This document shows, in pieces, positions 1-64,000 of a DNA stretch of 64,000 nucleotides (positions are counted from its first letter, which is position 1; each line of letters begins with the position of its first letter). The notes below the pieces were generated by a model. The model searched no databases, was not told where the DNA came from, and was given only the letters and a program-made list of their open reading frames with translations. The translations under genes were made by a program, and so were the position numbers. Source of the DNA: Candidatus Komeilibacteria bacterium. GTDB taxonomy: Bacteria; Patescibacteriota; Patescibacteriia; UBA1558; 2-01-FULL-52-15. The stretch is taken from NCBI GenBank assembly GCA_043801745.1, contig JAZDLR010000001.1, positions 24,374-88,373 of the forward strand, given 5' to 3'.

Positions 1-274
1 GCCTGTCCTGAGCGAAGCCGAAGGAGCCGGCTAATAATTGCTCGGCCCGTGACAACATTTCCTTGGCTGCTTTATTCGTAAAGGTTAAAAGTAAAATGCG
101 GTCTTTAGTAAAACCATTATCAATTAACCAGGACAAACGGTAAATCAGGGTCCGCGTCTTGCCCGAACCGGCTCCGGCCAAAACTAAAGCCGGCCCCGGC
201 TTGCTTTCGACCACGGCCAATTGCTCAGTATTAAGTTCCTGCGCGTAATTAATCGGCTTGACGCTCATGGTCAT
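1..274 (-). CDS. uvrD: UvrD/PcrA-family DNA helicase, N-terminal fragment; the gene continues beyond the window start
   Basis: Minus-strand translation [47 protein letters not shown]... shows a Walker A motif GAGSGKT in the UvrD-type context. The start codon is the reverse complement of 272-274. Confidence 0.75.
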
Positions 275-458
275 TACCAAAAAATTTAGCTGCCAGTTCC
301 CAGAGGGCCCGGTCTAATAGCTTCGGATCATTAATAGAGCGTCGCAACTCCGCTTTTTGCCGGCGCAAAAATTTACGCACTGATTTGGGTAATTTACGGG
401 TCATAGCCTGACCATTATAGCAGGCGTACCTGTTTCAGCAACTGGCTGCAATATAGCT

Positions 459-487
459 TTGACAGCAAGAATCAATTATACTATTAT
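459..487 (+). promoter_or_regulatory. sigma70-like promoter upstream of ychF
   Basis: TTGACA at 459-464, a 17-nt spacer, and TATTAT at 482-487. Confidence 0.4.
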
Positions 488-511
488 GGCCTTTCTACTT
501 AACGTAAAACA

Positions 512-1573
512 ATGTCATTTTCACTCGGTATCGTCGGCTTACCTAACGTCGGCAAATCAACTTTATTTCAGGCCTTAACCAAAAAAAAGGTTGATGCTTC
601 GAATTATCCTTTTTGCACGATTGATCCCAATGTCGGCGTCGTGGCCGTGCCGGATGAGCGCTTAGCTAAACTGGCGGTCATGTCCAAATCAGATAAAATT
701 GTTCCCACGGCTATTGAGTTCGTGGATATTGCGGGCTTGGTCAAAGGCGCTTCCACCGGCGAGGGGTTGGGTAATAAATTCTTAACTCACATCCGCGAGG
801 TGGATGCTATTGCGCAAGTGGTCCGGGCTTTCGAAGATCCCAATGTCATCCACGTGCACGGGCAGGTTGATCCAATCGGTGACCGCGAAGTAATTAATTT
901 GGAATTAATCCTGGCTGATCTGGAGGTAGTGAATAATCGTCTGTCTCGGGCAAAACAGCAGGCCAAGGGCATCGTGGCTAAAGAAGCCGTAAAAGAAATT
1001 GAGCTGTTGGAGAAAATCAAAGCTCATCTGGAAGCCAACCGCTTAGCTACAGAACTTAGTTTGACTGAAGAAGAAGTTAAAGCCATCCGCAGTTTAAACT
1101 TACTGACATTAAAACCCATGATCTATATTTATAATGTCAGTGAAGATGAATTAGCTAAACAGCAAAATTTGCCGCCGAATACAATTGCCATCTGTGCCAA
1201 GATTGAATCTGAAGTGGCCGAACTGCCGGAAAATGAACGACAGGAATATTTACAGGCCTTGGGGATTAAAACCACCGGTTTGGATAATTTAATTTCTACC
1301 AGCTATAAGTTACTCAACTTACTCACCTTTATAACCACCGGTCCGATGGAATCTAAAGCTTGGACCATAGTAGCCGGCACTAAAGCGCCACAAGCTGCCG
1401 GTGTAATTCATACTGACTTTGAACAGGGCTTTATCCGCGCTGAAGTTGTGAACTGGCAGGAACTGCTAAATTGCGGCAGTTGGAACGGGGCACGCGAACA
1501 GGGCAAACTGCGCATGGAAGGTAAAGATTACATTATGCAGGATGGAGACGTGGTGCATTTTCATTTTAATTAA
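512..1573 (+). CDS. ychF: ribosome-binding ATPase YchF (Obg-family GTPase)
   Basis: G1 motif [14 protein letters not shown] at the N-terminus and a TGS-like C-terminus. Total length 353 aa. Confidence 0.9.
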
Positions 1574-1609
1574 TTTTTCTTCAGCTTGACACTGGGAGCA
1601 AATTAGCCT

Positions 1610-1637
1610 AAAAAGGAACTGCTAGCAGTTCCTTTTT
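1610..1637. terminator. bidirectional rho-independent terminator
   Basis: Perfect hairpin aaaaaggaactgc/gcagttccttttt with A and T runs on both flanks. Confidence 0.6.
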
Positions 1638-1659
1638 ACTTACATCAACGGAGGTCAAC

Positions 1660-2073
1660 GTGAGCTTGTCTTGTCAGCGGGCAACTGATCCAGTCAAATT
1701 GCTGAAACGCAACCGGATCAAGGTTCCGATTACAGTCGCGGCGCAAGCCAATCTGGCCGACTTTATCCAGATTGGAAACCGCAGTATGGTCATGAGCAGG
1801 AAAACCCGGATTGAAAAAATCCGACAGGCCCAAGAGCAGTGGATCGGCCAGCGGGTAAAAGATAAGGGCGGGAACCGCTTTGGACGCGTCCTGTATCTGC
1901 GGATCCGGAATTCCTGCAACGATTTTGATGCCAAAGACCGAGTCACTCCGTACCGCATTCCGTTTCTCGCCTACGTTATCTGGGATTACGGGCCGGCCAA
2001 ATCGGTCGGCCTCAGCACACTCGAACTGGTGGCCAAAAAGGGGGAGGCACCGTGTCTCAAGTTAAAACAATAG
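1660..2073 (+). CDS. hypothetical protein, first gene of a GC-rich cassette
   Basis: GTG start 5 nt after the RBS ggagg (1651-1655). The ORF is 137 aa, about 52-55% GC against about 40% for the neighbouring ychF, and has no recognisable motif. Confidence 0.5.
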   Translation: MSLSCQRATDPVKLLKRNRIKVPITVAAQANLADFIQIGNRSMVMSRKTRIEKIRQAQEQWIGQRVKDKGGNRFGRVLYLRIRNSCNDFDAKDRVTPYRIPFLAYVIWDYGPAKSVGLSTLELVAKKGEAPCLKLKQ

Positions 2074-2420
2074 TCCGCGATCGATTCACGACCAAGGATG
2101 GCGTCACCGTCACTCTTCCTTCGCCTGGAGACGTGATCAAGATCACCATGCTAGAATCCAACGATCGACGTCGCCCAGTCGGCAGAGTAATGCAACTGAT
2201 CGTGTTAACTGTCGATATGAGTGGTCCTTTCAGAAACGTAGTCATTAAGACCAACCATCCTGAGCGTCATAATGACACCGAGAGCTTTCAACTTAGTGAC
2301 GACGGTAAATGGATGACCTCTCCAGTCATTTACCTGAAGTGTAATCTGGAGATCATCGGCTCACTCATCATTCCTTTCCAGCCAGGCAGTTATCGGCCGG
2401 AAACCGATGTCGACATGTGA
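2052..2420 (+). CDS. hypothetical protein, tandem paralogue A (122 aa)
   Basis: GTG start after the RBS gggggagg. Shares the motifs ITMLESNDRRRPVG, VIKTNHPE and FQLSDDGKW with the next ORF. Confidence 0.5.
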   Translation: MSQVKTIVRDRFTTKDGVTVTLPSPGDVIKITMLESNDRRRPVGRVMQLIVLTVDMSGPFRNVVIKTNHPERHNDTESFQLSDDGKWMTSPVIYLKCNLEIIGSLIIPFQPGSYRPETDVDM

Positions 2421-2439
2421 AACCTGCAAGGAGCGAGTC

Positions 2440-2808
2440 ATGACCAGAGCCAAAACAAGAAGTCGTGCGAAGCCGAAAGACAAGAAGCTGATTCTGCCCA
2501 AGCGCCTGGATACGGTCATGATCACCATGTTAGAGTCTGACGGTCGTCGTCGTCCCGCTGGTCTGGAGATGCACCTGCTCGTATGGTGCGCCAGCAAGCG
2601 TGACCAAAAGGGTAATGCTGTGATCTGGACAAATGACCCGGATTATTTCCGCCGCGTTCTGGCCTTCCGCCTTGGAGCAGACGGTCAGTGGCGAATCGGT
2701 CGCTCCCGAAAGAAAGTCGAAATCAAGATCCAAGGATCACTCCTTGACGCAGCCAAGATGCCGCAGCGGCCAACGGGCTTTCAGGCCGGAGCCACATTCG
2801 CTCGCTGA
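2440..2808 (+). CDS. hypothetical protein, tandem paralogue B (122 aa)
   Basis: ATG at 2440 follows the RBS aaggag; the ORF-track start at 2407 has no RBS. Carries ITMLESDGRRRPAG, VIWTNDPD and FRLGADGQW, matching paralogue A. Confidence 0.5.
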   Translation: MTRAKTRSRAKPKDKKLILPKRLDTVMITMLESDGRRRPAGLEMHLLVWCASKRDQKGNAVIWTNDPDYFRRVLAFRLGADGQWRIGRSRKKVEIKIQGSLLDAAKMPQRPTGFQAGATFAR

Positions 2809-2814
2809 AACTTT

Positions 2815-2849
2815 GGGCTCTGTTCAAATCACGAACAGAGCCCTTTTCC
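2815..2849 (+). terminator. rho-independent terminator closing the GC-rich cassette
   Basis: Hairpin gggctctgttc-aaatcacg-aacagagccc followed by ttttcc. Confidence 0.6.
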
Positions 2850-2908
2850 ATTATTATTATCCTCTCCCAAAAAAGGAATTTAGCCCAAAGTCAATTCAGA
2901 TAAATTCC

Positions 2909-2948
2909 TTGACCCCGTTAGAGGCGAAGCATCTCTAACGGGGTTGAC
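2909..2948. repeat. palindromic element, copy 1 of the TTGAC-CCCGTTAGA...TCTAACGGG-GTTGAC family
   Basis: ttgaccccgttagag-gcgaagcat-ctctaacggggttgac. The same arms recur at 17137, 20391, 21337, 23957, 28396, 40661 and 48864. Confidence 0.6.
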
Positions 2949-2972
2949 TTTTAATTGAATCTGTGCTAAAAT
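2944..2972 (+). promoter_or_regulatory. sigma70-like promoter overlapping the right arm of the palindromic element
   Basis: TTGACT at 2944-2949, a 17-nt spacer, and TAAAAT at 2967-2972. No protein ORF follows; a hairpin plus U-tract lies about 100 nt downstream. Confidence 0.35.
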
Positions 2973-3013
2973 GACTTATGTAGGTTCATTCTAGCTACGG
3001 AAAATAAAAAATA

Positions 3014-3068
3014 AACATCAGGTCAATCAACTCCACGCCAACACCGATTCTGATGTTGGTATTTTTTA
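3014..3068 (+). terminator. hairpin with a T-tract, possibly the end of a short non-coding transcript
   Basis: aacatcag ... ctgatgtt forms an 8-bp stem and is followed by ggtatttttta. Confidence 0.3.
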
Positions 3069-3178
3069 TATCGTTCTTTTGGTAGATAGTTACAACCAAT
3101 GAGCCACCACCTAGTGGGGCTACCAAATAATAAGTTGTGACTAATAGACATTTATAATTCACCACGAGGGTGAGTCAG

Positions 3179-3687
3179 CTAACAAGCTGATAAGAAAAAA
3201 CAAAACCAAATCAACATGCAGGCCCTATCTTCATCCAATGGAAGACAAGGCTCTAGCCTCGGGACCCCATGCTTGTTCCGAGGTTTTTGCTTTTTCACTC
3301 CACTCATCTTGACACGATAGCTAAACAGTGGTAGATTTGGCGCTAAATGTTCCTTGGGCATGTGACAAGCAATAGATTGCTGAATGGCAAAGCGCTGTTC
3401 AGAAATCTTCTCGGGCCAGCTGTTGTGGATCAGATTTACCACTATTAACGGCCCCACCGCCTTGAGCTGCTTGTCACAGTAGTATTTGGTACCGCCGGTG
3501 CGTTTGGGAACTGGTATGTGCGGCCACTACCACTACCAACCACCGGTGGTACCGAAAATAAATTTCCGCTGTGCTGCTGGTATTCAGGCCGACGCCATCC
3601 CTGAATTTGGGCCGCGCCAAATCCTGATACCTTCAGTACGGCGGGATATATTTCGCAAAATGCCTGTCCTGTTTTCGGTGCTAGCAA
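3179..3687 (-). pseudogene. possible degraded GC-rich gene remnant (two adjacent-frame ORFs of 92 and 80 aa)
   Basis: Two abutting minus-strand ORFs in different frames with locally elevated GC. No recognisable domain and no good alternative frame. Confidence 0.2.
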
Positions 3688-3847
3688 TCACGCCTTGCGT
3701 CAGCTAAGCGGCCTGCCTGCCGCGCAAGGTTGCCTTGATTGGCTTCACCGATCTGGCCGGACCCGACAAAGAAGTGACTCAGCTGATATTAGGGTACGCA
3801 ACCCCTAATCACTGACGATCTCTGAGTTAGGTCCGGTCTCTTTAATT

Positions 3848-3885
3848 TAAAAAACTCCACGACAAAGGAGTGAAATATTTTTTTA
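3848..3885. terminator. bidirectional terminator downstream of ruvB
   Basis: actccacgacaaaggagt hairpin flanked by A and T tracts. Confidence 0.4.
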
Positions 3886-3918
3886 TCATACTACAACCTA
3901 AAGCCTAATTCCTAACGC

Positions 3919-4950
3919 CTACAATAATTTCTGCGTCACATCCTGCGGCGGCGTCAATCCCATATGTTCATAGCCTCGTTCCGTAACCACGCGTCCACGT
4001 GGTGTCCGAGCGAGAAATCCCAACTGCATTAAATAGGGCTCGTAGATTTCTTCAATCGTTCCCATATCTTCCTGCATCGAAGCCGCCAAAGTGGTGAGCC
4101 CTACCGGTCCGCCGCTAAATTTTTCAATCACAGTTAACAATAACTGCCGGTCCAATTCTTCTAAACCCGCCTGATCAATACCTAACATGTCTAGGGCCTC
4201 TTGTGTTTGCCGCAAAGTAATACGTCCGCCGTCACCTTTGACTTGCGAAAAATCGCGCACGCGTTTCAAAATACGGTTGGCGATACGCGGAGTGGCACGG
4301 CTGCGGCGGGAAATTTCTGACGCCGCGTCATCATCCAATGATAAAGCCAATAGTTGCGCCGAACGCCGGACAATCTGACCGATTTCATCTTTGCGGTAAA
4401 AATCTAAACGGTAAGTTACGCCAAAACGGTCACGCAACGGCGCTGATAATAAATTGTAACGCGTGGTCGCGCCAATAATGGTAAAGCGCGGTAAATCTAA
4501 CCGAACTGTTTGCGCACTTGGTCCCTTACCAATAATTAGATCAATAGCGCAATCTTCCATAGCCGGATAAAGAATTTCCTCAATCACTTTATTCAGACGG
4601 TGGATCTCATCAATAAACAAAATATCTCCGCCTTGCATATTAGTCAGGATCGCCGCCAGATCTCCGGCTTTAGTAATAGCCGGCCCAGAAGTTGTCTTGA
4701 TATTAGCTCCCATCTCGCGGGCAATAATATGAGCCAGTGTTGTTTTGCCTAAACCCGGAGGACCATAAATCAAAACATGCTCAATCGGTTCATTGCGCTG
4801 CTTGGCCGCCTGCAAGAAAATATCCAGATTATTCTTCACCTGTTCCTGACCAATGTACTCGGCTAAAAATCTGGGACGCAAAGTCAGGTCCAGAGTCTTA
4901 TCCTCCGGCAGTTCCTTTAAACTCAAAGATTTATGGGGGTCAACAGTCAT
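3919..4950 (-). CDS. ruvB: Holliday junction branch migration ATPase RuvB
   Basis: Walker A motif [15 protein letters not shown] and the RuvB-type AAA+ and winged-helix C-terminus. Length 343 aa. Confidence 0.95.
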
Positions 4951-4995
4951 ATTAAAGTCACCTTAGCACTAAATACAGCCAATTTCAACCATTCT

Positions 4996-5405
4996 CACGC
5001 CATTGCCATTGTCATTGCGAGACCCATCAGCCTCCGGTTGATGGAGCGAAGCAATCTGTAACTAATCATACCAATCCTTAGCCAAATCATCATATTCAGG
5101 ATTATCTTTTATTATCAGTAACTCTTTATTTTTTCGTGATCCACCCTTTATTTGTTTTTCTCTGGCGAGAGCACAAGCAATATCATCTGTCTCCTCATAA
5201 TAAACCAACTTCCTAATATTGTAGTGGGTCGTGAAACTAGTGGAATCAATTTTATTTTTGTGTTCATAAACTCTGCGTTCGAGATCATTAGTAACACCAA
5301 CGTAAATAACGCTATCAGTAAAATTAGTCATTAAATAGACAAAATAGGATTTAGACATATCTTTACAGATTGCTTCCCCCGCCAGAGGCGGGGTCGCAAT
5401 GACAA
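4996..5405. mobile_element. GIY-YIG mini-element bounded by inverted terminal repeats
   Basis: The left end cattgtcattgcgag-(hairpin)-agcgaagcaatctgtaa (about 5003-5060) is mirrored by the reverse complement of the right end, cattgtcattgcgac-(hairpin)-aagcaatctgtaa (about 5362-5400). The only ORF inside is a GIY-YIG gene. Confidence 0.5.
5062..5358 (-). CDS. GIY-YIG nuclease-domain protein (98 aa)
   Basis: N-terminal YFVYLMTNFTDSVIYVGVTNDLERRVYEHK is a canonical GIY-YIG motif. Confidence 0.8.
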   Translation of the reverse strand: MSKSYFVYLMTNFTDSVIYVGVTNDLERRVYEHKNKIDSTSFTTHYNIRKLVYYEETDDIACALAREKQIKGGSRKNKELLIIKDNPEYDDLAKDWYD

Positions 5406-5488
5406 TGTTCAGATAATAATAAAAAACAAAGACCGTCGTCCCTGTTTCATAATTCTTCCCTTACTTCTATCTTCTAACTTCTTCCTTC

Positions 5489-7987
5489 TTATATTAAAAC
5501 CAACGACGTCAGTTCATCCTCCGCTTCCTTGAAACGCATCAGACGCACACCTTGCGTGGCGCGGCCCAAGATAGAAACGGATTTGATTGGCATACGGATA
5601 ACCTGACCCATCTTAGAAATAATAATAGCGTCGCCGTCATGCTTGCTGCTGATAATTCGCACCGCTTTTATCTCACCGGTCTTAGGCGTAACATTAGCTG
5701 TCTTGACGCCTGATCCGCCACGGCCCTGAACTTTATATTCTTTCACCGGCGTACGTTTACCGTAGCCCTTACTCATAACGACTAATAACTGCTCGCCAAC
5801 CTGAATCTGTCCTTCGGGCAACAAATCCATGCCCACGATCAAATCGTTGCCTTTGAGGCGCATACCGCGCACACCGGCCGCGTTACGTCCCATTTCTCGG
5901 ATATCTTTTTCTTTGAAGCGGATAGCCTGACCTTTGGCCGAGATCAACATAATATCATCCTTACCGGTAGAAAGTTTCACCCATTGCAGGCGGTCGCCTT
6001 CTTTCAATTTCAAAGCAATCAAGCCGCTGCGGCGGATATTAGAAAACTTATCAATGCCCACGCGCTTGATCAGACCATGCTCAGTAACCATCACCATATA
6101 CTTGTAAAGTCTGAAATCAGCGCTCTGTAAAATAGAAGAAACTTTTTCTTCCGGGCCAAGCTGCAGGAAATTCACAATATTAGTGCCCTTAGCCGTACGT
6201 GAGGCCGGCGGCACATCATAAGCTTTCAATTGGAACACCCGTCCGCGCGTAGTGAAAAACATCAGATCATCATGAGTATTGGTGGCCAGGAAAAATTCCA
6301 CCTGATCCTCCTCTTTCGTGGTTAAACCGATGACTCCTTTACCGCCCCTGGCCTGACTCTTGAAAGTATCCGGCGGCAAACGTTTAATGTAACCGTCATG
6401 GGTAATGGTGACAACTGCCGGCTCATTGGGAATTAAATCTTCTGTCGTCATTTCTCCGACTCCACCCTTGACTACCCGGGTCCGGCGCTCATCACCAAAT
6501 TTTTCTTTCAAATATTTTAATTCCTCTACGATGATGCTGGTTATCTTCTTCTCGCTCTTAAGAATATCCAGCAACTCCTTTATCAAAGTCTGCTTCTCTT
6601 TTAATTCTCCCTCAATTTTCAAACGCTCCAGATTAGCCAAGCTCTGCAGACGCATTTCCAAAATGGCTGTGGCCTGACGGTCGGACAATTTAAACTTAGT
6701 AATCAGATTAACCTTAGCTACATCCTTATCTTTAGAAGCGCGGATAGTTTTAATCACCGCGTCAATCTTATCCAGGGCCATAACCAAGCCTTCCAAAATG
6801 TGCGCCCGGTCTTTAGCTTTTTCCAGATCAAATTCGGTGCGGCGGCGCACCACCACGCGGCGGTGTTTGAGATATTCTTCTAAAAAGTTCTTCAGCGTCA
6901 ACACCCGGGGCTGTAAGCCGTCAACCAAAGCTAATAAATTAGCGTGAAAAGTTTCTTGCAGCTGTGTATGCTTGTAAAGGTTATTTAATACCTTCTTGGG
7001 ATAAGCATCTTTCTTTAATTCAACTACCACGCGTACGCCGTCGCGGTCAGATTCATCGCGTAAATCTTTGATACCTTCTACTTTCTTATCACGCACCAGG
7101 TTGGCAATCGCTTCCACCAAAGTTGATTTATTAACCTGATAAGGAATGGAAGTAATAATAATACGAAATTGCCCTTCTTTGGTTTCTTCAATTTCCGCTT
7201 CGCCGCGTATGACAATACCGCCCTTACCAGTCGAATAAGTCGCCTTGATATCATTCCAATTATAAATCACGCCGCCAGTCGGAAAATCCGGACCCTTAAC
7301 AAATTCCATCAGGTCATCAACATCACAATCAGGATGGTCAGTTAAATAAATAATGGCGTCAACTAATTCCGTCATATTGTGCGGCGGAATACTAGTCGCC
7401 ATACCGACGGCAATACCGACGCTGCCATTTAATAACAAGTTAGGAGCTTTGGCCGGCAGGACCGAAGGCTCTATTTGTGAACCGTCATAATTGGGAATAA
7501 AGTTGACGGTATTCTTCTCAATATCAGTCAGCATTTCTTCGGCCAAAGGACGCAGCTTGGCTTCGGTATAACGCATGGCCGCCGCACTATCACCGTCCAT
7601 TGATCCGAAGTTGCCCTGACCGTTGACCAACTCATAACGCATGGAGAAATCCTGGGCCATGCGCACCATTGATTCATAAATAGCGCTATCACCATGAGGA
7701 TGGTATTTTCCCATCACTTCTCCGACCACAGTGGCTGACTTACGGAATTTCGCTCCCGGCTTCAAGCCGATATTCCACATGGCGTACAAGACGCGGCGGT
7801 GAACCGGCTTCAAACCATCACGCACATCCGGCAAAGCCCGCGCCACAATAACACTCATGGCATAGTCCAGATAGGATGTCTGCATTTCCTCCACCAACGG
7901 CTGCAACACTAACGTCTCACCACGAGATTGCTCGGGCTTAACAGCGCCGGATTGATTACCTTTATTCTTTTTAATTAATCTGGCCAT
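5489..7987 (-). CDS. gyrA: DNA gyrase subunit A
   Basis: [28 protein letters not shown] with the active-site Tyr region, and C-terminal beta-pinwheel repeats. Length 832 aa. Confidence 0.95.
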
Positions 7988-7999
7988 GATTATAGATAA

Positions 8000-8281
8000 C
8001 TACTGATTGGTAGACGTCGTTAAATCAGTATTAATATTGCCCGTTGCCGCCGGCACTGTAGCAGACTCCGTAGTTGAAGACGTTAAGAAATCTGCGTTCT
8101 GCTGCAACAGCTTAATAAAATCATTATTATTCTTATCCAAGGTTTTCATAATCTCTACTTGACGCTGCTGACTGGGACCAGAGAAAATTCCCAGGCGATA
8201 CAAGGCCCACCAGGTCAATAAACCCACAATAATAACCACCACTAATACAATCTGCAAAACTTTTTGGTTATTGGATTCCAT
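8000..8281 (-). CDS. hypothetical small membrane protein
   Basis: A single N-terminal transmembrane helix (VLQIVLVVVIIVGLLTWWALY) followed by a polar tail. Confidence 0.4.
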   Translation of the reverse strand: MESNNQKVLQIVLVVVIIVGLLTWWALYRLGIFSGPSQQRQVEIMKTLDKNNNDFIKLLQQNADFLTSSTTESATVPAATGNINTDLTTSTNQ

Positions 8282-8284
8282 AAT

Positions 8285-8887
8285 TTAAACTGTTAAGACC
8301 ACGACCCGGGTGTCCTCGGTCGTGACGTCTTTTTTAGTAATTTTTAACTTATCAGTAGTCTCGTGTTTGGCGCCATACTCTTTCAAGAAGGGCTCAACCG
8401 CTTCTAGTCCCTTACTGCCGCTGATTTTGGTATAAGCCGGAATAATAATGCTCGGTTCAATCTGATTAATCATAGCCGCGGCTTCCTTGGGCGTCATCAT
8501 ACCACCACCGCCAACGGGCAAAATTAGCACGTCCACACCTTCTATCTTTTCTAAAATTGGCGCTGGTAAATCTTTAGCTTTGACCGGACCAATCCAGGCT
8601 ACAGTAACACCGCCAATATCCAACCAATAAATTACCGAAGCATGATTATAACCCAGACCATTGACAAACACACCCTTAACTTCATACTCGCCCGGCGTAT
8701 CAATAATAAAAGTGCCCTCACCAATGCAAGCCAGATCATCTTTTGTCCGAGGGTGGCTCAAAAGTAGCAACTCGGCGCTGGTCTTTCTTAATTTAAAATT
8801 TGACTCCGGAACCGTCGGGTCAAATATCACAGAAACGTTGCTTTCTTGTAAGCGGAAACAGCCGTAGCCAGACCAGGAAATTTGCAT
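8285..8887 (-). CDS. MBL-fold metal-dependent hydrolase
   Basis: A 200-aa ORF with beta-lactamase-fold-like motifs (LSHPRTKDD...D, VLILPVGGGG). Confidence 0.55.
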   Translation of the reverse strand: MQISWSGYGCFRLQESNVSVIFDPTVPESNFKLRKTSAELLLLSHPRTKDDLACIGEGTFIIDTPGEYEVKGVFVNGLGYNHASVIYWLDIGGVTVAWIGPVKAKDLPAPILEKIEGVDVLILPVGGGGMMTPKEAAAMINQIEPSIIIPAYTKISGSKGLEAVEPFLKEYGAKHETTDKLKITKKDVTTEDTRVVVLTV

Positions 8888-9008
8888 GAATTTAGGGTCA
8901 AAATTAATCGATTAGAACGGAGTAATATTAGCACATTTTACCTTATGAGTAAAGCCCAAAAACAACCATTCCTTCAATTCCGAGCAGGGCCAATAATTAA
9001 ACCAAGTA

Positions 9009-9037
9009 TTGACTAATATGACTAGTTCGGGTAAACT
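9009..9037 (+). promoter_or_regulatory. sigma70-like promoter for the long rpsA leader
   Basis: TTGACT at 9009-9014, a 17-nt spacer, and TAAACT at 9032-9037. Confidence 0.35.
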
Positions 9038-9240
9038 CAGACCACTTAAATTAAAGACCTAAATTGGCGAGAAACAACGCCAATCCCTGGGCCACTTTGT
9101 CAGGTTGTAGCAAGATAGCTTGTAGGTTGTAGGAAGAATTCCTACTGCCTACAACCTAACGCCTAACGCCTGACCAGGTTAACGATCAACTCCCTCGCGA
9201 GCCATCTGGTCGTGAGGATTTTTTAGAAAGAACTACTATT

Positions 9241-10467
9241 GTGCCTACCAAGATTCCAACCAGTCATCTAGTGACCAAAGGTCACCCTATGGATGAGCTG
9301 CTCAAGCAACAAGATTTAATCAAAGTACCCAAGCCCGGCGAACTGGTCGAAGGTACTGTTCTTAGCGTCAGTAAAAACGAAGTCTACCTGGACCTGGATG
9401 GTATGACTACCGGTGTTATCCGCGGTAAAGAAATGGAAGACGAATCCGGCGAATCCGCCTCATTGCAAATTGGTGACCGCACTTCAGCCATGGTTGTTGA
9501 TTTGGAAAATGAACGCGGTGAAGTCGAGTTATCCTTCCGCATGGCCGGACATCAGAAAGCCTGGGACCGTTTAGAAAAATTAATGCGTGACGAACAGCCG
9601 GTAGAAGCCCGAGTCATTGATGCCAATAAAGGCGGTTTGATGGTGAAAGTCGGTAATGTCATTGGTTTCTTGCCGGTCTCGCAATTGACTACAGAAAATT
9701 ATCCCCGCATTGAGGGCGGTGACAAGAATAAAATTTTGGCCTACCTGAAAACCTTTGTTAATAAAGTAATGAAGACCAAAATTATTGACGTTGACGAGAA
9801 AGATGAGAAACTTATCGTTTCCGAGAAAGCTGCCTGGGATGAGAAACAGCGTAAAGCTCTGTCCGGCTACAAAGTCGGCGACACCATCAAGGGTACTATT
9901 ACCGGCGTGGTTGATTTCGGTGCTTTCATTGAATTCGGTGACGGCTTAGAAGGCCTGATTCATATTTCCGAATTGGCCTGGCAGCGTATTGACGATCCCA
10001 AAACCATTGTTAAAGTCGGCGACATTGTCGAAGCGGAAATTATTTCTCTGGATGACACCAAAGTCTCACTATCCATGAAAAAATTGAAAGATGATCCTTG
10101 GAAAGACGTAGAAAAGAAATATAAGATCGGCGACAAAGTCACTGGTAAAGTTTTGAAACTCAATCCCTTTGGCGCCTTCGTGGAATTGGATCAGGATATT
10201 CACGGTTTGGCCCACATCTCGGAATTAAGCGAAAAACCCATCAAGAGTCCCGATGAAGCGGTTCACGTCGGTGAAAGTTACGACTTCCGCGTCATTACCA
10301 TAGAAGCTAAAGATCACCGTCTGGGCCTTTCCTTGCGCCCTCCGCGCCCACCCAAGATCAAAAAAGAAATAACTCAAGAAACTGCCGGCGAAACAACTCC
10401 CCCAATTGAAACTACTCCGGTACCAGTAAGTGAAACTCCGACCAGCGATACTCCGGCCGCAGCTTAA
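9241..10467 (+). CDS. rpsA: 30S ribosomal protein S1 (four S1 domains)
   Basis: Repeated S1 folds (GELVEGTVLSV..., IGDKVTGKVLKLNPFGAFVEL). GTG at 9241; the ATG at 9289 is an alternative start. Confidence 0.85.
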   Translation: MPTKIPTSHLVTKGHPMDELLKQQDLIKVPKPGELVEGTVLSVSKNEVYLDLDGMTTGVIRGKEMEDESGESASLQIGDRTSAMVVDLENERGEVELSFRMAGHQKAWDRLEKLMRDEQPVEARVIDANKGGLMVKVGNVIGFLPVSQLTTENYPRIEGGDKNKILAYLKTFVNKVMKTKIIDVDEKDEKLIVSEKAAWDEKQRKALSGYKVGDTIKGTITGVVDFGAFIEFGDGLEGLIHISELAWQRIDDPKTIVKVGDIVEAEIISLDDTKVSLSMKKLKDDPWKDVEKKYKIGDKVTGKVLKLNPFGAFVELDQDIHGLAHISELSEKPIKSPDEAVHVGESYDFRVITIEAKDHRLGLSLRPPRPPKIKKEITQETAGETTPPIETTPVPVSETPTSDTPAAA

Positions 10468-10515
10468 CTAGACTATTAGGTTGCATCTCGGTATTATTAA
10501 GACAAGACAACTATA

Positions 10516-12324
10516 ATGAAAAAAATCGTCCGCAATATAATAATCTACGTTGGTCTTTTTGTTGTGCTGGCTATTATCTTGGCGGAATTTAGCCTTTCGC
10601 ACACTACTGTCAAAACCGTTGATATCGGCACCTTGATCAAAGAAATCAATGACCAACAGGTTGAACAAATTGTAGTCAAAGGCAGCGAAGTACAAATAAC
10701 TCTCAAGAATAAGGAAGAACAAAAAACCCAGAAAGAATCCACCGAATCACTCAGCTCTCTGCTGGCTAATCTTGGTGTAGCTCCGGAGAAATTAGCTAAT
10801 GTTAAGATTGAGGTGAAAAACGATGCCGCCGGATCTTTCCTCTGGACTACTATTGTGCCTTTTGTCCTACCCATTATCATTGTCGGGGTTATTCTCTGGT
10901 TTATGTTACGTCAGGTCCAGGGCGCCAATAACCGCGCTATGTCTTTTGGTCAGAGTCAGGTCAAACAAGCTTCAGCTGATAAAAATAAAGTCAGCTTCAA
11001 AGACGTGGCCGGTGCCATTGAAGCCAAAATTGAACTGGCTGAAGTTGTTGACTTTCTGAAAAATCCCCAAAAATTTATTAATGTGGGAGCTAAAATTCCT
11101 AAAGGTGTCCTGCTGCTGGGTTCGCCCGGAACCGGTAAAACTCTGCTCGCCCGCGCGGTGGCCGGTGAAGCTAATGTCCCCTTTTTCCATATCAGCGGTT
11201 CGGAATTCGTGGAAATGTTTGTTGGTGTCGGCGCTTCCCGTGTACGCGATTTGTTCAAACGGGCCCGTAAGGAAGCCCCCTGTATTGTCTTTATTGATGA
11301 AATTGATGCGGTCGGCCGCCAGCGCGGCTCCGGTCTCGGAGGCTCGCATGACGAGCGCGAGCAGACCTTAAATCAAATTCTGGTAGAAATGGACGGCTTT
11401 GATAACCAAACTAATGTTATTGTCATGGCTGCCACTAACCGTCCTGATGTACTGGATCCGGCATTACTACGTCCCGGCCGCTTTGACCGTCAAGTAATTA
11501 TTGACATGCCCGACCTGAAGGACCGCCAGGCAATTTTGGCCATTCACGCTACTAATAAACCCCTGGATCCGGACGTTGATCTAAAAGTAGTGGCCCAACG
11601 CACACCGGGATTTTCCGGCGCCGACCTGGCTAATGTTTTAAACGAAGCTGCTATTGCCACCGGCCGTCAGAATTTGAAAGTCATTTCTCAAGACACTATC
11701 CTCTCCTCTATTGAGAAAGTCATGCTTGGCCCGGAACGAAAAAGTAAAGTTATTACCGATAAAGAAAAAAAGATTATCGCTTATCATGAGGCCGGTCACG
11801 CTTTAGTAGCACATTTTCTGACAAACGCTGATCCGGTACACAAAATTTCTGTTATCAGCCGCGGCCGGGCCGGCGGTTATACCTTGAAACTACCCGAAGA
11901 AGACCGCACCTTACACAGCCGCGCCGAATTTGTCGATGATCTGGCAGTCATGCTTGGTGGTTACGCAGCGGAAAAAATTATCTTTAATGATATTACCACC
12001 GGCGCCTCCAGTGATTTACTGCACGCCACTCAATTAGCCCGGTCACTGGTAACTCAATACGGCATGAGCGAGAAACTCGGTCCCCGGACTTATGGTCAGA
12101 AAGAAGAAATGATTTTCCTGGGCCGCGAAATCCATGAACGCCGTGATTATTCGGAGCAAGCAGCCGAAGCCATTGACCGGGAAGTTACTTCCTTTATTGC
12201 CAGCGCTTTCCAGACTGCTGACAAGCTGATCCGCGAACAAAAAGAGAGATTAGAAAAAATCGTGGCCGCTTTGTTTGAGAAAGAGACATTAGAACGGGCA
12301 GAGTTTGAAGCTTTGATGGCTTAA
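10516..12324 (+). CDS. ftsH: ATP-dependent zinc metalloprotease FtsH
   Basis: N-terminal transmembrane helices, Walker [19 protein letters not shown], and the zinc site HEAGHAL. Confidence 0.95.
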
Positions 12325-12340
12325 AAAATTTGGTATTTGA

Positions 12341-12380
12341 AAGCCCGCTCACCGGCCAGTGGCTGGATGAGCGGGCTTTT
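12341..12380 (+). terminator. rho-independent terminator after ftsH
   Basis: aagcccgctcacc...ggatgagcgggctttt. Confidence 0.6.
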
Positions 12381-12498
12381 GTTATCATACATCCCGACTT
12401 GACAAAAAACTTATTCTGTGTTTAGATACTTTATCTGCTCATTTACATTCAGTCATTTACCCTAGTCACTCTCACTACTCTCACGAAAGGAGAATCTA

Positions 12499-13545
12499 GT
12501 GAATCGGAATGCTCGCGACATCGCTGTGGCCTGCTTTATCGGCGGGTCAGCTCTGGTGCTACTGTCACTGATCCTAATACCTACACTGTGGTGGCTAGCT
12601 TTTCCGGCCGGTGCAGCCATTGGTTACTTTGGTTGGCGTTTCAGTCAGTCTGTGGCCGGCTTCAAGCTGGCCTGGACCCGCTACTGGCGAGGACTGGATC
12701 TGCAAGAAACTCTGACCGATATCAAAGATGTTTCTACGGCCTTGAGCCGAGCGATCGTGGCAGTAATTGCTACACATCTGTTGGGCGTTCTTGGCTTGAT
12801 CTCTGGCATGGTTCTGTTATGCCTGCTTGCGATTGTCAACAACGGACAGACGCTCAAGGCAGACTTTATACCCCTGTACAAGGAAGGGCTTACTGAATTT
12901 ATCAAGCTGACCCCATTCCTCACTCATCATTGGGGCTGGCTGATTCTGTGGTTTTCCGTGATTACTTTTGTCGGATATATGTTCCTGGCAATGTCCGCCG
13001 AAAGTCTGTTCTACCAACTCGCGAAGCGGAAGCAACATCTTGTTCACGACCTGGTCAGTGAACACGGCAATTACGACCACCATCCGGAGGTTAGAATTTC
13101 CACCTCACGGTTATTCTTCTATGCCTTACGCTTTGTGCTCTATGGCTGGCTAGTCTGGTATCTCGTACCAGGAACTATTTTTCTTGTCAGACACCTTATC
13201 AGAGGCGTTGCCTGGCTAGTGCTGAAGTTGGCGATTCTCCTGATAATTAAACTGCCAATTCTCCTGTTTTGGTGCCTGATCGGCCTCCCGGGGTTCATCT
13301 GGAATATCTTCCGCTTCATCCACACGCGGGAACGGCTAGTGGTGGCGGTGGATACTTTCCTTGGTGGTGGAGCAGTTGCCTGGTGGCTACATCAGTCCCA
13401 GCTTCAGCTGCCGCTGTGGCAGAATCTGCTGGCTGTGATTTTCGGTGGGCTAGCTGCCAGCATCATAGGAGTGGTCAACTATCAGTTGGTTGGCGTCAAG
13501 TGGCTCAAAACACTTCCGTCGGCCACTGAACGTTCCGAGATTTAA
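12499..13545 (+). CDS. hypothetical polytopic membrane protein (GC about 52%)
   Basis: GTG start 6 nt after the RBS aaggag. Several predicted transmembrane helices. Confidence 0.5.
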   Translation: MNRNARDIAVACFIGGSALVLLSLILIPTLWWLAFPAGAAIGYFGWRFSQSVAGFKLAWTRYWRGLDLQETLTDIKDVSTALSRAIVAVIATHLLGVLGLISGMVLLCLLAIVNNGQTLKADFIPLYKEGLTEFIKLTPFLTHHWGWLILWFSVITFVGYMFLAMSAESLFYQLAKRKQHLVHDLVSEHGNYDHHPEVRISTSRLFFYALRFVLYGWLVWYLVPGTIFLVRHLIRGVAWLVLKLAILLIIKLPILLFWCLIGLPGFIWNIFRFIHTRERLVVAVDTFLGGGAVAWWLHQSQLQLPLWQNLLAVIFGGLAASIIGVVNYQLVGVKWLKTLPSATERSEI

Positions 13546-13549
13546 CTTC

Positions 13550-13606
13550 AACCCCCGTTCGCGACTTGAGACATTCAAGAACGCGAACGGGGGTTGTGCT
13601 ATTTTT
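13550..13606 (+). terminator. rho-independent terminator with a long stem
   Basis: aacccccgttcgcg...cgcgaacgggggtt followed by gctattttt. Confidence 0.6.
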
Positions 13607-13689
13607 GGCAAAACATTGTATAATAAACGCAATATTAAATAACTTCGCCCATCCGCCGACAGCGGAGGCGGAAAATACAAATACTAAAT

Positions 13690-14700
13690 ATGAAACCATT
13701 TTATAAACAGGTAGTGGCGAATGCTTGGTCAGCTGCCCTCAATAAACGTTGGCTCTGGCCCTTAGCTTTTTTCGCCTCCTTCCTCGGCTTATCAAGCACC
13801 TTTCAGATATTTTTCGACATCATGCCTCAAGATAACGGCCTGGTAGTCGACATCACCCGGACCACCAGTCAAGACTTTCTGACGGCCAATTTTGTCGGCT
13901 GGAGCAACGGCTTTTATCAAATCCCCTGGACCAGAGTAACTTTTTCTGACATACCGCTTCTGGCCCTAATCATAATTTTACTCTTCATTATCTTAGGCCT
14001 AACGGTTATAGTGATCAGCGCGCAAGGCGGTTTAATCCACGGCTTAGCTGCTACCTTCAGCAACCGCCGTTCAGATTTTTTTACTAGTTTCCGCGCCGGC
14101 TTAGATCGCTTCTGGGAAATTTTTGTTGTCAACTTCTGCTACCGTCTAATATATCTTTTCTTCCTCGGTGCCATTATTTTACCTCTAATGATTATTGCAT
14201 CTCATGCTTCTCGGCCCTGGACCCTTTTCTGGTCAATCATAATCTTTTTCATTGCTTTGCCGGCAATAATTATCCTGGATATCGTGGCGCGCTTTACTGT
14301 CATGCAGGTTGTTTTGGCCAAAGGCAAACTAACCAAGGCTATCCGTACGGCTTGGGATTTATTTAAAGCTAACTGGTTAATCAGCATTGAAACCTCGCTG
14401 TTAATCTTTGCCCTGCTTTTCGTGCTGGTGGTTATTATTCTGATCATCTTCTATCTACTGCTGATGCTCTTTGTCTTCTTCGTTTCCTTGATGCCCGTGG
14501 GCACCATTTTCTTCCAAATAGTTCTCTTTACTGGTCTGATCGTGGCCCTAGTAATAGTAGTCGTGGCTTTTATCCTCTTTACTACTTTCCAGCTGGGAAT
14601 CTGGACAGAAATCTTTCAGCGCATTAACCGCGAGCAGCACTTCAGTAAAGTCCACCGTGCTGTCAGTCAACTACCCCTATTCCATAAGAAACTATTCTAA
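13690..14700 (+). CDS. hypothetical polytopic membrane protein
   Basis: A 336-aa ORF that is highly hydrophobic with about 8 predicted transmembrane segments. Confidence 0.5.
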   Translation: MKPFYKQVVANAWSAALNKRWLWPLAFFASFLGLSSTFQIFFDIMPQDNGLVVDITRTTSQDFLTANFVGWSNGFYQIPWTRVTFSDIPLLALIIILLFIILGLTVIVISAQGGLIHGLAATFSNRRSDFFTSFRAGLDRFWEIFVVNFCYRLIYLFFLGAIILPLMIIASHASRPWTLFWSIIIFFIALPAIIILDIVARFTVMQVVLAKGKLTKAIRTAWDLFKANWLISIETSLLIFALLFVLVVIILIIFYLLLMLFVFFVSLMPVGTIFFQIVLFTGLIVALVIVVVAFILFTTFQLGIWTEIFQRINREQHFSKVHRAVSQLPLFHKKLF

Positions 14701-14782
14701 GGGGAATTTATTGAGTTTTCACAATCACCGCGTCAATCGTGGTGATTGTTTTGTCTTGGCTGAACAGGTATAATTCTGATAT

Positions 14783-16513
14783 ATGCCACTATTTAAAAAA
14801 CCTCAACACCTCGATACTTCTGCCCAGGACGAGCAACATCCTCACGTGATTTTGGCGACCAGTGATACAGAAAAAAAGCTGGCCAACAAATTAGAGGAAA
14901 TTGATACAGAAAATTTGGAGCACGAGGCCAAAACCAAGGCTGAGCAATTGAGTCTTAAATATATTGACTTACGAAAATTACCGATTGCCCAGGATGCCAT
15001 GCAGCTATTATCTGAAGATCAATCCTTAGCTTTGCAGGCTGTAGTTTTTTTGTTTAACGATAACATTATCCGTATTGCCTCTACTAATCCCCAGAATCCT
15101 CAACTGGGGGCCAAAATTAAGGAGTTAGAAGAGCGCTATTCGGCTCAGGTTATTGTCTATTACGTTTCCGAACAGAGCTTACAGCAATCTCTGGACAAAT
15201 ATTCCCGTATTCCCAAGATCATTGAATCTATCAGTGGTGGCGTAGAGATCAAAGAAGAAGATATTAAAAAATATGAAGCTGGTATTGCCACTTTCCAAGA
15301 TCTTAATAGTTTTATCCAAAAGGCGGCCATCAGCGATATTATCGCCATCATTCTGGCAGCAGCGCTAAAATCTGAAGCTTCCGACATTCATATTGAAGCT
15401 GAAGAAAACCAAGTTAAGTTCCGCTTCCGCATTGACGGCGCCTTGCACGATACCGCCAGTCTGCCGATAGAACATTGGGCCAAAATCATTTCCCGCGTCA
15501 AATTAGTGGCACGTTTAAAACTCAATATCACCGCTCATCCACAGGATGGCCGCTTTACCATATTCATTGACAAGAAAAAAATTGAAGTCCGCGTCTCTAC
15601 TGTACCGACCAGCTACGGCGAAAGTGTAGTCATGCGTATCTTGCGGCAGGATGATTCGGTCTTCAACTTTGATAATCTGGGTTTGCGGGGAAAATCCTAT
15701 AGTGAGTTGCAGGTACAAATTAAGAAGCCTAACGGCATGATTATCTGTACCGGTCCAACCGGTTCGGGTAAAACTACTACACTCTATGCTGTGCTCAATC
15801 TGGTCAATAGTACGGAAAAAAAAATCATCACCTTAGAAGATCCGATTGAATACAAAATACCCGGCATTAATCAAAGTCAAATCGATTCGGCTGGCAACTA
15901 TTCATTTTCCGACGGTTTGCGCTCCATCCTGCGTCAAGATCCAGACATCATCATGGTGGGTGAAATCCGCGATCTGGAAACAGCCGAAGTCGCCATTAAT
16001 GCCGCTCTGACCGGACATTTAATGCTTTCCACCATGCATACTAATAGCGCCGCCGGTGCCATCCCCCGTTTATTAGCTATGGGCGTCAAACCTTTCTTGC
16101 TAGCTCCATCCATTAATGCCATCGAGGCGCAACGTCTGGTACGTAAACTCTGTCAGTATTGTAAAAAACCCGCCGAGCTGGATAATGCCACCATGACCCT
16201 GGTTCTTAACGAACTCAATAAATTATCACCCGAATCTGGTTACAAAGTTGATAATTTAAATACTGTAACCTTCTACACCTCTCCTGGCTGTGAAAAATGT
16301 CACGGACTAGGTTATAAAGGTCGCATTGGCCTATTTGAAATCCTAACCATGTCTCCGGCAGTAGAAAAATTAATCCTATCCGGCACAGTCTCAGAATATG
16401 ATTTGGAAGATTTAGCCGTTAAAGCCGGGATGGTCACTATGATTCAGGACGGAATACTAAAGTCCCTTGAAGGGATAACTTCTATTGACGAGGTGTTGAG
16501 TAAAACTGAATAA
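14783..16513 (+). CDS. pilB: type IV pilus / type II secretion assembly ATPase (GspE/PilB family)
   Basis: Walker [18 protein letters not shown], a Cys-tetrad region (CQYC...CEKC), and the GspE_N-like N-terminus. Confidence 0.85.
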
Positions 16514-16533
16514 TCAGACTAAAAAAACAAATT

Positions 16534-16572
16534 GCCCCTCACCAGCCATTGGCTGGTGAGGGGCTTTGGTTT
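16534..16572. terminator. bidirectional terminator
   Basis: gcccctcaccagcc-attg-gctggtgaggggc followed by tttggttt. Confidence 0.6.
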
Positions 16573-16843
16573 ACACGAAGTACCGGCGGAAGACGAGCCC
16601 TCCCCAGATGCCCAGCACAACTCCGGTTAGAAGCAACATCAGCGCCAAGATGCCGTTAATCGCCATTGCCGGCCAGTGCGGTGATTTGGTCGTAGCCAGA
16701 ATAGCAGCACCCATGATCGGCACTGCCCCGCCCGAAATCAAAACAGCACCAAATAATCTGTTTCTCAATTTCGGCCTCCCAGCACCAGAGTCTCCCAATA
16801 TTGCCGCACGGCAACTGCTGCCGCCGCGGCCATCAGTTGACAC
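16571..16843 (-). CDS. hypothetical small membrane protein in a GC-rich island (about 58% GC)
   Basis: The C-terminal hydrophobic stretch INGILALMLLLTGVVLGIWGGLVF. It overlaps the next ORF in another frame, so the gene structure is uncertain. Confidence 0.25.
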   Translation of the reverse strand: MSTDGRGGSSCRAAILGDSGAGRPKLRNRLFGAVLISGGAVPIMGAAILATTKSPHWPAMAINGILALMLLLTGVVLGIWGGLVFRRYFV

Positions 16844-17112
16844 ACCCGTTCAGGACTGGACAGTCGCCCCATCTCCAGACTCTTACTGGCCGATTCGCCA
16901 CCGGCGGCGTGAGGGGGAACAGAACCCAAACCATTCACCGGGTCATCAGAAATCTCCACCTGGGAGATAACTTCAACTCCTGGCGGAGGTACAGAGCCAG
17001 ACGCACCGGTGATTTCTCCGGTGGCATCTCTTACGACGAACACGTAGTCCATGGCTGCCTCTTTCGGTTGAGGGTGTTTAAGAAAAGTACGCAAAACGGT
17101 CACTCTGACCAT
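16765..17112 (-). CDS. hypothetical protein, GC-rich island; may be one frameshifted gene together with 16571..16843
   Basis: The ORF overlaps the downstream ORF by 79 nt in a different frame. No recognisable domain. Confidence 0.25.
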   Translation of the reverse strand: MVRVTVLRTFLKHPQPKEAAMDYVFVVRDATGEITGASGSVPPPGVEVISQVEISDDPVNGLGSVPPHAAGGESASKSLEMGRLSSPERVCQLMAAAAAVAVRQYWETLVLGGRN

Positions 17113-17136
17113 TGGTCAAGAGTATGCCTCAGTTTA

Positions 17137-17175
17137 ATTTGCCAGTCAACCCCATTAGAACATTATATTTTAACG
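17137..17175. repeat. palindromic element, copy 2 (CCCCATTAGA...TTAACGGGG variant)
   Basis: tcaaccccattagaa-cattatatt-ttaacggggttaagc. Confidence 0.5.
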
Positions 17176-17186
17176 GGGTTAAGCAA

Positions 17187-17298
17187 TATTAAATACCTCA
17201 CCTGTCCTCTCCTTCAAAAGGAGAGGAACGCTATTTAAGTGGCTTGCCCCCTACTGTTCCACCATACATCACCCCTCTCCTTTTCTAAGGAGAGGGTT
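17187..17298. mobile_element. MITE-like element with terminal inverted repeats, copy 1
   Basis: cctcacctgtcctctcctt ... aaggagagggttggggtgagg, with internal hairpins ctctccttcaaaaggagag and ctctccttttctaaggagag. Copies 2 and 3 are at 35172 and 62431. Confidence 0.6.
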
Positions 17299-17325
17299 GG
17301 GGTGAGGTTGTCTAATAACATGGCG

Positions 17326-19970
17326 TTACTCTAACTTCACCCTAGCATCAGCCAACTTCTTCTTTACTTCGTCCACCACCTTTCGCGGCGCACGGGAAGT
17401 AAAATTACTATCGGCTAATTTGGCTTCTAAATCGGCAATATATTTTTTCAATTCGGTCTGGTCAACGCTTTTCTCAACTCCCTGAATATCGGTAATTAAT
17501 CTAAACCAACTACCTTTTAGTTCCAGCTTTGATTCCACCTGATCTACCAGCTTCACGCGGCCTAGTGTTTCAATAAATGGCTTCAACGAATCGATCTTTG
17601 GCTGACCAATATACTGTACCTGACTAATCGTAGCCGCTGCTACTTTATTTTCCGCGCGGGCATTACGTAATACGGTCACAATTTCCTGCAATTTCTTCAT
17701 CTCTTCCGCTGCCCCGGTTACCGAGCCCCGATTACCGGTTACTGACGCCTCCTCCGGCCACTGCTCAATCATCAACAACTTATCCTTATTCACCTGTCCC
17801 CAAATTACTTCAGTCACAAACGGAATAAACGGATGCCAGAGCTTAAGTAGATTCTGCAACAAATATAATAATAAGCCATCGCGGTCTTTTTTGGTCTCGG
17901 GTTTAATCCGATTCTCAATTTTCGCAAGCTCGAGATACCAATCCGCGAACTTAGACCAGGTAAAATCGTAAAGTTTTTCCGCGGCCAGAGAAAACATTTT
18001 TTCGTTTAATAAATTGGTTACTTCCGTCACTAACCCGGTATACTCGTACCAAATCCAATAATCTATGTCACCGGATAAAACCGGCAGTTCTTCGATTAAT
18101 TTCGGCTGTTCAACACTGGTTAAGATAAAGCGGGAAATATTCCACAGCTTATTAATAAAGTTGCGGTAGCCCTGAATCTTTTCCGTGTAAAATTTAGAGT
18201 CACTGCCAGGACTAATACCGGCAATTAAACTCAAACGCAATGAATCCGCGCCATACCGACGGACAATATCCATCGGATCAATGCCATTACCTAAGGACTT
18301 AGAAAACTTTTTGCCTTCCGTATCGCGCAACATACCGTGGAAATAAACTTCCCGAAACGGAATTTGATCCAGAGCATACGTGGACATCATAATCATGCGT
18401 GCCATCCAGAAAAACAGCAGTTCATAACCCATCTGCATCCAGGCTGTCGGATGATACTGCTTCAAATCAGGAGTTTCTTTTGGCCAGCCGAGAGTGCTGA
18501 AAGTCCAAGTGCCGGAGGAAAACCAAGTATCAAGAGTATCTTCATCTTGCTGCCAGCCATCGCCAATTGGCGGTGTTACTCCGACGTACATTTCGGAGGA
18601 GTTAGTAGAAAGAAGCAAGGAGGAAGGGTTATCTTCCCTAGCTTCTTTCTCCTTTCTCCTGTCCTATACCAAACCGGAATCCTGTGGCCCCACCAAATCT
18701 GCCGGCTAATACACCAATCATGTAAATTATCTATCCACTGTAAATAACTTTTGCTAAAGCGCTCGGGCTGAATCGCAATTATATTCTCTTTCTTGCCACC
18801 GTGCCCAGTAGTTACTGCTTCACGCATCAGATCTTTCAGACTTTTTCCTTTTTTAGGAATCTGCTTATTGACATCAACAAACCACTGCAGTTTAATCTGC
18901 GGTTCCACTGGCACGTTGCCGCGGTCACTGATGGCCACGCGGTGAAGATAATCTTTTTTCACGTCATAAACTAAACCTTTTTTCTCAAGTTTCTGAACAA
19001 TCTTAGCTCGGGCTTCGCTAATGCTTAAACCCGCGAATTCTCTGGCAATAGGCAGCATTTTTCCGTCAAAGCCAATAATCTGCACTTTATCTAATTTATG
19101 CCGTTCAGCAATATCAAAGTCAACGCTGTCATGCCACGGCGTAATGGTCATGGCGCCAGTGCCAAATTCCGGATCAATAACTTTATCCTTAATAACCGTG
19201 GCCTTCACCGGACCGTTAATCCATTCGCAGTCAAAAGTATCACCATGCTTATATTTCCAATAACGCTTATCATCCGGATGCACCACGACATATTTATCGC
19301 CCAATTTAGTTTCCGGCCGGGCCGTAGTAATGATAAACGGCCCAAAGTGAAAATAATATAAGGGAATATTTTCTTCCTGCCAAACCAGTTCATCATCAGA
19401 AACCGTGGTCGCTAGTTTCGGATCCCAGTTAACGATCCGGTGTCCACGGTAAATCAAGTTATCATTATACATCCGGATAAACATCTCATTTACTGCCGCT
19501 GATCTCTGCTCATCAAAAGTATAAGCCAACCGTGACCAATCACAGCTGGTACCCATAATTCTAATTTGCTTTAATATCGTTTCCCGTGATTTATCCGCGT
19601 AATCTTTGATTAGCTGTAATAATTTCTCGCGACCCAATTCTGTCCGTGGATCTTTATATTTACCCGAAGCAATTAATTCTTTCTCTACCCGTGCCTGCGT
19701 GGCTACGGCCGCGTGATCAGTACCGGGCAGTAACAAAGTTTTCTTGCCCAGCATGCGTTGATAGCGGATCTGTAAATCCATCAGAGCATTTTCCATCGCA
19801 TGGCCCAAATGTAAAACTCCGGTCACATTTGGCGGCGGCATCATAATGGCATAGGGCTCACCTAAACTCGTGGCTAATTTATCCGGATTAAAATATCCTG
19901 AACTTTCCCAGATATGATAAATATCTGATTCGTAATTCGCTGGGTTATATATTTTTGGTAATTCTTTCAT
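17326..19970 (-). CDS. valS: valine--tRNA ligase, split by a frameshift into two ORFs (18576..19970 and 17326..18618)
   Basis: The N-terminal ORF carries PPPNVTGVLHLGHA (HIGH) and WCISRQIWWGHRIPVWY. The C-terminal ORF carries DTLDTWFSSG and KFSKSLGN (KMSKS). The frames change within a purine-rich/pyrimidine-rich segment of about 74 nt between the IPVWY and EMYVGV codons. Confidence 0.85.
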
Positions 19971-19988
19971 AGTATTATGTTTGTCCTT

Positions 19989-20053
19989 CCCCTCCTTACT
20001 AAGGAGGGGTAAGGCCCGCCCGCCTGCGAAGCGCAGCGAGTCGGGCGGGGGTG
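19989..20053. repeat. GC-rich nested-hairpin repeat (CCCCTCCTTACTAAGGAGGGG family), copy 1
   Basis: cccctccttactaaggagggg followed by gcccgcccgcc...cgggcgggggtgg. Related copies lie at 54996-55062 and 58600-58685. Confidence 0.5.
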
Positions 20054-20390
20054 GTAAAAAAATAAAACGCCAATAATAACTATTCGCGTTAACGGCCCCG
20101 CACCAAGCGCCGCGCTGGTGCGGGGCAAGCCCCGACAGCTGACGACACTAGATACAGAGAGACACCACCTTTAACAATACTCAATTTTCGCTGTAACGGA
20201 GCGCCCCGGCACGTTCTACTACCCTTGGTAGGGATTCTTCGAGCTACTCTTCCGCACAACTAAGCGGAATTTCTAGGAGACATTACCTAGATCTAGAGTA
20301 TTTATGTTTTCAAATCGACACCCCTTTTAATTTGGCTTTTGGATAGCCATACCGAGGCGCACTTTTAATGTAGCTCTGGGCTTATAAATA

Positions 20391-20432
20391 GTCAACCCCG
20401 TTAGAAACGCATTATTTCTAACGGGGTCAAGC
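20391..20432. repeat. palindromic element, copy 3 (perfect arms)
   Basis: gtcaaccccgttagaaa-cgcatta-tttctaacggggtcaagc. Confidence 0.6.
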
Positions 20433-20506
20433 AAATTTAAAGAGCCCCGCGCATTTCTGCACAGGGCTCCACGGACGTGATGTCCGGAATGGGTTACGTT
20501 TGCTAA

Positions 20507-21127
20507 CTAGCTGGCAGGGCTGATACGGACAGCGGCGTAAAGGACCTCAAATTCCTGCAGCTTATCTACCCATATCGGCCCCACACTCAAACGTCCAGCA
20601 TCTCTATAAATATTGGCCACACGCTCCCGCTCGGCAAAGAGCCACGTAGTTCCGAGAGCAACTACGGTGGCCCTAGGATTGAAACCGGGAAGCGCTCCGA
20701 GAGCCAACAGCTCTTCGGCTCTGGCCGGCCGGTATCCAACACGCCTCATGCGGCACACTGCTTCCCGCGGACTGACGCTCCGCGAGAAGGGGAAAAGCTC
20801 TATGACAACCGGCACCTTTCCCCGGCCCCTGAGTTTGATGTCGAAGGCCGCCGTATCAAGGCAACGGTGCGTGTAACTGCCCAAATCCATCATGTGTGAC
20901 AGATCTAGGGAATAGTCCACAATTACGGAGAAAATCTGACGACCAGCGGTAAGTGATTCGGCAATTAGTTTGGCGATCTTCTTGCGAAGGTCGCCATCCG
21001 TGTGCACATTGCTCAACGCTTCGTCGGTCCTCTCACCGACCAGAGCACGAACGTCCTCGGCGATCCATTTGAACATTTCGCCCAAAACGCCTACATTGCT
21101 CACGAATCCACTCCAAGAACAAGCCAT
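20507..21127 (-). CDS. hypothetical protein in a GC-rich single-gene cassette (about 57% GC)
   Basis: A 206-aa ORF bracketed by palindromic elements at 20391-20432 and 21337-21365. No recognisable motif. Confidence 0.5.
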   Translation of the reverse strand: MACSWSGFVSNVGVLGEMFKWIAEDVRALVGERTDEALSNVHTDGDLRKKIAKLIAESLTAGRQIFSVIVDYSLDLSHMMDLGSYTHRCLDTAAFDIKLRGRGKVPVVIELFPFSRSVSPREAVCRMRRVGYRPARAEELLALGALPGFNPRATVVALGTTWLFAERERVANIYRDAGRLSVGPIWVDKLQEFEVLYAAVRISPAS

Positions 21128-21336
21128 GGTTAGCCTCCTTCGTCGGCGTACCTCGTATCCCGCGCTTTGCAGGACGTAGGCGTACCGCTCTCTGGGGTAA
21201 TCTATATGGAAGCAGTGAAAACTGCCTATTTACTAGCTATGTTGTAATGTGCGTTGAATAACATAATAATAGCATATACATCAAAATCTGTCAATGGTTC
21301 GGCAAGCTCACCACATAAAAAAATGGCTATTATTAG

Positions 21337-21365
21337 CCACGTTAGAGAGCTGGTCTCTAACGGGG
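21337..21365. repeat. palindromic element, copy 4
   Basis: ccacgttagagag-ctgg-tctctaacgggg, embedded in a larger palindrome atggcta...tagccat. Confidence 0.5.
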
Positions 21366-21396
21366 TAGCCATATACTGCTCAAAATATCCCTAATA

Positions 21397-21816
21397 TTAC
21401 CTAATCGCCCTCTCCTTCTCGCCCCTCTGCTCCACCCGCACCCTAATCGCGCCTTTGGGCAAAATCTCTTTTACCTTATCTCCCCACTCGATCAAAACAA
21501 CAGAATCCGGCTGACCCAGATAATCTCCCAGACCAATATTTAATAATTCCTCATGACCAGTCAGACGGTAAGCATCCACGTGCACCAAATTAGTAATTTT
21601 GCCGTGATGGACAGAGTATACTTTCATTAATACAAAAGTCGGACTATTTACCACCTCGGTAATACCTAAGCCCTTGGCTATGCCTTTAGCAATCACGGTT
21701 TTGCCGGCTCCCAAATTTCCTTCCAAAGAAATAACTTCCCCGCCTTTTAAACTGGCGGCGAATTTCTTGGCCCAGGATAGGGTTTGTGTTTCTGATTTAG
21801 AAATGAATTTTTTCAT
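21397..21816 (-). CDS. tsaE: tRNA threonylcarbamoyladenosine biosynthesis ATPase TsaE
   Basis: LEGNLGAGKTVIAKGIAKGLGI...SPTFVLMKVY is the YjeE/TsaE Walker-type motif. Length 139 aa. Confidence 0.8.
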   Translation of the reverse strand: MKKFISKSETQTLSWAKKFAASLKGGEVISLEGNLGAGKTVIAKGIAKGLGITEVVNSPTFVLMKVYSVHHGKITNLVHVDAYRLTGHEELLNIGLGDYLGQPDSVVLIEWGDKVKEILPKGAIRVRVEQRGEKERAIR

Positions 21817-21895
21817 GTGTTGTTGTCACACTGAGCTTGTCGAAGTGCGACAACCATTGCCTCCTTCGACAGGCTCAGGATGACAATGGTTGTCC

Positions 21896-22936
21896 CTACG
21901 TTAAACGCAATTGCGGATCAAATCTCAACTTCTTCCAATTCTCCTTCAACCCTTTATCCTTCCGATGATAATAGGCCGCGGCGGCAATCATGGCGGCGTT
22001 ATCACCGGTAAATTCCACTGCCGGAATTAGTACGGACAACCCTAGGGTTGTCCCTACAGCCCGACATCTGATGCCTAATTCCTTATTCGCACTAACGCCG
22101 CCCACAACCATTAAGGATTTAACTTTATATTGTTTGGCTGCGCGCTCCATTTTTTTAATTAATACATCACACGCAGCTAACTGAAATGACGCGCAAATAT
22201 CATTAACTGTGTTCTTCCCTAACTTCTTTCTACTTGCTTCTTGCTTCTGAACATAATAAAGCACCGCAGTTTTCAAACCAGCAAAACTAAAATTAAAATT
22301 ATCCTTGTCAATCATCGGCCGTGGGAAATCAATGGCCGCCGGGTTTCCTTCGCTGGCTAATTTAGCCACAATCGGACCGCCCGGATAACCAAGATCCAAA
22401 ATTTTGGCTACTTTATCAAAAGCTTCGCCCGCCGCGTCATCCAGTGTCTGACCAATTAATTGATATTTACCGTGCCCCTTCATTAAAACTAATTCCGTAT
22501 GCCCCCCGGAAACGATCAAAACCAGTGCCGGGAAAATCTTTTTGTCGTTCTTAAATAATTCCGGATAGGTTAGCCAGTTGGCGTAAATATGCGCTTCCAA
22601 ATGATTAATCCCAACTAAAGGTTTATTTAATGAATAAGCCAGTGACTTAGCTGTTTCCGTGCCAACCATAAGCGAAGTAATTAATCCCGGACCCCTAGTC
22701 ACGGTCAATAAGTCAGCTTCTCTGACCGCTTTTAATCCAATACTTTTATCTAATAGGGGTAGTAATACTTCCAAGTGTTTACGGGCCGCCACTTCCGGCA
22801 CCACACCACCGTATTTTTTATGAATATTGATCTGCGACGCTACAAGATGTTGCTGTAAATCAAAACCGCTCTTAGTTACTTGCAATAAGGCAAAAGAGGT
22901 CTCGTCGCAGGATGTTTCAATGGCAAAAATTCGCAT
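21896..22936 (-). CDS. tsaD: tRNA N6-adenosine threonylcarbamoyltransferase TsaD (Kae1/YgjD family)
   Basis: MRIFAIETSCDETS..., GINHLEAHIY, VSGGHTELV and GDNAAMIA are diagnostic of TsaD. Confidence 0.9.
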   Translation of the reverse strand: MRIFAIETSCDETSFALLQVTKSGFDLQQHLVASQINIHKKYGGVVPEVAARKHLEVLLPLLDKSIGLKAVREADLLTVTRGPGLITSLMVGTETAKSLAYSLNKPLVGINHLEAHIYANWLTYPELFKNDKKIFPALVLIVSGGHTELVLMKGHGKYQLIGQTLDDAAGEAFDKVAKILDLGYPGGPIVAKLASEGNPAAIDFPRPMIDKDNFNFSFAGLKTAVLYYVQKQEASRKKLGKNTVNDICASFQLAACDVLIKKMERAAKQYKVKSLMVVGGVSANKELGIRCRAVGTTLGLSVLIPAVEFTGDNAAMIAAAAYYHRKDKGLKENWKKLRFDPQLRLT

Positions 22937-23002
22937 AAAAATATACTAACATGCTCCTCTATATTTCAAAAGGGGCGAACCATGCTGGTCCGCCCCCTGT
23001 TC

Positions 23003-23365
23003 TTATCCTCCCATTTGCTGACTCTGTACCTTGATGTGTTCCACCAGCCGTCTTAGATCCGATGAAACTGTCAGTCTGGCAGCCAGTTCCATTCCCGCCC
23101 TGGTCACGATCGGCGCTGTAGCTCCTAAATGAAGCAGTCCACGTTGCCGCAAACTGGCGACCTCTATGTCCAGTTGCCTCAGCCGAAGCAGAGGATCAGT
23201 GGCAAACATTGGTCGTTGCCATAAGCCACCAGCCGTAGGATCTTGTCCTAAGAAATCACCAATCAACTGACGGACTAACCTCCACGGCGGCGAGCGTCCT
23301 TCTTGCTGGCTCAAAGCCAACACACAGAGAACCGCCTCGTCAGTTGAAATCTCCATCACCTGCAA
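23003..23365 (-). CDS. hypothetical protein (GC-rich), winged-helix-like; paralogous to the next ORF
   Basis: A 120-aa ORF with a helix-turn-wing pattern LRQRGLLHLGATAPIVTRAGMELAARL, comparable to LEQRSLIIRHRGCLGWELTEQGIELGQQL in the 23379 ORF. Confidence 0.4.
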   Translation of the reverse strand: MQVMEISTDEAVLCVLALSQQEGRSPPWRLVRQLIGDFLGQDPTAGGLWQRPMFATDPLLRLRQLDIEVASLRQRGLLHLGATAPIVTRAGMELAARLTVSSDLRRLVEHIKVQSQQMGG

Positions 23366-23378
23366 CGCATCACCTCCA

Positions 23379-23798
23379 TCAGTGAGACACTACTCCCGGA
23401 AATCCGTGGGCATCGGCTTTCGGAATGGATGAGCACATGATATCCACCAGCTCACTGATTACGCTTTCCAGAGGAAGACAATCAGCCAACTGCTGACCCA
23501 GTTCAATCCCTTGCTCGGTCAGCTCCCAGCCCAGACAGCCCCGATGACGGATGATCAAACTGCGCTGTTCCAAACTGGTCAGATCCCGCCGCAAGCTGGC
23601 AACCAGCTGCCTTTCATCCGAAGGCAAATAACCGTAGATAGCCAACTCCGTGACTTCGCGTTTGCGGGCGTCGGCAATCAGTGCACGTCCCAGTTCACAC
23701 ATAGTGGGATAAGCCGGTCTTTCCGTCCAAGCCGACAGTTGATAGAACAGGCGCAGAAGCTGCAGCTGACAATCTCCAGCCAAATCCTGAAGAGACAC
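23379..23798 (-). CDS. hypothetical protein (GC-rich), winged-helix-like
   Basis: A 139-aa ORF; see the paralogue at 23003..23365. Confidence 0.4.
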   Translation of the reverse strand: MSLQDLAGDCQLQLLRLFYQLSAWTERPAYPTMCELGRALIADARKREVTELAIYGYLPSDERQLVASLRRDLTSLEQRSLIIRHRGCLGWELTEQGIELGQQLADCLPLESVISELVDIMCSSIPKADAHGFPGVVSH

Positions 23799-23903
23799 AG
23801 CAATTCCCTCCGTTTGGTGGTTAGAGAAACGTTATGAAAAGTACGGAACAAAGGTGAATACTATTATTCTCCGGAAAAAAAGTCAATGTGATACAATTGG
23901 TCA

Positions 23904-24452
23904 ATGAGCATAATCATTAAACGCAGCCGCCGCAAAACTCTGCAATTATCCGTTCACCTTGTTAGAAATGGGACTTCTAACGGGGTTAATCCCGCGATCC
24001 AAATAATAGTCCGCGCTCCGCTGACACTGCCGCTGTCACGCATTCAATTATTTGTCCAACAAAAACAAGCCTGGATAAACCGGGCCATTCACAGGCAGAG
24101 CAATCGCCTCCCCTTACCGCATAGCCCGCAGGATTATAAAAAAAACAAATCTCTGGCTAGAAAAATTATCTTGGAACGTCTGAATCAATTAAATGACACC
24201 TATCAGTTACATTGGAAACGGTTGACGATCCGCAACTCCCGCACCCGCTGGGGTAGCTGTTCGCGGCAGGGAAACTTGAATTTCAATTATCGGATTATAT
24301 ATTTGCCACCAGAACTACAGGATTACGTCATTGTGCACGAACTTTGTCATTTGCAGGAGCTAAATCATGGAAAAAAATTCTGGCAGTTGGTGACCAGGGT
24401 CATCCCCAACTTTTCTGTAACACGAAAACAACTTCGACAATACAGTCTATAA
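23904..24452 (+). CDS. DUF45 / COG1451 (YgjP-like) zinc-dependent metallohydrolase carrying an in-frame palindromic-element insertion
   Basis: IIKRSRRKTLQLSV...IIVRAP at the N-terminus, and the zinc site VIVHELCHLQELNHGKKFW (HExxH). Codons for LVRNGTSNGVN are contributed by the palindromic element at 23957-23991. Confidence 0.7.
   Translation: MSIIIKRSRRKTLQLSVHLVRNGTSNGVNPAIQIIVRAPLTLPLSRIQLFVQQKQAWINRAIHRQSNRLPLPHSPQDYKKNKSLARKIILERLNQLNDTYQLHWKRLTIRNSRTRWGSCSRQGNLNFNYRIIYLPPELQDYVIVHELCHLQELNHGKKFWQLVTRVIPNFSVTRKQLRQYSL
23957..23991. repeat. palindromic element, copy 5, inserted in frame within the DUF45 gene
   Basis: ccttgttagaaatgggacttctaacggggttaatc has a degenerate left arm. It lengthens the SV...IIVRAP spacer by about 10-11 codons relative to the family norm. 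Confidence 0.55.
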
Positions 24453-24578
24453 TAATTGTTGTTTGTACCAATCTTGACATATTTATAAAGATATGTTATC
24501 TTTTTTTATTAAAACTTGTTCCAGACAATATCTGGACTTGTCTGGGTTCTTAAAACAGCCACACTCAAGGAGGTTCCA

Positions 24579-24815
24579 ATGACATCGCTTCGCAGTGGCA
24601 TTCCCCGTGGCAAAACCCGGGTCATCGGAGTTGATCTTTTCGAAGGCGGAGACTATCTGGTTGGCGACTACGACAACCCGCAGGATGCCTTTGACGTTGC
24701 TGACGATCACAACAAGAAGCGCACCGGTCCAATGAACGACGTCTACTATGTGTACGACGAAAAGGGTAACTACATTCACGGAAACGAAGATGTAGACCAG
24801 GAGGTCTGCCCGTAA
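24579..24815 (+). CDS. hypothetical small acidic protein (78 aa), upstream partner of the HD hydrolase
   Basis: ATG at 24579 follows the RBS aaggagg; the ORF-track start at 24516 has no RBS. GC about 52-55%. Confidence 0.45.
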   Translation: MTSLRSGIPRGKTRVIGVDLFEGGDYLVGDYDNPQDAFDVADDHNKKRTGPMNDVYYVYDEKGNYIHGNEDVDQEVCP

Positions 24816-24832
24816 CCAGGGAGGGCATAAAC

Positions 24833-25261
24833 ATGGTAACTTTGGAAGACACTATCGTCTTCGCTACGCAACTACACAATGGTCAAAAGGATAAGGCGGG
24901 AGCGCCGTACATCCTCCATGTCCTGCGTGTAATGTTGCAGATGAAAACCGAGCAAGAGCGCATCGTTGCCTTACTGCACGACGTCGCGGAAGACTGCAAC
25001 ATCACCTTAGAGCCGATGATGGGATTCGGCCAAGAGGTGATGGACGCCGTGGACTGTCTTACGAAGCGTCCGCAGGAAGAGCACAACTACGATGCTTTCA
25101 TTCAACGCATTGCCTCGGGTCCGGCACTAGCTCGTCGGGTGAAGATCGCGGATCTGCGGGATAACTCCGACCTCACCCGTTTTGCCCAGCCCACCGAAGC
25201 AGACCGCCGACGTTGTCTGAAATATCATCGAGCGCTCGCTATTCTCACCAGCCTTGAGTAA
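24833..25261 (+). CDS. HD-domain (p)ppGpp hydrolase-like protein (small alarmone hydrolase, RelA/SpoT HD family)
   Basis: GAPYILHVLRV...IVALLHDVAEDCNITLEPMMGFGQEV...LTKR...KIADLRDN matches the SpoT/Mesh1 HD motif series (H..HD..D, KxADRLhN). RBS gggaggg. GC-rich. Confidence 0.7.
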   Translation: MVTLEDTIVFATQLHNGQKDKAGAPYILHVLRVMLQMKTEQERIVALLHDVAEDCNITLEPMMGFGQEVMDAVDCLTKRPQEEHNYDAFIQRIASGPALARRVKIADLRDNSDLTRFAQPTEADRRRCLKYHRALAILTSLE

Positions 25262-25276
25262 CACGCATCTCTAACT

Positions 25277-25312
25277 ACCGAGAGGTCATCACGATCTCTC
25301 GGTTTAATTTTG
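25277..25312 (+). terminator. rho-independent terminator
   Basis: accgagag-gtcatcacgatc-tctcggt followed by ttaattttg. Confidence 0.55.
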
Positions 25313-25378
25313 TCCGACCTTGAAATGTGCTATTTAAAATAACAAAACAAGCTTCTCAGCTTGCTATAAATAATATAC

Positions 25379-25453
25379 TGGTGACCCCAGGGGGAATTGA
25401 ACCCCCATTGCCAGGATGAAAACCTGGTGTCCTAACCATTAGACGATAGGGCC
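25379..25453 (-). tRNA. tRNA-Glu (anticodon UUC)
   Basis: GGCCCTATCGTCTAATGGTTAGGACACCAGGTTTTCATCCTGGCAATGGGGGTTCAATTCCCCCTGGGGTCACCA folds as a cloverleaf with anticodon loop TTTTCAT and an encoded CCA. Confidence 0.85.
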
Positions 25454-25521
25454 GGAAAACGCCGTTTGACAATACCCTATTTTGTTGTTCTTATCAAGGG
25501 GCGAACAAATATCAAATTTTG

Positions 25522-25550
25522 TTGTCCTTACCGTTATTTTCCTCTATAAT
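25522..25550 (+). promoter_or_regulatory. sigma70-like promoter for hsp20
   Basis: TTGTCC at 25522-25527, a 17-nt spacer, and TATAAT at 25545-25550. Confidence 0.45.
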
Positions 25551-25556
25551 ACATTC

Positions 25557-26096
25557 ATGCTGGGCCGAAAAAAAGCTAAAAAAGAAATTAAAATTGATCA
25601 TTCTGAGGAAACTAATGATGAGTCTTTTTTTGCTTTACCCACGGCCCCGGCCAATGATGCTGCCCATAACTGGGCCGATGATGGGCCTGAGACTGCCGAC
25701 ACTGACGAATTTGGGGAGCCGGAAAATATTGCAGACACCGGATTAACCTCCTGGATCAACGAAGAAGATAAACTACCTATCGATGTTTACCAAGACGAAT
25801 CTTTCATTTACCTCAAATCGCCGGTACCGGGAGCCGATGTTAAAGACATTGATATTACTATTGAAAACGATCTCATAACCGTGCGTGTCCACCGCCAGGA
25901 AGAAGAAACTATCAGCCAAGAAGATTATTATTTTCAAGAATGCTTCTGGGGCTCGCTTTCACGTTCTATTATTTTGCCGACGGAAATTGATGCCAACGCT
26001 GTCCGGGCCAGCTTACGCAGCGGCATATTAACAATTACTTTGCCAAAAATTAACCGCTCAACAGGAACCAAAGTTTCTGTTGAAGCAGAAGATTAA
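25557..26096 (+). CDS. Hsp20/alpha-crystallin family small heat-shock protein
   Basis: The alpha-crystallin domain (IDVYQDESFIYLKSPVPGADVKDIDITIENDLITVRV...RSIILPTEIDANAVRASLRSGILTITLPK). Start placed at the ATG at 25557 downstream of the promoter. Confidence 0.75.
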   Translation: MLGRKKAKKEIKIDHSEETNDESFFALPTAPANDAAHNWADDGPETADTDEFGEPENIADTGLTSWINEEDKLPIDVYQDESFIYLKSPVPGADVKDIDITIENDLITVRVHRQEEETISQEDYYFQECFWGSLSRSIILPTEIDANAVRASLRSGILTITLPKINRSTGTKVSVEAED

Positions 26097-26307
26097 TCTT
26101 ATGCTACTACGCAATACCAAATTAACTGTCACCGCTGTGACTGAACAGCAAGTGACACTTCAGAGCGAGCTAAAACAAACTGTCACTATTGCCCGCGATT
26201 TTGTAGAAGCCCTCAAAGTCGGCGACGTAGTTTATCTGTCGATTGACTCGCAGCCCCTGCAAACTCCGGCGGCCAAAGATATTCTCAACGAAATTATCAA
26301 TGGCTAA
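26080..26307 (+). CDS. hypothetical small protein, translationally coupled to the next gene
   Basis: Its stop overlaps the next start in ATGGCTAA. Length 75 aa, or shorter from the ATG at 26101. Confidence 0.35.
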   Translation: MKQKINLMLLRNTKLTVTAVTEQQVTLQSELKQTVTIARDFVEALKVGDVVYLSIDSQPLQTPAAKDILNEIING

Positions 26308-28144
26308 GACTACTTTACTCTCCCATCATCGGATACTCCTCAGACTCCTAATAGCTGCGGCTGTAATTTTTATTGTTGGCTTGCTCATTTATATAGTCAT
26401 TGGCTTAATGCAATTGGGTTACCGCGACCGGCTTTGGCCGCATATCAAAATCGCCTCTATTCCCGTCGGCGGACTTACCTATGATGAGGCTTTGGGTCAG
26501 GTACAGAAACAAGTGGATCAGATGAATAACGCCGGCCTCACTTTTGTCAGCCCAGAAAAAAAGGTTACCATCAGCCCTAACATCGTTTCTACCGGTGATC
26601 CTGATGTAGCCCGTCAATTAGTCATCTGGAATCCCAACATCACTGTGGCGTCCGCTTTTCAATTAGGTAAGAGCTCAAATCCGCTTACCAATATCCGCGC
26701 TTTTGGCCAAATGATTATCGGCGTCAATAAACCGGTGGCCTATACCTGGAACCGTGATGAATTCGCAGTCATGCTCCGCCAAAATTATGCCGGAGTACTG
26801 GGTGCCAAAAAAGATGCTCAGCTTTATTTTGACGGTTCAGAAGCCAAGATTAGTAACGAGGTGACCGGTATTACTTTTAATTTCGACAAGGCCTTAAAAC
26901 AGGCCGAACGGACTCTGGGACAGCTTGATGACCGGCCGATAACATTGGAAAGCCGAGTGGAACAGCCACAACTGACAGTAGCTCTGGCCAGTCCTCTTCT
27001 GGAACGCGTTAATCAGGCTCTCAATTTTGATCATTACGTTGTGAAATATAATAAAACAGAATACGTTATCACCCCCGATTTGTTACAGCGCTGGCTTCAA
27101 TTTAAATTGGTCAATAATACCGCCCAACTTGGCGTTGACCCGCTGGCTTTGGAGTCTTGGCTAAAAAATATCCGCGCCGATGTCGAACAACAACCGCTCA
27201 ATGCTAAATTCCGTCTAGAAAATAACCGCGTAGTAGAATTTCAAGCCAGTCAGGACGGTCAAGTTATAAATACCGCCGAGCTGATTAAACGTTTAGATAA
27301 TAATCTATTAGTTAAACAGGATATTGAACTGCCAGTAGAAATTGATAAACCAGAATACACAGTCGATAAGGTTAACAATATGGGCATCAAAGAGATTCTC
27401 GGTACAGGCACTTCCAATTTTGCCGGCAGTCCGAAAAACCGCCGTCACAATATTGCCGTAGGCGCCGCGGCCTTGAACGGACTTATTGTTAAACCGGGGG
27501 AAGATTTTTCCCTGCTCAAAGCCCTGGGCACAGTTGACGGCAGCACGGGTTATTTGCAGGAATTAGTTATCAAGGGTGATAAAACCATACCCGAATACGG
27601 CGGCGGTCTCTGCCAGATCGGCACCACCACTTTCCGCGCCACACTAGCCTCGGGTCTGCCAGTAGTATTCCGCCGTAATCATTCGTACCGCGTAGTGTAT
27701 TATGAGCCGGCCGGTACTGATGCTACCATTTATGACCCTTGGCCGGATTATAAATTTAAAAACGACACAGCCAATAACCTCTTAATTCAAACCCGGATTG
27801 ACGGCGATAATATCTATTTTGATTTCTGGGGCACTAAGGATGGCCGTAAAGTCGAAGAAACAGAACCGGACATTTATAATATCGTTAAACCTGAACCGGG
27901 CAAAATCGTAGAAACCACCTCTCTGCCGGTGGGTACAAAAAAATGTACTGAATCAGCCCACAACGGCGCGGATGCCAAATTTGATTACACTATTACTTAC
28001 CCCGATGGCCGGGTGTCAGCCACCACTTTCCGCAGTCACTATATTCCCTGGCAGTCAGTTTGTTTAGTCGGTGTGGAACAACTTTCCACTCCCACTTCAA
28101 CTCCCGACACAGCAGGCGAGGTAATTCTTAATTCCTTCAATTAA
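26300..28144 (+). CDS. VanW-like (YoaR-like) cell-wall-associated protein with an N-terminal transmembrane anchor
   Basis: Transmembrane helix LLIAAAVIFIVGLLIYIVIGL and the VanW-domain signature GGGLCQIGTTTFRATLASGLPVVFRRNHSY. Confidence 0.7.
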   Translation: MAKTTLLSHHRILLRLLIAAAVIFIVGLLIYIVIGLMQLGYRDRLWPHIKIASIPVGGLTYDEALGQVQKQVDQMNNAGLTFVSPEKKVTISPNIVSTGDPDVARQLVIWNPNITVASAFQLGKSSNPLTNIRAFGQMIIGVNKPVAYTWNRDEFAVMLRQNYAGVLGAKKDAQLYFDGSEAKISNEVTGITFNFDKALKQAERTLGQLDDRPITLESRVEQPQLTVALASPLLERVNQALNFDHYVVKYNKTEYVITPDLLQRWLQFKLVNNTAQLGVDPLALESWLKNIRADVEQQPLNAKFRLENNRVVEFQASQDGQVINTAELIKRLDNNLLVKQDIELPVEIDKPEYTVDKVNNMGIKEILGTGTSNFAGSPKNRRHNIAVGAAALNGLIVKPGEDFSLLKALGTVDGSTGYLQELVIKGDKTIPEYGGGLCQIGTTTFRATLASGLPVVFRRNHSYRVVYYEPAGTDATIYDPWPDYKFKNDTANNLLIQTRIDGDNIYFDFWGTKDGRKVEETEPDIYNIVKPEPGKIVETTSLPVGTKKCTESAHNGADAKFDYTITYPDGRVSATTFRSHYIPWQSVCLVGVEQLSTPTSTPDTAGEVILNSFN

Positions 28145-28210
28145 TCCTTAACTGACCAGTAAATATTCTGCCCCCCGCTTAATCCCCGGGGGCTATTTTA
28201 TTAAATACAA

Positions 28211-28337
28211 AACACCCCCGTAAATCTGCACCCAAGAAAATTGATCTAAGAAACCTTCTAGCCGAAGCCGGAAAACTCTGGAGATCAATCCCCATGCTTG
28301 TCGTGGATGCAGATTTACGGGGGTGTTGTTTTTTATG
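28211..28337 (+). other. large perfect stem-loop (20-bp stem, about 77-nt structured loop) with a U-tract; possible structured non-coding RNA or rpmF leader element
   Basis: aacacccccgtaaatctgca (28211-28230) pairs with tgcagatttacgggggtgtt (28308-28327) and is followed by gttttttatg. The loop contains a nested ttgatc...gatcaa stem. Confidence 0.4.
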
Positions 28338-28395
28338 TGCTCCCTTTGAGGGATTAATGATGATAGCATAACCCCTGCCGTCTGTCAATAGTGGT

Positions 28396-28434
28396 GTCAA
28401 CCCCATTAGAGATAACTCTTTAATGGGGTCAAGA
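28396..28434. repeat. palindromic element, copy 6
   Basis: gtcaaccccattagag-ataact-ctttaatggggtcaagagcc. Confidence 0.5.
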
Positions 28435-28455
28435 GCCATAAAATCAGCCAAAAAC

Positions 28456-28484
28456 TTGACATAGGCGACATCTTCCAGTATGAT
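28456..28484 (+). promoter_or_regulatory. near-consensus sigma70 promoter for rpmF
   Basis: TTGACA at 28456-28461, a 17-nt spacer, and TATGAT at 28479-28484. Confidence 0.5.
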
Positions 28485-28588
28485 GTCTCAAGATTTACTA
28501 CTGCTTTCAGTAATAATTTAATACATCGGTTTTCCCAATCAACCGATCAATATTTCTTAAAACTTACAACTGTTAACTTTTAACTTCT

Positions 28589-28825
28589 ATGGGTCTACCC
28601 AGCAAGAAACGTTCGAGTTCATCTAAGCGCCGTCGAGCTGCTCATTTTGCTTTATCTAATCCGGCGCGCAGCAAATGCGCCCACTGCGGTCATGACACCA
28701 GGCCACATTTTGCCTGCAAGAACTGCGGTTTTTACCGCGGCCGTGAAATAGTCAATACTCTTAAAAAATCTAAATCTTTAACCCGGTCAGGCAAAGCAGC
28801 TAAAGCTACGACCTCCGAAAAATAG
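28589..28825 (+). CDS. rpmF: 50S ribosomal protein L32 with a C-terminal basic extension
   Basis: MGLPSKKRSSSSKRRRAAHFAL...CAHCGHDTRPHFACKNCGFYRGREIV is the L32 zinc-ribbon signature. Confidence 0.8.
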   Translation: MGLPSKKRSSSSKRRRAAHFALSNPARSKCAHCGHDTRPHFACKNCGFYRGREIVNTLKKSKSLTRSGKAAKATTSEK

Positions 28826-28871
28826 CCCGCTCTTTCGTTCTTTACTTGTTCTTTCACCTGGCCCACCATCT

Positions 28872-29783
28872 ATGGCCAACCGACATCTTGCCCGCACCTT
28901 AACGCTTCAAACTCTTTTTGAATGGGATTTCTACCTGGGTAAATTAGATGTGCCAGCAGCCATGGCTACTATTAAACACGAATTTGCACCTGATTTTGAC
29001 GATCAGGGTTTTAGTTTACGCTTAACTGAAGAAGTTATTGATAATCACTTTATCATTGATAAGCTGATCACTAAATTCGCGCCCGAATGGCCTTTGGATC
29101 AAATTACCTTAGTTGACCGCAACGTTTTGCGTATCGGCATCTATGAACTAAAATTTGATAAAACTATTCCACCCAAAGTCGCTATTAATGAAGCCATTGA
29201 ATTAGCCAAGACCTACGGTGGCACTTCCTCGGGAAAATTCGTCAATGGCGTCCTGGGCAGCATCTATAAAGAAATGATCCAACGCGGCGAGAAACAAACA
29301 TTAGAGAGCCAAGGCATCAAAGAAGAGTCCAGCGGCGGCATTATCTACCGGCAAGAAGACGAATCCTATAAATTCGCTCTCATCCTTGACTCCTATGGCA
29401 AGTGGACTTTCCCTAAGGGTCACGTTGATGGTAAAGAAAAACCCGAAGAGGCAGCCATCAGAGAAATCCAAGAGGAAATTGGCATCCAAAATTTGGTCAA
29501 CAAAGGACACCTGGATGATCTGCAATTAAAAGTTCACAAACCCGAACAGCAGCCTTTCCGTAAATTAGTCCACGTTTATCTTTTCGAAACTACTGATACC
29601 GATCTGAAGCCGCAGATATCCGAAGTCAAAGACGCCCGTTGGTATGATCCTCAAGAAGCCTTGGACATTATCGGCTATGAAGAAACTAAAAATATTTTCT
29701 GCCAAGTACTCGATCAATTAAAAATTCCTTATGAAAGATCTGCAACTGCTGGAAAGCAGCCTGAAGCTGAAATTCAAAAATAA
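28872..29783 (+). CDS. nusB: NusB antitermination factor fused to a C-terminal NUDIX hydrolase domain
   Basis: Residues 1-140 are NusB-like (ARTLTLQTLFEWDF...LVDRNVLRIGIYEL...INEAIELAKTYGG). Residues 160-300 carry a NUDIX box GHVDGKEKPEEAAIREIQEEIGI. Confidence 0.7.
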   Translation: MANRHLARTLTLQTLFEWDFYLGKLDVPAAMATIKHEFAPDFDDQGFSLRLTEEVIDNHFIIDKLITKFAPEWPLDQITLVDRNVLRIGIYELKFDKTIPPKVAINEAIELAKTYGGTSSGKFVNGVLGSIYKEMIQRGEKQTLESQGIKEESSGGIIYRQEDESYKFALILDSYGKWTFPKGHVDGKEKPEEAAIREIQEEIGIQNLVNKGHLDDLQLKVHKPEQQPFRKLVHVYLFETTDTDLKPQISEVKDARWYDPQEALDIIGYEETKNIFCQVLDQLKIPYERSATAGKQPEAEIQK

Positions 29784-30420
29784 AGAGATTATCCGTTCAG
29801 CCTTGACTCACCGCTCTTACCTGAACGAACATAAGAATCTCGGTATAGACCATAATGAACGTTTAGAGTTCCTGGGTGATGCTGTTTTGGAATTAGTTGT
29901 CACTGATTACCTCTTTAGTAATTACCCCAATCCGGAAGGCGAACTGACCAATTGGCGCTCCAGTTTAGTTAATGCCAACACTTTAGCTGATTTGGCGGAA
30001 GAAATTGAAATCAATGATTATCTTTATTTAAGCCGCGGCGAAGCCAAGGACTCCAGCAGCAAAGCCCGTCGTATTATCCTGGCCAATGCCTACGAAGCTT
30101 TGATCGGCGCCATTTATCTTGATCAGGGTTACGCCAAAGCTGATAAGTTTATCAAAGAACGGGTACTGATAAAACTAGAAGAAATATTGCGTAAACATTT
30201 ATACATCGATCCCAAGAGCAAACTACAAGAAAAGTCCCAGGAACTTTATGGTATTACTCCTCATTATAAAGTGCTGGGCGAAACCGGGCCCGACCATCAT
30301 AAAAAATTTGTCGTCGGTTTATATATAGATAAGGAACAAATCGCCCAAGGCGAAGGTTACTCCAAACAAGAAGCCCAGATCAATGCCGCGGCCGAGGGCC
30401 TGAAAAAGAAACACTGGTAG
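29731..30420 (+). CDS. rnc: ribonuclease III
   Basis: The RNase III signature ERLEFLGDAVLELVVTDYLF and the dsRBD C-terminus. It overlaps the previous gene by 53 nt. Confidence 0.85.
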   Translation: MKDLQLLESSLKLKFKNKEIIRSALTHRSYLNEHKNLGIDHNERLEFLGDAVLELVVTDYLFSNYPNPEGELTNWRSSLVNANTLADLAEEIEINDYLYLSRGEAKDSSSKARRIILANAYEALIGAIYLDQGYAKADKFIKERVLIKLEEILRKHLYIDPKSKLQEKSQELYGITPHYKVLGETGPDHHKKFVVGLYIDKEQIAQGEGYSKQEAQINAAAEGLKKKHW

Positions 30421-30505
30421 ATCAATTACATCCGCATTTTATAATTGGCTCCTGTAGGAGCGATTCGCGAATCGCCCGAAACGAGGCCACACTAATCAAA
30501 AAACA

Positions 30506-31915
30506 ATGAAACAGAAAAAACAACGCAGCACCCTACTGGCGCCTTTTATTATATTGATTATTTTAGCCGCTTCGTTAACAATGATCTTTTGGGTGTGCTT
30601 TCAGATGCGAAACCATGTACCGCTACGACGGGTAAATCATCCGATTGCTTCTGATCCGATGGCTGATTGGCAGACATACACCAATAATAACCTGGGATTC
30701 AGTTTAAAATTACCTCAACAATGGAGGACTCAAGATTACGGTAATAGTATTTATCTGGTTTCCCCAGAGAATGTTTACCCATACCCGAAATATCAATACA
30801 ACACCGCCGCAATAAATTTATCTCGCTACGCAGGGAAACCAAGAATTGCTGATTTAAAAAATGTATCAGACCTATCAATAAATGGTGTAACTGGAACGAG
30901 TGGTGTCGAATTAATTCTTCCTTATACAAAACACGTCATCCTGCATGGAACCACTAACGATATCATAGTTAGCTGGCCAGTCTTAATTCATGAAGACGGG
31001 ACGGTTGTAGATGAAAACGACATTTATAATCAAATCCTCTCCACCTTCAAATTTACTGATGACGCGGCAGATTGGAAAACTTATAACGATAAGGATGGCG
31101 GTTACACAATCAAATATCCATCGACCTGGAGGGTTTCAGATTTTGACCCACAATTTGTTAATATTATTCCACCCTCGGAAGATGTTCCTAATAAAGAAAC
31201 CTATGTTTCCTCTATTCGATTAGAATATTTTCCCAAGCCATTAGTCTCAAATAATGGCAGTATCGTTGGCAGAGATGAAGCTGTTTTCACTCTACAGGAC
31301 AGGAAGGAGATTACAGTTAATGGTACAAAAGCAACACAAGGTATAAAAAATGGCATTCCAAATTTATTTGTCACTCAGATCGCTACTGCCGACAAAACCT
31401 ACCAAATATATTGGCCGACAGTTAATGGATATTCAGAAACGTTTCAACAAATCCTCTCCACCTTCAAATTTGCGGATGATATGAGTGATTGGCAGACGTA
31501 TACGAATTCGAATTTACATTTTAGTTTCAAATATCCTGCTGATTGGCATATTAGTAACGACACACTACCAACTATATTACCAGCTGACGCCCAACGAGTG
31601 GATCAATCTCTATCTTTCTTATCAGAATCTGGAGATAAACACCTTATGTTTTTTGTTAATCCCCCCGCTTTTGGACCATTTTTTAACCAAAAAAATATTC
31701 TCATTAAACAGACCACTAAGGGTTTAAATATCTTATCTGAACAAGATAATAATGTTGAAGAAAATCTAGACAGTAAAACTTATGCGGTAGGAGTTTCCGA
31801 AGATTCTATGGATCAGCCAAGCTATTGGATGAACTTTAGCGCACCCATTGCTGAAAAGGATGAATTATTGACCACTATTAAAAATATTATTACAAGTTTT
31901 AGCTTCACAAAATAA
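30506..31915 (+). CDS. hypothetical secreted/membrane-anchored protein with three internal repeats of about 40 aa
   Basis: An N-terminal transmembrane helix. The repeats are DWQTYTNNNLGFSLKLPQQWRTQDY, ILSTFKFTDDAADWKTYNDKDGGYTIKYPSTWRVSDF and ILSTFKFADDMSDWQTYTNSNLHFSFKYPADWHISND. Confidence 0.5.
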   Translation: MKQKKQRSTLLAPFIILIILAASLTMIFWVCFQMRNHVPLRRVNHPIASDPMADWQTYTNNNLGFSLKLPQQWRTQDYGNSIYLVSPENVYPYPKYQYNTAAINLSRYAGKPRIADLKNVSDLSINGVTGTSGVELILPYTKHVILHGTTNDIIVSWPVLIHEDGTVVDENDIYNQILSTFKFTDDAADWKTYNDKDGGYTIKYPSTWRVSDFDPQFVNIIPPSEDVPNKETYVSSIRLEYFPKPLVSNNGSIVGRDEAVFTLQDRKEITVNGTKATQGIKNGIPNLFVTQIATADKTYQIYWPTVNGYSETFQQILSTFKFADDMSDWQTYTNSNLHFSFKYPADWHISNDTLPTILPADAQRVDQSLSFLSESGDKHLMFFVNPPAFGPFFNQKNILIKQTTKGLNILSEQDNNVEENLDSKTYAVGVSEDSMDQPSYWMNFSAPIAEKDELLTTIKNIITSFSFTK

Positions 31916-31941
31916 ACCGTCAATCATTTATCCCTAATGTT

Positions 31942-31973
31942 CAAGAGCCGGAACGCTAAGCGTTCCGGCTCTT
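31942..31973. terminator. bidirectional terminator
   Basis: aagagccggaacgc-taa-gcgttccggctctt. Confidence 0.6.
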
Positions 31974-31977
31974 CTTG

Positions 31978-32304
31978 TCACAGCGGCTCCCAAGGCAACC
32001 TTTCGCTCAGAAGCCTGGAGGCGATTTCCCGCAACTTACTTTCGATCGTTCCCCGAAATACTCCGAACACCAGAGGTAACTCTCCACCAATGGTCACGTT
32101 GTCTTCGGAGATCGCGGCTGTGCCGAATATCACGTATCCTTGAGCCGAGAAGGAAAAATGCAGCACCGGACCATCCCAGTGATATCTGACATCACGCAGG
32201 GTTCCTTGGTGAGTCAGCATTAGCTGCGGCAACAGCTGGTCAATCAACAGAAACACATTGGCCATGGCCTTAGAATGAGCAATGCAAACTTCAAACCCCG
32301 GCAT
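31978..32304 (-). CDS. hypothetical protein (GC-rich single-gene island, 108 aa)
   Basis: The ORF sits between a terminator and the smc upstream region. GC is elevated and there is no recognisable motif. Confidence 0.4.
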   Translation of the reverse strand: MPGFEVCIAHSKAMANVFLLIDQLLPQLMLTHQGTLRDVRYHWDGPVLHFSFSAQGYVIFGTAAISEDNVTIGGELPLVFGVFRGTIESKLREIASRLLSERLPWEPL

Positions 32305-32561
32305 ATAACCCCCTTATAGCGAAGGTATTCAGACAACTACTCAAAGGTACCGGAAAAAGACATTGAATCATTGTCCTAACTATTTGTCAAAGAGATTTAA
32401 TAATATCGAAAACCGCACGATCGGCCATTGGCCGACGATCGAGCGGCTTTTTAATTACAAATAATCCTTATTTCCTAGCCAAATCAGCCAAAAATTGCTA
32501 TAATTTTCAAGTTATTCTTTGTTCGGGCTACCTCCTAATGCCTAACGCCTAATTCCTAAAC

Positions 32562-35171
32562 ATGTATTTACAAAAACTGGAAATCCAAGGCTTCAAATCT
32601 TTTGCTCATCAAATAGAGTTGGTCTTTAACCGTGAATTAACAGCCATTGTCGGACCCAATGGCTCAGGCAAATCTAACATTGCTGATTCCGTGCGCTGGG
32701 TCTTGGGCGAACAGAGCGTTAAATTATTACGCGGAAAAAAATCTGATGACGTGATTTTTTCCGGTTCCGACAAAAAGGCCCGGCTAAGTTTCGCTCAAGT
32801 TGATCTGCATCTGGATAATAGCGATCATCAGGCGCCGGTTGATTATGATCAGATAGTCATCAGCCGCAAAATCTACCGTGACGGCGAAAGTGAATATTTA
32901 TTAAATAATACTAAGGTTCGCTTATCCGATATCCAAATCTTATTGGCCAAGTCACACTTTGGCCAGAAAACCTACAGCGTCATTGGTCAGGGCACAGTTG
33001 ATCATTTATTAACTCTGTCTTCAGCCGAACGTAAAGATTTTTTTGACGAAGCTACCGGCGTTAAACAGTATCAGATCAAAAAAGACCAATCAGTAAATAA
33101 ATTACTGGCCACGCATGAAAATTTAATCCAAGCGGAAAATATTTTAACGGAAATTACTCCCCGTCTGCGTTCCTTATCGCGGCAAGTGCGCCGGTTGGAA
33201 TTAAAAGAAGAGAATGAAAAAAAACTTCAGGATCTGCAAACGCAATATTACAGTTTCTTATCCCAAACCTTACAAACGGAGCTAAATAAAGTTCAAGGCG
33301 AAAAGAAACAACAGGAAAGCAAAGTGGCGAAAGTTAAAACCGAACTGGATAAAGTCGGCAGTCAATTAGAACAGCAATCAGTCGGGCCTTCAAGAAATCA
33401 GGAATTTGATTTACTGCAGAAAAAGTTAACTACCCTGCAGGATGAATACAATCTCTTAAGCCGCGAGAAAACCCGTCTGGAAGGCAGCCGCGATCTGGAT
33501 CTGATGAAATCCGGCAAACAGGATCTGGTCTGGCTACAGGCACGGTTAGATACCGTTAACAACAAGGTCAGCAAACTGCAAATTGAGGTTGAGGAACATA
33601 GCCGCACACTGACAACTAAGAAAAAGCTAACGCAGGATTTGGGTCAGAAAATCTCGGCTCTGGATCTGCAGATTAAACAAATAGAAAAGCAGATGCGGGA
33701 AAATCTGGAGCCGCATGCTGACTGGGATAAATTAGCGGCAGCCGCGTCTAAACTGGAATCTGATCAGGTGGAACTGGACGAACTGATTCAATTAGCCGCC
33801 GATGACTCCGGCTGGCAGCAGGTCAAGAAAACTTGGTTGAATTTTGGTCAGAGTTTAAAGACCTTTTGGCAAACTTTCCGTAAGCCCTCGCCAGCTAATC
33901 AAACTAAACTCTTAGAAGAGTTTCAGAAATTATTAGCTGAGAAAGACGTTCTCCAGCGGCAGTTACAAACGGAAAAGCTGGCCGAACAAAGTAGTGAGCA
34001 ACAGGTTGTCTCACTTAAACAGCAGTTGCAGGAATTAGAACAGGAAAAAATCAAAATCAACGAGCAAATGACTGACGCCGGTGGCCGCTCTTCGACTGTC
34101 AATGCCAGCCAGCTGCAGGAATTAGCTTCTAAGCTAACTAAACAGGCGCAAGCTATTGCCGAGATCACCAAACAAATTGGCAACTTCAACCAATTAGAAG
34201 AGGGCAAGAAGCAACAAATACTGGAGTGGCAGAAAAGCTTCAGCCGTGCGCAGTATGATTACAATTTGCTGGGTCAGGATTTGAATAAATATAATATTGA
34301 GCTAGCTAAATTAGAAACCCGCGAAGAAGATCTGCAACGGGAAATTAGAGAAGAGTTTCCGCAGTTTCAGGCGACTAAGGTTAGTAGCCTGAATTCTGAA
34401 GAAGTCCGCGATAAAATAAATGATCTAAAAAAGCAATTGGCTGTCATCGGCAGTATTGATGAAGCTACGATGTCGGAATATACCGAAGTGAAAGAACGGC
34501 ACACATTTTTAACGCAACAAACGGCTGATCTGAAACAGGCTACCGCCAGTTTACAGAAATTAATTAAAGAACTGGACGAAACAATTGCCAAACAGTTTAA
34601 TGACAATTTCGTCCATATTAATACTTACTTTAATAAATACTTTAAAAAACTCTTTAGTGGCGGTACGGCGAAATTAATCTTAGAAATGAAACAGCCGGAG
34701 GAAGAGGATCTTGGGACTGGGGACTCGGAACCCGTCGGTACATCCTCAACAACAAGCCCCAAGTCCCAAGTCCCAAGTCCCGATAAAAGTCGAGAGTTAA
34801 AGTTCCAATCCTTAGAATATGGTATTGAAATTCAAGCCACGCCTCCGGGTAAAAGATTATCCGGCATTGCCATGCTTTCCGGCGGTGAGAAAGCTTTAAC
34901 TGCTATTGCTCTGATCTCCGCCATTATTGCTAACAACCCCTCGCCCTTTGTCGTGCTGGATGAAGTTGACGCCGCTCTGGATGAAGCTAATTCCGTGCGC
35001 TTCGCCGAAATCATTGATGAGCTTTCGGATAAAACTCAATTCATTGCTATAACGCATAACCGCGCTACCATGCAACAGGCCAAAATACTTTATGGTGTGA
35101 CTATGGGTGATGATGGTATTTCACGCCTATTGTCAGTTAACTTTAGTGAGGCTGATAAGATAGCCGCCTAA
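32562..35171 (+). CDS. smc: SMC-family chromosome segregation ATPase (short form, 869 aa)
   Basis: N-terminal LEIQGFKSFA...VGPNGSGKSNIADSVRWVLGEQS, long coiled coils, and C-terminal LSGGEKALTAIALI...VLDEVDAALD. Confidence 0.85.
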   Translation: MYLQKLEIQGFKSFAHQIELVFNRELTAIVGPNGSGKSNIADSVRWVLGEQSVKLLRGKKSDDVIFSGSDKKARLSFAQVDLHLDNSDHQAPVDYDQIVISRKIYRDGESEYLLNNTKVRLSDIQILLAKSHFGQKTYSVIGQGTVDHLLTLSSAERKDFFDEATGVKQYQIKKDQSVNKLLATHENLIQAENILTEITPRLRSLSRQVRRLELKEENEKKLQDLQTQYYSFLSQTLQTELNKVQGEKKQQESKVAKVKTELDKVGSQLEQQSVGPSRNQEFDLLQKKLTTLQDEYNLLSREKTRLEGSRDLDLMKSGKQDLVWLQARLDTVNNKVSKLQIEVEEHSRTLTTKKKLTQDLGQKISALDLQIKQIEKQMRENLEPHADWDKLAAAASKLESDQVELDELIQLAADDSGWQQVKKTWLNFGQSLKTFWQTFRKPSPANQTKLLEEFQKLLAEKDVLQRQLQTEKLAEQSSEQQVVSLKQQLQELEQEKIKINEQMTDAGGRSSTVNASQLQELASKLTKQAQAIAEITKQIGNFNQLEEGKKQQILEWQKSFSRAQYDYNLLGQDLNKYNIELAKLETREEDLQREIREEFPQFQATKVSSLNSEEVRDKINDLKKQLAVIGSIDEATMSEYTEVKERHTFLTQQTADLKQATASLQKLIKELDETIAKQFNDNFVHINTYFNKYFKKLFSGGTAKLILEMKQPEEEDLGTGDSEPVGTSSTTSPKSQVPSPDKSRELKFQSLEYGIEIQATPPGKRLSGIAMLSGGEKALTAIALISAIIANNPSPFVVLDEVDAALDEANSVRFAEIIDELSDKTQFIAITHNRATMQQAKILYGVTMGDDGISRLLSVNFSEADKIAA

Positions 35172-35260
35172 CCTCACCCCAACCCTCTCCTTAGAAAAGG
35201 AGAGGGAGGATGCACAGTGGGATAGTGTTCCTCTCCTTTTGAAGGAGAGGGCAGGTGAGG
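35172..35260. mobile_element. MITE-like element, copy 2 (inverted orientation), abutting the smc stop codon
   Basis: cctcaccccaaccctctccttagaaaaggagagg...ctctccttttgaaggagagggcaggtgagg. Confidence 0.55.
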
Positions 35261-35399
35261 TATTCAAAAAAACATATGAATTGACATAATCCCTCTCCTA
35301 TAGTAATATCCTCCCATCAATATCTTCTTGATACTTGATTCCTACTCACAGCGCGAAATAGCTAATCAGTAGGACAGAACAACTAAGTACCATAAGCTT

Positions 35400-35849
35400 A
35401 TGCTTACTATCCGTCTTTCCCGGATCGGCAAAAAGAAGAAGCCCTTCTATCGCCTGATCGTATCCGAGAAAACTAAAGACCCCTGGGGAACGTTCTTAGA
35501 ACAGTTGGGTCATTTTAATCCCCACACTAAACAAACCGTGCTGAAAACTGACCGGATCAAATACTGGATCAGTGTCGGCGCGCAGATGTCTAACACCGTC
35601 AGCAACCTCTTGGTTAAAGAAGGTGTAATTAAAGATAAGAAAAAGAAATCGGTCTATATCTCGAAAAACCGTCACGCCAAAATTGAAAAAGCCAAGCCTC
35701 AGCCACAGCCAGAGGCTGTCAAAGGAAAGGCTGATGAGAAACCAGTTGAGTCTGCTCCGGTAGCTGAAGAAAAACCTGAACCAAAAAAAGAAGCCAAGGT
35801 TGAGGAAGTAAAAACCGAAGAACCAAAGGCTGAAGAAACTAAAGAATAA
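35400..35849 (+). CDS. rpsP: 30S ribosomal protein S16 with a Lys/Glu-rich C-terminal extension
   Basis: MLTIRLSRIGKKKKPFYRLIVSEKTKDPWGTFLEQLGHFNP. Confidence 0.85.
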   Translation: MLTIRLSRIGKKKKPFYRLIVSEKTKDPWGTFLEQLGHFNPHTKQTVLKTDRIKYWISVGAQMSNTVSNLLVKEGVIKDKKKKSVYISKNRHAKIEKAKPQPQPEAVKGKADEKPVESAPVAEEKPEPKKEAKVEEVKTEEPKAEETKE

Positions 35850-35858
35850 TAAATTTCC

Positions 35859-35890
35859 AAAGAAACCCTGAATCAAGGGTTTCTTTTTAT
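35859..35890 (+). terminator. rho-independent terminator
   Basis: aaagaaaccctgaatcaagggtttcttt followed by ttattg. Confidence 0.6.
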
Positions 35891-36027
35891 TGATAAAACC
35901 CGACGTCATGTTGACCGTCGGGTTGAAAGAGCGGAGCGCCCCGGGGCTGCAATCAGCTGGAACCCGGATGCCGCCCGGGTTGTCAACTAATCACAGTTGG
36001 GTCTGGGCGCTCCGCCGCATCTGTTGC

Positions 36028-36234
36028 CTATCGCCTACCCGGGAAGTCGCGCTCCATCCTGAATCTCCCCGACCGACCGGTTGGAGGAAATGCATCGCCC
36101 TCCATTTCGCGAATCATCTCCTCTTCTTCAGGGGTTAGCGAGATTGGGCGCATCCCTTTGGAAATTGGGATCGGGCCAGGAGGCAGGGTTTCAAACCCAT
36201 AAATCGTCGTTGTGAATATTCTCATCTCTCTCAT
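36028..36234 (-). CDS. hypothetical small protein in a GC-rich island (about 60% GC)
   Basis: ATG at 36234 follows the RBS gaggag. Length 68 aa, with no motif. Confidence 0.3.
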   Translation of the reverse strand: MREMRIFTTTIYGFETLPPGPIPISKGMRPISLTPEEEEMIREMEGDAFPPTGRSGRFRMERDFPGRR

Positions 36235-36339
36235 AGTTGCTCCTCTCGCAACAAGTAGGGTTGCCCCAGATAAAAACGTGTACAATATTTATTCGGTAGA
36301 ATACAACCTATACCATCAAACGTCAATAATGCCTAAAGA

Positions 36340-36367
36340 TTGACAAACTATTATTTTATGGTAATAT
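36340..36367 (+). promoter_or_regulatory. sigma70-like promoter for khpA
   Basis: TTGACA at 36340-36345, a 16-nt spacer, and TAATAT at 36362-36367. Confidence 0.45.
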
Positions 36368-36424
36368 CTATTTCATGATTGTTAAGAAGCAATCATAGAT
36401 CTTAAAAAAGTAAGTCATTAACGA

Positions 36425-36739
36425 ATGGCAGAAAAAGACCTGGAGTTTCTAGAGTACGTGGTTAAGACTCTAGTTGATAATCCGAATGACGTCCACATCG
36501 ACCGAACGGTAGATGAAATGGGAGTCCTATTAACCCTCAAGGTTAACCCCAAGGACATGGGTCAGATCATTGGCCGCGAAGGCCAGACCGCCCGTTCCTT
36601 GAGAACGCTACTGCGCGTTGTTGGCGCTAAGAATAATTCTCGCGTCAATCTGAAGATCTATGAACCGGAAGGTTCTCGCCGAATGCCAGAAGCAGCCCCT
36701 GCGGCCAGCGATACTGGTATGGAAGATCTGAAATTGTAA
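36425..36739 (+). CDS. khpA: KH-domain RNA-binding protein (KhpA/YlqC, UPF0109)
   Basis: The KH core MGQIIGREGQTARSLRTLLRVVGAKN. Its position between rpsP and trmD matches the conserved operon. Confidence 0.75.
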   Translation: MAEKDLEFLEYVVKTLVDNPNDVHIDRTVDEMGVLLTLKVNPKDMGQIIGREGQTARSLRTLLRVVGAKNNSRVNLKIYEPEGSRRMPEAAPAASDTGMEDLKL

Positions 36740-36751
36740 GTTACAAACTAC

Positions 36752-36788
36752 AAAAGCCACCAGAATATTGAGTGGCTTTTGTTATTTT
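36752..36788 (+). terminator. rho-independent terminator
   Basis: aaaagccaccagaatattgagtggctttt followed by gttatttt. Confidence 0.55.
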
Positions 36789-36954
36789 AAGGTGTTTGTC
36801 GAGCTGAGCTCGACAAAACTTTTGCCTACTTTTGGTTACAAAAGTAGGTTTACCCACCAAAGCTCCTGTGGAGCGTCGGTGGGGCCTCCCCGGCGAGGGG
36901 ATAAAAAAATCAAAAAATGGCATTTATCATTAACCGCTGCTATAATAGCCAAGT

Positions 36955-38730
36955 ATGAAATTATCTCCCCGAGCAAAATTAACTCTAGCAACAGCTGAAG
37001 AAGCCGGCCGGATTTTATTATCTGAAGCCAAAAGGATCAGACACGATAAAGTGGGTCAACAAAATATTTCTATTAAAAATGACCTGACTCCGGGCAAAAT
37101 TGATCTAGTAACTTCAGTGGATAAATTATTAGATTCATATATTACTAAACAATTAAAACAAAAGTATCCTAACGATTTTTTCTTAACTGAAGAATCATAT
37201 GTTGCAACTGCTGATCGCCTAAGACTAACTCATAAATCCGTCTGGATTATTGATCCTATTGATGGGACACGGGATTTCTCGCAATTTTTACTAGGAGAAG
37301 CTAAAAAAAGACGGCAACACAGCTTTTCTATTTGCCTTGCCTGGGCTAAAAAAGGAATCTTGCAAATAGGGGCTATATATACGCCAGTTCTTTCAGAAAT
37401 CTGGGTAGCAGAAAAGGGTCGCGGCACCTGGTATAAAAAAGGTAACTCCCAATGGCGTAAATTAATCATGCAACCAAAAAAATCAGCCCGATTAACTATT
37501 GCCCTAAACTCTCATGAACGGGTAACCCATGAAAACACCCCTCAATTGGCCGGACACAAATTCGTCTTTCCCAGCTCGCTGGCTTATCGCATCGTTGGGA
37601 CAACTACTGGTCATCATGATATGTTAATTTCCTTTAAAGGCGGCAGTAAAGAATGGGACGTAGCTGCTGCCGATATTATTCTTCAAGAGGCTGGCGGTCT
37701 TTTGCTTGATGCTGACAAAAAAATGATCCGCTATAATAAACCCGATCTAGTCAACCACTTATTGCTTATTGCCGGTCATCCCAAAAATATTGATAGGTTA
37801 TTACCTCTGATTCAGAAAAAATCTTTAGCTTTAATCGGTTCAATCAGCCACTCAACTCCGCTTTATCCTGATGGTGTCCGCGAACGCTTTGGCGGTGGTG
37901 TGATCTATGGTTCAGAAACTGCGAAAAAATTAGGCTTAGATGTGCACGTCATTACTGCCGGAGCCAATGATATTGAAGGCGGTATTAAACAATTACGGAA
38001 ACAACAAATCTGGTCCGTGAGACTAAAAAGGAAATTAAGCAATAATTTTGCTAATGATTGCACCAAACCCAAAAGAATACTGAGGATGGGGTCAATTATG
38101 GAGCGCCCTATTACCAAGCGGGAATTAACGAAACATATCCCCAATGCTGACGGCTGGATTTTAAATCCGATTTATCACGAGGTTTCGCCCGACATGGTTC
38201 CGGCTAAAAGAAATTTTGTCGTCTATATGGACATACAAGGATTGACCAGAGCCGTGACCAGAGCCAGTGACGGCTACTGGCATTTAAAAGATCATAAATG
38301 GCCGGGCTGGAAACAGTGGAAAGGTAAATTAGATATCCTGCGCCTAAGTGATGAAGACGCCGAGCATATGGCTTTTCCGGCTAAATGTAAAAATCTAAAA
38401 TCCCGTCTGCACTATCTGGTAACGCAAGGATTTCCTATAGTCGTGGCTTCGCAAGGAACCAAACCAACTTTAGTGGCTACGAAAAAAGGAATTAAAGAAA
38501 TTCCGGTTACTAAAGTTGATGCTGTAGATACCGGCGGTGCTGGTGACAGTTTTAACGCCGGATTTATGGCTGGTTATTTAACTTATAAAGATCCCATCGT
38601 AGCCGCGGCTTTTGGTAATGCCGCCGCCGGCCTGATGGTCAGTGGTAAGGGCACGACAAATTGCGGCAATTGGCAGCAAGTGGAAACTAAGGCTAAACTT
38701 ATTCTCAAGAAAATTAACTATGCGCTTTGA
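36955..38730 (+). CDS. bifunctional fusion: inositol-monophosphatase/CysQ-like phosphatase (N-terminus) with a PfkB/ribokinase-family sugar kinase (C-terminus)
   Basis: N-terminal WIIDPIDGTRDF is the IMPase motif. C-terminal DTGGAGDSFNAGFMAGYL is the PfkB signature 2. Total length 591 aa. Confidence 0.65.
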   Translation: MKLSPRAKLTLATAEEAGRILLSEAKRIRHDKVGQQNISIKNDLTPGKIDLVTSVDKLLDSYITKQLKQKYPNDFFLTEESYVATADRLRLTHKSVWIIDPIDGTRDFSQFLLGEAKKRRQHSFSICLAWAKKGILQIGAIYTPVLSEIWVAEKGRGTWYKKGNSQWRKLIMQPKKSARLTIALNSHERVTHENTPQLAGHKFVFPSSLAYRIVGTTTGHHDMLISFKGGSKEWDVAAADIILQEAGGLLLDADKKMIRYNKPDLVNHLLLIAGHPKNIDRLLPLIQKKSLALIGSISHSTPLYPDGVRERFGGGVIYGSETAKKLGLDVHVITAGANDIEGGIKQLRKQQIWSVRLKRKLSNNFANDCTKPKRILRMGSIMERPITKRELTKHIPNADGWILNPIYHEVSPDMVPAKRNFVVYMDIQGLTRAVTRASDGYWHLKDHKWPGWKQWKGKLDILRLSDEDAEHMAFPAKCKNLKSRLHYLVTQGFPIVVASQGTKPTLVATKKGIKEIPVTKVDAVDTGGAGDSFNAGFMAGYLTYKDPIVAAAFGNAAAGLMVSGKGTTNCGNWQQVETKAKLILKKINYAL

Positions 38731-39394
38731 TCTACTCACCATCTTCCCCCATTCTCTGGATTCCTATTTTAATGAATCTATTCTTAAGCGCGGACAGGCA
38801 AAAAAATTGATAACCATCAAAACACACGACATTCGTAGTGTGACTAAAGACAAACATCACACTGTGGATGATAAACCTTATGGCGGCGGGGCCGGTATGG
38901 TGATGAAGGTAGATATTGTTCACAAGGCACTGCTGAAAATATATAAGAAAACATCGAAAACGACCCGGGTTATTTTATTATCCCCGCGTGGTGATTTTTT
39001 TACGCAAAATGAGGCTAAGCGATTAGCTAAATATCAGCGGTTAATTTTAATTTCCGGACATTATGAATCAATTGACAGCCGGATTGAAGATTACGTGGAT
39101 GAAATTATTTCTATCGGTCCTTATGTGCTGACCGGCGGTGAACTGCCGGCCGCTTGTATCATTGATTCTGTCTCCCGTCTGATCACGGGCGTGGTTGGTA
39201 AAGCCGAATCCATCAAAGACGAATCCTACCAGCAAATAGCTAAGGGTCAGACTCAAACTGAATACCCCCACTATACCCGCCCCGAGGTTTACCGTGGGAA
39301 AAAGGTGCCCACCGTCTTGCTGTCCGGTAATCACCAGAAGATTGCTCACTGGCGGCAGCAGCAGAAAAAGACCAGCAAATTAGCTCATGACTGA
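38720..39394 (+). CDS. trmD: tRNA (guanine37-N1)-methyltransferase TrmD
   Basis: MRFDLLTIFPHSLDSYFNESILKRGQ...HDIRSVTKDKHHTVDDKPYGGGAGMVMK. Start at ATG 38720 rather than the ORF-track 38642. Confidence 0.85.
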   Translation: MRFDLLTIFPHSLDSYFNESILKRGQAKKLITIKTHDIRSVTKDKHHTVDDKPYGGGAGMVMKVDIVHKALLKIYKKTSKTTRVILLSPRGDFFTQNEAKRLAKYQRLILISGHYESIDSRIEDYVDEIISIGPYVLTGGELPAACIIDSVSRLITGVVGKAESIKDESYQQIAKGQTQTEYPHYTRPEVYRGKKVPTVLLSGNHQKIAHWRQQQKKTSKLAHD

Positions 39395-40625
39395 GCGAAA
39401 TTATTTTTATTACTCACTACTGACAGCAGTGGTCTTGATCTTACTGCTGCTGACTAAAATCGTTTATAGCTCTGCCAACGATTTATCCCGTTTTTTTACC
39501 ATTCGCTCTGTAGGTGTTGAACATACACTAGTAATTTTTCAAGACGCTGAAACTAAATATGCTGATACCATCTATCTTCCTGGCCGCGGCTGGTATTCTG
39601 ATAAGCCGCCGCTTCTTTCTATTACCGCTGCCGGTATTTTTTTGCTCTTACGTTCACTCGGGATTCTGTCAGATCCGGTTTTAGCATCCAGCGCTAATGC
39701 CAACTATTATATACTGACTTTGATTTTTTCCGGTCTGCCGTTGCTGATTTTTTTCTGGTTGTGGCACCGGGCGCTCAAAAAAATGACTCTAGCAAAACGC
39801 AGCCAAAATTTTTGGCTGCTCTTAGGCGCTGGTGGTACCCTGCTGCTACCCTTTGCCACAATTTTCTCCAATCATGTTATCACCGCTCTCTTAGCTTTTG
39901 TCTCGTTCTATTTAATTATTGCTAAAAAAATAACCAGCAAAACTCTCTGGGCTTTGGGATTACTAGTCGGACTGCTGCCGGCCATTGATGTGCCCTTTGG
40001 TTTTTTTTGGCTTATCATCATTACCCTACTTATTTGGCCGCAGATCAAAAAAAATTACTGGCCCTATCTGATTAGCCTTATTCCCGGAATTATCTTAACT
40101 CTATTTCTTAACTGGCTGACCAGCGGCAACATCTTACCAATGTATCTTGTTGCCAAACAATATTTATCACTGCCGCAAAATAACTGGCGAACTGATCTGA
40201 CAATTCGGCCGCCCTGGCAAATTGTAGTAGACTTCGGACAAGCGTTAGTGGGATTAAAAAAAGGACTATTTGTCTACACTCCCATTTTACTTCTGGGCTT
40301 CTGGGCACTCCTACGCAACACCCGATCATTACTCCTAGGCTATCAGCGTCAGGTCCTTTTTTGGGGTAGTCTGATCTATATCTTCAGCGTTATTGCCCTA
40401 ACCAATGATCTGGGCGGCCAATCCTATGGCCTACGCTGGGCGCTTCCTTTGGTCCCTATTTGGCTCTGGGCCGCAGCTGAATATTGGCCCCAATTAAGCA
40501 CCAAAAGTAAGTATATCTGGGCCATTATTGGTCTTTTCTCCGTCTTGATGTCTATTGGCGGTCTTATTGATCCCTGGCAGTCAACTCAAAATTTTACCTT
40601 GTGGAACCTGGTCGCCAGCCTCTAA
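39387..40625 (+). CDS. hypothetical polytopic membrane protein (GT-C-like glycosyltransferase fold possible)
   Basis: A 412-aa ORF with more than 10 predicted transmembrane helices. Its start overlaps the trmD stop in ATGA. Confidence 0.45.
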   Translation: MTERNYFYYSLLTAVVLILLLLTKIVYSSANDLSRFFTIRSVGVEHTLVIFQDAETKYADTIYLPGRGWYSDKPPLLSITAAGIFLLLRSLGILSDPVLASSANANYYILTLIFSGLPLLIFFWLWHRALKKMTLAKRSQNFWLLLGAGGTLLLPFATIFSNHVITALLAFVSFYLIIAKKITSKTLWALGLLVGLLPAIDVPFGFFWLIIITLLIWPQIKKNYWPYLISLIPGIILTLFLNWLTSGNILPMYLVAKQYLSLPQNNWRTDLTIRPPWQIVVDFGQALVGLKKGLFVYTPILLLGFWALLRNTRSLLLGYQRQVLFWGSLIYIFSVIALTNDLGGQSYGLRWALPLVPIWLWAAAEYWPQLSTKSKYIWAIIGLFSVLMSIGGLIDPWQSTQNFTLWNLVASL

Positions 40626-40660
40626 TCACCTGCCAGCACTTTTACCCTGCCATTCGGGGA

Positions 40661-40701
40661 CTTGTCCCGTTAGAAGCAACGCTTCTAACGGGACTTGACA
40701 A
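40661..40701. repeat. palindromic element, copy 7 (perfect 13-bp arms)
   Basis: ttgtcccgttagaag-caacg-cttctaacgggacttgacaag. Confidence 0.55.
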
Positions 40702-41162
40702 GAGGCCCAACCTTGTCTAAACTGATGCTACTTGCTCTTTGTAGCCCCTTTATCCATCAACATCCATTTCATTTCCTTGAGGCTTGAAACCTCATACCGG
40801 AGTAGCTGCCGGTAACAATCTAATGAGTTGAGAACAAACAGTAGTATCTGTAGCTCGGGTATTTCTGTTTTTTCTTAACGCCGAATCCGTGGCCAAAGGA
40901 TAAATGGAACCTAAATAAATTTCTGACGTTCCGATTCGAAGACCGCGAATGGCGTTAACCCGCCGTATCGAGCTCAGCTCGAGAAGGAGGGTTGTCCGAC
41001 ATTAAACGAACAAGAGAAGAGCACCTTGACAACTGAATCAACAGCAACACCATTAGATAGTGAATAACAATTGAAATGTGACGGTTAATGTCAATTCGTT
41101 GCTGCGTTCTGCGCAGTAACATAACATGAATTTTTTTCGAGCCTACAAGCTCACTCTAACAA

Positions 41163-42775
<1,613 letters not shown>

Positions 42776-42995
42776 AAGGAGATATTGTTCTCTACTTCAC
42801 GGTAGAGAATATTAGTCGAGTCTCTGCAAAGAGATAATTTCATCAGGGCGACCTGGTGGAGACAAGTCTCCCGCCATCGGCGGGAGCAGCATTAGCCGTC
42901 GCATTTTAGTTGTTATAAGTGTTGCAATAAAATAAAATCAGCCGAAAGGGCTGTTTTGTTTTATTTGAAAGGTATATACTTATGTTAGAAAAATA

Positions 42996-43694
42996 ATGAA
43001 ATCGAAAAAAATAGGAAATATATCGCCACCATCAAAACTTCGCTACTTATATTCTTTAATAATAATTGGCGGATCCTGTTTTGCTTTTCTATTTTACAAT
43101 GAATCAATAAGTCATTTCGATCTTAGTCTTGCTGGGGCAGCATTTATCTTAGGGGCTTTATACTTTCTTGGGATCATAAATATAATTTTCTTGATACTAT
43201 CCGTGATGTCCAAACAAAAAGGCAAACCTTATCACCTAGCATTTGCTATTTGCTTGGTCCTGCTTATTATTTTTTTCATGCAGTGTCTGAATCAAATCCG
43301 TGACTTTAAAAATATAGCAATTAAAAGCGACAATGATAAAGAAGAATACATAAATGCATCTATTTCTGCTGATAAGGCAAGCCTCTTATCCGATTGTAAT
43401 GGTATGCAACAATATTCGCAAGAAATCTGGCAAAGATGTATTAATAGAACCCTGAGCAACAAATCTCAACTAACTGAATGTAAAGATCAAGTGGGAAATT
43501 CCGAGGGTATGAATTACAGCAACAATCTAAATGACGCAACCAAGGGTGCGCCTCTTTACGTTTACTGCTACGGGGCCTTAGCGCTTAATCAAAACAATCC
43601 CTCTATCTGTGATCAATTATCCGTTAAAGGATCCGATAATAACCAGAATGTTCAATACTGTCGGTGGTATTATTCTAATTATCATGAGAAGTAG
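42996..43694 (+). CDS. hypothetical membrane protein, strongly AT-rich, with a Cys-rich C-terminal domain
   Basis: A 232-aa ORF with transmembrane helices near the N-terminus and GC well below the window average. Confidence 0.45.
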   Translation: MKSKKIGNISPPSKLRYLYSLIIIGGSCFAFLFYNESISHFDLSLAGAAFILGALYFLGIINIIFLILSVMSKQKGKPYHLAFAICLVLLIIFFMQCLNQIRDFKNIAIKSDNDKEEYINASISADKASLLSDCNGMQQYSQEIWQRCINRTLSNKSQLTECKDQVGNSEGMNYSNNLNDATKGAPLYVYCYGALALNQNNPSICDQLSVKGSDNNQNVQYCRWYYSNYHEK

Positions 43695-44091
43695 CCGGCA
43701 TCATTATTATATTCAAAGACAAAAAAACAGCCGCCGAGGCTGATTTTTTTGTTATTCAATATACTTGCCAAATGTGAGTTAATTTGTTATTATCACCGCC
43801 GTATCTTTAACATTTTATCGCATTTTATTTGAAATGGGCGCCCCTCTCCCTCGGCAAGCTCGGGATCGGGGCAGGCTCCGCGAATTTAGGATGTAGGCAT
43901 GTGGTGGGCGCGTAGCTTCCGCCTTCGCTGAAGCTTCGGCGGACGTAGCAGGTGATTATATCAAAAATAAAGCGCGCCTGCCCCGCACGAGCCGGGCGAG
44001 TTGCGGGGTCACTGACCCGCCTGCCAAAGTACGAACATTTCAAATAGGTCACATAATAACGGAAGTATCGTGATTATTGTCGGTCACTGGT

Positions 44092-44168
44092 GGGCGCGTA
44101 GCTCAGGTGGTTAGAGCGCGTCACTGATAATGACGAGGTCGATGGTTCGAGTCCATCCGCGCCCACCA
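44092..44168 (+). tRNA. tRNA-Ile (anticodon GAU)
   Basis: GGGCGCGTAGCTCAGGTGGTTAGAGCGCGTCACTGATAATGACGAGGTCGATGGTTCGAGTCCATCCGCGCCCACCA. Confidence 0.9.
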
Positions 44169-44295
44169 GTGGTTGATAATAGTGATACTTCGTACGGCGG
44201 TAAACGAAGGACACCGCAAGGCTCCTTCTCGGCTAGCTCGAAGTTGCCAACGGGTCAGGCTGAAAATCCAAAACATTTCTCTGGTGCCATATTGA

Positions 44296-44370
44296 GCCGA
44301 GGTAGCTCAGTGGTAGAGCGAAGGACTGAAAATCCTTGCGTCGGCAGTTCAATTCTGCCCCTCGGCACCA
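44296..44370 (+). tRNA. tRNA-Phe (anticodon GAA)
   Basis: GCCGAGGTAGCTCAGTGGTAGAGCGAAGGACTGAAAATCCTTGCGTCGGCAGTTCAATTCTGCCCCTCGGCACCA. Confidence 0.9.
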
Positions 44371-44434
44371 GAGAAATGTCGAGGATACTTGCGCTGTGCC
44401 CGGCCGAAGCCGAGTAGCAACGAGGCGAAGGCGG

Positions 44435-44470
44435 GTCGGCAGTTCAATTCTGCCCCTCGGCACCAGAGAA
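44435..44470 (+). repeat. 36-nt direct duplicate of the tRNA-Phe 3' end (T-arm, acceptor and trailer), 59 nt downstream of the gene
   Basis: gtcggcagttcaattctgcccctcggcaccagagaa at 44340-44375 is repeated exactly at 44435-44470. Confidence 0.7.
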
Positions 44471-44487
44471 GTTTTATCAATCTATTT

Positions 44488-44564
44488 CGGGGATTGGCGC
44501 AGTTGGCTAGCGCGCCTGCTTTGGGAGCAGGAGGCCACCAGTTCGAGTCTGGTATCCCCGACCA
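44488..44564 (+). tRNA. tRNA-Pro (anticodon UGG)
   Basis: CGGGGATTGGCGCAGTTGGCTAGCGCGCCTGCTTTGGGAGCAGGAGGCCACCAGTTCGAGTCTGGTATCCCCGACCA. Confidence 0.9.
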
Positions 44565-44569
44565 CCGTC

Positions 44570-44884
44570 ATGACTTTCTACGACCAGGTTTATCATCTGA
44601 CTAAAAAAATCCCCCGTGGCCGCGTGGCTTCGTATGGTCAAATCGCCAGCTTAATTTCTACGCCGCGCGCGGCACGTGTAGTCGGTTGGTGCCTACACGT
44701 TATGGATAATGATTCGGCTCTGCCCTGGCACCGAGTTATTAATAGCAAAGGATACATCTCCACCACTTGCGAAACGCATCCGGCTGATCTACAGGCAGCA
44801 CTTTTAAAAAAAGAAGGGATTAAAGTAACTCGTAAAGATAATCTTTGGTGGATAGATATGAAGCAGTATCAATGGAAACCGTAG
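44570..44884 (+). CDS. alkyltransferase-like protein (MGMT/Ogt DNA-binding domain with Trp in place of the acceptor Cys)
   Basis: YGQIASLISTPRAARVVGWCLHVMDNDSALPWHRVINSKG has PWHRV where MGMT has PCHRV, which marks the ATL subfamily. The start lies 5 nt after tRNA-Pro; the ORF-track start at 44336 runs through two tRNAs. Confidence 0.7.
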   Translation: MTFYDQVYHLTKKIPRGRVASYGQIASLISTPRAARVVGWCLHVMDNDSALPWHRVINSKGYISTTCETHPADLQAALLKKEGIKVTRKDNLWWIDMKQYQWKP

Positions 44885-44993
44885 CAGTTGACAGTTGCCC
44901 GCCACGACTCGCCGTCTTTGGCGAGGCGGGTAAGTTGAAAGTTGATAGTATATCCCTTCTGACAACTTACAACTTAAACCTAACATCTAACAG

Positions 44994-45067
44994 GCGGGTA
45001 TCGTATACTGGTATTACCTCAGCTTTCCAAGCTGATGAAAGGGGTTCGATTCCCCTTACCCGCTCCA
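44994..45067 (+). tRNA. tRNA-Gly (anticodon UCC)
   Basis: GCGGGTATCGTATACTGGTATTACCTCAGCTTTCCAAGCTGATGAAAGGGGTTCGATTCCCCTTACCCGCTCCA. Confidence 0.85.
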
Positions 45068-45167
45068 AGGTAAATGTAGGATCCTTGTAAACAGCTGGAT
45101 TAGTTAGACATCATCTCATCGCTGCGGGACAAGCTGATGACAGTTCTCAGTAACAATAAAACCAATT

Positions 45168-45569
45168 ATGAACACTATTTACAAATTACGGATAATAAAA
45201 ATTATTGCCTGGATAATGGCGATATTTTCGATCCTACCACTTATGACAATTGCCATGATTTTAGTTGGGAAAATTCCAATTATTGATCCTTGGTCAAAAT
45301 GGATTGAAATACATTCACAGGCTTGGTTGTTTTTATACTTCTTAATAGGTGGCATTGGCATTATAAAAGGTAATAAATTGGCGGTATATTTTTCCTTCTT
45401 TTTCGGTGCCTATATTTTATGTGAGGCTTTCTTATTAGCCGTCATTGCTCTTCATACCGGATTTGCACCGATCTATCCTTGGTTTCGGCTTGTTACAAAC
45501 TTTGTGTTTGGTTTGGGGAGTGTCTATATTTTTTACAATAAAAGGCTATTAGATAAAACAGTTAATTAA
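45168..45569 (+). CDS. hypothetical small membrane protein (AT-rich, 4 predicted transmembrane helices)
   Basis: A 133-aa hydrophobic ORF. Confidence 0.4.
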   Translation: MNTIYKLRIIKIIAWIMAIFSILPLMTIAMILVGKIPIIDPWSKWIEIHSQAWLFLYFLIGGIGIIKGNKLAVYFSFFFGAYILCEAFLLAVIALHTGFAPIYPWFRLVTNFVFGLGSVYIFYNKRLLDKTVN

Positions 45570-46009
45570 CTGTTTGCTTTCGACTTCGCTACTTAATTAT
45601 GGCGACCCCCAGCGGTCTTTTTTTATTTCCCTGTGGATAAACATCCCCTTTCTCCTTTCTTCTTACTTCTTTCTTCCATTCATCCGCTAACCTCAGCCGC
45701 TTGCTTATCTGAATCAATATGCTATATTAACTATGTAAGTAAGCCGTACCTTGCATCAAGAGAAATGACTGTACAACAGTCACCAACCTCGAGCTTAGCT
45801 CGAAACCAAAGCGCACCGACTATTTGCTAGTCATAAAGATATTCCCCCCGACCCCCACCTCCTCCTTCCCTCTCCATCACCCATTCTCCAACCACAATAT
45901 CTTTTCCCTAGCAAACCATCCGGCGCGCTTTTCTCTTTTATAGATGCGCAGTAAATCGGCAGCAGCCTCCATTATTGGGGCTCTTTTTTTATGTTATACT
46001 AAAAGAACT

Positions 46010-46384
46010 ATGAAAAACATCCTCATCCTCGAAGATGAGCCCTCACTGTCGAAAAGTTTAAGTCAGACATTAAAACGGGCCAAATTCGCCGTCACCGCTG
46101 TTGCCAATGGCCGCGACGGTTTAACTGCAGCCGAAGCTCATCATCCCGATCTGATTATTCTGGATATTCTCATGCCAATTATGGACGGTCTTACTGTTTT
46201 ACGGGAACTGAGACAAAAGCCCTGGGCCAAAAAAATCCCCGTCATCATTCTTTCCAACTTAACGCTTAATGAAAAACAGCTGAAAGAATTTACGCAAAGG
46301 CCGCATGCTCAATATTTGGTAAAAGCAGACACTAAATTGAAAGATATTGTTAACGCCGTCAAAAAACTGACTGCCGAAAAATAG
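46010..46384 (+). CDS. single-domain response regulator (CheY-like receiver)
   Basis: MKNILILEDEPSL...DLIILDILMPIMDGLTVLRELR...KIPVIILSN. The phospho-acceptor Asp lies in DLIILDI, and the ATG at 46010 follows an extended -10 sequence tgttatact. Confidence 0.7.
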   Translation: MKNILILEDEPSLSKSLSQTLKRAKFAVTAVANGRDGLTAAEAHHPDLIILDILMPIMDGLTVLRELRQKPWAKKIPVIILSNLTLNEKQLKEFTQRPHAQYLVKADTKLKDIVNAVKKLTAEK

Positions 46385-46536
46385 AACTCTTTCCAAAATA
46401 TTTTAGCCCGCTATACTACCTTCACAGCTGCAGGTATAGTTTCCGCCAGAGGCGGACCCGCCTCTGGCGGGCAAGGGTAAAACCTGTCTTTCCCAAAAAA
46501 ATGTCGTCTTGCCTTTGGCGGGATCGCCCAAAACAC

Positions 46537-46610
46537 GCGGGATTAGTACAATGGTAGTATGTTGGCTTCCCAAGCCAAAGACGCGAGTCCGATTCTCGTA
46601 TCCCGCTCCA
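46537..46610 (+). tRNA. tRNA-Gly (anticodon CCC), with an atypical T-loop TCCGATT
   Basis: GCGGGATTAGTACAATGGTAGTATGTTGGCTTCCCAAGCCAAAGACGCGAGTCCGATTCTCGTATCCCGCTCCA. Confidence 0.75.
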
Positions 46611-46730
46611 TCCTTCGCTTCGCAGAGCGAAGCTACGGATGGCCTTCGGCCATGCGTAGTGACGAAGTCAACGAAGGATGCCCGCCGAAGCCTTGGCGAA
46701 GGCGGGCTATCTATCATTAAACCCAATCAT

Positions 46731-47126
46731 ATGTTGTCAAAAAAAATATTAATTATTCTAGCCGTAATAGTTATACTAGCTGCTGCTGTTCTGGCCCTCC
46801 GCTTCCTGAGCGGACCGGAAGATACTTGGCTGTGCGTCAATAATGCTTGGGTCAAACATGGTAATCCCAGTCAAACCCAGCCGCCAGCAACGGGCTGTGG
46901 TGACACATCAGCCAATCAAAATACTTCCGTGCCAACCGCTGCTGATGCTAGATGTGAGTGTACGAAAGCTCTAGCCGGAAGCACCGGTTATTGGTATGAT
47001 CCTGAATCGGGCAACTGCTGGTCAGCGCAACAACAAAAATTCTGCCAACCGAATTTTACTACCCAAGCCGAATGCCTAAAGACTTGCGGTAACTTATGGA
47101 AAAAAGCCCACGGATCGAGTCAATAA
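46731..47126 (+). CDS. hypothetical small Cys-rich exported protein with a signal/anchor sequence
   Basis: MLSKKILIILAVIVILAAAVLAL followed by 10 Cys in 100 aa. The ORF-track start at 46509 crosses tRNA-Gly. Confidence 0.45.
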   Translation: MLSKKILIILAVIVILAAAVLALRFLSGPEDTWLCVNNAWVKHGNPSQTQPPATGCGDTSANQNTSVPTAADARCECTKALAGSTGYWYDPESGNCWSAQQQKFCQPNFTTQAECLKTCGNLWKKAHGSSQ

Positions 47127-47183
47127 TAGAATACCGAAACTGACAAGAAACCGCAGCCGATTCATGTTATACTAAAGGCATCT

Positions 47184-48734
47184 ATGCTAAAACAATATTT
47201 GAATAAAATCCTTACCGCTGCCTTAATCATTCCACTGGTCCAAACCTCGGCCATCAGTTTAAGCTTAAGTACGCAGATGAAGGGTAAAATTCTATTGCAG
47301 GTGGAATCCCACGGCGAAGCCTGGTATGTCTTACCTACTGATGGTAAGCGCTATTACCTCAAAGATGGTGCTACTGCCTACTCTGCCTTGCGCGCCTTTG
47401 GTCTGGGTATATCTAATGCCAACATTGCTAAAATTCCGGTTGGCTTAGAGCCACGATTCCAGGACACCGACACTGATGGTGATAGTCTGCCGGATCAACT
47501 GGAAGATGCCATTGGCACCAAAAAGGATAATGCCGACACTGATGGGGATAGTTTTAACGACGGACAAGAAATTACCAATAGCTACAATCCTTTGGGTGCA
47601 GGGAAACTCACTTTTGACAGCAAATTAATCAATCAAGTTAAAGGTAAAATTTTACTGCAAACCGAAGCGCACGGCGAAGCCTGGTATGTCCGGCCTGATG
47701 ATGGTAAACGGTATTATATGAAAAATGGCGAAGCAGCTTTCCAAATAATGCGTTTCTTAAGTCTTGGTATTACTAATGTCAATTTGAATAAGATAGCTGT
47801 CGGTACTATCGCCGGAGCTACTCCAACTTCAACCACAACACCAAATCCCACAACTCCAACACCTTTGCCTCTTTCTTCCGACGCCTACCGTAATTATGCT
47901 TTGGCTGTTTGTTATGCCCGTACTCATGCCGCCGCCCTTAACACTTTCCCCAGCGGATCACTACGTAACGACATGCAAACGGCTATCGATGACCAAAGCC
48001 AAACCTGCAACGAATTCACTACTGAGGAAATTAATGGCATTGCCGGCCTGCTAAATACTGACAGTGATTCTGATGGAGTTAATGCTTTACTGGAACAATA
48101 CTATGGAACTTCAGATACCAAAGCTGATACTGATGGAGATGGTGTCAAAGACTTACAGGAAATTCAACTTACCAGCGATCAATACACCTGGAATACAGCT
48201 GCCGATCAGGTTAAGTATGAAGGACTATTAGCTTCAACATCGTGGCAGCCACTTACGATGAAAAATCGTATTGATGGCTTAACTTTTGCCGACAGCCAAA
48301 TCAATGCACTTAGCGGAGATGGAATAAAAATAATAACGCTAGCAACACAGAGTAATGCCGGCTGCTTCACCATCAGTAAAACCTCAGGTTATCTTCGCTT
48401 TGAAGGAAAAACTGATTGCGCCACCGGCTACTGGCTACAAGCTACCGGCTCGCTAATGGATCTCAAAATTACCACTCCAACTCTTCTTAAAAGCACTTTT
48501 GCTCCGGTGAGTACTCCGTCTGAAGCCGCCGCTTTTGTAGCAGCGATTACTCCCGGGCTAGATGTTGATGCTGGTGACGCGCCCAAGGGTAAAGTCCTAA
48601 CACTTGATGACGGTTATTTAGTCCAACTTTCAGTAGTGAAAACTCTCGGTTTTAGCCACGCGCCTCAAAAGGTTATCTATAAGGTATCAACTGATGGAAC
48701 TGTCCAAAGTCTGGCTTACGAACGCGTAGATTAG
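47184..48734 (+). CDS. hypothetical secreted protein with duplicated about 55-aa modules and thrombospondin-type-3-like DxDxDG calcium-binding repeats
   Basis: A signal peptide. KGKILLQ(V/T)E(S/A)HGEAWYV.PDGKRYY occurs twice, and the repeats DTDGDSLPD, DTDGDSFNDG, DSDGVNA and DTDGDGVKD are present. Confidence 0.5.
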   Translation: MLKQYLNKILTAALIIPLVQTSAISLSLSTQMKGKILLQVESHGEAWYVLPTDGKRYYLKDGATAYSALRAFGLGISNANIAKIPVGLEPRFQDTDTDGDSLPDQLEDAIGTKKDNADTDGDSFNDGQEITNSYNPLGAGKLTFDSKLINQVKGKILLQTEAHGEAWYVRPDDGKRYYMKNGEAAFQIMRFLSLGITNVNLNKIAVGTIAGATPTSTTTPNPTTPTPLPLSSDAYRNYALAVCYARTHAAALNTFPSGSLRNDMQTAIDDQSQTCNEFTTEEINGIAGLLNTDSDSDGVNALLEQYYGTSDTKADTDGDGVKDLQEIQLTSDQYTWNTAADQVKYEGLLASTSWQPLTMKNRIDGLTFADSQINALSGDGIKIITLATQSNAGCFTISKTSGYLRFEGKTDCATGYWLQATGSLMDLKITTPTLLKSTFAPVSTPSEAAAFVAAITPGLDVDAGDAPKGKVLTLDDGYLVQLSVVKTLGFSHAPQKVIYKVSTDGTVQSLAYERVD

Positions 48735-48753
48735 CCAAAAAATTTGACTTTTG

Positions 48754-48788
48754 CCACCCGGCAGATCTTTGTCGGGTGGTTTTTTTGT
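48754..48788 (+). terminator. rho-independent terminator
   Basis: ccacccggcagatctttgtcgggtgg followed by ttttttttg. Confidence 0.6.
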
Positions 48789-48961
48789 TTAATAATAAGC
48801 CTTAACCATCTTAGATGAACTATTTTAAGGGCTTGACCCTGTTTCAAGCATCTGTAAAAAACTTCTAATGGGGTTGACATCGGTATTGACAAAATAAGCC
48901 AGATGTGATAAAAGGATTAATCGATTCGCTATATGCGAATCTTTTTTATTAGAGAAAGCCT

Positions 48962-49492
48962 ATGAAATATTTCCGTTCGACAATAAAAAGGCAGATTATT
49001 AAAAAAGCCAAATATTGGCTAGTTTTAGCTAGTTTCTCTACTATTCTATTCCCCCACGCTGCTTTAGCAGGTTATAACGGGGCTATTTTGATTGATAATG
49101 GTCCGGTGCCAATAGTCGCCCTGTCGCTCTGGCCTAATTATGCCCAACAATTTGATACCACCGAACCAATACAGACCAAAAGGGTTACCGTAACTGCTTA
49201 TAACAGTGAGGTAGGCCAGACTGACGATTCTCCTTTTATTACCGCCTTTGGTACCTATGTCCGGGACGGAATAGTGGCCACCAATGACTTGCCGCGCGGT
49301 ACCCGCGTGCGCTTTCCGGAAACATTTGGTACCAAAATTTTTACAGTAGAAGACCGCATGAACCGTCGCTATACCGGCACTGGCCGAGCTGATATTTGGA
49401 TGGCCAGCAAGAAAGATGCTATTACTTTCGGTGCCCGTAAACTCACCATGGAAGTTTTGCCGGCGACTGTGGTTCTAGCCGACAACGAATAA
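48962..49492 (+). CDS. 3D-domain (MltA/YocH-like) cell-wall-associated protein
   Basis: TAYNSEVGQTDDSPFITAFGT...GIVATNDLPRGTRVRFPE...TVEDRMNRRYTGTGRADIWM carries the three conserved Asp of the 3D domain. Confidence 0.6.
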   Translation: MKYFRSTIKRQIIKKAKYWLVLASFSTILFPHAALAGYNGAILIDNGPVPIVALSLWPNYAQQFDTTEPIQTKRVTVTAYNSEVGQTDDSPFITAFGTYVRDGIVATNDLPRGTRVRFPETFGTKIFTVEDRMNRRYTGTGRADIWMASKKDAITFGARKLTMEVLPATVVLADNE

Positions 49493-49505
49493 ATCAAATT
49501 CTAAA

Positions 49506-49553
49506 AACCGCCCGGCACTACTCGTCTGACAGAGTAAAGCTGGGCGGTTTTTT
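49506..49553. terminator. bidirectional terminator
   Basis: aaaaccgcccgg...ctgggcggtttttt. Confidence 0.55.
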
Positions 49554-49564
49554 GATTGTCCGAA

Positions 49565-50092
49565 CTACTTTAAATCTTTCCGCAAATCCTCTAATACATT
49601 CCGGAAATTCGGGAAAGCTAAATTTGGAGGAAGATTATCCAGAGGAAACCATTCTAGAGCATCAACGTCATCATCGGCTTTTATGTCTCCTTCAATTGTA
49701 CCCCGATAGGCCAAAAGTAGCACTGATGTTTTCAAACCGCCAAAATGATACCAACTATGCACCGCGGTTAATAACTTCAAAGGAGTAAATTCCACATGCA
49801 TTTCTTCCCTAATCTCCCGCTTAATGGCTGCCACCGGATCCTCGCCCCAATCGACAAATCCACCCGGCGGACCCCAAGTACCTTTATCCGGCTCCTTAGC
49901 TCGGCGCGCTAACAAAACCTGCAACTTTGTATTCACTATTAATACCCCCACGGTCGCTTTGGGGTTTTGATAAAAAGAATAGCCACACTGCCAGCAGTGT
50001 AAACAATTATCCGCAATATCTTCCGGCCGATATTTTACCCCGCACTTCGGACAATATTTAAAAAAATCTTTGGGCGTCAGCGACGAATTCAT
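49565..50092 (-). CDS. NUDIX hydrolase with an N-terminal zinc ribbon (NudC-like architecture)
   Basis: CPKCGVKY...CLHCWQCGYSF zinc ribbon plus the NUDIX box GGFVDWGEDPVAAIKREIREEMHVE. Confidence 0.7.
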   Translation of the reverse strand: MNSSLTPKDFFKYCPKCGVKYRPEDIADNCLHCWQCGYSFYQNPKATVGVLIVNTKLQVLLARRAKEPDKGTWGPPGGFVDWGEDPVAAIKREIREEMHVEFTPLKLLTAVHSWYHFGGLKTSVLLLAYRGTIEGDIKADDDVDALEWFPLDNLPPNLAFPNFRNVLEDLRKDLK

Positions 50093-50685
50093 AGTTTTTT
50101 TCTTTTATTAGCTAAGGCCGCGGGAATTGGAATAAAACGTATTTCTGACCAAGACCAGATCTCTTCATCGGTCACGTTAAAATAATGCTGGTAAGCCACT
50201 TCCACACTGCCGTGTAAAGCCCGGGACCAATCTAACTCTAATTGCGCTGCCGTCTGTTTAACTAATAATTCATCATCAGCTTCAATCTCACAAAAAGTCG
50301 GTATCCAGGGCCAGGTATCAATAGTAATTTCTACTTCATTTAATTTCCAAGTCTCCCTTTTAGTTTCTTGGACATTGTAAGAAATTAAACCAATGCTTAG
50401 CAACAAATCTTTGGCCCTATCATAATTATCAATAACGACCTCTACTTCTTTGGTTCCCTGCAACGAACGGTCATTAAGTTGCTTATAGGCCAGAGTTATC
50501 TTATCTCCCTCGTTACGGATACGAACCCAGCCGCCAATCTTTTCCAAACGCTTATCCGGAAAATCAAAGTTTTCTCTAATCATAGGGCGTTCAGCCATAA
50601 CCAAAAAAGCTCCAAGCTGCTTCAAAGTCTGACGCAACTTAGAGCTATCAATATCTAGAAACTTGGCTTCAATTTCGGTTTTCAT
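50089..50685 (-). CDS. CYTH-domain protein (triphosphate tunnel metalloenzyme / CyaB-like)
   Basis: The N-terminal EIEAKF signature of the CYTH family. The stop overlaps the NUDIX start in ATGA. Confidence 0.6.
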   Translation of the reverse strand: MKTEIEAKFLDIDSSKLRQTLKQLGAFLVMAERPMIRENFDFPDKRLEKIGGWVRIRNEGDKITLAYKQLNDRSLQGTKEVEVVIDNYDRAKDLLLSIGLISYNVQETKRETWKLNEVEITIDTWPWIPTFCEIEADDELLVKQTAAQLELDWSRALHGSVEVAYQHYFNVTDEEIWSWSEIRFIPIPAALANKRKKL

Positions 50686-50701
50686 ACTGTCAAAATTATA
50701 C

Positions 50702-50797
50702 TGGAGGCCTGAGGCGGATTCGAACCGCCGAATACTTGTCCGCCTTTGGTGGAAGGGTTTTGTCCCGATGCTGAAATCTGGATCGAGCTAAGCTCGA
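50702..50797 (-). pseudogene. degenerate partial copy of tRNA-Cys (T-arm, 3' acceptor strand and CCA retained, with an anticodon-arm remnant) and no 5' acceptor strand
   Basis: The minus strand reads ...gggacaaaaccc...ggcggttcgaatccgcctcaggcctcca, against tRNA-Cys ggggtctgcaaaacccc...ggcggttcgattccgcccgtgacctcca. No segment complementary to TCAGGCC is present. Confidence 0.35.
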
Positions 50798-50872
50798 TGG
50801 AGGTCACGGGCGGAATCGAACCGCCGAATAGGGGTTTTGCAGACCCCTGCCTTACCGCTTGGCTACGTGACC
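50798..50872 (-). tRNA. tRNA-Cys (anticodon GCA)
   Basis: GGTCACGTAGCCAAGCGGTAAGGCAGGGGTCTGCAAAACCCCTATTCGGCGGTTCGATTCCGCCCGTGACCTCCA. Confidence 0.85.
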
Positions 50873-50993
50873 AGGATATTTAATAAGCTACAGCGCTAAT
50901 CAGCTAATAAGCTAATTAGCTATTACAAAGTACCAGAATCCCCCCATATTTTCAAGCTGAAATATTGTTTCAAACATGCTATCATAACCTTCG

Positions 50994-53741
50994 ATGTCTA
51001 AGCAAAAAAAACTAGTTGTCATTGATACTTACTCCCTCTTACATAGGGCCTGGCATGCCATTCCTCCACTGACTACCAAAGACGGAACCGTGGTTAACGC
51101 CGTTTTTGGCTTTACCTCAATTTTGTTGCGTCTAATCAGAGAACTAAAACCCGACTATTTATTAGCTGCCTTTGACTTGGCAGCGCCAACTTTCCGGCAT
51201 GAAGAATTCAAGGAATACAAAGCCCAGAGAGAAAAACAGCCCGATGAATTATATAACCAGGTGGTTTTGGTGGAACAGATTCTAGATGCTTTGGAAATCC
51301 CCCGCTTATCCCAACCGGGCTATGAAGCTGATGACATTATCGGCAGTATCGTAACCCATAATTGTGCCCAACACAAAGATATTAAAAACATTATCGTTAC
51401 CGGCGACAATGACAGCTTGCAGCTGGTCAATAAACAAACTGAAGTCTATACCATGAAGCGCGGCATCAATGACACCATTACCTATGATGTTGCTGCTGTC
51501 AAAGAGCGTTATGGTCTGGAACCAAAACAACTGATAGAACTGAAGGCCATCATGGGCGATACTTCAGATAATATACCCGGAGTCAAAGGCATTGGTGAAA
51601 AAGGCGCTCAAACTTTGATTCAGGAATTTGGTTCACTGGACGGCGTCTATAAACATCTCGATTCTCCCAAAATTAAAGACCGCCTCCGAGAATTATTGCG
51701 CCAGCAGAAAGAACAAGCTTGGCAAAGCAGAAAATTAGTAACTATCGTAACTGATCTTCCGGTTAAGGTTGATCTAAAACAAGCCGCGATTCATCAATTT
51801 GACCGGCAGAAAGTTTATCAGATTTTTAAACAATTAGAATTTACCAGTTTGATAGACAAAATCCCCCGGCCAGAGGCTGGTTATGCGTCAAATCCTACTG
51901 ACAGCGAAGAAATTAAATCTTCGGTTTCCAAAATTGGCACGCACCACGAAACTTATGAGCTGATCAAAGGAGAAGCGGCCATGAAAAAAATGGCCCAGAA
52001 ATTGAGCCAACAGACAATTTTTGCCCTGGATACGGAGACCACCGGCCTGGATCCGCTACAAGACAAACTCCTGGGAGCCAGTTTTTCCTGGAAAGAAGCT
52101 GAAGCCTATTTTGTCAGCCTTCGGACTGATGCTGACAGAAAATTATTCGTCAAATTATTTGGACCAATTTTGTCCGATAAAAAAATTCATAAGGTTGGGC
52201 ATAATCTCAAATTTGATTATGAAGTTCTGAAATGCGCCGGGGTGGAAGTTGGGGGTATTATTTTTGACAGTTTAATTGCTGCCTTTCTGATCAAACCCGA
52301 CCGTGGACTGAAGCTGGAAGAATTAGCTTTTAATCATTTTGGCCTGCGGATGCAACCCTTAGCGGAGATCGCTCAAGGCAAAAAAAATAATCTGGATGTT
52401 GCCGGCGTTCCGGAAGAAACCCTAAGTTGGTATGCTGCGGAAGACGCGGACTTTGCCTGGCGTCTGTACCAAACTCTGAAAAAAGAATTAACCGATCTTA
52501 ATCTGGCAAAACTTAACTCCGTGATTGAAACTCCCCTTATACCTATTCTGGGGGACATGGAATTGGCCGGTATTAGTCTGGATGTTCCGCTGCTGAAAAA
52601 ACTGGAAAAACGCTTTGATCAGCGCCTGGCGGAAATCAGCCAGAAAATTCATACCTTGGCCGGCCGCGAATTTAACATTGCCTCGCCTTTACAGCTAAAA
52701 GAAATTCTCTTTGACGTACTGGCAGTTGATACTAAAGGACTGAAAAAAACTAAAACCGGAATATCTACCGCGGCGTCAGAATTAGATAAGCTACAAGGCC
52801 GCCACCCGATTATTCCTTGGATATCTGAATACCGTGAACTGGCTAAACTGCAGTCAACTTATATTACTGCTTTGCCGCAACTGCTGTCGCCGGTTGATAA
52901 AAGAATCCATACCAGCTTTAACCAAACCGTAGCTGTTACCGGCCGCCTGTCATCAAATAATCCTAATCTACAAAACATTCCTATCCGCACGGAAATTGGC
53001 CGCGAAATCAGGCAGGCTTTTATTGCTGACAAGGGTTATCGCCTATTATCAGCCGACTATTCGCAAATTGAGTTACGTTTGGCCGCCCATATTTCCGGCG
53101 ATCCGGTGATGATTAAAAGTTTTAATAATGGCGAGGATATTCATACTGCCACCGCAGCCAAGATTAACAAAATTCCTTTGGAGCAAGTGAGCAAGGATGA
53201 ACGCCGCAAAGCTAAAGAAGTTAACTTTGGCGTTATCTATGGTTTAGGATCGTTAGGTTTGGCCCAACGGACCGGCATCAGCCGCGACGAAGCCAAAGAA
53301 TTTATTGCCAAATATTTTCAGTTATACAAAGGGGTTAAAAAATATATTGAAGAAACCAAATTAGAAGTGCGTGACGCTGGCTATGTAGAAACTTTATTTG
53401 GCCGTAGGCGATATTTACCGGAAATAAATTCCACTATGCCCCAGCTGATAGCCCAGGCCGAACGTATGGCGGTTAATATGCCCCTACAGGGCTCGGCTGC
53501 TGATATTATCAAACAAGCCATGATTCAATTGGCCGTGGAATTACCCAAAATCTCCATCAACAGCCGGCTTCTACTGCAGGTTCATGATGAATTAGTCCTG
53601 GAAGTGCCGCAAGCTGACTTGCCAAAAGTCGGAAAACTCGTTAAGAAGATTATGGAAGGCGTGACGAGGCTCAAAGTGCCGCTGATTGTTGATCTAAAAG
53701 CCGGACACAATTGGGCGGAGATGAAAGAGGTTAGCTCGTAG
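50994..53741 (+). CDS. polA: DNA polymerase I (5'-3' exonuclease, inactive 3'-5' exonuclease-like domain, and polymerase domain)
   Basis: KLVVIDTYSLLHRAWHA (the 5' nuclease) and the polymerase motifs RRKAKEVNFGVIYG (motif B) and LQVHDELVLE (motif C). Length 915 aa. Confidence 0.95.
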   Translation: MSKQKKLVVIDTYSLLHRAWHAIPPLTTKDGTVVNAVFGFTSILLRLIRELKPDYLLAAFDLAAPTFRHEEFKEYKAQREKQPDELYNQVVLVEQILDALEIPRLSQPGYEADDIIGSIVTHNCAQHKDIKNIIVTGDNDSLQLVNKQTEVYTMKRGINDTITYDVAAVKERYGLEPKQLIELKAIMGDTSDNIPGVKGIGEKGAQTLIQEFGSLDGVYKHLDSPKIKDRLRELLRQQKEQAWQSRKLVTIVTDLPVKVDLKQAAIHQFDRQKVYQIFKQLEFTSLIDKIPRPEAGYASNPTDSEEIKSSVSKIGTHHETYELIKGEAAMKKMAQKLSQQTIFALDTETTGLDPLQDKLLGASFSWKEAEAYFVSLRTDADRKLFVKLFGPILSDKKIHKVGHNLKFDYEVLKCAGVEVGGIIFDSLIAAFLIKPDRGLKLEELAFNHFGLRMQPLAEIAQGKKNNLDVAGVPEETLSWYAAEDADFAWRLYQTLKKELTDLNLAKLNSVIETPLIPILGDMELAGISLDVPLLKKLEKRFDQRLAEISQKIHTLAGREFNIASPLQLKEILFDVLAVDTKGLKKTKTGISTAASELDKLQGRHPIIPWISEYRELAKLQSTYITALPQLLSPVDKRIHTSFNQTVAVTGRLSSNNPNLQNIPIRTEIGREIRQAFIADKGYRLLSADYSQIELRLAAHISGDPVMIKSFNNGEDIHTATAAKINKIPLEQVSKDERRKAKEVNFGVIYGLGSLGLAQRTGISRDEAKEFIAKYFQLYKGVKKYIEETKLEVRDAGYVETLFGRRRYLPEINSTMPQLIAQAERMAVNMPLQGSAADIIKQAMIQLAVELPKISINSRLLLQVHDELVLEVPQADLPKVGKLVKKIMEGVTRLKVPLIVDLKAGHNWAEMKEVSS

Positions 53742-53769
53742 CCTGTAGTTCTTTATCTAAAGGATTAGA

Positions 53770-53988
53770 ATGAAACAAGAATTTTTAAAAAGGAGAGAAG
53801 CAGTATTATATGATTTACGACTAGCTTTTGCGGTGTCGTCGATAATTCTATTTGCGGATCTGGTTAGGGATACACTTCGCGAACAATACAGTTTCAAATA
53901 TTATTATTTAGCAGCGCCAGTAATAGCATCAATAATCTTTATCTTACTCGAACTCTGGATATCACACATGAAACATCCTCCAAAATAA
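53770..53988 (+). CDS. hypothetical small membrane protein
   Basis: A 72-aa ORF with two hydrophobic segments and no support beyond ORF length and position. Confidence 0.3.
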   Translation: MKQEFLKRREAVLYDLRLAFAVSSIILFADLVRDTLREQYSFKYYYLAAPVIASIIFILLELWISHMKHPPK

Positions 53989-54042
53989 TACCAATTATTT
54001 TAACCCCAACTCCTAACTCCTTACTTCCAACTCCTATTCAAA

Positions 54043-54990
54043 ATGATTTTCTTCCTCCACGGCCCTGACCATTACCGGGCCAAAGTAACCATTGACTCCA
54101 TCAAAGAAAAATACCGCTCGGCAGTTGATCCCAGCGGTCACTCTATCTATACTTTTGATGGCGAATCTTTAGATTGGTCGCAACTGCTTAATCTGCTTAA
54201 GGGACAGGGATTTTTTAGTCACAGAAATCTTATAATTATCCGCGACATTTTATCCCATCCCGAGTGGGAAGAATTTGAGCAACCCTTTTTAGATTGGCTA
54301 GCACTACAGAAAGACACCAAAGACGAGCACTACCTAGTCCTCTGGCAGCCACAAAGCAAATTACCGACTAAACATCCTCTGATTAAGGCTCTGCAGCGCT
54401 TCAAATACGTGACGGAATTTTCCGAGCTAGCGGGCGACGCGCTGGAACGTTGGGTAGCGGCTGAAGCCAAAAAATTTAATGTCTCTTTTACCGCCGAAGC
54501 TATCAGGCTGCTAATTGAACTGGTCGGCACTGATACCTGGGAACTGCATAATGAAATCCATAAATTATGCCACTGCGGGCATAACCCAATAACACTACCG
54601 GTGGTCCAGGAATTTATCAGTGGCAAAATCACTAATCAGATTTTTCAAGCTATTGATGCCTGCGGCCAGAGAAAAAAGGCTTCGGCCCATGACCTAATTG
54701 AAACCTTGCTGCGTAGCGGAGCCGAAGGATTATATATTCTAGCCATGATTGCCCGCCAATTCAGACTGTTAGCGCAGGTTCCCACCAATATCGGTTTAAA
54801 TAATTCTTACGCCTTAGCCTCGCATCTGGGAGTTCATCCTTTTGTGGCTAAGAAATTACTGCAACAAACGCGCAACTTCAGTCCCGATCAATTAACCGGT
54901 ATTTATCAGGCTCTGATAGCTAGCGATAACCGTCTCAAACTTTCTGCCAACGAACGCGCCACCCTAGCCCTACTGATCGAAAAGATATAA
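54043..54990 (+). CDS. holA: DNA polymerase III delta subunit (HolA-like clamp-loader subunit)
   Basis: A 315-aa ORF with an N-terminal MIFFLHGPDHYRAKV...IYTFDGESL pattern and the helical C-terminal domain typical of delta. Confidence 0.6.
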   Translation: MIFFLHGPDHYRAKVTIDSIKEKYRSAVDPSGHSIYTFDGESLDWSQLLNLLKGQGFFSHRNLIIIRDILSHPEWEEFEQPFLDWLALQKDTKDEHYLVLWQPQSKLPTKHPLIKALQRFKYVTEFSELAGDALERWVAAEAKKFNVSFTAEAIRLLIELVGTDTWELHNEIHKLCHCGHNPITLPVVQEFISGKITNQIFQAIDACGQRKKASAHDLIETLLRSGAEGLYILAMIARQFRLLAQVPTNIGLNNSYALASHLGVHPFVAKKLLQQTRNFSPDQLTGIYQALIASDNRLKLSANERATLALLIEKI

Positions 54991-54995
54991 ATAGT

Positions 54996-55062
54996 AAGGA
55001 GGGTCTACCACCCCTTTCCCCTCCTTGCCAAGGAGGGGAGGTCGACAGACCGGGGTGGTATC
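54996..55062. repeat. GC-rich nested-hairpin repeat (CCACCCC...CCCCTCCTTGCCAAGGAGGGG...GGGGTGG), copy 2
   Basis: ggtctaccacccctttcccctccttgccaaggaggggaggtcgacagaccggggtggta, with outer arms gagggtctac/gtagaccctc. Confidence 0.5.
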
Positions 55063-55094
55063 AAAAAATGTAGACCCTCGAGGCCAACAAAATA

Positions 55095-55126
55095 AAAAAC
55101 TCCCATTAGACAACAGGAGTTTTTTT
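55095..55126. terminator. bidirectional terminator between holA and rpsT
   Basis: aaaaaactcc-cattagacaaca-ggagtttttt. Confidence 0.6.
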
Positions 55127-55130
55127 AAAT

Positions 55131-55400
55131 TTATTTCTTTTTGCTGGCAGTAATTTTCTTACTCAAGCGGGCTTTCTTACGATTGGCATTATTGCCTTTC
55201 AGCACTTTAGCTTTTACCGCCTTATCAACTGCCTGCTGTAACTTGCCATAGAATTCCTGAGCTTTGGCTGTATCTCCGGCGGCCAGCGCCTTCTGAGCAT
55301 CTTTGATCAGCTCTTTGATATTACGTAAAACCAGTGAATTGCGGGCAGAATTTTTCTTAATCCGCCGTACATCTTTTATGGAAGCTTTCTTTTGTGGCAT
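55131..55400 (-). CDS. rpsT: 30S ribosomal protein S20
   Basis: MPQKKASIKDVRRIKKNSARNSLVLRNIKELIK... is a basic helical protein of 89 aa. Confidence 0.85.
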   Translation of the reverse strand: MPQKKASIKDVRRIKKNSARNSLVLRNIKELIKDAQKALAAGDTAKAQEFYGKLQQAVDKAVKAKVLKGNNANRKKARLSKKITASKKK

Positions 55401-55475
55401 AAATTGAATTAATTAATACAATGGGCTGACTCTAACATATTATTTTCACCCTGACAAGTCCGCCGGTATTTTTAC

Positions 55476-56231
55476 TTAGGACAGATTAGTCACGTCAATA
55501 ACTTGTTTGGGCCAATTATCCCGAGTAATATCCCTGACGCTTACTGCTTGTGATACCTGACACGGGCCAATTGCGGTCCGCCGTAAAGCCGACAAATAAG
55601 CCCCGGCTCCCAAGGCCTGCCCCAGATCATGCGCCAGCGAACGAATATAAGTACCGGTGGAACATTTAACTCTTAATTTCAAAAGAGGATAATCATACTC
55701 AAGAATATCTATAGAATGAATAGTTACCGTCGCAGGCTGGCGCTCCACCTCTTTGCCGGCACGCGCTAATTCATATAACCGTTTCCCGCCAATACTTTTG
55801 GCCGAATACATTGGAGGTACCTGTCCAACGGTTCCTGTAAACTTCAGAAGGGCTGCAGTAATATCCCTTTCTTCTTCGGCCACAGGCCGATCGCCCTCTG
55901 GGCGAAACTCCTTACTGCTTACTTCTGAAATGACTCCTTCCCCATCATACGTCGTCGAAACCTTACCCAAGGTAATCTCCGCCTCATACTCCTTAGGAAA
56001 CTGATGCCAGTAATCTAATAGCTTCGTGGCTTTATTGATGCCGATAATTAATAAACCACTGGCCGCCGGATCTAAAGTTCCGGCAAAGCCAATTTTCTTT
56101 TGTCCGGTAATCTGCCGCAGTTGCGACACGGTTTTAAAAGACGGCTCGCCCGCGGGTTTATCGATTAATAAAAATCCGCTATCGGGCGAATTTTGAATTT
56201 CGGCAATTATATTTGGAAATTTATTATTCAT
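55476..56231 (-). CDS. truB: tRNA pseudouridine55 synthase TruB
   Basis: GFLLIDKPAGEPSF...GFAGTLDPAASGLLIIG carries the catalytic Asp motif, followed by a PUA-like C-terminus. Confidence 0.9.
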   Translation of the reverse strand: MNNKFPNIIAEIQNSPDSGFLLIDKPAGEPSFKTVSQLRQITGQKKIGFAGTLDPAASGLLIIGINKATKLLDYWHQFPKEYEAEITLGKVSTTYDGEGVISEVSSKEFRPEGDRPVAEEERDITAALLKFTGTVGQVPPMYSAKSIGGKRLYELARAGKEVERQPATVTIHSIDILEYDYPLLKLRVKCSTGTYIRSLAHDLGQALGAGAYLSALRRTAIGPCQVSQAVSVRDITRDNWPKQVIDVTNLS

Positions 56232-56272
56232 ATGATTCCGTACGGCCGATTCATGAATCGGCCCTAGCAGAT

Positions 56273-58243
56273 TTATTTTTTTCGACCCCGCAAAACCGCT
56301 ATCTGATCCCGCAGGCGAGCCGCTGTTTCAAATTCCAAATTAGCCGCGGCTAGTTGCATTTGCTGTTCCAGAGAATGTAATAAAAAATCCTTTTCTCCAA
56401 CTGATAAACCTTTAATTTCATCTTTAAATTCAGCTTTTACATCCAAACCCTTCAAAGAGGCGGCTTTAATTGCTTTAATAATTGTCTGCGGCGTTATGTG
56501 GTTCGCCTTGTTATATATTCTCTGCTTATCGCGGCGGCGGTTGGTTTCATCTATAGCCTGTTTCATTGATCTGGTTACTGTATCGGCATACATAATGACT
56601 TTACCTTCTACGTGGCGGGCCGCACGGCCAATGATCTGGATCATGGCTGTGGCACTACGTAAAAATCCTTCTTTATCCGCGTCTAAAATAATTACCAAAG
56701 ACACTTCCGGCAAATCTAATCCTTCGCGCAACAGATTAATGCCGACCAAAACATCATATTTACCTTGCCGCAGATCGCGTAAAATATCTATCCGGTCCAA
56801 AGTATCCACTTCCGAATGCAGATATTGCGCTTTGATATTTTTTTCCAGCAACATTTCGCTAATATCTTCGGCTAATACTTTAGTTATAGTTGTTACCAAA
56901 ACGCGCTGACCATGGCTGACCCTGGCGTTTATTTCTTTAATCACGTCCTCCACCTGACCGGTTGTTCCGCGTACTTCAATTTCCGGATCTAATAAACCGG
57001 TTGGACGCACAACTTGTTCTACTACTTGTTTAGACAAACCCAGCTCATACTGATCCGGCGTGGCTGACATATAAACCGTCTGTCCGGTCCTCTGCCGGAA
57101 CTCATCATAATTCAACGGCCGGTTATCCAAAGCGCTGGGCAAACGCCAGCCGTAATCTATCAACATTTTCTTTCGCGCCTGATCACCGTTATACATGCCG
57201 CGGATCTGCGGCAGAGTCATATGTGACTCATCAACGACCAGAAAAAAATCATCAGGAAAATAACCTAGTAGTGTCTCCGGCGGTTCTCCGGCCTGCCGGC
57301 CGGCCAAATGCCGCGAATAATTCTCAATGCCGTTGCAATAACCAACTGACCGGATCATTTCCAGATCATACTTGGTCCTTTCTTCAATGCGCTGAGCTTC
57401 AATCAGCTTATTGTGCTGCTTAAAATATTGAATCCGTTCTATTAGCTCGGTTTCAATATTGGGCAGGGCTTTCTTAATATTAACTTCCGGCGCTAAGAAA
57501 TGTTTAGCCGGAAAGATGCTTAGATCTTTCGGTGTTTCTAAAATATCATGAGTTAAATAATGAACTTTTTCAATTTTATCTAACTTGTCGCCATCAAAAC
57601 GCAGACGGTAGTAATGTTCATCTTCGGCGCTAGGAAATATTTCCATATTTTCACCCTTAACCGTGAAATTACCGCGCGTTAAAACCGTGTCATTGCGGTT
57701 ATATTGTAAAAAATTCAGTTGATTTAATAATTTATAGCGGGCATAAGTCTTGCCAATCTCTAATGTAATGCGCACCTGACTATAATCTTCCGGCGAACCT
57801 AATCCGTAAATACACGATACAGACGCGACAATTAAAACATCGCGCCGAGTGAGTAAGGCCTGCGTGGCTGCATGCCGCAAGCGGTCAATTTCTTCATTGA
57901 TCTGCGTTTCCTTGTCTATGTGCGTGTCAGACGCCGGTATATAAGCCTCGGGCTGATAATAATCATAGTAGGAAACAAAATAATGCACGGCATTATTGGG
58001 AAAGAAATCCTGAAACTCCGAAGCCAGCTGCGCGGCCAAAGTTTTATTATGTGAAATAACTAAAGTCGGTTTGTTAATTTTGGCCACAACATTGGCAATA
58101 GTAAAGGTCTTACCCGAACCAGTTACTCCCAAAAGAGTTTGATCGCGGTAGCCCTTTTTCAAACCAGTAGTCAATTGTAAAATCGCACTCGGCTGATCCC
58201 CAGTGGGTTTGAATTTGGCCTTAAGACTAAACTTATCTGCCAT
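56273..58243 (-). CDS. uvrB: excinuclease ABC subunit B
   Basis: GDQPSAI...GVTGSGKTFTIANV and the C-terminal UVR domain QMQLAAANLEFETAARLRDQI. Length 656 aa. Confidence 0.95.
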   Translation of the reverse strand: MADKFSLKAKFKPTGDQPSAILQLTTGLKKGYRDQTLLGVTGSGKTFTIANVVAKINKPTLVISHNKTLAAQLASEFQDFFPNNAVHYFVSYYDYYQPEAYIPASDTHIDKETQINEEIDRLRHAATQALLTRRDVLIVASVSCIYGLGSPEDYSQVRITLEIGKTYARYKLLNQLNFLQYNRNDTVLTRGNFTVKGENMEIFPSAEDEHYYRLRFDGDKLDKIEKVHYLTHDILETPKDLSIFPAKHFLAPEVNIKKALPNIETELIERIQYFKQHNKLIEAQRIEERTKYDLEMIRSVGYCNGIENYSRHLAGRQAGEPPETLLGYFPDDFFLVVDESHMTLPQIRGMYNGDQARKKMLIDYGWRLPSALDNRPLNYDEFRQRTGQTVYMSATPDQYELGLSKQVVEQVVRPTGLLDPEIEVRGTTGQVEDVIKEINARVSHGQRVLVTTITKVLAEDISEMLLEKNIKAQYLHSEVDTLDRIDILRDLRQGKYDVLVGINLLREGLDLPEVSLVIILDADKEGFLRSATAMIQIIGRAARHVEGKVIMYADTVTRSMKQAIDETNRRRDKQRIYNKANHITPQTIIKAIKAASLKGLDVKAEFKDEIKGLSVGEKDFLLHSLEQQMQLAAANLEFETAARLRDQIAVLRGRKK

Positions 58244-58598
58244 TATTTAAATGCCGTTTAATAATTTCAATCACTTCTTCCGTATTTTCATAAACTTCAC
58301 CATTACTGAAACGAATTACTTTAATGCCGTATAACTCAATATACTTTTGCCGCTCATTATCCATTTCCTCTGCTCCATCTACTAAATGACTTTCGCCGTC
58401 AATCTCAATTGCCAGCTTAACCTCTGGACAATAAAAATCCACCACATACTTTCCAATTCCATGCTGTCGTCTAAATTTATATCCGTTCAACTGACTACCC
58501 TTGAGTCGTAACCACAGCATTATCTCTGCCGGCGGCAGTGAGCTCCGTAAATCTTTACGTAAAGATTTGAATCGGTGTCGATTATATAATTTTGTCAT
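58233..58598 (-). CDS. DUF559 / Vsr-like endonuclease-domain protein
   Basis: KYVVDFYCPEVKLAIEIDGESH is the DUF559 (PD-(D/E)xK-like) signature. Length 121 aa, with the start overlapping the uvrB stop. Confidence 0.65.
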   Translation of the reverse strand: MTKLYNRHRFKSLRKDLRSSLPPAEIMLWLRLKGSQLNGYKFRRQHGIGKYVVDFYCPEVKLAIEIDGESHLVDGAEEMDNERQKYIELYGIKVIRFSNGEVYENTEEVIEIIKRHLNNGR

Positions 58599-58599
58599 A

Positions 58600-58685
58600 A
58601 CAGGGCATACAATTTTTGACCACCCCGGCCTATTGCCCCCCCTCCTTACTAAGGGGGGGGGAGGGGTGGTATGCCCTGTTATTAC
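58600..58685. repeat. GC-rich nested-hairpin repeat, copy 3
   Basis: aacagggcatac...ccaccccggcctattgccccccctccttactaagggggggggaggggtggtatgccctgtt is a three-level nested palindrome. Confidence 0.5.
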
Positions 58686-58786
58686 TTATTGTAATCACAC
58701 TATGCCAGACTTTTAATAAAATGAGAAGCCCGCAGAGAAACACAAAATACCTTGATTTTCAGGCCAAAATATACTACAGTTAGCCT

Positions 58787-59368
58787 ATGATTAGCTTTAT
58801 AAAGGGCAATATTATCATCCGTCAGGAACGCTACCTGGTAATTGATATTGGCTCGCTGGGTTACCAAGTCTACTGTACTTCGCAGACCCTGGAAAAACTC
58901 CGTGATCAGAACGAAGTTTCCCTCTTTACTCATACACACGTGCGCGAAGACGCCATGGAATTATACGGCTTCATCACCTGGGAAGAAATGGAATTTTTTG
59001 AAAAATTAATTGAAATTTCCGGCGTTGGACCAAAAAGTGCCCTAGCGGTCATGTCCGTCGCGCCTTTGGAAGATATTAAGAAAGCCGTGGTCCATGGCGA
59101 TCCGGCTATATTACAACGCGTTACCGGCATTGGTAAGAAAACTGCCGAGCGCATTATTGTAGAACTGAAAGAAAAAATTAAATTCTCCTCACCACTGGAT
59201 TCTAATGCCATCGCCTCCTTGGGTGACAGCCAATTATTTGAAGGTCTGCAATCACTGGGCTACAAAGAACGAGAGATTCGACAAATTTTACCGCAAATTC
59301 CTATTGACGTTACCGACCTCGGTGAGCGAATCAAAGAAGCTTTAAAGCTTTTAAGCAATCAAAAGTAG
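58787..59368 (+). CDS. ruvA: Holliday junction DNA helicase RuvA
   Basis: MISFIKGNI...LVIDIGSLGYQVY (OB domain) and the HhH motif ISGVGPKSALAV. Confidence 0.9.
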   Translation: MISFIKGNIIIRQERYLVIDIGSLGYQVYCTSQTLEKLRDQNEVSLFTHTHVREDAMELYGFITWEEMEFFEKLIEISGVGPKSALAVMSVAPLEDIKKAVVHGDPAILQRVTGIGKKTAERIIVELKEKIKFSSPLDSNAIASLGDSQLFEGLQSLGYKEREIRQILPQIPIDVTDLGERIKEALKLLSNQK

Positions 59369-59369
59369 C

Positions 59370-60383
59370 ATGGAAGTTTCCCTGAACATCCGGCCTAATC
59401 AGGAATTTTTGGATCGCTTTCCCATTGGCGCTTTCCTGCAGTCACGCTTCTGGGCTGAGGTTTTGAAACAGCAGGGAATAAAAAGTTGGCAACTTAATGT
59501 TTTCCAGAATCATCAAGTTATTGGCCAGTGTCTGCTCTACAGTCACAAGCTGCCTTTTGGTAAGGCTTATTTATATTCCGGCAAAGGGCCACTCATCAGC
59601 TTGGAACATGAATCAGAATTACGCGAAGCCTTTGGTTTATTCCTAACACAGATTAGAGACATCACGATTGCCACGGCCCATCGTCAGGAAATTTTTTGCC
59701 GCCTGGAACCAAGCATGGTACCACCGCAGTTAGAAATTCCTTTTGTTCCGGCTGCTCCGGTACAACCACAACTGACCTCGCTCCTTAATTTGCGGAAGAG
59801 CGAAGAAGAAATATTTCAAAAATTTAAAGAAAAAACCCGCTACAATATCCGCTTAGCCGAACGTAAAGGCGTAACCGTACACTGGGGCACCAGTGATCAA
59901 GCTTTAAAAATATTTTTGGACCTCCTGCCCCGTACCCAATTACGGCAACGTATTAGATCACACACCAACCGACACTACCGCGCCATTGTTAATGCCGGCC
60001 GGGAACACAATACTGTTAAAATTGCCTGGGCCGAATATCAGGGGCAACCGATTGCCGCCAATCTTTATATCCTATTTGGTTCAACCGTTACCTATTTGCA
60101 CGGCGCCTTTAATTATCATTACCGTGAAGTTATGGCGCCTCATTTACTGCAGTGGCAGGGAATTAAACAGGCAGCTTATCTGGGCTACAAATATTTTGAT
60201 TTCTGGGGCCTGGCTCCTAGCGACGGTTCACAGCCCAGTTGGGACGGCTTTACCCGTTTCAAACGCGGCTTTAATGGCATAGAAATTTCTCACCCCGGTG
60301 CCTTTGATTTTATCTATAACGACAGCTGGTACACCTTTTACCAGCGCGTACGTAAGGTCCGCCGGTTATTAAGACGCACCTAA
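59370..60383 (+). CDS. FemAB-family peptidyltransferase-like protein (peptidoglycan bridge formation)
   Basis: KTRYNIRLAERKGVTV is characteristic of the FemAB/GNAT-like family. Length 337 aa, immediately upstream of a Mur ligase gene. Confidence 0.55.
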   Translation: MEVSLNIRPNQEFLDRFPIGAFLQSRFWAEVLKQQGIKSWQLNVFQNHQVIGQCLLYSHKLPFGKAYLYSGKGPLISLEHESELREAFGLFLTQIRDITIATAHRQEIFCRLEPSMVPPQLEIPFVPAAPVQPQLTSLLNLRKSEEEIFQKFKEKTRYNIRLAERKGVTVHWGTSDQALKIFLDLLPRTQLRQRIRSHTNRHYRAIVNAGREHNTVKIAWAEYQGQPIAANLYILFGSTVTYLHGAFNYHYREVMAPHLLQWQGIKQAAYLGYKYFDFWGLAPSDGSQPSWDGFTRFKRGFNGIEISHPGAFDFIYNDSWYTFYQRVRKVRRLLRRT

Positions 60384-60384
60384 T

Positions 60385-61704
60385 ATGTACTGGAAAACAG
60401 TTGCGCACAAAATTATTCCCGACTCGCTGACCAAAGTCTATCATTGGTTATTAGCTCAAGCAGCAGCCCGTCAGTATCATTGGCCCAGCGAGTCAATGAT
60501 CGTTATTGCCATTACCGGTACTTCAGGTAAATCCACTACCTGCGAGATCCTCTGGCAGATTCTTCAGCATCAAGGTTACAAAGTCGGATTAGCTTCCGGT
60601 ATCCGTTTTTTCGACGGTGTTACTTCTGCGTCCAATAATACCAAAATGACTATGTTGGGCCGTTTCCGCTTACAAAAATTGCTGGCCCAAATGAAAACCA
60701 ATGGTTGTCAGTATGCCATTATAGAAACTACGTCACTGGGCTTAAGCCAATACCGTCACTTAGGAATCAACATTGATGTAGCTGCCATTACTAATTTCTG
60801 GTCCGAGCATGATGAGGCACACGGTGGTTTAGAACAATACCGCGCTGCCAAGGGTCAATTATTTCACCATCTTACTACTAAGCCGCGGAAAACTATTAAT
60901 GGCAAAACAATTGATAAAATCTCCGTACTCAACGCCGATGACGATAATTATCACTACTTTGCGCAATTTACCAGTGATAAACAATTAGCCTTTAGTTTAC
61001 AATCTCACAGACCCAATACATTAACTGCCGACAAAATCAGCTATCAGGCAGACGGCTGTAATTTTGCGATTGAAAATATCCCCTTTCATCTGCCACTGCT
61101 AGGCTCATATAACGTTACCAATGCGCTAACTGCTATAACTATTGCTTCCGGCCTGGGGGTTAGTTTAAATGATTCGGCTGCTGCGCTGCGAGGAATTGCA
61201 CCGGTGCCCGGTAGATTAGAATATATTGATGAAGGTCAGGATTTTACCGTCATTGTTGATTATGCCTTCGAACCTAAGGCCATGACCAAACTTTATGAGG
61301 TAATTATACAATTACCGCACAATAAGGTCATTCACGTACTAGGCACTACCGGCGGCGGCCGTGATGCCAAACGAGGCGGTATCTTAGGTGCTATGGCCGC
61401 TGACTTTGCTGATATTGTAATCGCCACTGACGAAGACCCCTATGATGATGATCCGCTGAAACTAATCCAGCGCGTGGCTACCGGCGCGCAAAATAAAGGT
61501 AAGGAACTGGATAAAAATTTGTTTATTAAACGAAACCGGCTGGATGGCATTACTAAAGCCGTTGATCTAGCACAGCCAGGCGATATTGTCTTAATCACCG
61601 GCAAAGGTTCCGAAGGCGCTATGGCCGTGGCTAATGGTAAGAAAATAGCGTGGGATGATCGGGAGGTAGCCCGGGCGGCGATTCAGAATAAGACAAAGCG
61701 ATAA
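60385..61704 (+). CDS. Mur ligase family protein (MurE-like)
   Basis: The ATP-binding motif IAITGTSGKSTTCEIL, plus the middle and C-terminal Mur ligase domains. Confidence 0.7.
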   Translation: MYWKTVAHKIIPDSLTKVYHWLLAQAAARQYHWPSESMIVIAITGTSGKSTTCEILWQILQHQGYKVGLASGIRFFDGVTSASNNTKMTMLGRFRLQKLLAQMKTNGCQYAIIETTSLGLSQYRHLGINIDVAAITNFWSEHDEAHGGLEQYRAAKGQLFHHLTTKPRKTINGKTIDKISVLNADDDNYHYFAQFTSDKQLAFSLQSHRPNTLTADKISYQADGCNFAIENIPFHLPLLGSYNVTNALTAITIASGLGVSLNDSAAALRGIAPVPGRLEYIDEGQDFTVIVDYAFEPKAMTKLYEVIIQLPHNKVIHVLGTTGGGRDAKRGGILGAMAADFADIVIATDEDPYDDDPLKLIQRVATGAQNKGKELDKNLFIKRNRLDGITKAVDLAQPGDIVLITGKGSEGAMAVANGKKIAWDDREVARAAIQNKTKR

Positions 61705-61718
61705 AGCAATATTGATTT

Positions 61719-62297
61719 ATGACCAAACCTATAAATTGCATCATCATCCACGGTTGTCCGTCTCCAAAAGAGAAAAATTATAACGCTGAGTCCAGAACCT
61801 ATGATAAACATTGGATGCCTTGGGTTAAGAAAGAACTACTGGCTAAGGGAATTAAAACAGAAACTCCGCTCATGCCCGAGCCGTGGGCGCCTGATTATGA
61901 AAAATTCAAAGCCGAGTTTGAGAAACTAGAAGTTAATGAAGACACGATATTAATTGGCCACAGCTGCGGTTGCAGTTTTTTAGTCCAATGGTTAGGCGAA
62001 AGTAAAAAAAATATTTCTAAACTTATTTTGGTAGCCCCGTGGAAAATTGCTACCACAGAATTTGAATTTCGGACAAAATTTTATGGCTTTCCTATTGATG
62101 AAACAATAAAAGATCGGGTCAAAGAAATAATTATGTTTACTGCTGATAATGAATGGCCCGAGGGAAAAGCCAGTTTAAAAATATTTCACGCTGCCTTAGG
62201 CGGTGAAGTGATAGAATTGAAAAACCACGGACACTATTTATTGAAACAAATGGGCACCGAGGAATTTCCGGAATTATTAAACGTCGTTTTAAAGTAA
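61719..62297 (+). CDS. alpha/beta hydrolase (RBBP9/YdeN-like serine hydrolase)
   Basis: IIIHGCPS...ILIGHSCG carries a GxSxG nucleophile elbow. Length 192 aa. Confidence 0.55.
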   Translation: MTKPINCIIIHGCPSPKEKNYNAESRTYDKHWMPWVKKELLAKGIKTETPLMPEPWAPDYEKFKAEFEKLEVNEDTILIGHSCGCSFLVQWLGESKKNISKLILVAPWKIATTEFEFRTKFYGFPIDETIKDRVKEIIMFTADNEWPEGKASLKIFHAALGGEVIELKNHGHYLLKQMGTEEFPELLNVVLK

Positions 62298-62430
62298 TAA
62301 AATGACCAAATCGGACTTAGAAAAAATCATAAACTACATAGTTGGCCAAGGACTGGCGGAAACGAAAGGTCTGGCAGCCGGGGTGAGAATATACGATTAA
62401 CTGATTATTGGAAATTGATTATTTGCATTA

Positions 62431-62542
62431 CCTCACCTGTCCTCTCCTTCAAAAGGAGAGGAACGCTATTTATAAAGCTAGTCGCTCTACTCAACCTCCG
62501 CGCATCCTCCCTCTCCTTTTCAAGGAGAGGGTTGGGGTGAGG
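62431..62542. mobile_element. MITE-like element, copy 3 (same orientation as copy 1)
   Basis: The first 45 nt and the last about 35 nt are near-identical to the copy at 17187-17298. Extended terminal inverted repeat ttacctcacctgtcctctcctt / aaggagagggttggggtgaggtaa. Confidence 0.6.
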
Positions 62543-62650
62543 TAATCTACAAATAAATTTGTCTGACTAACACCGTTGTTAGCTTTTTTTGTAAAATTAA
62601 TAACCCATCGACAAATTATTGCGGGGCTTTCAATACAATATAGTTTTAAC

Positions 62651-63076
62651 TTACTTCAAATACTTATCTTCAAAATCTTTCTCATTGCCATACTCGGCGA
62701 AATTCATCGTCCGATGATGTTCTGGTTCAATAAAACCTTTGTCAGCCTTATGTCTAATACCACACCAGTACTTTTCTGTCTGCGCCACCATTTCCCGCCA
62801 AAAAGCGATCACACCATTGCCATAACCGCAATAGACACAATACATTTTTTGCCAGAAAGTTAAATATTTCAATTTGTGACGATCGATCTTAATATATACC
62901 GACCTTCTAATGTAGGGATAACCATAAAACGGAAAACAAATCCGATGATACACTTCAGCCCAAATATCCAGGATCACCAAGGGGATGATCAAGGTAGTAA
63001 CTATAGGAATGACAATTATGTGTTTAAGCTGATAATGCTCATTACTTAGATATTTCATATATTTTGCTATTAACAA
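62651..63076 (-). CDS. hypothetical membrane protein (AT-rich)
   Basis: A 141-aa ORF with a transmembrane segment IVIPIVTTLIIPLVILDIW and a Cys-containing C-terminal half. Confidence 0.4.
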   Translation of the reverse strand: MLIAKYMKYLSNEHYQLKHIIVIPIVTTLIIPLVILDIWAEVYHRICFPFYGYPYIRRSVYIKIDRHKLKYLTFWQKMYCVYCGYGNGVIAFWREMVAQTEKYWCGIRHKADKGFIEPEHHRTMNFAEYGNEKDFEDKYLK

Positions 63077-63120
63077 TTATAGCATACTAACCCAAAAGGA
63101 ATAATTTTTTCCAAATTGAA

Positions 63121-63151
63121 GAGGCCCACCGTTGTTGAAACAGTGGGCCTC
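63121..63151. terminator. hairpin terminator
   Basis: gaggcccaccgttgttgaaacagtgggcctc. Confidence 0.5.
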
Positions 63152-63173
63152 GTTGCTACTCCCGCAGCACCAC

Positions 63174-63350
63174 CTAACCGACCTTGGTGGCGCTGGTGAT
63201 CATCCCGAAATTCTCGGTGCAGGGAATCGTTCCCTGAATCACAGCCCGTTCATGCTGTAATCTGGCCAGACGAATCGCTTCATCCTCTGACCAGGCCTTA
63301 ACCTGAAACGTCTGCTTGCACGTCTGACAGACCGCCTCCCACTCACGCAT
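63174..63350 (-). CDS. hypothetical small GC-rich protein (58 aa, CxxC-containing)
   Basis: MREWEAVCQTCKQTFQVKAWSEDEAIRLARLQHERAVIQGTIPCTENFGMITSATKVG. GC about 58%, set in AT-rich flanks, with a terminator 20 nt downstream. Confidence 0.3.
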   Translation of the reverse strand: MREWEAVCQTCKQTFQVKAWSEDEAIRLARLQHERAVIQGTIPCTENFGMITSATKVG

Positions 63351-63399
63351 GACTCATCGCCTCCTTGGATTCAAGTTAAACTAACTCTTCACTGTCACC

Positions 63400-64000
63400 G
63401 CTAATATGATGACTAGGTATTAACACGGTTACGATTTTGCTGAAAATAAGACAGAACACGAATATATCAAAATAGCATATATAATAAAATATGTCAAGTC
63501 TAAACAATATTAGCTAAATACTGGCAATATTTTAAATATTTGCACCTCATAAAATTGGCCCAATTAATTATTATCCACAGGACATTAAGTTTATTTGTCA
63601 TTATTATATATAAAGCCTTGTGGATAAAATGTTTAGTTACTAGGGAAAAAACGCTAATTAATGACGATTTTTATCAATATTTGACTTTTTTTTCTGCCCT
63701 ATTTTAGTATTTATTGGCTAATACTGGCTATTCCCATCAATAAATTACTACTTTTGTCTCTTTTTGAGCTCAAAATCCTTGACAGCGACAATGTCAACTG
63801 GTACTATAATTGCATGATTTTTTTGACGATTCCCTATCCCTCATAGGTAACGTCTGTTAAACCCTTTTCCAGTAAACCTGGGAAGGGGTTTAATAATTGC
63901 TCAATAAGGATTAATTTTGGGCCTGTAGCCCGATCACTCGATCGGATCGTCTCCTCCCTTAGTGGAAACTTCGGGAAGGGATCTAACTAACCCTCTAAAG
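63400..64000. other. AT-rich intergenic region with two perfect DnaA boxes; candidate chromosomal replication origin
   Basis: TTATCCACA at 63571-63579 and its inverse TGTGGATAA at 63619-63627, plus a degenerate box ttatcaata at 63670. The region is about 600 bp with no ORF and AT-rich tracts. Confidence 0.45.

Follow-up and report, generated by a model that had tools for sequence, protein, structure and literature searches.

What are the three similar short repeats that lie far apart in a 64-kb stretch of a Komeilibacteria genome (the whole stretch analysed, called the window here), and what could have spread them? The original prediction described three dispersed copies of a MITE-like element of 112 bp with terminal inverted repeats (TIRs) of ≈22 bp. 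All three copies, designated A, B, and C, were confirmed in the sequence. Their predicted boundaries were approximately right and required small shifts (copy A, predicted at 17187-17298, was ≈8-12 nt off), and their lengths are not uniform (Table 1).

Table 1. Repeat elements of the window and the DUF559 gene (TM, triplex motif).
Feature	Position	Strand	Description
Copy A	17194-17310	+	inverted pair of TMs, 117 nt
Copy A, left motif	17194-17227	-	
Copy A, right motif	17273-17309	+	CCCTCTCCTT ttct AAGGAGAGGG ttg GGGTGAGGTT
Partial member	19989-20056	+	hairpin CCCCTCCTT act AAGGAGGGG, GC-rich hairpin, arm GGGGTGGTA
Copy B	35169-35262	-	TM pair like A and C but inverted, ≈94 nt (93-94)
Copy B, motifs	35170-35206; 35230-35262	-; +	23-nt centre
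Single element	55006-55062		TACCACCCC ttt CCCCTCCTT gcc AAGGAGGGG aggtcgacagacc GGGGTGGTA
DUF559 gene	58233-58598	-	Vsr-like PD-(D/E)XK endonuclease, 121 aa
Triplex-type element	58617-58672		ACCACCCC ... CCCCCCCTCCTT act AAGGGGGGGGG a GGGGTGGTA
Copy C	62429-62544	+	TM pair, 116 nt
Copy C, motifs	62429-62462; 62509-62544	-; +	

The three copies are inverted pairs of BoxC/PIT/TMECO-class motifs

Each copy contains two internal hairpins, as had been predicted, and all six are exact CCTCTCCTT-N3-4-AAGGAGAGG hairpins, where 100 shuffles gave an expectation of 0.00. The units are of two subtypes, a left one of 9 bp whose loop is TGT and a right one of 10 bp whose loop is TTG. The left 44 nt of copies A and C are identical (45 had been claimed), whereas their right ends, also claimed to be identical, share 88% identity across 33 nt; the centres diverge, as described. 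The 46-nt centre of copy A is variable, and that of copy B is ≈24 nt shorter than in copies A and C. Copy B was correctly placed as inverted at the smc stop codon, where the final two bases of the TAA (35169-35171) are its first two; beyond it, a promoter-like TTGACA-17-TAATAT sequence of rpsP occupies 35281-35309. Copy A ends 16 nt from the valS stop codon (17326-17328, - strand), on the 3' side of the stop, and copy C lies between convergent genes (61719-62297, +; 62651-63076, -), with a hairpin and T-run downstream of it at ≈62563-62590.

Each half of a copy consists of a hairpin of 9-10 bp, formed by a homopyrimidine and a homopurine arm (CCCTCTCCTT / AAGGAGAGGG), a 3-nt linker, and a G/T/A arm. 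This outer arm (GGGTGAGGTT) mirrors the purine arm (AAGGAGAGGG) at every base, which would allow one strand to form triads of the types G·G:C, T·A:T, and A·A:T. The third arm has 0 mismatches to the purine arm over 9-10 triads in seven motifs. Our scanner detected eight such class-II TMs in the window, compared to a mean of 0.015 and a maximum of 1 in 200 dinucleotide shuffles; six of the eight, at the ends of copies A-C, are perfect over 9-10 triads. Moreover, the arms covary. In the single element at 55006-55062, which is of a second sequence type, the third strand changes with the hairpin (AAGGAGGGG with GGGGTGGTA replaces AAGGAGAGGG with GGGTGAGGTT), and the same is true of many independent TM sequence types. 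Among 126 sequences, a perfect mirror arm accompanies 28% of the Y/R hairpins, and the figure drops to 2% if hairpins are combined with arms of other types. Because the third-strand arms are outermost in the window pairs, they look like TIRs. Thus, the inverted ends of ≈22 bp exist, whereas base for base they are the Hoogsteen third strands of two inverted TMs. In single strands of the paired copies, the outer arms can also pair mutually to give a three-way junction, and this is the single-strand fold of the copies (z-scores -5.2 to -7.1).

All three copies have hairpins of at least 8 bp with loops of 3-6 nt, carry a mirror third arm 1-6 nt downstream (the class II purine motif), and are multicopy, dispersed, inverted pairs of two subtypes. 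We conclude that each "112-bp MITE" is, from its sequence, made up of two intrastrand triplex motifs of the BoxC/PIT/TMECO class in inverted orientation, the triplex itself being predicted. This class is already described but unexplained (Bachellier, 1990s; Hoyne and Maher, 2000; Holder et al., 2015, PMC4666352), and its range is extended here to CPR/Patescibacteria (a Komeilibacteria MAG). A cyanobacterial host, which heptamer-like repeats had suggested, was rejected, since SMC, ValRS, and UvrB gave 100% matches to a Candidatus Komeilibacteria MAG; exact-sequence look-ups of four proteins of the window (the C-terminal half of ValRS, S16, a 192-aa hydrolase, and SMC) returned no entry. The E. 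coli motif (CCCTCTCCC..GGGAGAGGG..GGGTGAGGG), present in MG1655 in 23 copies and 5 inverted pairs, forms a stable triplex in vitro by CD/NMR, and none was detected in vivo (Holder et al., 2015, PMC4666352). Its arm order is that of the window copies, and its core (CCCTCTCC / GGAGAGGG / GGGTGAGG) is near-identical in the window, down to the first A facing a T and the second A facing an A. Both sets of repeats are dispersed and mostly intergenic, include singlets as well as inverted pairs with two subtypes, and are associated with locally variable regions. By contrast, the window arms end in TT/AA (AAGGAGAGGG) and those of TMECO in G/C, the third strands point outward in the window pairs and inward in most E. 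coli pairs, and the host is a CPR bacterium. The literal TMECO pattern (CCCTCNCCC N3-6 GGGNGAGGG N3 GGGNGAGGG) is not matched by the window copies. Since the core is as in TMECO but the arm ends differ, the window repeats count as a sequence variant within this class rather than as TMECO in the strict sense.

Divergence, flanks, and gene content speak against a MITE

A classical MITE would be an internally deleted IS whose ≈22-bp TIRs are recognised by a transposase encoded elsewhere and which moves by cut-and-paste. The window elements do resemble MITEs (e.g., Nezha, elements derived from IS630, and Correia/NEMIS) in their small size, inverted ends, lack of coding sequence, multiple copies, and foldability, and related blocks are present or absent among relatives. 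The prediction that the copies are non-coding and non-autonomous also held, in that no transposase, Y1/RAYT protein, or integrase is encoded by the copies or by ≈50 window ORFs compared with Pfam. However, no IS or transposase was found within the 64-kb window, and the flanks of the three copies (TTAAA/GTCTA, TGCAT/ATCTA, and TTGAA/AGGCG) share no direct repeat that could be a target-site duplication (TSD). We rejected a TA dinucleotide as a TSD of Tc1/IS630 type, because conservation is limited to the A, and this A before CCTCACC is explained by the triad register. Unlike that of a MITE that has transposed recently, divergence between copies is uneven, with 68/71 motif positions identical (96%) compared to 30/47 in the centre (64%; Fisher p = 8e-6). 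Mirror third strands that covary with an internal hairpin are not required of TIRs bound by a transposase, whereas triplex symmetry constrains the arms here, and half-units with the identical motif stand alone in many phyla. For TMECO in E. coli, Holder et al. (2015, PMC4666352) found no connection with transposons, phages, or plasmids. Together, these results make a MITE very unlikely. The IS ends that a MITE would predict are ACCTCACC...GGTGAGGT. If an autonomous partner exists at all, it is the DUF559 nuclease cassette described below and not an IS.

TM elements at gene ends and at the post-smc site

Besides the three pairs, the window contains three related single-hairpin elements that the original prediction had not listed (19989-20056, 55006-55062, and 58617-58672); this tally and all copy counts refer to the 64-kb window. 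The first, which has no left arm, precedes the valS start by 19 nt, the second is 16 nt 3' of the stop codon of a holA-like gene (54043-54990), and the third is enclosed by an inverted repeat (ATAACAGGGCATA/TATGCCCTGTTAT, 58598-58686). In other genomes, TMs were found at >120 loci in many phyla, also as solitary half-units.

Three window elements begin 0-16 nt past a stop codon, which would fit an RNA element that acts in cis at the ends of genes (a 3'-UTR stabiliser, terminator, or translational signal) that is selected at its site and unrelated to mobility. This reading is also favoured by the strong fold of the copies, by the resemblance of the purine arm to a Shine-Dalgarno sequence together with the many copies elsewhere that lie just 5' of start codons, and by the post-smc site, where a TM-type element directly follows the smc stop codon in five of six related lineages (SMC identity 62-100%). 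It had been stated at the outset that if only these three copies existed and were conserved at orthologous sites in distant relatives, a regulatory RNA motif would be implied; the post-smc site shows half of this pattern, yet family copies far exceed three. At that site, the lineage of the window has switched TM type and lost a Pterin_4a gene. The comparison of orthologous sites covers the post-smc site of copy B, as ValRS homologues have ≤60% identity and are too distant for copy A. Four near-identical contigs of a 73% relative (L121-L124) differ by substitutions alone and are therefore uninformative on mobility.

Several findings count against an RNA element. The elements are symmetric and occur in any orientation and context, including divergent promoters and ORF interiors. 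No U-tract follows the elements, and the copy A region gave no Rfam match at the gathering threshold and chance-level matches only (E up to 1). Watson-Crick folding of RNA leaves the mirror arm of solitary units unexplained. In addition, the literature indicates that RNA does not form triplexes of the purine motif and that PIT elements have neither promoter nor terminator activity, both of which weigh against this reading. We therefore regard a cis-acting RNA element as quite unlikely.

TMs flank DUF559 genes across phyla

Among 120 loci selected by motif only, 8 contained a DUF559 gene, and all 8 genes were tightly flanked by TMs. In the reverse test, 80 metagenomic DUF559 loci were chosen by protein alone, using a profile from a 3-sequence alignment. 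A TM was located within ≤200 nt of 56/80 DUF559 genes compared to 3/41 control ORFs (p = 1e-11), and 37 of the 80 genes had a TM at both ends. TM density was 3.4 per kb near DUF559 and 0.17 per kb elsewhere. The typical layout is one TM at each gene end in inverted orientation, and orientation relative to DUF559 was strongly biased both upstream (33:10) and downstream (41:9). In cultured Cyanobacteriota, Deinococcota, and Pseudomonadota, a TM-type hairpin with a mirror arm adjoined DUF559 at 8/8 loci, one of which (Picosynechococcus) was seen by eye and has arms of 5-6 bp, below the scanner threshold. Thus, the TM family flanks DUF559 genes across phyla. This association is new as far as the literature could be checked, where we found no published link of BoxC/PIT/TMECO to DUF559.

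TM-DUF559-TM behaves as a discrete cassette of ≈430-500 bp in unrelated contexts. Conservation among five loci (L160, L173, L180, L185, and L205) begins and ends at the outer TM edges, and in Sphingomonas one cassette lies exactly between sufB and sufC. The DUF559 ORF often continues across the 3' TM before it reaches a stop codon, and particular TM pairs travel with particular DUF559 lineages, although a TM type common to related DUF559 proteins is expected from linkage alone. The association could also arise in other senses, in that cassettes could insert into pre-existing TMs, or TMs could be expression signals.

These results bear on a further explanation, in which TMs are structural DNA repeats without a dedicated protein, spread by slippage or recombination, and DUF559 cassettes, as other small free-standing nuclease genes do, merely tend to land in or near them. 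Holder et al. (2015, PMC4666352) associated TMs with local genome instability and invoked no enzyme. In accordance with this explanation, Azospirillum carries a GIY-YIG nuclease gene at the sufB-sufC site where Sphingomonas has DUF559, and 24/80 DUF559 genes had no TM at the scanner thresholds used. However, the lineage-specific pairs, the end of conservation at the outer TM edges, the orientation bias, and the reading of DUF559 through the 3' TM all argue against it, as does the GIY-YIG gene of the window itself (5062-5358), which has no TM nearby. A structural repeat without a protein partner is therefore unlikely.

A REPIN, which is a REP doublet mobilised on single-stranded hairpins by RAYT, an IS200/IS605-like Y1 transposase, follows a similar logic. 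Like TMs, REPs occur as hairpin singlets and inverted doublets without TSDs, a single-copy gene is flanked by inverted units, and unit sequence tracks protein lineage (Bertels and Rainey, 2011, PMC3116915). Nevertheless, the conserved GTAG/CGTC tetranucleotide beside the hairpin is absent, no Y1_Tnp domain was found among the window ORFs, and the gene flanked by TM units is DUF559 and not RAYT. The TM unit has a mirror third arm where REP has a GTAG-tagged palindrome, and for DUF559, a Vsr-like PD-(D/E)XK nuclease, no transposition chemistry is known. We consider it extremely improbable that the window repeats are REPINs.

DUF559 in the window and in E. coli

The window DUF559 protein matched PF04480 with 107.8 bits (gathering cutoff 20.6) and PDB 3HRL with E = 5e-19, and its D / E-x-D-G / H residues (D54, E65, D67, G68, and H71) are invariant across nine DUF559 sequences. 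A TM-type element (58617-58672) lies 19 nt upstream of its start codon, and none is present at its 3' end, where the last 11 nt of the gene overlap the start of uvrB. This overlap of reading frames suggests translational coupling. The gene looks domesticated, as it lacks the 3' TM and overlaps uvrB. The DUF559 block is present in one related locus (L212) and absent from two others (L213 and L214). We regard the window DUF559 protein as a candidate partner of the TM repeat family, although the TM beside its gene is of the GGGGTGG type and not of the GTGAGG type seen in the three pairs. An anti-phage defence role for DUF559 was considered and set aside, because PADLOC gave weak domain-level matches only.

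In E. coli, the DUF559 gene ycjD has a degenerate TM across its stop codon, and TMECO no. 9 is 168 nt away (chance ≈0.004). Published counts are 19-30 TMs per strain in phylogroups A/B1/C, where ycjD is present, compared to 1-2 in B2; D/E/F for the most part lack ycjD, yet their counts are 6-15. This pattern is confounded by phylogeny.

Free-standing homing endonuclease genes show a likeness to the DUF559 cassettes as small nuclease genes between conserved genes (sufB/sufC and ruvA/uvrB), in presence/absence polymorphism, and in a common fold family; the Vsr-fold homing endonuclease I-Bth0305I (PDB 3r3p) has been grouped with DUF559 (PMC3424549). Unlike DUF559 with its TMs, homing endonuclease genes normally lack structured repeats at their borders and do not leave hundreds of gene-less satellites.

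A possible relation of TM repeats to DUF559 nucleases

DUF559 is an uncharacterised Vsr-like family of >10,000 sequence clusters, and BoxC/PIT/TM repeats have been orphans for ≈30 years. Neither the maker or mover of BoxC/triplex repeats nor the role of DUF559 proteins had been explained before, and the cross-phylum link makes both questions experimentally simple.

We consider it probable that the copies are inverted TM pairs, that TMs are the cis sites of DUF559 cassettes, and that the singlets and pairs are satellites of these cassettes. Such satellites would be non-autonomous, analogous to REP/REPIN with RAYT, and DUF559 may mobilise TMs. In its anatomy, a window pair corresponds to the 3' end of a cassette linked directly to a 5' end, with the gene missing. 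In the mechanism that we propose, the DUF559 nuclease would nick extruded TM DNA, and repair by recombination would follow, in which segments that carry TMs are copied, homogenised, swapped, or deleted. Nicking and repair would account for the conserved arms and drifting centres, the switching of types at fixed sites, and the loss of neighbouring genes.

More tentatively, BoxC/PIT/TM repeats and DUF559 may belong together as a single, pan-bacterial kind of selfish element, in which a nuclease cassette of ≈0.45 kb is bounded by TMs and the gene-less singlets and pairs are satellites spread or homogenised by nuclease-triggered repair, which would also cause instability at TMs. If true, this would provide a mechanism for the instability that Holder et al. 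(2015, PMC4666352) measured at TMs. It would likewise account for small insertions of the size of a gene, for example sufB-DUF559-sufC and the replacement of eefRABCD by ycjD.

Family members also occur in frame within genes of other genomes, including those for kinases, reverse-transcriptase-like ORFs, and DUF559 C-termini. Rickettsia palindromic elements (RPE) similarly have in-frame members within protein-coding genes; RPE are unrelated to TMs in sequence, lack triplex symmetry, and have no known nuclease partner. If the relation proposed here is true, TMs would be flagged as an origin of peptides (..PHPxPLLxKERG..) that are inserted in frame into unrelated proteins.

The three repeat copies are paired intrastrand triplex motifs

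All three copies of the repeat described in the original prediction as a 112-bp MITE-like element are present in the window (copies A, B, and C; see table). Their aligned conserved element starts with TACCTCACC and ends with GGTGAGGT(T/A); copy A had been placed ≈8-12 nt too far left. The length is not uniform, because copy B lacks ≈24 nt of the centre. As proposed, the left ends of A and C are identical, over 44 nt, and their right ends, predicted to be identical as well, share 88% identity over 33 nt. Copy B adjoins the smc stop, with its exact start within the TAA codon rather than after it. The CCTCTCCTT-N3-4-AAGGAGAGG hairpin occurs 6 times in the window compared to 0.00 expected, and both strands fold into an outer stem and two hairpins (z-scores -5.2 to -7.1).

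Features of the window
Feature	Position	Strand	Remark
Copy A	17194-17310	+	aligned conserved element
Copy B	35169-35262	opposite to A and C	aligned conserved element; 94 nt
Copy C	62429-62544	+	aligned conserved element
Element with different hairpin	55006-55062		
DUF559 gene	58233-58598	-	Pfam DUF559 E = 3e-31; PDB 3HRL E = 5e-19
GIY-YIG nuclease gene	5062-5358	-	98 aa; between ruvB and gyrA
valS	17326-19970	-	overlapping ORFs 18576-19970 and 17326-18618
16S rRNA gene	41157-42773		
tRNA cluster	44092-45067		Ile, Phe, Pro, Gly
GC-rich stretch	16520-17110		
Second palindromic repeat, copies	2913-2943, 17150-17178, 20396-20426, 28401-28428		
Second palindromic repeat, variants	23961-23993, 40657-40689, 48864-48891		

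A literature search on the repeat sequence itself located Holder et al. (2015; PMC4666352), in which E. coli BoxC (also called PIT element or TMECO), CCCTCTCCC-loop-GGGAGAGGG-N3-GGGTGAGGG, is described as a class II purine-motif intrastrand triplex. In such a triplex motif (TM), a pyrimidine arm, loop, and purine arm are followed by a 3-nt linker and a mirror third arm. MG1655 contains 23 TMECO copies, all intergenic, of which 5 are inverted pairs combining two subtypes; the triplex was seen only in vitro (PMC4666352). The right ends of the window copies read CCCTCTCCTT ttct AAGGAGAGGG ttg GGGTGAGGTT, and the last arm set against the reversed purine arm (GGGAGAGGAA) gives G*G, G*G, G*G, T*A, G*G, A*A, G*G, G*G, T*A, and T*A, which are allowed triads at 10/10 positions. 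A scanner requiring perfect Watson-Crick arms of ≥8 bp and ≤1 Hoogsteen mismatch detected 8 TMs in the window, where 200 dinucleotide shuffles averaged 0.015. Because 6 of these 8 form the ends of copies A, B, and C, the predicted ≈22-bp "terminal inverted repeats" are instead two outward-facing third strands. We conclude that the repeat belongs to a known class, from which it differs in sequence and arrangement, and that it extends this class to a new phylum.

The third arm changes together with the hairpin. One further element of the window has a different hairpin (AAGGAGGGG) with the corresponding third arm (GGGGTGGTA), and there are dozens of unrelated hairpin/arm types (e.g., AGGGAAGG/GGATGGGT, AAAGAGGGG/GGGGAGATT, and AAGGGGAGG/GGAGGGGTT). 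Across 126 sequences, 28% of pyrimidine/purine hairpins had a perfect mirror arm compared to 2% with arms from another hairpin type, where the reading of every palindrome on both strands leaves about half of the hairpin readings unable to score. Watson-Crick pairing cannot account for mirror covariation of asymmetric arms; a triplex-type constraint can.

Tests of the MITE interpretation

The 5-nt flanks of the copies (TTAAA/GTCTA, TGCAT/ATCTA, and TTGAA/AGGCG) contain no target-site duplication, and the conserved A preceding CCTCACC is part of the triad register. A search for an insertion sequence with matching ends covered ≈50 window ORFs, among which Pfam scans detected no transposase, Y1/RAYT, or integrase. 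Copies A and C differ at 3/71 motif positions compared to 17/47 centre positions (p = 8e-6), which implies that the motifs are constrained or homogenized at each locus. The pattern CCTCACC-N3-5-CCTCTCCTT-N3-5-AAGGAGAGG, scanned in one genome per species, matched at least 120 stretches; hosts among the matches listed include Nostoc, Rivularia, many Patescibacteria, Armatimonadota, Chloroflexota, Nitrospirota, Bacteroidota, and others, and solitary half-units are the majority among these listed matches. This breadth across phyla makes a lineage-specific MITE a poor fit.

Orthologous conservation, which would instead point to a regulatory RNA motif, held for occupancy of the smc-adjacent site in relatives and not for its content. 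A TM-type element directly follows the smc stop codon in 5/6 lineages (SMC identity 62-100%). This element is of the GGAGGGG/GGGGTGG type with varying spacers in the relatives and is the two-hairpin GAGAGG/GTGAGG pair in the window, which implies conservation of the site with replacement of its content. In the smc-rpsP comparison (window 35172-35400 with comparison loci L124, L125, L207, and L210), the Pterin_4a (pterin-4a-carbinolamine dehydratase) gene between smc and rpsP is kept in the four relatives and lost in the window, where copy B occupies the place that this gene would have. A conserved site with swapped content is not a fresh MITE insertion, and it is not a simple conserved RNA motif either.

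TMs were also seen in frame within a Ser/Thr kinase (..KPHPSPLLGKEREKEIP..) at cyanobacterial loci L008, L011, L096, and L104, and within reverse-transcriptase-like ORFs (..TSPRPLLEKERR..) at L064, L084, L093, and L109, reminiscent of Rickettsia palindromic elements inside protein-coding genes. Locus L085 (1796-1960) contains a tandem array of four 41-nt units.

TMs flank DUF559 endonuclease genes

When ORFs of 120 motif-selected loci from the listed matches were clustered, a single small protein was common to 8 loci of different phyla. This protein is DUF559, a Vsr-like PD-(D/E)XK endonuclease, and its genes have close TM flanks in every case. In the canonical layout, given here in the window's sequence type, CCCTCTCCTT..AAGGAGAGGG-nnn-GGGTGAGGT is followed after 15-35 nt by ATG..DUF559, and the gene by ACCTCACCC-nnn-CCCTCTCCTT..AAGGAGAGGG and a stop, where the frame often reads through the 3' TM (..PHPNPLLGKERE*). 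The window has its own DUF559 gene, with a TM-type element 19 nt upstream of its start.

The reverse test used 80 metagenomic loci picked solely by DUF559 peptide patterns. A TM was located ≤200 nt from a gene end for 56/80 DUF559 genes compared to 3/41 other ORFs of those loci (p = 1e-11). TMs were present at both ends of 37/80 DUF559 genes and absent from 30%, and TM density was 3.4 per kb near DUF559 gene ends compared to 0.17 per kb elsewhere in the loci. The nearest upstream TM favored the gene strand (33:10) and the nearest downstream TM the opposite strand (41:9), at median gaps of 20 and 22 nt; this strand bias implies that third arms face the gene. A minority (L092, Deinococcus) is arranged the other way round, the third arms pointing outward from a central gene, which is the anatomy of the window pairs, and some DUF559 loci are pair-gene-pair or tandem arrays. 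In L169 and L175, ≈100-nt TM-pair units are repeated on either side of DUF559. Five loci (L160, L173, L180, L185, and L205) share a ≈430-bp block of 68-83% identity, bounded by the outer TM edges and with unalignable flanks. The TM-DUF559-TM block is a discrete cassette in different contexts.

In cultured organisms, TM-type motifs were beside DUF559 in 8/8 plasmid or chromid loci examined (Picosynechococcus, Synechocystis, Pseudanabaena, Deinococcus, Neisseria, Azospirillum, Sphingomonas, and Photobacterium), those of Picosynechococcus being recognized by eye only, with 5-6 bp arms below the scanner threshold. In Deinococcus, the gene lies between the two halves of a perfect 29-nt inverted repeat, of which the third arms are part. 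The Sphingomonas cassette is exactly between sufB and sufC, a gap that contains a GIY-YIG gene in Azospirillum lipoferum (NC_016623.1 ≈254967-256269) and appears to be a hot spot where small selfish nuclease genes settle. The window also has a free-standing GIY-YIG gene.

In the window and in L212 (UvrB 82% identical), a TM element accompanies a DUF559 gene that overlaps the uvrB start. The TM-DUF559 block is absent from L213 and L214 (80% and 78% UvrB identity, respectively), and the L214 ruvA-uvrB interval is 93 nt, of which the part next to ruvA can still be aligned to the window. This distribution implies gain or loss of a ≈500-bp block. The window DUF559 gene, which carries the GGGGTGG TM type rather than that of copies A, B, and C, looks domesticated because of its reading-frame overlap with uvrB.

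The DUF559 gene of E. coli K-12 is ycjD. Its stop codon is overlapped by a degenerate TM, with TMECO #9 located 168 nt beyond (chance of such proximity ≈0.004). Between ycjD and TMECO #9 (NC_000913.3 1351330-1351470; L126 1330-1470), a 23-nt ycjD 3' coding piece (GAATATTCTCCAGCACCGTCTCC) is duplicated, which suggests that part of an earlier or longer cassette end has persisted here. ycjD is present in 3378/5426 complete genomes, and the fabI-sapF site that it occupies contains eefRABCD in other phylogroups (PMC12817139). In published counts, phylogroups A, B1, and C, with ycjD, have 19-30 TMECO; B2, without ycjD, has 1-2; and D, E, and F, where ycjD is mostly absent, have 6-15. This pattern is suggestive, but phylogeny confounds it.

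A possible role of TMs in DUF559 cassettes

We infer from these associations that TMs may be cis sites of DUF559 cassettes, with gene-less singlets and pairs as satellites, on the model of REP/REPIN-RAYT. The association is equally compatible with TMs being targets of the cassettes. In the cis-site model, a Vsr-fold nickase would act on extruded TM DNA, with recombinational repair after nicking; Vsr-fold enzymes include a homing endonuclease. Nicking and repair would explain homogenized arms, swapped types, adjoining deletions, and instability (Holder et al., PMC4666352). The left end of the window copies (ACCTCACC-TGT-CCTCTCCTT..AAGGAGAGG-AAC) is like a cassette 3' end (e.g., L037, CCTCACCC-TGT-CCCTCTCCTT..AAGGAGAGGG-GAAC), and the right end is similar to a cassette 5' end. 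In the literature covered, which was incomplete, no paper connected DUF559 or YcjD with BoxC or triplex repeats; an earlier description may exist.

Other features of the window

The window contains at least 4-7 copies of a second palindromic repeat, (TT)GACCCCGTTAGA-N8-11-TCTAACGGGGT(CAA), where 0 are expected, and one of them directly adjoins copy A. Between a pilB/GspE-like gene and copy A, ≈600 nt have a GC content of 53-60% compared to ≈42%; this stretch gave no credible ORF, Pfam, or Rfam match and may be a gene remnant or a structured RNA that has escaped recognition. The valS coding sequence is divided between two ORFs, of which the C-terminal half is a separate 421-aa protein in public annotation, and many Patescibacteria ValRS entries are marked "partial". 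The C-terminal ValRS half, SMC, and UvrB each show 100% identity to proteins encoded on a 112-kb contig of a Candidatus Komeilibacteria MAG, which places the host in the CPR/Patescibacteria. The 16S rRNA gene contains an insertion (1617 nt compared to the 1533-nt model) and has no adjacent 23S; next to it come an ORF and loosely clustered tRNA genes. This arrangement is typical of CPR bacteria, and the 16S gene fits a CPR/Patescibacteria host.

Follow-up and report, generated by a model that had tools for sequence, protein, structure and literature searches.

The junction between tsaE and valS raises a simple question: is the single GC-rich gene that lies there (ORF206), with a copy of the same short palindrome on either side, a cassette whose ends are the two palindromes, or did gene and palindromes reach the locus separately? 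We analyzed a 64,000-nucleotide stretch of a Candidatus Komeilibacteria genome (the window), in which ORF206 had earlier been described as a cassette-like unit bracketed by the palindromic element. Our analysis makes it likely that ORF206 is a horizontally acquired, self-contained unit and that the palindromes are independent, non-autonomous MITE-like copies; the route by which ORF206 arrived is one that we infer.

ORF206 is a predicted transcription unit of its own

The features of the locus and the element copies of the window are collected in Table 1. The identity of valS was assigned from its translation and from homologous ORFs in relatives. The window also encodes a PilB-type ATPase.

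Table 1. Features of the tsaE-valS junction and copies of the palindromic element (window positions)
Feature	Position	Strand	Remarks
tsaE, upstream neighbor	21397..21816	-	Pfam TsaE, E = 2.3e-37
tsaE intrinsic terminator	21317..21372	-	terminator scan, folding, and direct sequence reading
ORF206 promoter, sigma-70-type, TTGACA-17-TATTAT with TG extension	21266..21294	-	11/12 consensus matches
ORF206 5'UTR conserved core, CGGTACGCC-TACGTCC-TGCAAAGCGCGGGATACGAGGTACGCCG	21144..21187	-	~93% identity to L205/L209
ORF206	20507..21127	-	206 aa; helical hairpin at N terminus, alpha/beta domain at C terminus (AF2 pLDDT 90.3)
Small GC-rich hairpin, CGGAC-ATCAC-GTCCG	20472..20486	-	21 nt past ORF206 stop codon
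ORF206 intrinsic terminator, 13-bp stem then TTAAATTT	20441..20470	-	terminator scan and folding
valS promoter, TTGACT-17-TACATT	20367..20395	-	TTGACG-17-TACATT kept in L009 and L005
valS leader, conserved, ~330-400 nt	19971..20366	-	aligns with L009 2690-2995
valS, downstream neighbor	17326..19970	-	two ORFs; an apparent 62-nt insertion at 18591-18652 splits the gene
Element copy A, 20396-20426	20392..20430 (with repeats)	.	4-bp direct repeats TCAA/TCAA; in TTGA of valS -35 box
Element copy B, 21337-21365	21334..21369 (with repeats)	.	TAGC/TAGC, left end read one base short
Element copy	2913..2943	.	target duplication TTGA/TTGA; abuts promoter-like TTGACT-17-TAAAAT
Element copy, downstream of valS	17150..17178	.	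flanks TCAA/TTAA
Element copy in ygjP-like ORF	23957..23985	.	exact 33-nt (11-aa) in-frame insertion including 4-bp repeat
Element copy	28401..28428	.	target duplication TCAA/TCAA
Element copy, upstream of 16S rRNA gene	40665..40693	.	target duplication CTTG/CTTG; in -35 of TTGACA-17-TAAACT

The 206-aa minus-strand open reading frame is present where the original prediction had placed it. Its GC content is 0.55 and its GC3 0.60, compared with 0.43-0.45 for valS, tsaE, and tsaD; the description of the gene as GC-rich is correct; the figure given for it had been about 57%. Upstream of the ATG at 21127 lies GAAGGAGG, and homologues align with the N terminus from residue 8; for these two reasons, the 166-aa call at NCBI (P0001) looks truncated. 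The promoter architecture of ORF206 recurs in L205/L209 and in further family members, and the 5'UTR core is ~93% identical to that of L205/L209, whereas the proteins are just 41% identical. An Rfam search at E ≤ 1 over window positions 19900-21450, L009, and L005, which covered the valS leader and the 5'UTR of ORF206, returned zero matches. Further, tsaE and ORF206 each have a separate hairpin with a T-rich tail (T7 and TTAAATTT, respectively). Judged from its sequence, ORF206 is predicted to form a transcription unit that is complete in itself, comprising promoter, 5'UTR, RBS, ORF, and terminator.

ORF206 belongs to a family that includes DGR variable proteins

The original prediction had seen no recognizable domain in the protein, and Pfam, NCBIfam, and PHROGs indeed gave no match, with PADLOC returning just a sub-threshold hit to BrxB (E 0.047). 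Of the profile and structure searches that had been proposed for it, the former uncovered a large family without a Pfam model: a profile search at E ≤ 1e-3 recovered 6828 related cluster representatives, which, where the source names them, are called "hypothetical protein" of Komeilibacteria or of the Patescibacteria group, and a Pfam scan of 10 family members gave zero matches. When the PDB was searched by sequence with the family profile, only designed helical repeats were returned, with no match to solved variable proteins. The fold matches were weak, Foldseek against the PDB and BFVD giving C-type lectins at E ≥ 0.06 and TM-scores of 0.3-0.45.

Two homologues of ORF206 carry pairs of variable and template repeats and lie beside RT/Avd cassettes. 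In L182, the variable repeat at 3397-3531 faces a template repeat at 4082-4216, a bAvd gene adjoins, and 21 of the 22 mismatches between the repeats fall at template adenines (our own count on the alignment). In L208, this is true of 15 of the 17 mismatches, and both bAvd and RVT_1 adjoin; RVT_1 was called beside the repeat pair only in L208 and not in L182. The L182 protein (P0004) is 31% identical across 100% of ORF206; for the L208 protein (P0178), identity is 25% across 80% of ORF206, and its match to the family profile has E = 1e-75. In both, the repeat pair involves the 3' ~135 nt of the gene, that is, the C-terminal part of the protein. The adenine-specific mismatches beside RT/Avd cassettes indicate that these two homologues are DGR targets. 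On these sequence relationships, ORF206 is assigned to a large unnamed Patescibacteria family of ~200 aa that includes DGR variable proteins. In other genomes, an RT/Avd pair rewrites the last ~45 codons of the family gene from an adenine-rich template repeat. DGR clade 2 is restricted to Patescibacteria, and variable regions lie in C-Lec folds (Roux et al. 2021, PMC8144416). We infer that ORF206 is a putative ligand-binding protein with a C-type-lectin-like C-terminal domain.

When set against the DGR variable proteins Mtd, TvpA, and AvpA and those of clade 2 (PMC8144416), ORF206 is alike in being a full-length homologue of two diversified proteins, in which the variable part is C-terminal; its fold matches to C-type lectins are weak. 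It differs in that the window holds no template repeat, RT, or Avd, in that the gene is not adenine-depleted, and in that its family has neither a sequence match to the solved proteins nor a Pfam model. Further, the whole gene is GC-rich relative to its host, beyond the variable region.

No repeat of ORF206 DNA and no second family-like frame was found in the 64-kb window, and tblastn of the L208 RT and Avd against the same 64 kb gave a best E of 0.7, with no RT or Avd detected. A locally acting DGR was therefore dropped as an explanation. The adenine content of ORF206 is 0.19 in the last 150 nt versus 0.21 in the first 60% of the gene, showing no depletion, whereas in all nine homologues compared it falls to 0.10-0.17 from 0.21-0.27. 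A nearby template repeat is missing in seven of these nine, yet all nine are adenine-depleted. The C-terminal motif of ORF206, LYAAVRI, also departs from the family consensus, RFxAVRK. With nothing in ORF206 pointing to ongoing diversification, the gene is most probably an orphaned or remote DGR target.

Of these two states, that of an active target served by a DGR elsewhere in the genome, and not an orphan, seems to us unlikely, although several observations are compatible with it. ORF206 is homologous over its full length to proven targets, surveys limited to contigs miss remote DGR targets, of which examples are known (PMC8144416), and the seven homologues that are adenine-depleted with no template repeat nearby set a precedent. 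The small GC-rich hairpin after the ORF206 stop codon may likewise be likened to hairpins downstream of DGR variable regions. It is the gene's own 3' end that speaks against ongoing diversification, since its last 150 nt retain their adenines and its terminal motif has left the consensus, and the 64 kb around it hold no template repeat, RT, or Avd.

The palindromic element appears to behave like a very small MITE

Both flanking palindromes are as originally described. The downstream one (copy A) has perfect arms and ends 75 nt past the ORF206 stop codon; the upstream one (copy B) lies 210 nt 5' of the ORF206 ATG and is nested in ATGGCTA...TAGCCAT (21324-21330 and 21366-21372). The arms of copy A are 13 bp long (20395-20407 and 20415-20427, with 7 nt between them), and the copy folds with -23.7 kcal/mol (z = -7.2). 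Those of copy B (21337-21348 and 21354-21365) are 92% complementary, and the copy separates the loop of the tsaE terminator from a stem arm. At two or fewer mismatches, the 12-mer of the element occurs 21 times in the window, compared with 6.3 expected, and 0 of 100 shuffles reached 21; seven of the 21 occurrences form paired hairpins. The gaps next to GC-rich islands hold four to five of these seven copies, and, as such gaps make up about one quarter of the intergenic DNA, we do not claim an association between the element and GC-rich islands.

Perfect 4-bp direct repeats flank five of the seven window copies, one of which qualifies only when its left end is taken to be one base shorter, and in the other two the flanks agree at three of four positions. 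Such perfect repeats also border 42 of the 121 copies in metagenome contigs, where 4.1 would be expected and 1000 shuffles gave at most 11. The target duplications are biased to YNNR sites and, among short copies, are perfect in only about one third. Terminal inverted repeats of 10 bp, CCCCGTTAGA...TCTAACGGGG, are common to versions of the element of 25-31 bp and to longer ones of 50-160 bp, and the latter have perfect duplications and in some cases contain nested copies. Empty sites are also seen. The 33-nt insertion in ygjP (29 nt plus the 4-nt repeat) is absent from all five relatives compared (L005-L009), and, at the valS -35 box, TTGA-element-TTGA of the window corresponds to one TTGAC in L009 and L005. 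In frame, the element encodes P-V-R-x-x-x-S-N-G. The element is carried by at least 120 metagenome contigs, with GC contents of 0.32-0.66, and by at least 20 viral contigs; at 57 loci of related and other genomes, none was found.

We also looked for the machinery that might move it. A scan of 36 window ORFs matched no transposase, integrase, recombinase, or RT family. The neighborhoods of the element share no recurrent protein family, and ~0.9 Mb of DNA carrying the element yielded no autonomous version with these ends. Pairs of ends spaced 400-4000 bp apart enclose no transposase in the loci examined, and the long pair in L155 encloses ordinary genes. As no autonomous relative was found, a transposase, and with it the mechanism, can only be proposed: the element would be moved by a transposase acting in trans. 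A literature search with the element sequence returned chance primer matches only and no paper containing it. Taken together, the sequence features are those of an element that behaves like a very small MITE.

The two copies at ORF206 illustrate how such an element may insert without damage. Copy A would have entered the TTGA of the valS -35 box, the duplication regenerating the box. Copy B would have entered the hairpin of the tsaE terminator, which in its ancestral form was probably ATGGCTA-ATAA-TAGCCAT followed by T7, and here the duplication would have regenerated the stem arm; after the insertion, tsaE keeps a predicted working hairpin, GTGGCTA-ATAA-TAGCCAT, with T7. That promoter and terminator stay functional thanks to the duplication is probably why the element persists at such sites.

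We considered whether the palindromes could instead be native, non-mobile punctuation (terminators, operators, or DNA-uptake sequences), in which case any gene between two boundaries would be bracketed. Six of the seven copies lie just past a stop codon, three abut -35 boxes, the stems are stable, and copy A passes a simple terminator scan, copy B being inside the tsaE terminator; the PilB-type ATPase of the window would, moreover, fit competence. Such a role is nevertheless quite unlikely to account for an exact 33-nt insertion in ygjP with an empty site in five relatives, for variable 4-bp direct repeats far above chance, for the same ends in longer, nested versions, or for the lack of the element at 57 loci of related and other genomes, and both ORF206 and tsaE have terminators of their own besides the element. 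A hairpin of the IS200/IS605 or REP type was also rejected because such elements do not duplicate variable 4-mers. We regard the palindromes as MITE-like copies.

Relatives indicate an insertion between tsaE and valS

A comparison of gene order had been suggested as a check on the insert, and in three relatives (L009, L059, and L005) tsaE runs into the valS promoter or leader with no counterpart of ORF206 between them. In L009, whose TsaD is 73% identical, the tsaE stop codon overlaps the valS promoter at the -35 box; in L059, 83 bp separate tsaE from valS; and in L005, the promoter and leader found before valS in the window come directly after tsaE. A different gene follows tsaE in L006-L008, and ORF206 is absent there too. 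The closest homologue of ORF206, P0184 (41% identical), comes from the assembly of L009 itself and lies at another locus, where the window has just a 353-bp gap; its promoter and 5'UTR core are common to ORF206. The reading of the gene as an insert of foreign composition agrees with these results, as it is both without a counterpart in the three relatives and GC-richer than its neighbors. All 10 family genes examined have a higher GC content than their host locus, with GC3 values of 0.60-0.86; because this GC-richness is family-wide in every host, composition alone is no proof of a recent transfer of ORF206. Overall, gene order indicates that ORF206 is a real insertion, placed after the tsaE stop codon and ahead of the valS promoter.

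It is very unlikely that ORF206 is ancestral at this position and was lost in the relatives, its composition reflecting a family-specific constraint and not transfer. Such a history would agree with the GC-richness of the family in every host examined, and with relatives this distant (their TsaD is 53-79% identical) the choice between gain and loss is one of parsimony. It would, however, have to accommodate three separate relatives with the valS promoter or leader directly after tsaE, three further loci (L006-L008) with another gene behind tsaE, and a family member at a different locus in the genome of L009. We thus retain the view that ORF206 was gained.

The palindromes are unlikely to be the ends of a cassette

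In 10 of 10 homologous cassettes examined (L001, L003, L182-L184, L205, and L208), no copy of the element is present, and the remaining five window copies are solitary, one of them in frame within ygjP. When the six intergenic copies were placed at random according to gap length, at least one gene was flanked on both sides in 40% of trials, and the bracketing of ORF206 is not statistically remarkable. Three consecutive occupied gaps, as seen at valS, ORF206, and tsaE, arose in 4% of trials in a post hoc comparison; this is mildly unusual (P ~0.04), and some local link between the element and the region may thus exist. The outer flanks of the two copies differ (TCAA versus TAGC), indicating that the pair did not move as one unit, and a composite transposon of both copies was rejected on account of this mismatch. 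Of the cassette-like unit in the original prediction, the inserted gene stands, but the palindromes do not serve as its two ends, each having its own target duplication and differing flanks.

The attC sites of integrons have the form RYYYAAC...GTTRRRY, measure 57-141 bp, and adjoin the 3' end of an ORF that lacks a promoter, intI being close by. ORF206 resembles integron cassettes and pdif modules in being a single gene with an imperfect palindrome among unrelated genes, but an attC-like site was rejected because both half-site order and length are wrong. That the palindromes are recombination sites that bound the gene and mobilize it in cassette form, like integron attC sites or the pdif modules on Acinetobacter plasmids, is highly improbable: ORF206 is an insert relative to relatives, hairpins flank it on both sides, and copies are mildly clustered locally, but each copy has its own 4-bp duplication with nonmatching outer flanks, the loop or spacer varies from 5 to 9 nt among copies, unlike a fixed recombinase core, the hairpin is 29-31 bp with half-sites (GTTAGA...TCTAAC) that are the reverse of attC, ORF206 has its own promoter with 11 of 12 consensus positions, homologous cassettes occur without hairpins, one copy lies in frame in ygjP, and neither integrase nor recombinase was matched in the 36 window ORFs scanned.

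Discussion

Our results favor the separate arrival of ORF206, as a self-contained unit, and of the palindromes, as MITE-like copies. Mobile palindromic units of ~20-30 nt, with nested insertions and copies within genes, have reportedly been described in cyanobacteria by Elhai et al. (2008, Genome Research). These small dispersed repeats are like the element in size, nesting, and genic sites, and differ from it in sequence and host group. The Rickettsia palindromic elements (RPEs; PMC10969869) are likewise dispersed non-coding palindromes found between genes and in frame within them, leaving genes unbroken, but they are ~150 bp long, compared with 25-31 bp here, and the element described here differs further in its clear 4-bp target duplication and its presence in many metagenomic and viral contigs. 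The same review of MITEs makes no mention of Patescibacteria (PMC10969869). REP/REPIN sequences, which are mobilized by RAYTs, are also short extragenic hairpins, often located after genes, that can act as terminators or stabilizers of RNA (PMC3116915). REPs show no target duplication and have a conserved 5' tetranucleotide (PMC3116915), whereas the 4-mers flanking our element are variable and duplicated, and no Y1-transposase (RAYT) was detected in the 36 window ORFs scanned.

Tentatively, the element may represent a new family of ultra-small transposable hairpins in Patescibacteria and their phages that serves as portable punctuation, with DGR-target units being mobile separately. The minimal hairpin unit may total 25-31 bp, made up of two abutting inverted repeats of 10-13 bp, and duplicate 4 bp at YNNR sites. 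Such a unit could spread through very compact genomes at low cost, as -35 boxes and terminator arms would be regenerated and P-V-R-x-x-x-S-N-G tolerated in proteins, and it could act as portable transcriptional punctuation. Copies of the element, with their target duplications, lie in genes, promoters, and terminators of many uncultivated genomes and viral contigs; at ~30 bp, the element would help to mark recent insertions, and it may give rise to annotation artifacts, such as extra 11-aa loops. In a reduced CPR genome, one might take a gene flanked by it for part of an integron-like or new mobilization system, which it is not.

For ORF206 itself, what looked like an ORFan is a member of a very large unannotated family, comprising thousands of clusters with no Pfam model, that is hypermutated by DGRs. 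The family has odd traits, namely its GC-richness against every host examined and a 5'UTR core that is better conserved than the protein (in one close comparison), and its promoter-5'UTR-ORF units may move between loci without their retroelement. The ORF206 family thereby acquires a testable role, the recognition of ligands or host surfaces in episymbiotic bacteria.

ORF206 is inserted between tsaE and valS

ORF206 is described here together with its neighbors tsaE, the identity of which is backed by Pfam, and valS, the assignment of which is based on its translation and on the homologous ORFs of relatives; the locus continues with tsaD in one direction and valS in the other. As originally predicted, ORF206 is GC-rich (GC content of 0.55; GC3 of 0.60) compared with valS, tsaE, and tsaD (0.43-0.45). 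GC content exceeded that of the host locus in 10 of 10 genes examined from the large, unnamed Patescibacteria family that contains ORF206, ORF206 included (GC3 of 0.60-0.86), and the composition is therefore a trait of the family; taken alone, it would be weak evidence for recent transfer of ORF206. We note that the window has other GC-rich patches (0.49-0.57), the ORFs of which gave no Pfam match or a sub-threshold one, bar an HD_4-like ORF (26.5 bits, slightly below the Pfam cutoff of 27.2). A 120-aa ORF is matched by 29%-identical ORFs in the same place in the related loci L005 and L006.

Features of the ORF206 locus and its surroundings (window positions)
Feature	Position	Strand	Details
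ORF206	20507-21127	minus	206 aa
ORF206 promoter	21294 to 21266	minus	TTGACA-17-TATTAT, TG extension, 11/12 consensus matches
ORF206 5'UTR			~130 nt
5'UTR core	21144-21187	minus	44 nt
GAAGGAGG	upstream of ATG at 21127
ORF206 terminator	20470 to 20441	minus	13-bp stem, T-rich tail
Copy A hairpin	20395-20427		perfect 13-bp arms, 75 nt beyond ORF206 stop codon
Copy B hairpin	21337-21365		92% complementary, 210 nt before ORF206 start, nested in ATGGCTA...TAGCCAT
Element copy	2913		flanks TTGA/TTGA
Element copy	17150		flanks TCAA/TTAA
Element copy (A)	20396		flanks TCAA/TCAA
Element copy (B)	21337		flanks TAGC/TAGC, given left end one base short
Element copy	23957		flanks TTCA/TTAA; in YgjP-like gene (23957-23985)
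Element copy	28401		flanks TCAA/TCAA
Element copy	40665		flanks CTTG/CTTG
valS	17326-19970
valS insertion	18591-18652		62 nt
valS leader	19971-20366	minus
GC-rich patches	1660-2808, 16571-17238, 23003-23798, 24516-25261
120-aa ORF	23003-23365
HD_4-like ORF	24833-25261
GIY-YIG ORF	5062-5358		GC 0.32
DUF559-like ORF	58233-58598		GC 0.37

The original prediction proposed a synteny comparison to see whether tsaE and valS adjoin without ORF206 in relatives, and such relatives were found among 57 loci from species-representative genomes that were anchored on TsaD. In L009 (TsaD 73% identical), the stop codon of tsaE and the -35 box of a promoter (TTGACG-17-TACATT) overlap, and the promoter is followed by a leader of ~330 nt and then valS, with no intervening gene; in L059 (TsaD 53% identical), 83 bp separate tsaE from valS; and in L005 (TsaD 77% identical), this promoter recurs ~70 nt past tsaE with a related leader, after which the contig ends. 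L006-L008 have another gene after tsaE and lack ORF206. Aligned with L009, the window loses its match at the tsaE stop codon and regains it exactly past hairpin copy A, indicating that the window contains ~1 kb of extra sequence. The closest homologue of ORF206, P0184 (41% identical), is from the same assembly as L009 but from a different locus, flanked by an S1-domain gene and a gene for a Toprim primase; the window has just a 353-bp gap there. By parsimony, members of the family appear to have been inserted at differing sites in related genomes.

We also note that valS in the window is interrupted by an insertion that leaves two ORFs in separate frames. The insertion comprises 58 nt and a 4-nt direct repeat, GAAA, and contains inverted repeats; its removal rejoins "...VWYRTGE" to "MYVGVTPP..."; in L059, valS is a single ORF. 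No other copy of this insertion was seen in the window or the fetched loci. It may represent a further type of small insertion, valS may be a pseudogene or encode a split ValRS, or the assembly may be in error here. The valS leader (~330-400 nt) is conserved in three genomes (the window, L009 2690-2995, and L005 11620-12149), follows a conserved promoter (TTGAC(T/G)-17-TACATT), and contains, by eye, a T-box-like GGTGGT stretch; an Rfam search of the leader returned no family at E<=1. Elsewhere in the window, two small AT-rich ORFs, one for a GIY-YIG domain protein and one for a DUF559 endonuclease-like protein, are possibly selfish or homing-type genes.

ORF206 is a complete predicted transcription unit, with a promoter, a 5'UTR, GAAGGAGG, the ORF, and a terminator. 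The promoter and 5'UTR core are ~93% identical to those of the homologues P0184 and P0198 (loci L205 and L209), but the proteins behind them are only 41% identical, the N-terminal 60 residues being well conserved and the C-terminal third nearly unrelated. Conservation of the 5'UTR core suggests that it is either a cis-regulatory RNA under constraint or part of a promoter/UTR module that recombines. In the window, this core carries GGTACGCC twice, as direct repeats around ACGTCC...GCAAAGCGC...GGATACG; its counterparts are in L205 (8850-8900) and L209. The NCBI annotation of ORF206, P0001 (from a Candidatus Komeilibacteria MAG, which places the window in a CPR/Patescibacteria genome), has 166 aa and a GTG start at codon 41; it appears to be truncated because GAAGGAGG lies upstream of the ATG and homologues align from residue 8.

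The flanking hairpins are copies of a dispersed element

Both predicted hairpins, the perfect one 3' of ORF206 and the nested one 5' of it, were present, and both were predicted to fold much more stably than shuffled sequence (z = -7.2 and -4.8). They are among seven paired copies of the element in the window, where the half-site has 21 matches compared with 6.3 expected (0 of 100 shuffles reached 21). The element is not specific to the window genome: at least 120 metagenome contigs (GC of 0.32-0.66 among the matches listed) and 20 IMG/VR contigs contain exact matches to CCCCRTTAGA-N5-9-TCTAAYGGGG. Matches to Patescibacteria reference loci for 64 of 69 proteins on element-bearing contigs suggest that many of these contigs have CPR hosts.

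The inner stem and loop of the element are variable with pairing retained, and it is flanked by 4-bp direct repeats that vary in sequence, show a YNNR bias, and are perfect in 42 of the 121 copies listed (4.1 expected; maximum of 11 in 1000 shuffles). Versions of 50-160 bp have the same 10-bp ends and perfect 4-bp repeats and form multi-copy subfamilies, with short copies nested inside. An empty site was seen for copy 23957, where the YgjP-like protein of the window has exactly 11 additional residues (VHLVRNGTSNG), accounted for by the 29-nt palindrome and 4 further nt, that are missing in all five relatives. The in-frame peptide P-V-R-x-x-x-S-N-G is also found in other genes of metagenome loci. 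Such in-frame copies include those in an RsmA/KsgA-like gene and another gene of L155 (6088-6118 and 8208-9119), and the TAG-free frame was the only one observed. Further, one orthologous insertion is kept in three diverged contigs (L078 3834, L102 4786, and L130 2683), with the element itself diverging, indicating that some copies are old and stably inherited.

Because of its shared ends, 4-bp repeats, and empty site, the element has, as judged from sequence, every property of a MITE but a known parent. No transposase, integrase, RT, or Y1-transposase family matched any of the 36 window ORFs scanned, no recurrent protein family was seen near element copies, and in the fetched loci no transposase lay within a long pair of element ends. 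In size, the element is most like the very small dispersed repeats of cyanobacteria. An attC site, a pdif site, and a REP were considered and rejected. In its tolerance of in-frame insertion, the element is most like the Rickettsia palindromic elements (PMC10969869). Patescibacteria are unmentioned in that MITE review (PMC10969869), and a literature search with the element sequence found no paper containing it.

The hairpins do not delimit ORF206

Copy A interrupts TTGA in the valS -35 box (TTGAC occurs just once there in L009 and L005), and its duplication keeps GGGG-TTGACT-17-TACATT whole; copies 2913 and 40665 are likewise within -35 boxes of other promoter-like sites. Copy B separates the 5' arm from the loop of a former 7-bp hairpin plus T7, the tsaE terminator, and the predicted terminator (GTGGCTA-ATAA-TAGCCAT plus T7) is still detected because the duplicated GCTA rebuilds an arm. 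Since copies A and B each have their own duplication, the outer flanks of the pair are unlike, and the homologous cassettes examined are free of the element, we reject the two copies as cassette ends and conclude that the pair neither defines nor moves ORF206. Thus, of the proposed cassette-like unit, the insertion of ORF206 stands, but its palindromic bounds do not. When the six intergenic copies were placed at random, some gene was bracketed in 40% of trials and three consecutive gaps were occupied in 4%; this mild, post hoc clustering could reflect local hopping or just the extra non-coding DNA from the insertion. Several GC-rich patches adjoin element copies, an association that is not significant.

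ORF206 belongs to a large family that includes DGR targets

The absence of a recognizable domain in ORF206 was borne out by curated libraries, which gave just a sub-threshold PADLOC hit. Just five homologues came from a word-indexed search; with a full HMMER profile search, 6828 cluster representatives were recovered at E<=1e-3 (4310 at E<=1e-10). Family members are mostly ~200 aa long, some with the C-terminal domain in two or three copies, and the organism names attached to them are Komeilibacteria and Patescibacteria group only; none of the 10 members scanned had a significant Pfam hit. The AlphaFold model of ORF206 (66-sequence alignment; pLDDT of 90.3) begins with two long N-terminal helices and continues into an alpha/beta domain, and its top-probability Foldseek matches were C-type lectins and herpesvirus UL45. 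Because all of these matches are weak, we consider a C-type-lectin-like fold probable only. Profile and structure searches, as originally proposed, thus yielded a family but neither a Pfam assignment nor a strong structural match.

Two homologues, P0004 and P0178, are targets of diversity-generating retroelements (DGRs). In L182, the final 135 nt of P0004 recur 685 nt downstream with 84% identity, and 21 of 22 mismatches (manual count) are at adenines of the downstream copy, which codes for an Asn-rich peptide and adjoins a gene with the DGR accessory domain bAvd. In L208, P0178 is in a like arrangement with bAvd and the reverse-transcriptase domain RVT_1 (15 of 17 mismatches at template adenines). 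These arrangements agree with the existence of a DGR clade confined to Patescibacteria, and DGR variable regions sit in C-type-lectin folds (PMC8144416). As a separate observation, C(C)TTGG motifs occur repeatedly, along with a GGAC...GTCC hairpin, ~60 nt 3' of family genes in L001, L003, L182, L183, L184, and L208, and both features are conserved across otherwise unrelated loci; the CTTGG repeats are absent 3' of ORF206.

Within the window, we found no repeat of ORF206 DNA, no sequence resembling an RT or Avd, no other frame matching the family, and, overall, no evidence for diversification of ORF206 itself. The adenine fraction of the final 150 nt is 0.10-0.17 in nine of nine homologues, compared with 0.21-0.27 earlier in the gene; ORF206 is not adenine-poor at its 3' end (0.19 versus 0.21), and its C-terminal motif is LYAAVRI rather than the RFxAVRK of the family. 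ORF206 is thus most likely an orphaned or long-idle DGR target. It is possible that a DGR elsewhere in the same genome acts on ORF206, and remote DGR targets are known (PMC8144416). ORF206 belongs to the DGR-variable-protein kind, with membership incomplete for the window copy. Overall, we conclude that the locus consists of two known kinds of thing that are adjacent by chance, and its significance lies not in a new cassette system but in a very large unannotated family of DGR targets and a very small, widespread, transposon-like hairpin.

Follow-up and report, generated by a model that had tools for sequence, protein, structure and literature searches.

We found that a tiny mobile element of the non-autonomous kind, a 29-nt palindrome with a duplicated 4-nt target, was inserted long ago, with a probability that we put at roughly 85%, into the gene for a YgjP-like/DUF45 metallohydrolase of Candidatus Komeilibacteria. 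The gene lies in a stretch of 64,000 nucleotides that was analysed as a whole and is called the window in what follows. The position and sequence of the insertion, its comparison with orthologous loci and the behaviour of related copies in other genomes are described below, and the coordinates of the features are collected in Table 1.

Boundaries of the insertion

A sequence-only reading of this DNA had placed one copy of a palindromic repeat, copy 5, in the N-terminal region of the DUF45 reading frame. The 35-mer ccttgttagaaatgggacttctaacggggttaatc was indeed found at 23957-23991, where the in-frame translation is ...LQLSV-HLVRNGTSNGV-NPAIQIIVRAP.... In an alignment with 24 homologues at 43-59% identity, the window protein alone had an insertion of 11 residues, located between TLQLS and VNPAIQIIVRAP. 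The spacing from anchor to anchor was 14 residues in 106 of the 120 homologues retrieved and 25 in the window protein, which agrees with the earlier estimate of a loop about 10-11 residues longer than usual.

The three closest homologues are proteins of 172 aa at 52-55% identity, and two of them were traced to contigs (P0003 to L001-L004 and P0002 to L005-L007). Their loci are positional orthologues of the window locus and share with it the order TsaE, TsaD, small ORFs, YgjP, HSP20 and VanW; an SDR gene is also among the matching neighbours. Alignment of the orthologous DNA gave a clean gap of 33 columns at the insertion site. The orthologous sites read ...TCA G-TCAA-T TCT (L001, L004) and ...ACC G-TCAC-G CCC (L005, L006), and the window site reads G-TTCA-core-TTAA-T, with the 29-nt core at 23957-23985. 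The gain in the DUF45 gene is 33 nt or 11 codons, made up of the 29-nt core and one extra copy of the 4-nt target, and it is exactly onto these two parts that the extra loop maps when the homologues are aligned. The earlier proposal that the longer loop corresponds to the element was thus right in substance and wrong in its arithmetic, which had added new flanking sequence to an element of 35 nt.

The two target copies at this site, TTCA and TTAA, are now one base apart. Without the element, the junction is predicted to read TCCGTTAATCCC; the predicted peptide across the insert is SVHLVRNGTSNGVNPAIQ, and the added segment corresponds to residues 18-28 of the protein. The core in the gene is degenerate, with two C>T changes in its left arm. 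The consensus and the empty site, the latter reconstructed from distant relatives only (the nearest orthologues being 52-55% identical), together predict an original form, from which the copy differs by four substitutions within the 12 nt at its left end and by a single one at its right. Judged by these substitutions, the DUF45 copy is an old and partly decayed insertion.

Table 1. Coordinates of the DUF45 gene, its insertion and the related copies in the window.
Feature	Position	Strand	Evidence
Conserved GTCAAT-N-TGATACAAT 5' of the DUF45 ATG	23882..23897	+	columns invariant in three orthologous lineages
YgjP-like/DUF45 zinc metallohydrolase gene, host of the insertion	23904..24452	+	182-aa ORF, PF01863 match
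Left copy of the duplicated 4-nt target, TTCA (probable ancestral form TCAA/TTAA)	23953..23956		empty sites in syntenic orthologues
29-nt palindromic core CCTTGTTAGAAATGGGACTTCTAACGGGG, read as (H)LVRNGTSNG	23957..23985		repeat match and profile match
Right copy of the duplicated 4-nt target, TTAA	23986..23989		29 + 4 = 33 nt, the orthologue gap
HELCH zinc-binding motif, codons 145-149	24336..24350	+	downstream of the insert, same frame
Copy 1, intergenic, 31-nt core, flanks TTGA/TTGA	2909..2947		profile; hairpin -23.6 kcal/mol
Copy 2, intergenic, flanks TCAA/TTAA	17146..17182		profile
Copy 3, intergenic, flanks TCAA/TCAA	20392..20430		profile; hairpin -19.5 kcal/mol, z=-7
Copy 4, variant arms, intergenic, upstream of tsaE	21334..21367		pattern and profile
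Copy 6, intergenic, between VanW-like gene and rpmF	28397..28432		profile
Copy 8, variant GTCCCGTTAGAAGC arms, 5' of promoter-like site and 16S rRNA gene	40666..40692		pattern and profile
Half copy, right arm only, TCTAATGGGGTTGAC	48859..48877		profile E=0.04, weak

Copies of the palindrome in the window

The pattern GTTAGA-N3-14-TCTAAC occurred five times in the window as against 0.03 expected from shuffles, and repeat finding with inspection gave a consensus of approximately GTCAA-CCCCGTTAGA-loop-TCTAACGGGG-TCAAG. An nhmmer profile was made solely from 75 copies of other genomes and is thus independent of the window. This profile recovered seven window sites at E<=1.3e-4 plus the half copy, and it placed the DUF45 site at 23961-23989 with E=6.8e-6. 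The repeat family that had been proposed from the window is therefore real. Within this genome the loops of the short copies vary. A 50-nt stretch in the gene for ribosomal protein bL32 (28754-28790) matched at 70% and had suggested that another copy lies in frame there, but it was rejected: it is non-palindromic, it was missed by the family profile, and a match of this kind was estimated to lie within chance for a self-comparison of 64 kb.

The profile match bears directly on whether the DUF45 loop is an ordinary lineage-specific expansion that resembles the repeat by accident. Six distant homologues among the 120 do have a loop that is 12 residues longer at the same turn, and loops of the same length in orthologues that lack the repeat were what the sequence-only reading had named as speaking for coincidence. 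The loops of these six are unrelated in sequence to the insert and their DNA is not palindromic, so the match of the DUF45 insert to the repeat is not made coincidental by them. The insert matches a profile drawn from foreign genomes, the gap is exactly 33 nt and is flanked by a near-repeat of the single target of the orthologues, and the encoded peptide is nearly identical to element peptides of unrelated proteins, such as VCPVRNGISNGVD in L041. We regard an accidental resemblance as hardly credible. From the gap in syntenic orthologues and the significant profile match we conclude that a palindromic element of this family was inserted into the DUF45 gene at exactly the boundaries given, which upholds the earlier suggestion that a repeat had transposed into a coding sequence without destroying it.

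The intergenic window copies form predicted hairpins of -13 to -25 kcal/mol with z between -2.7 and -7. The DUF45 hairpin, at -14.3 kcal/mol and z=-1.8, is the weakest of the family, and its stem on the mRNA strand is held by two G-U pairs that are owed to the two C>T changes. A hairpin that looks decayed rather than maintained argues against a reading in which the copy, instead of being selfish DNA that the gene tolerates, would be retained for internal termination or attenuation, for protein binding or as part of a promoter. The appeal of such a role comes from intergenic copies, some of which coincide with promoter-like sites through a TTGAC flank. The right flank of copy 1, TTGACT, also serves as the -35 box of the promoter-like TTGACT-17-TAAAAT at 2944, and the promoter-like TTGACA-17-TAAACT at 40695 lies directly 3' of copy 8, before the 16S rRNA gene; copy 1 is also the only intergenic window copy that scored as terminator-like. 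At the DUF45 copy, however, the GC-rich stem with a T-run that defines an intrinsic terminator was not found, and a scan of 23800-24100 gave no terminator-like site, no T-run and no sense-strand promoter-like match inside the gene. A regulatory function of this copy is very unlikely.

The host protein

The DUF45 reading frame matched PF01863 (YgjP-like metallopeptidase, formerly DUF45) with E=4e-42 and 144.9 bits, above the gathering cut-off of 26, and its product contains the HExxH motif of the family. All 21 invariant family columns are kept in the alignment with the 24 homologues, including H145, E146 and H149. An identical protein is recorded at NCBI on a 112-kb contig of a Candidatus Komeilibacteria MAG (CPR/Patescibacteria), and a database of 5.8 billion clusters contained no relative above 55% identity. 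The ATG of the gene lies 6 nt downstream of the conserved GTCAAT-N-TGATACAAT, which is probably an extended -10 promoter.

An AlphaFold2 model calculated from a 25-sequence alignment had a mean pLDDT of 95.2. Its sole low-confidence block comprised residues 21-30 (mean pLDDT 65), which sit between strands 14-20 and 31-39, and from this placement the insert would lengthen the turn of the N-terminal beta-hairpin. The same turn accommodates length changes elsewhere in the family, as in the unrelated 12-residue expansion of the six distant homologues. Since the N-terminal strand encoded 5' of the insert is conserved in homologues, no downstream start codon would give a complete protein, and the insert must then be read through. 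The frame stays open through HELCH, as had been stated before. We infer that the insert is translated and that the protein probably retains its enzyme activity despite it; the extra residues are presumably tolerated.

A family of 29-nt palindromes across phyla

One genome per GTDB species was searched with CCCCRTTAGA-N5-11-TYTAAYGGGG, and the element, CCCCRTTAGA-loop-TYTAAYGGGG, was found at 118 loci at least. Among 80 matches listed, at least 22 belonged to the CPR, 17 to Omnitrophota and 10 to Nitrospirota and relatives. Further hosts among the matches listed were Planctomycetota, Cloacimonadota, Bacteroidota, Deltaproteobacteria and others, together with one Aenigmatarchaeota contig that carries three copies. 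One of the copies, L029, belongs to the genome of Candidatus Velamenicoccus archaeovorus LiM (NZ_CP019384.1). The element was also present in 25 IMG/VR viral contigs.

A rough estimate of the chance matches to this pattern in 596 Gb is about 30. The extension of the stem and the covariation of the arms give the matches, at least 118 in number, properties that chance would not give. The stem was longer than the specified 10 bp in 93% of the matches listed and longer by at least 2 bp in 73%. Arm position 11 was paired in 64 of 67 aligned 29-nt copies (AU 31, GC 17, UA 15), and at positions 11-13 of the arms 95% of cells were paired. The covariation score of the arms across the 67 copies was 0.206 as compared with 0.091 in shuffles, and none of 500 shuffles scored as high. 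Covariation at positions 11-13 is not something that simple recognition of inverted repeats requires.

Core length was sharply peaked at 29 nt (63 of the 118 matches listed), within a range of 26-31 nt for the short form, which consists of two inverted repeats of 10-13 nt around a loop of 3-9 nt. Identical loops, for example TAGTAAACA and its complement, occur in different genomes. In addition, 12 longer forms (47-184 nt) share the same termini and have mutually unrelated interiors; most of them (47-114 nt) have perfect inverted repeats of 12-16 nt, and the 4-nt flanks are identical in 7 of the 12.

Rfam gave no family at any copy in the window or at 18 other loci, at gathering or at permissive thresholds, and BLAST of the consensus against 7.3 Gb of plasmid and 2.3 Gb of phage records returned only chance matches of 18-21 nt. 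Literal literature searches for CCCCGTTAGA and TCTAACGGGG retrieved unrelated primers and sequences only, and keyword searches found papers on RPEs, REPs and MITEs and no description of a 29-nt element. The family appears to be undescribed so far.

Target duplication and mobility

Among the matches listed, the 4 nt on the two sides of the core were identical in 40 of 117 copies, while shuffling of the partners gave a mean of 5.5 and a maximum of 12. The alternative of palindromic flanks accounted for only 11 of the 117 copies among these matches. The consensus of the flanks is G-YNNR-core-YNNR-C, rich in T and A; flanks seen include TAAA, TTTA, TCAA, TTGA, CTAA and CGAG, and TTAA itself is rare. 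Between copies of one locus the flanks vary and yet match in pairs (TTTA/TTTA and CAAA/CAAA in L118, TGGG/TGGG in L072), which identifies them as duplicated target and not as part of the element.

To compare close relatives, the 90%-identity clusters to which proteins with genic copies belong were examined. In three clusters, NadE, RnfD and a Clp ATPase, the members were 90-99% identical and were found with or without exactly the 11 residues of the element. The NadE proteins of Thermodesulfovibrionales have 554 or 543 aa, are 96-99% identical and differ solely by the bracketed residues in PPIPP[LAPLENISLTG]LEKGG. The RnfD proteins have 358 or 347 aa (VFGA[LNPVRKNIFNG]AKETKR), and the Clp ATPases of Liptonbacteria have 848 or 837 aa (DALAAS[PVRGDASNGAS]GKER). 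In the DNA, the empty NadE site reads CCCCT-TTAG-AAAAGG and the filled site CCCCT-TTAG-[29 nt]-TTAG-AAAAGG, with a perfect duplication of TTAG; for RnfD, where CAAA is the duplicated target, the empty site is G-CAAA-GGAG and the filled site C-TAAA-[29 nt]-CAAA-GGAG. As read from these aligned alleles, NadE and RnfD establish insertion with a 4-bp duplication and a gain of 33 nt, the same arithmetic as at DUF45.

The polymorphic genes also bear on a reading in which the 29-nt palindromes are immobile and were left behind when longer elements were almost completely deleted, by slippage across the hairpin. All three show either a clean empty site or the 29-nt form, and the long form was not seen. 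The sharp mode at 29 nt, where such deletions would leave a spread, and the identical loops across genomes, which indicate copying of the short form, likewise tell against immobile remnants. Deletion would nevertheless account for longer forms that share termini and 4-nt flanks around unrelated interiors and for short-form loops that differ within one genome, and it would sidestep the synapsis of a 29-bp substrate. On balance we hold this reading to be improbable.

Coding compatibility of genic copies

About 20 of the 118 copies listed lie inside long ORFs (220-893 aa), and 18 of these 20 have a 29-nt core. Their hosts include Clp, SMC, a CCA-adding/HD enzyme, a CDC48-like AAA ATPase, NadE, ArsA, a GH57-like protein, RnfD, DnaX, MiaB, PolX, FtsW/RodA and others. 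In the 29-nt core the TAG of the left arm and the TAA of the right arm fall in one frame, so that each strand keeps two open frames out of three. Genic copies accordingly encode a stereotyped peptide, xPVRxxxSNGVx or xPLExxxLTGxx. The DUF45 peptide HLVRNGTSNGV is of the first type and is nearly the same as VCPVRNGISNGVD in L041, a CDC48-like protein in which exactly 11 aa, VCPVRNGISNG, appear as an insertion when it is aligned with the D2 domain of VAT.

Long open frames hold 12 of 49 cores of 29 nt and 2 of 40 cores of other lengths. As a control for detection bias, the core and 4 nt were excised in silico, and this restored a broken gene in one case only. Lengths that shift the frame are thus essentially absent from genes, as would be expected if genic copies are translated and selected. 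When the MiaB and NadE copies were compared with solved structures they fell in variable linkers that are 10-13 residues longer, which is consistent with insertion and not exact; the NadE case is settled by the cluster comparison and not by the structures. On the combined evidence of alleles, flanks and reading frames, the family is mobile, duplicates its target, and shows a frame-preserving bias in its genic copies.

Comparison with known elements

The in-frame insertion of a palindrome is a known kind of event, seen with RPEs, intragenic REPs and some MITEs. RPEs (Ogata et al. 2000) are described in PMC10969869 as elements of about 100-150 bp that occur only in Rickettsia, in frame in housekeeping genes and compatible with the protein fold. 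Like them, the present element is a selfish palindrome that sits in frame in unrelated genes (about 20 genic copies among the matches listed) and adds a conserved peptide; unlike them, it has a core of 29 nt and a clear 4-bp target duplication, and it occurs in many phyla (CPR, Omnitrophota, Nitrospirota and others). GTAG/CGTC REPs are stem-loops of 20-40 bp, mostly intergenic with some in ORFs, and are thought to be miniature mobile elements (PMC3733652, Di Nocera et al. 2013); one of their ends bears a GTAG or CGTC tag, and RAYT tyrosine transposases are associated with them (PMC3733652). The present element shares with REPs the palindromic stem-loop in the 20-40 bp range and the many copies (seven full and one half in the 64-kb window), and differs in having no tag and in having variable 4-nt flanks that match pairwise and so represent a true duplication. 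It is accordingly set apart from RPEs by size and host, and from REPs by the lack of a terminal tag and the presence of a duplication.

Prokaryotic MITEs are usually 50-800 bp long, with minima of 36-53 bp in a 2024 census (PMC11602168), and occasional in-frame genic copies are noted in a review (PMC10969869). The likeness to MITEs extends to terminal inverted repeats, target-site duplication, lack of coding capacity, multiple copies, presence/absence polymorphism between close relatives, and in-frame genic copies. The differences are the modal core of 29 nt, which falls below the 50-800 bp size range, the arms that covary past the conserved 10 nt, and the parent IS, for which none was found. 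No autonomous IS with the same inverted repeats was detected in the window, near the 118 copies listed, between distant half-sites, or in annotated plasmids and phages. We therefore describe the element as minimal and MITE-like, consisting of inverted repeats only; it duplicates 4 bp of target, is distributed across phyla and has a unit length that preserves the reading frame.

The piggyBac/IS1380 superfamily has a 4-bp TTAA-like target duplication (with variants TTAG, TAAA, CTAA, TCAA and TATG) and inverted repeats that begin with CCC (PMC10813416). The 4-bp duplication, the target variants just listed and inverted repeats starting CCC are found here too. On the other hand, few of the flanks are TTAA, every piggyBac-derived MITE is much longer than the present element, and no transposase of this or any other superfamily was identified in the window or beside the copies listed. 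The TNNA-like 4-bp target and the CCC termini thus resemble those of piggyBac/IS1380, a resemblance that may serve as a lead and does not amount to membership.

Proposed mode of mobilization

The element consists of two terminal inverted repeats of 10-13 nt (consensus CCCCGTTAGA) and a short free loop. In the mechanism that we propose, a transposase supplied in trans would make a staggered cut of 4 bp at the site of insertion, so that the 4-nt target (YNNR in general, TCAA-like at DUF45) is duplicated on both sides. The gain of 29 + 4 = 33 nt adds 11 codons and keeps the frame. In the frame used at DUF45 the element reads x-P-V-R-x-x-x-S-N-G-V, now HLVRNGTSNGV; the extra residues would extend the turn between strands 14-20 and 31-39, with HExxH remaining in frame. 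A 4-bp duplication that varies between copies and matches pairwise favours an enzyme of the staggered-cut, DDE type acting in trans, and the target duplication thus suggests that a DDE enzyme moves the element.

A 29-bp duplex is very short for the synapsis of two ends by a classical DDE transposase. This shortness and the covariation of the arms are unlike a simple DDE system, and for that reason both the deletion-remnant reading weighed above and a REP-like, hairpin-based one were kept under consideration. In the latter, a single-stranded hairpin would be moved by a tyrosine (HUH) transposase of the IS200/IS605 type, such as RAYT, and the flanks would be cleavage or target sites. In its size of 26-31 nt and its hairpin shape the element is like a typical REP, REPs that lie inside genes and contribute amino acids have been documented (PMC3733652), and arms that covary past the conserved 10 nt, like the very stable intergenic hairpins, would fit recognition of a folded strand. 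Yet neither end carries the GTAG/CGTC tag, and the variable flanks match pairwise, with exactly one copy in the empty site of NadE. Insertion of the IS200/IS605 type is not known to leave a target duplication, whereas the flanks here are duplicated. Quasipalindrome template switching can also yield covariation in a short palindrome, so that the pairing of the arms is open to a second explanation. We judge a REP-like hairpin mechanism unlikely.

Genes that could supply the enzyme were sought near the copies. Pfam searches of the about 50 window ORFs identified no DDE or Y1 transposase, RAYT and IS200-IS605 Y1 genes included, and the only nuclease-like matches were a small GIY-YIG protein and a DUF559/Vsr-like nuclease. 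No gene recurred beside the copies listed: 761 ORFs located up to 2.5 kb from the 118 copies were compared all-vs-all by BLAST, and no cluster was represented in more than 4 loci. Searches for half-sites 0.3-5 kb apart and for degenerate partners with matching flanks did not yield an autonomous parent.

Discussion

Taken by itself the DUF45 locus is a modest case of a known phenomenon, and the family of 29-nt palindromes is the more interesting result. The insertion explains the odd loop of a conserved hydrolase and cautions annotators against taking these 11 residues, which are selfish DNA, for a functional motif. Pipelines that search for MITEs have a minimum size above 29 nt, and counts of such elements are therefore probably too low.

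In uncultured lineages, essential genes (NadE, RnfD, Clp) are polymorphic for the 33-nt unit. The unit thereby provides a natural experiment in the tolerance of proteins to insertion and a potential strain-level marker for metagenomes, and in aligned proteins from the CPR, Omnitrophota and Nitrospirota it gives rise to conserved motifs that are spurious.

The identity of an enzyme able to move so small a substrate would be interesting mechanistically. More tentatively, and as a possibility that we regard as doubtful, the 33-nt architecture (29 + 4 nt, stops confined to one frame, hydrophilic turn-forming peptides and compatibility with coding) may be an adaptation by which a minimal transposon survives in gene-dense, streamlined genomes. 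On this view the family would supply essential proteins across phyla with 11-residue loops. The enzyme that moves it would act on inverted repeats that nearly abut, perhaps folded into a hairpin, and might excise the element seamlessly, as in piggyBac.

Promoter-like sequences at the main element and at DUF45

In two intergenic copies of the main element, the palindrome that the DUF45 gene carries in frame, the TTGAC flank coincided with the -35 box of a promoter-like site (see the table). Since TCAA/TTGA flanks were present on nearly all copies of the Komeilibacteria genome, this arrangement suggests that the main element was inserted into, or retained at, -35-like TTGAC sites. Upstream of the DUF45 start itself, the DNA alignment showed the motif GTCAAT-N-TGATACAAT to be invariant in three orthologous lineages, and a -10-like TACAAT was followed by the ATG 6 nt downstream. 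The invariant motif and the 6-nt spacing of TACAAT to the ATG suggest a putative extended -10 promoter, from which the DUF45 mRNA would be leaderless or nearly so.

Coordinates of features in the window and at loci of other genomes (L-numbers).
Feature	Location	Strand	Details
Promoter-like TTGACA-17-TAAACT	window 40695-40723		~430 nt upstream of 16S rRNA gene; 10/12 matches
Promoter-like TTGACT-17-TAAAAT	window 2944-2972		10/12 matches
Invariant motif upstream of DUF45 start	window 23882-23903		
Second palindromic family	window 17189-17314, 19988-20014, 35170-35272, 55000-55043, 58636-58677, 62419-62549		
ValRS, two overlapping ORFs	window 17326-19970	(-)	
GIY-YIG protein	window 5062-5358	(-)	98 aa; Pfam
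DUF559/Vsr-like endonuclease	window 58233-58598	(-)	121 aa; Pfam
16S rRNA match	window 41157-42773		
rpmF/bL32 ORF	window 28589-28825		
Doudnabacteria ArsA gene	L049 4564-6603		indel at codons 139-150
70-nt composite, two copies	L011 4198-4267, 6974-7043		

Other repeats, insertions and loop expansions

Repeat finding in the window also returned a second palindromic family, unrelated to the main element, of the form ACCTCACC..CCTCTCCTT-N4-AAGGAGAGG..GGTGAGGT, with arms of up to 57 nt and 88% arm complementarity. The same search matched window positions 28754-28790 to copy 3 of the main element at 70%, within a bL32 gene whose product has a C-terminal tail of ~20 residues beyond the Pfam domain (domain end at residue 56 of 78). 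An old in-frame copy at this position was unsupported: the segment was not palindromic and gave no match to the family profile, which was built only from main-element copies in other genomes.

Two ArsA proteins that are 99% identical were separated by a 12-residue indel, PARLASQGEAGG, coded in the Doudnabacteria gene by a 36-nt palindrome (CCCGCCCGCCTTGCTTCGCAAGGCGAAGCGGGCGGG; -29.7 kcal/mol) distinct from the main element. This palindrome represents a second family of hairpins that lies in frame within a CPR gene and is polymorphic there. Six distant DUF45 homologues (P0043, P0047, P0051, P0060, P0099 and P0108) shared an expansion of 12 residues, two of them cysteines, at the beta-hairpin turn where the window protein has its insertion; the expansion is unrelated to that insertion and reads, for example, PCFENESGCEIN in P0108; its coding DNA, searched for a palindrome at codons 26-53 of L154, was not palindromic.

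The valyl-tRNA synthetase (ValRS) is split in the window, whereas its orthologue in L001, a locus of a genome with a syntenic DUF45 orthologue, is one protein of 869 aa. A change of frame occurs between ...HRIPVWYR and EMYVGV..., near window 18600-18670, where the junction stretch measures 68 nt as compared with 51 nt in L001 and contains an imperfect palindrome, GGAGAAAGGAGAAAGAAGC...GCTTCTTTCT, outside the CCCCGTTAGA family. The interruption could be a true frameshift or an indel of the assembly, or ValRS could be a split gene. Insertions are reported in CPR rRNA genes, and the ~84-nt excess of the 16S rRNA match (1617 nt against a 1533-position model) may be one of this kind. Two small stand-alone nucleases, a GIY-YIG protein and a DUF559/Vsr-like endonuclease, were the only nuclease-like ORFs in the window without a clear role.

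Composites and sub-families of the main element

At L011, a 26-nt core was nested in a 44-nt element of identical termini, giving a 70-nt composite. Its two copies lie in direct orientation, 2776 nt apart, and flank a Clp-like gene on both sides. Main-element loops recurred identically in copies of different genomes and phyla, both as TAGTAAACA with its complement TGTTTACTA and as TAGCAAGCA / TGCTCGCTA (L016, L066, L087, L089, L103 and other loci). Because identical loops occur across genomes and phyla, their sequences point to sub-families of the main element that would have spread by horizontal transfer rather than having independent origins.
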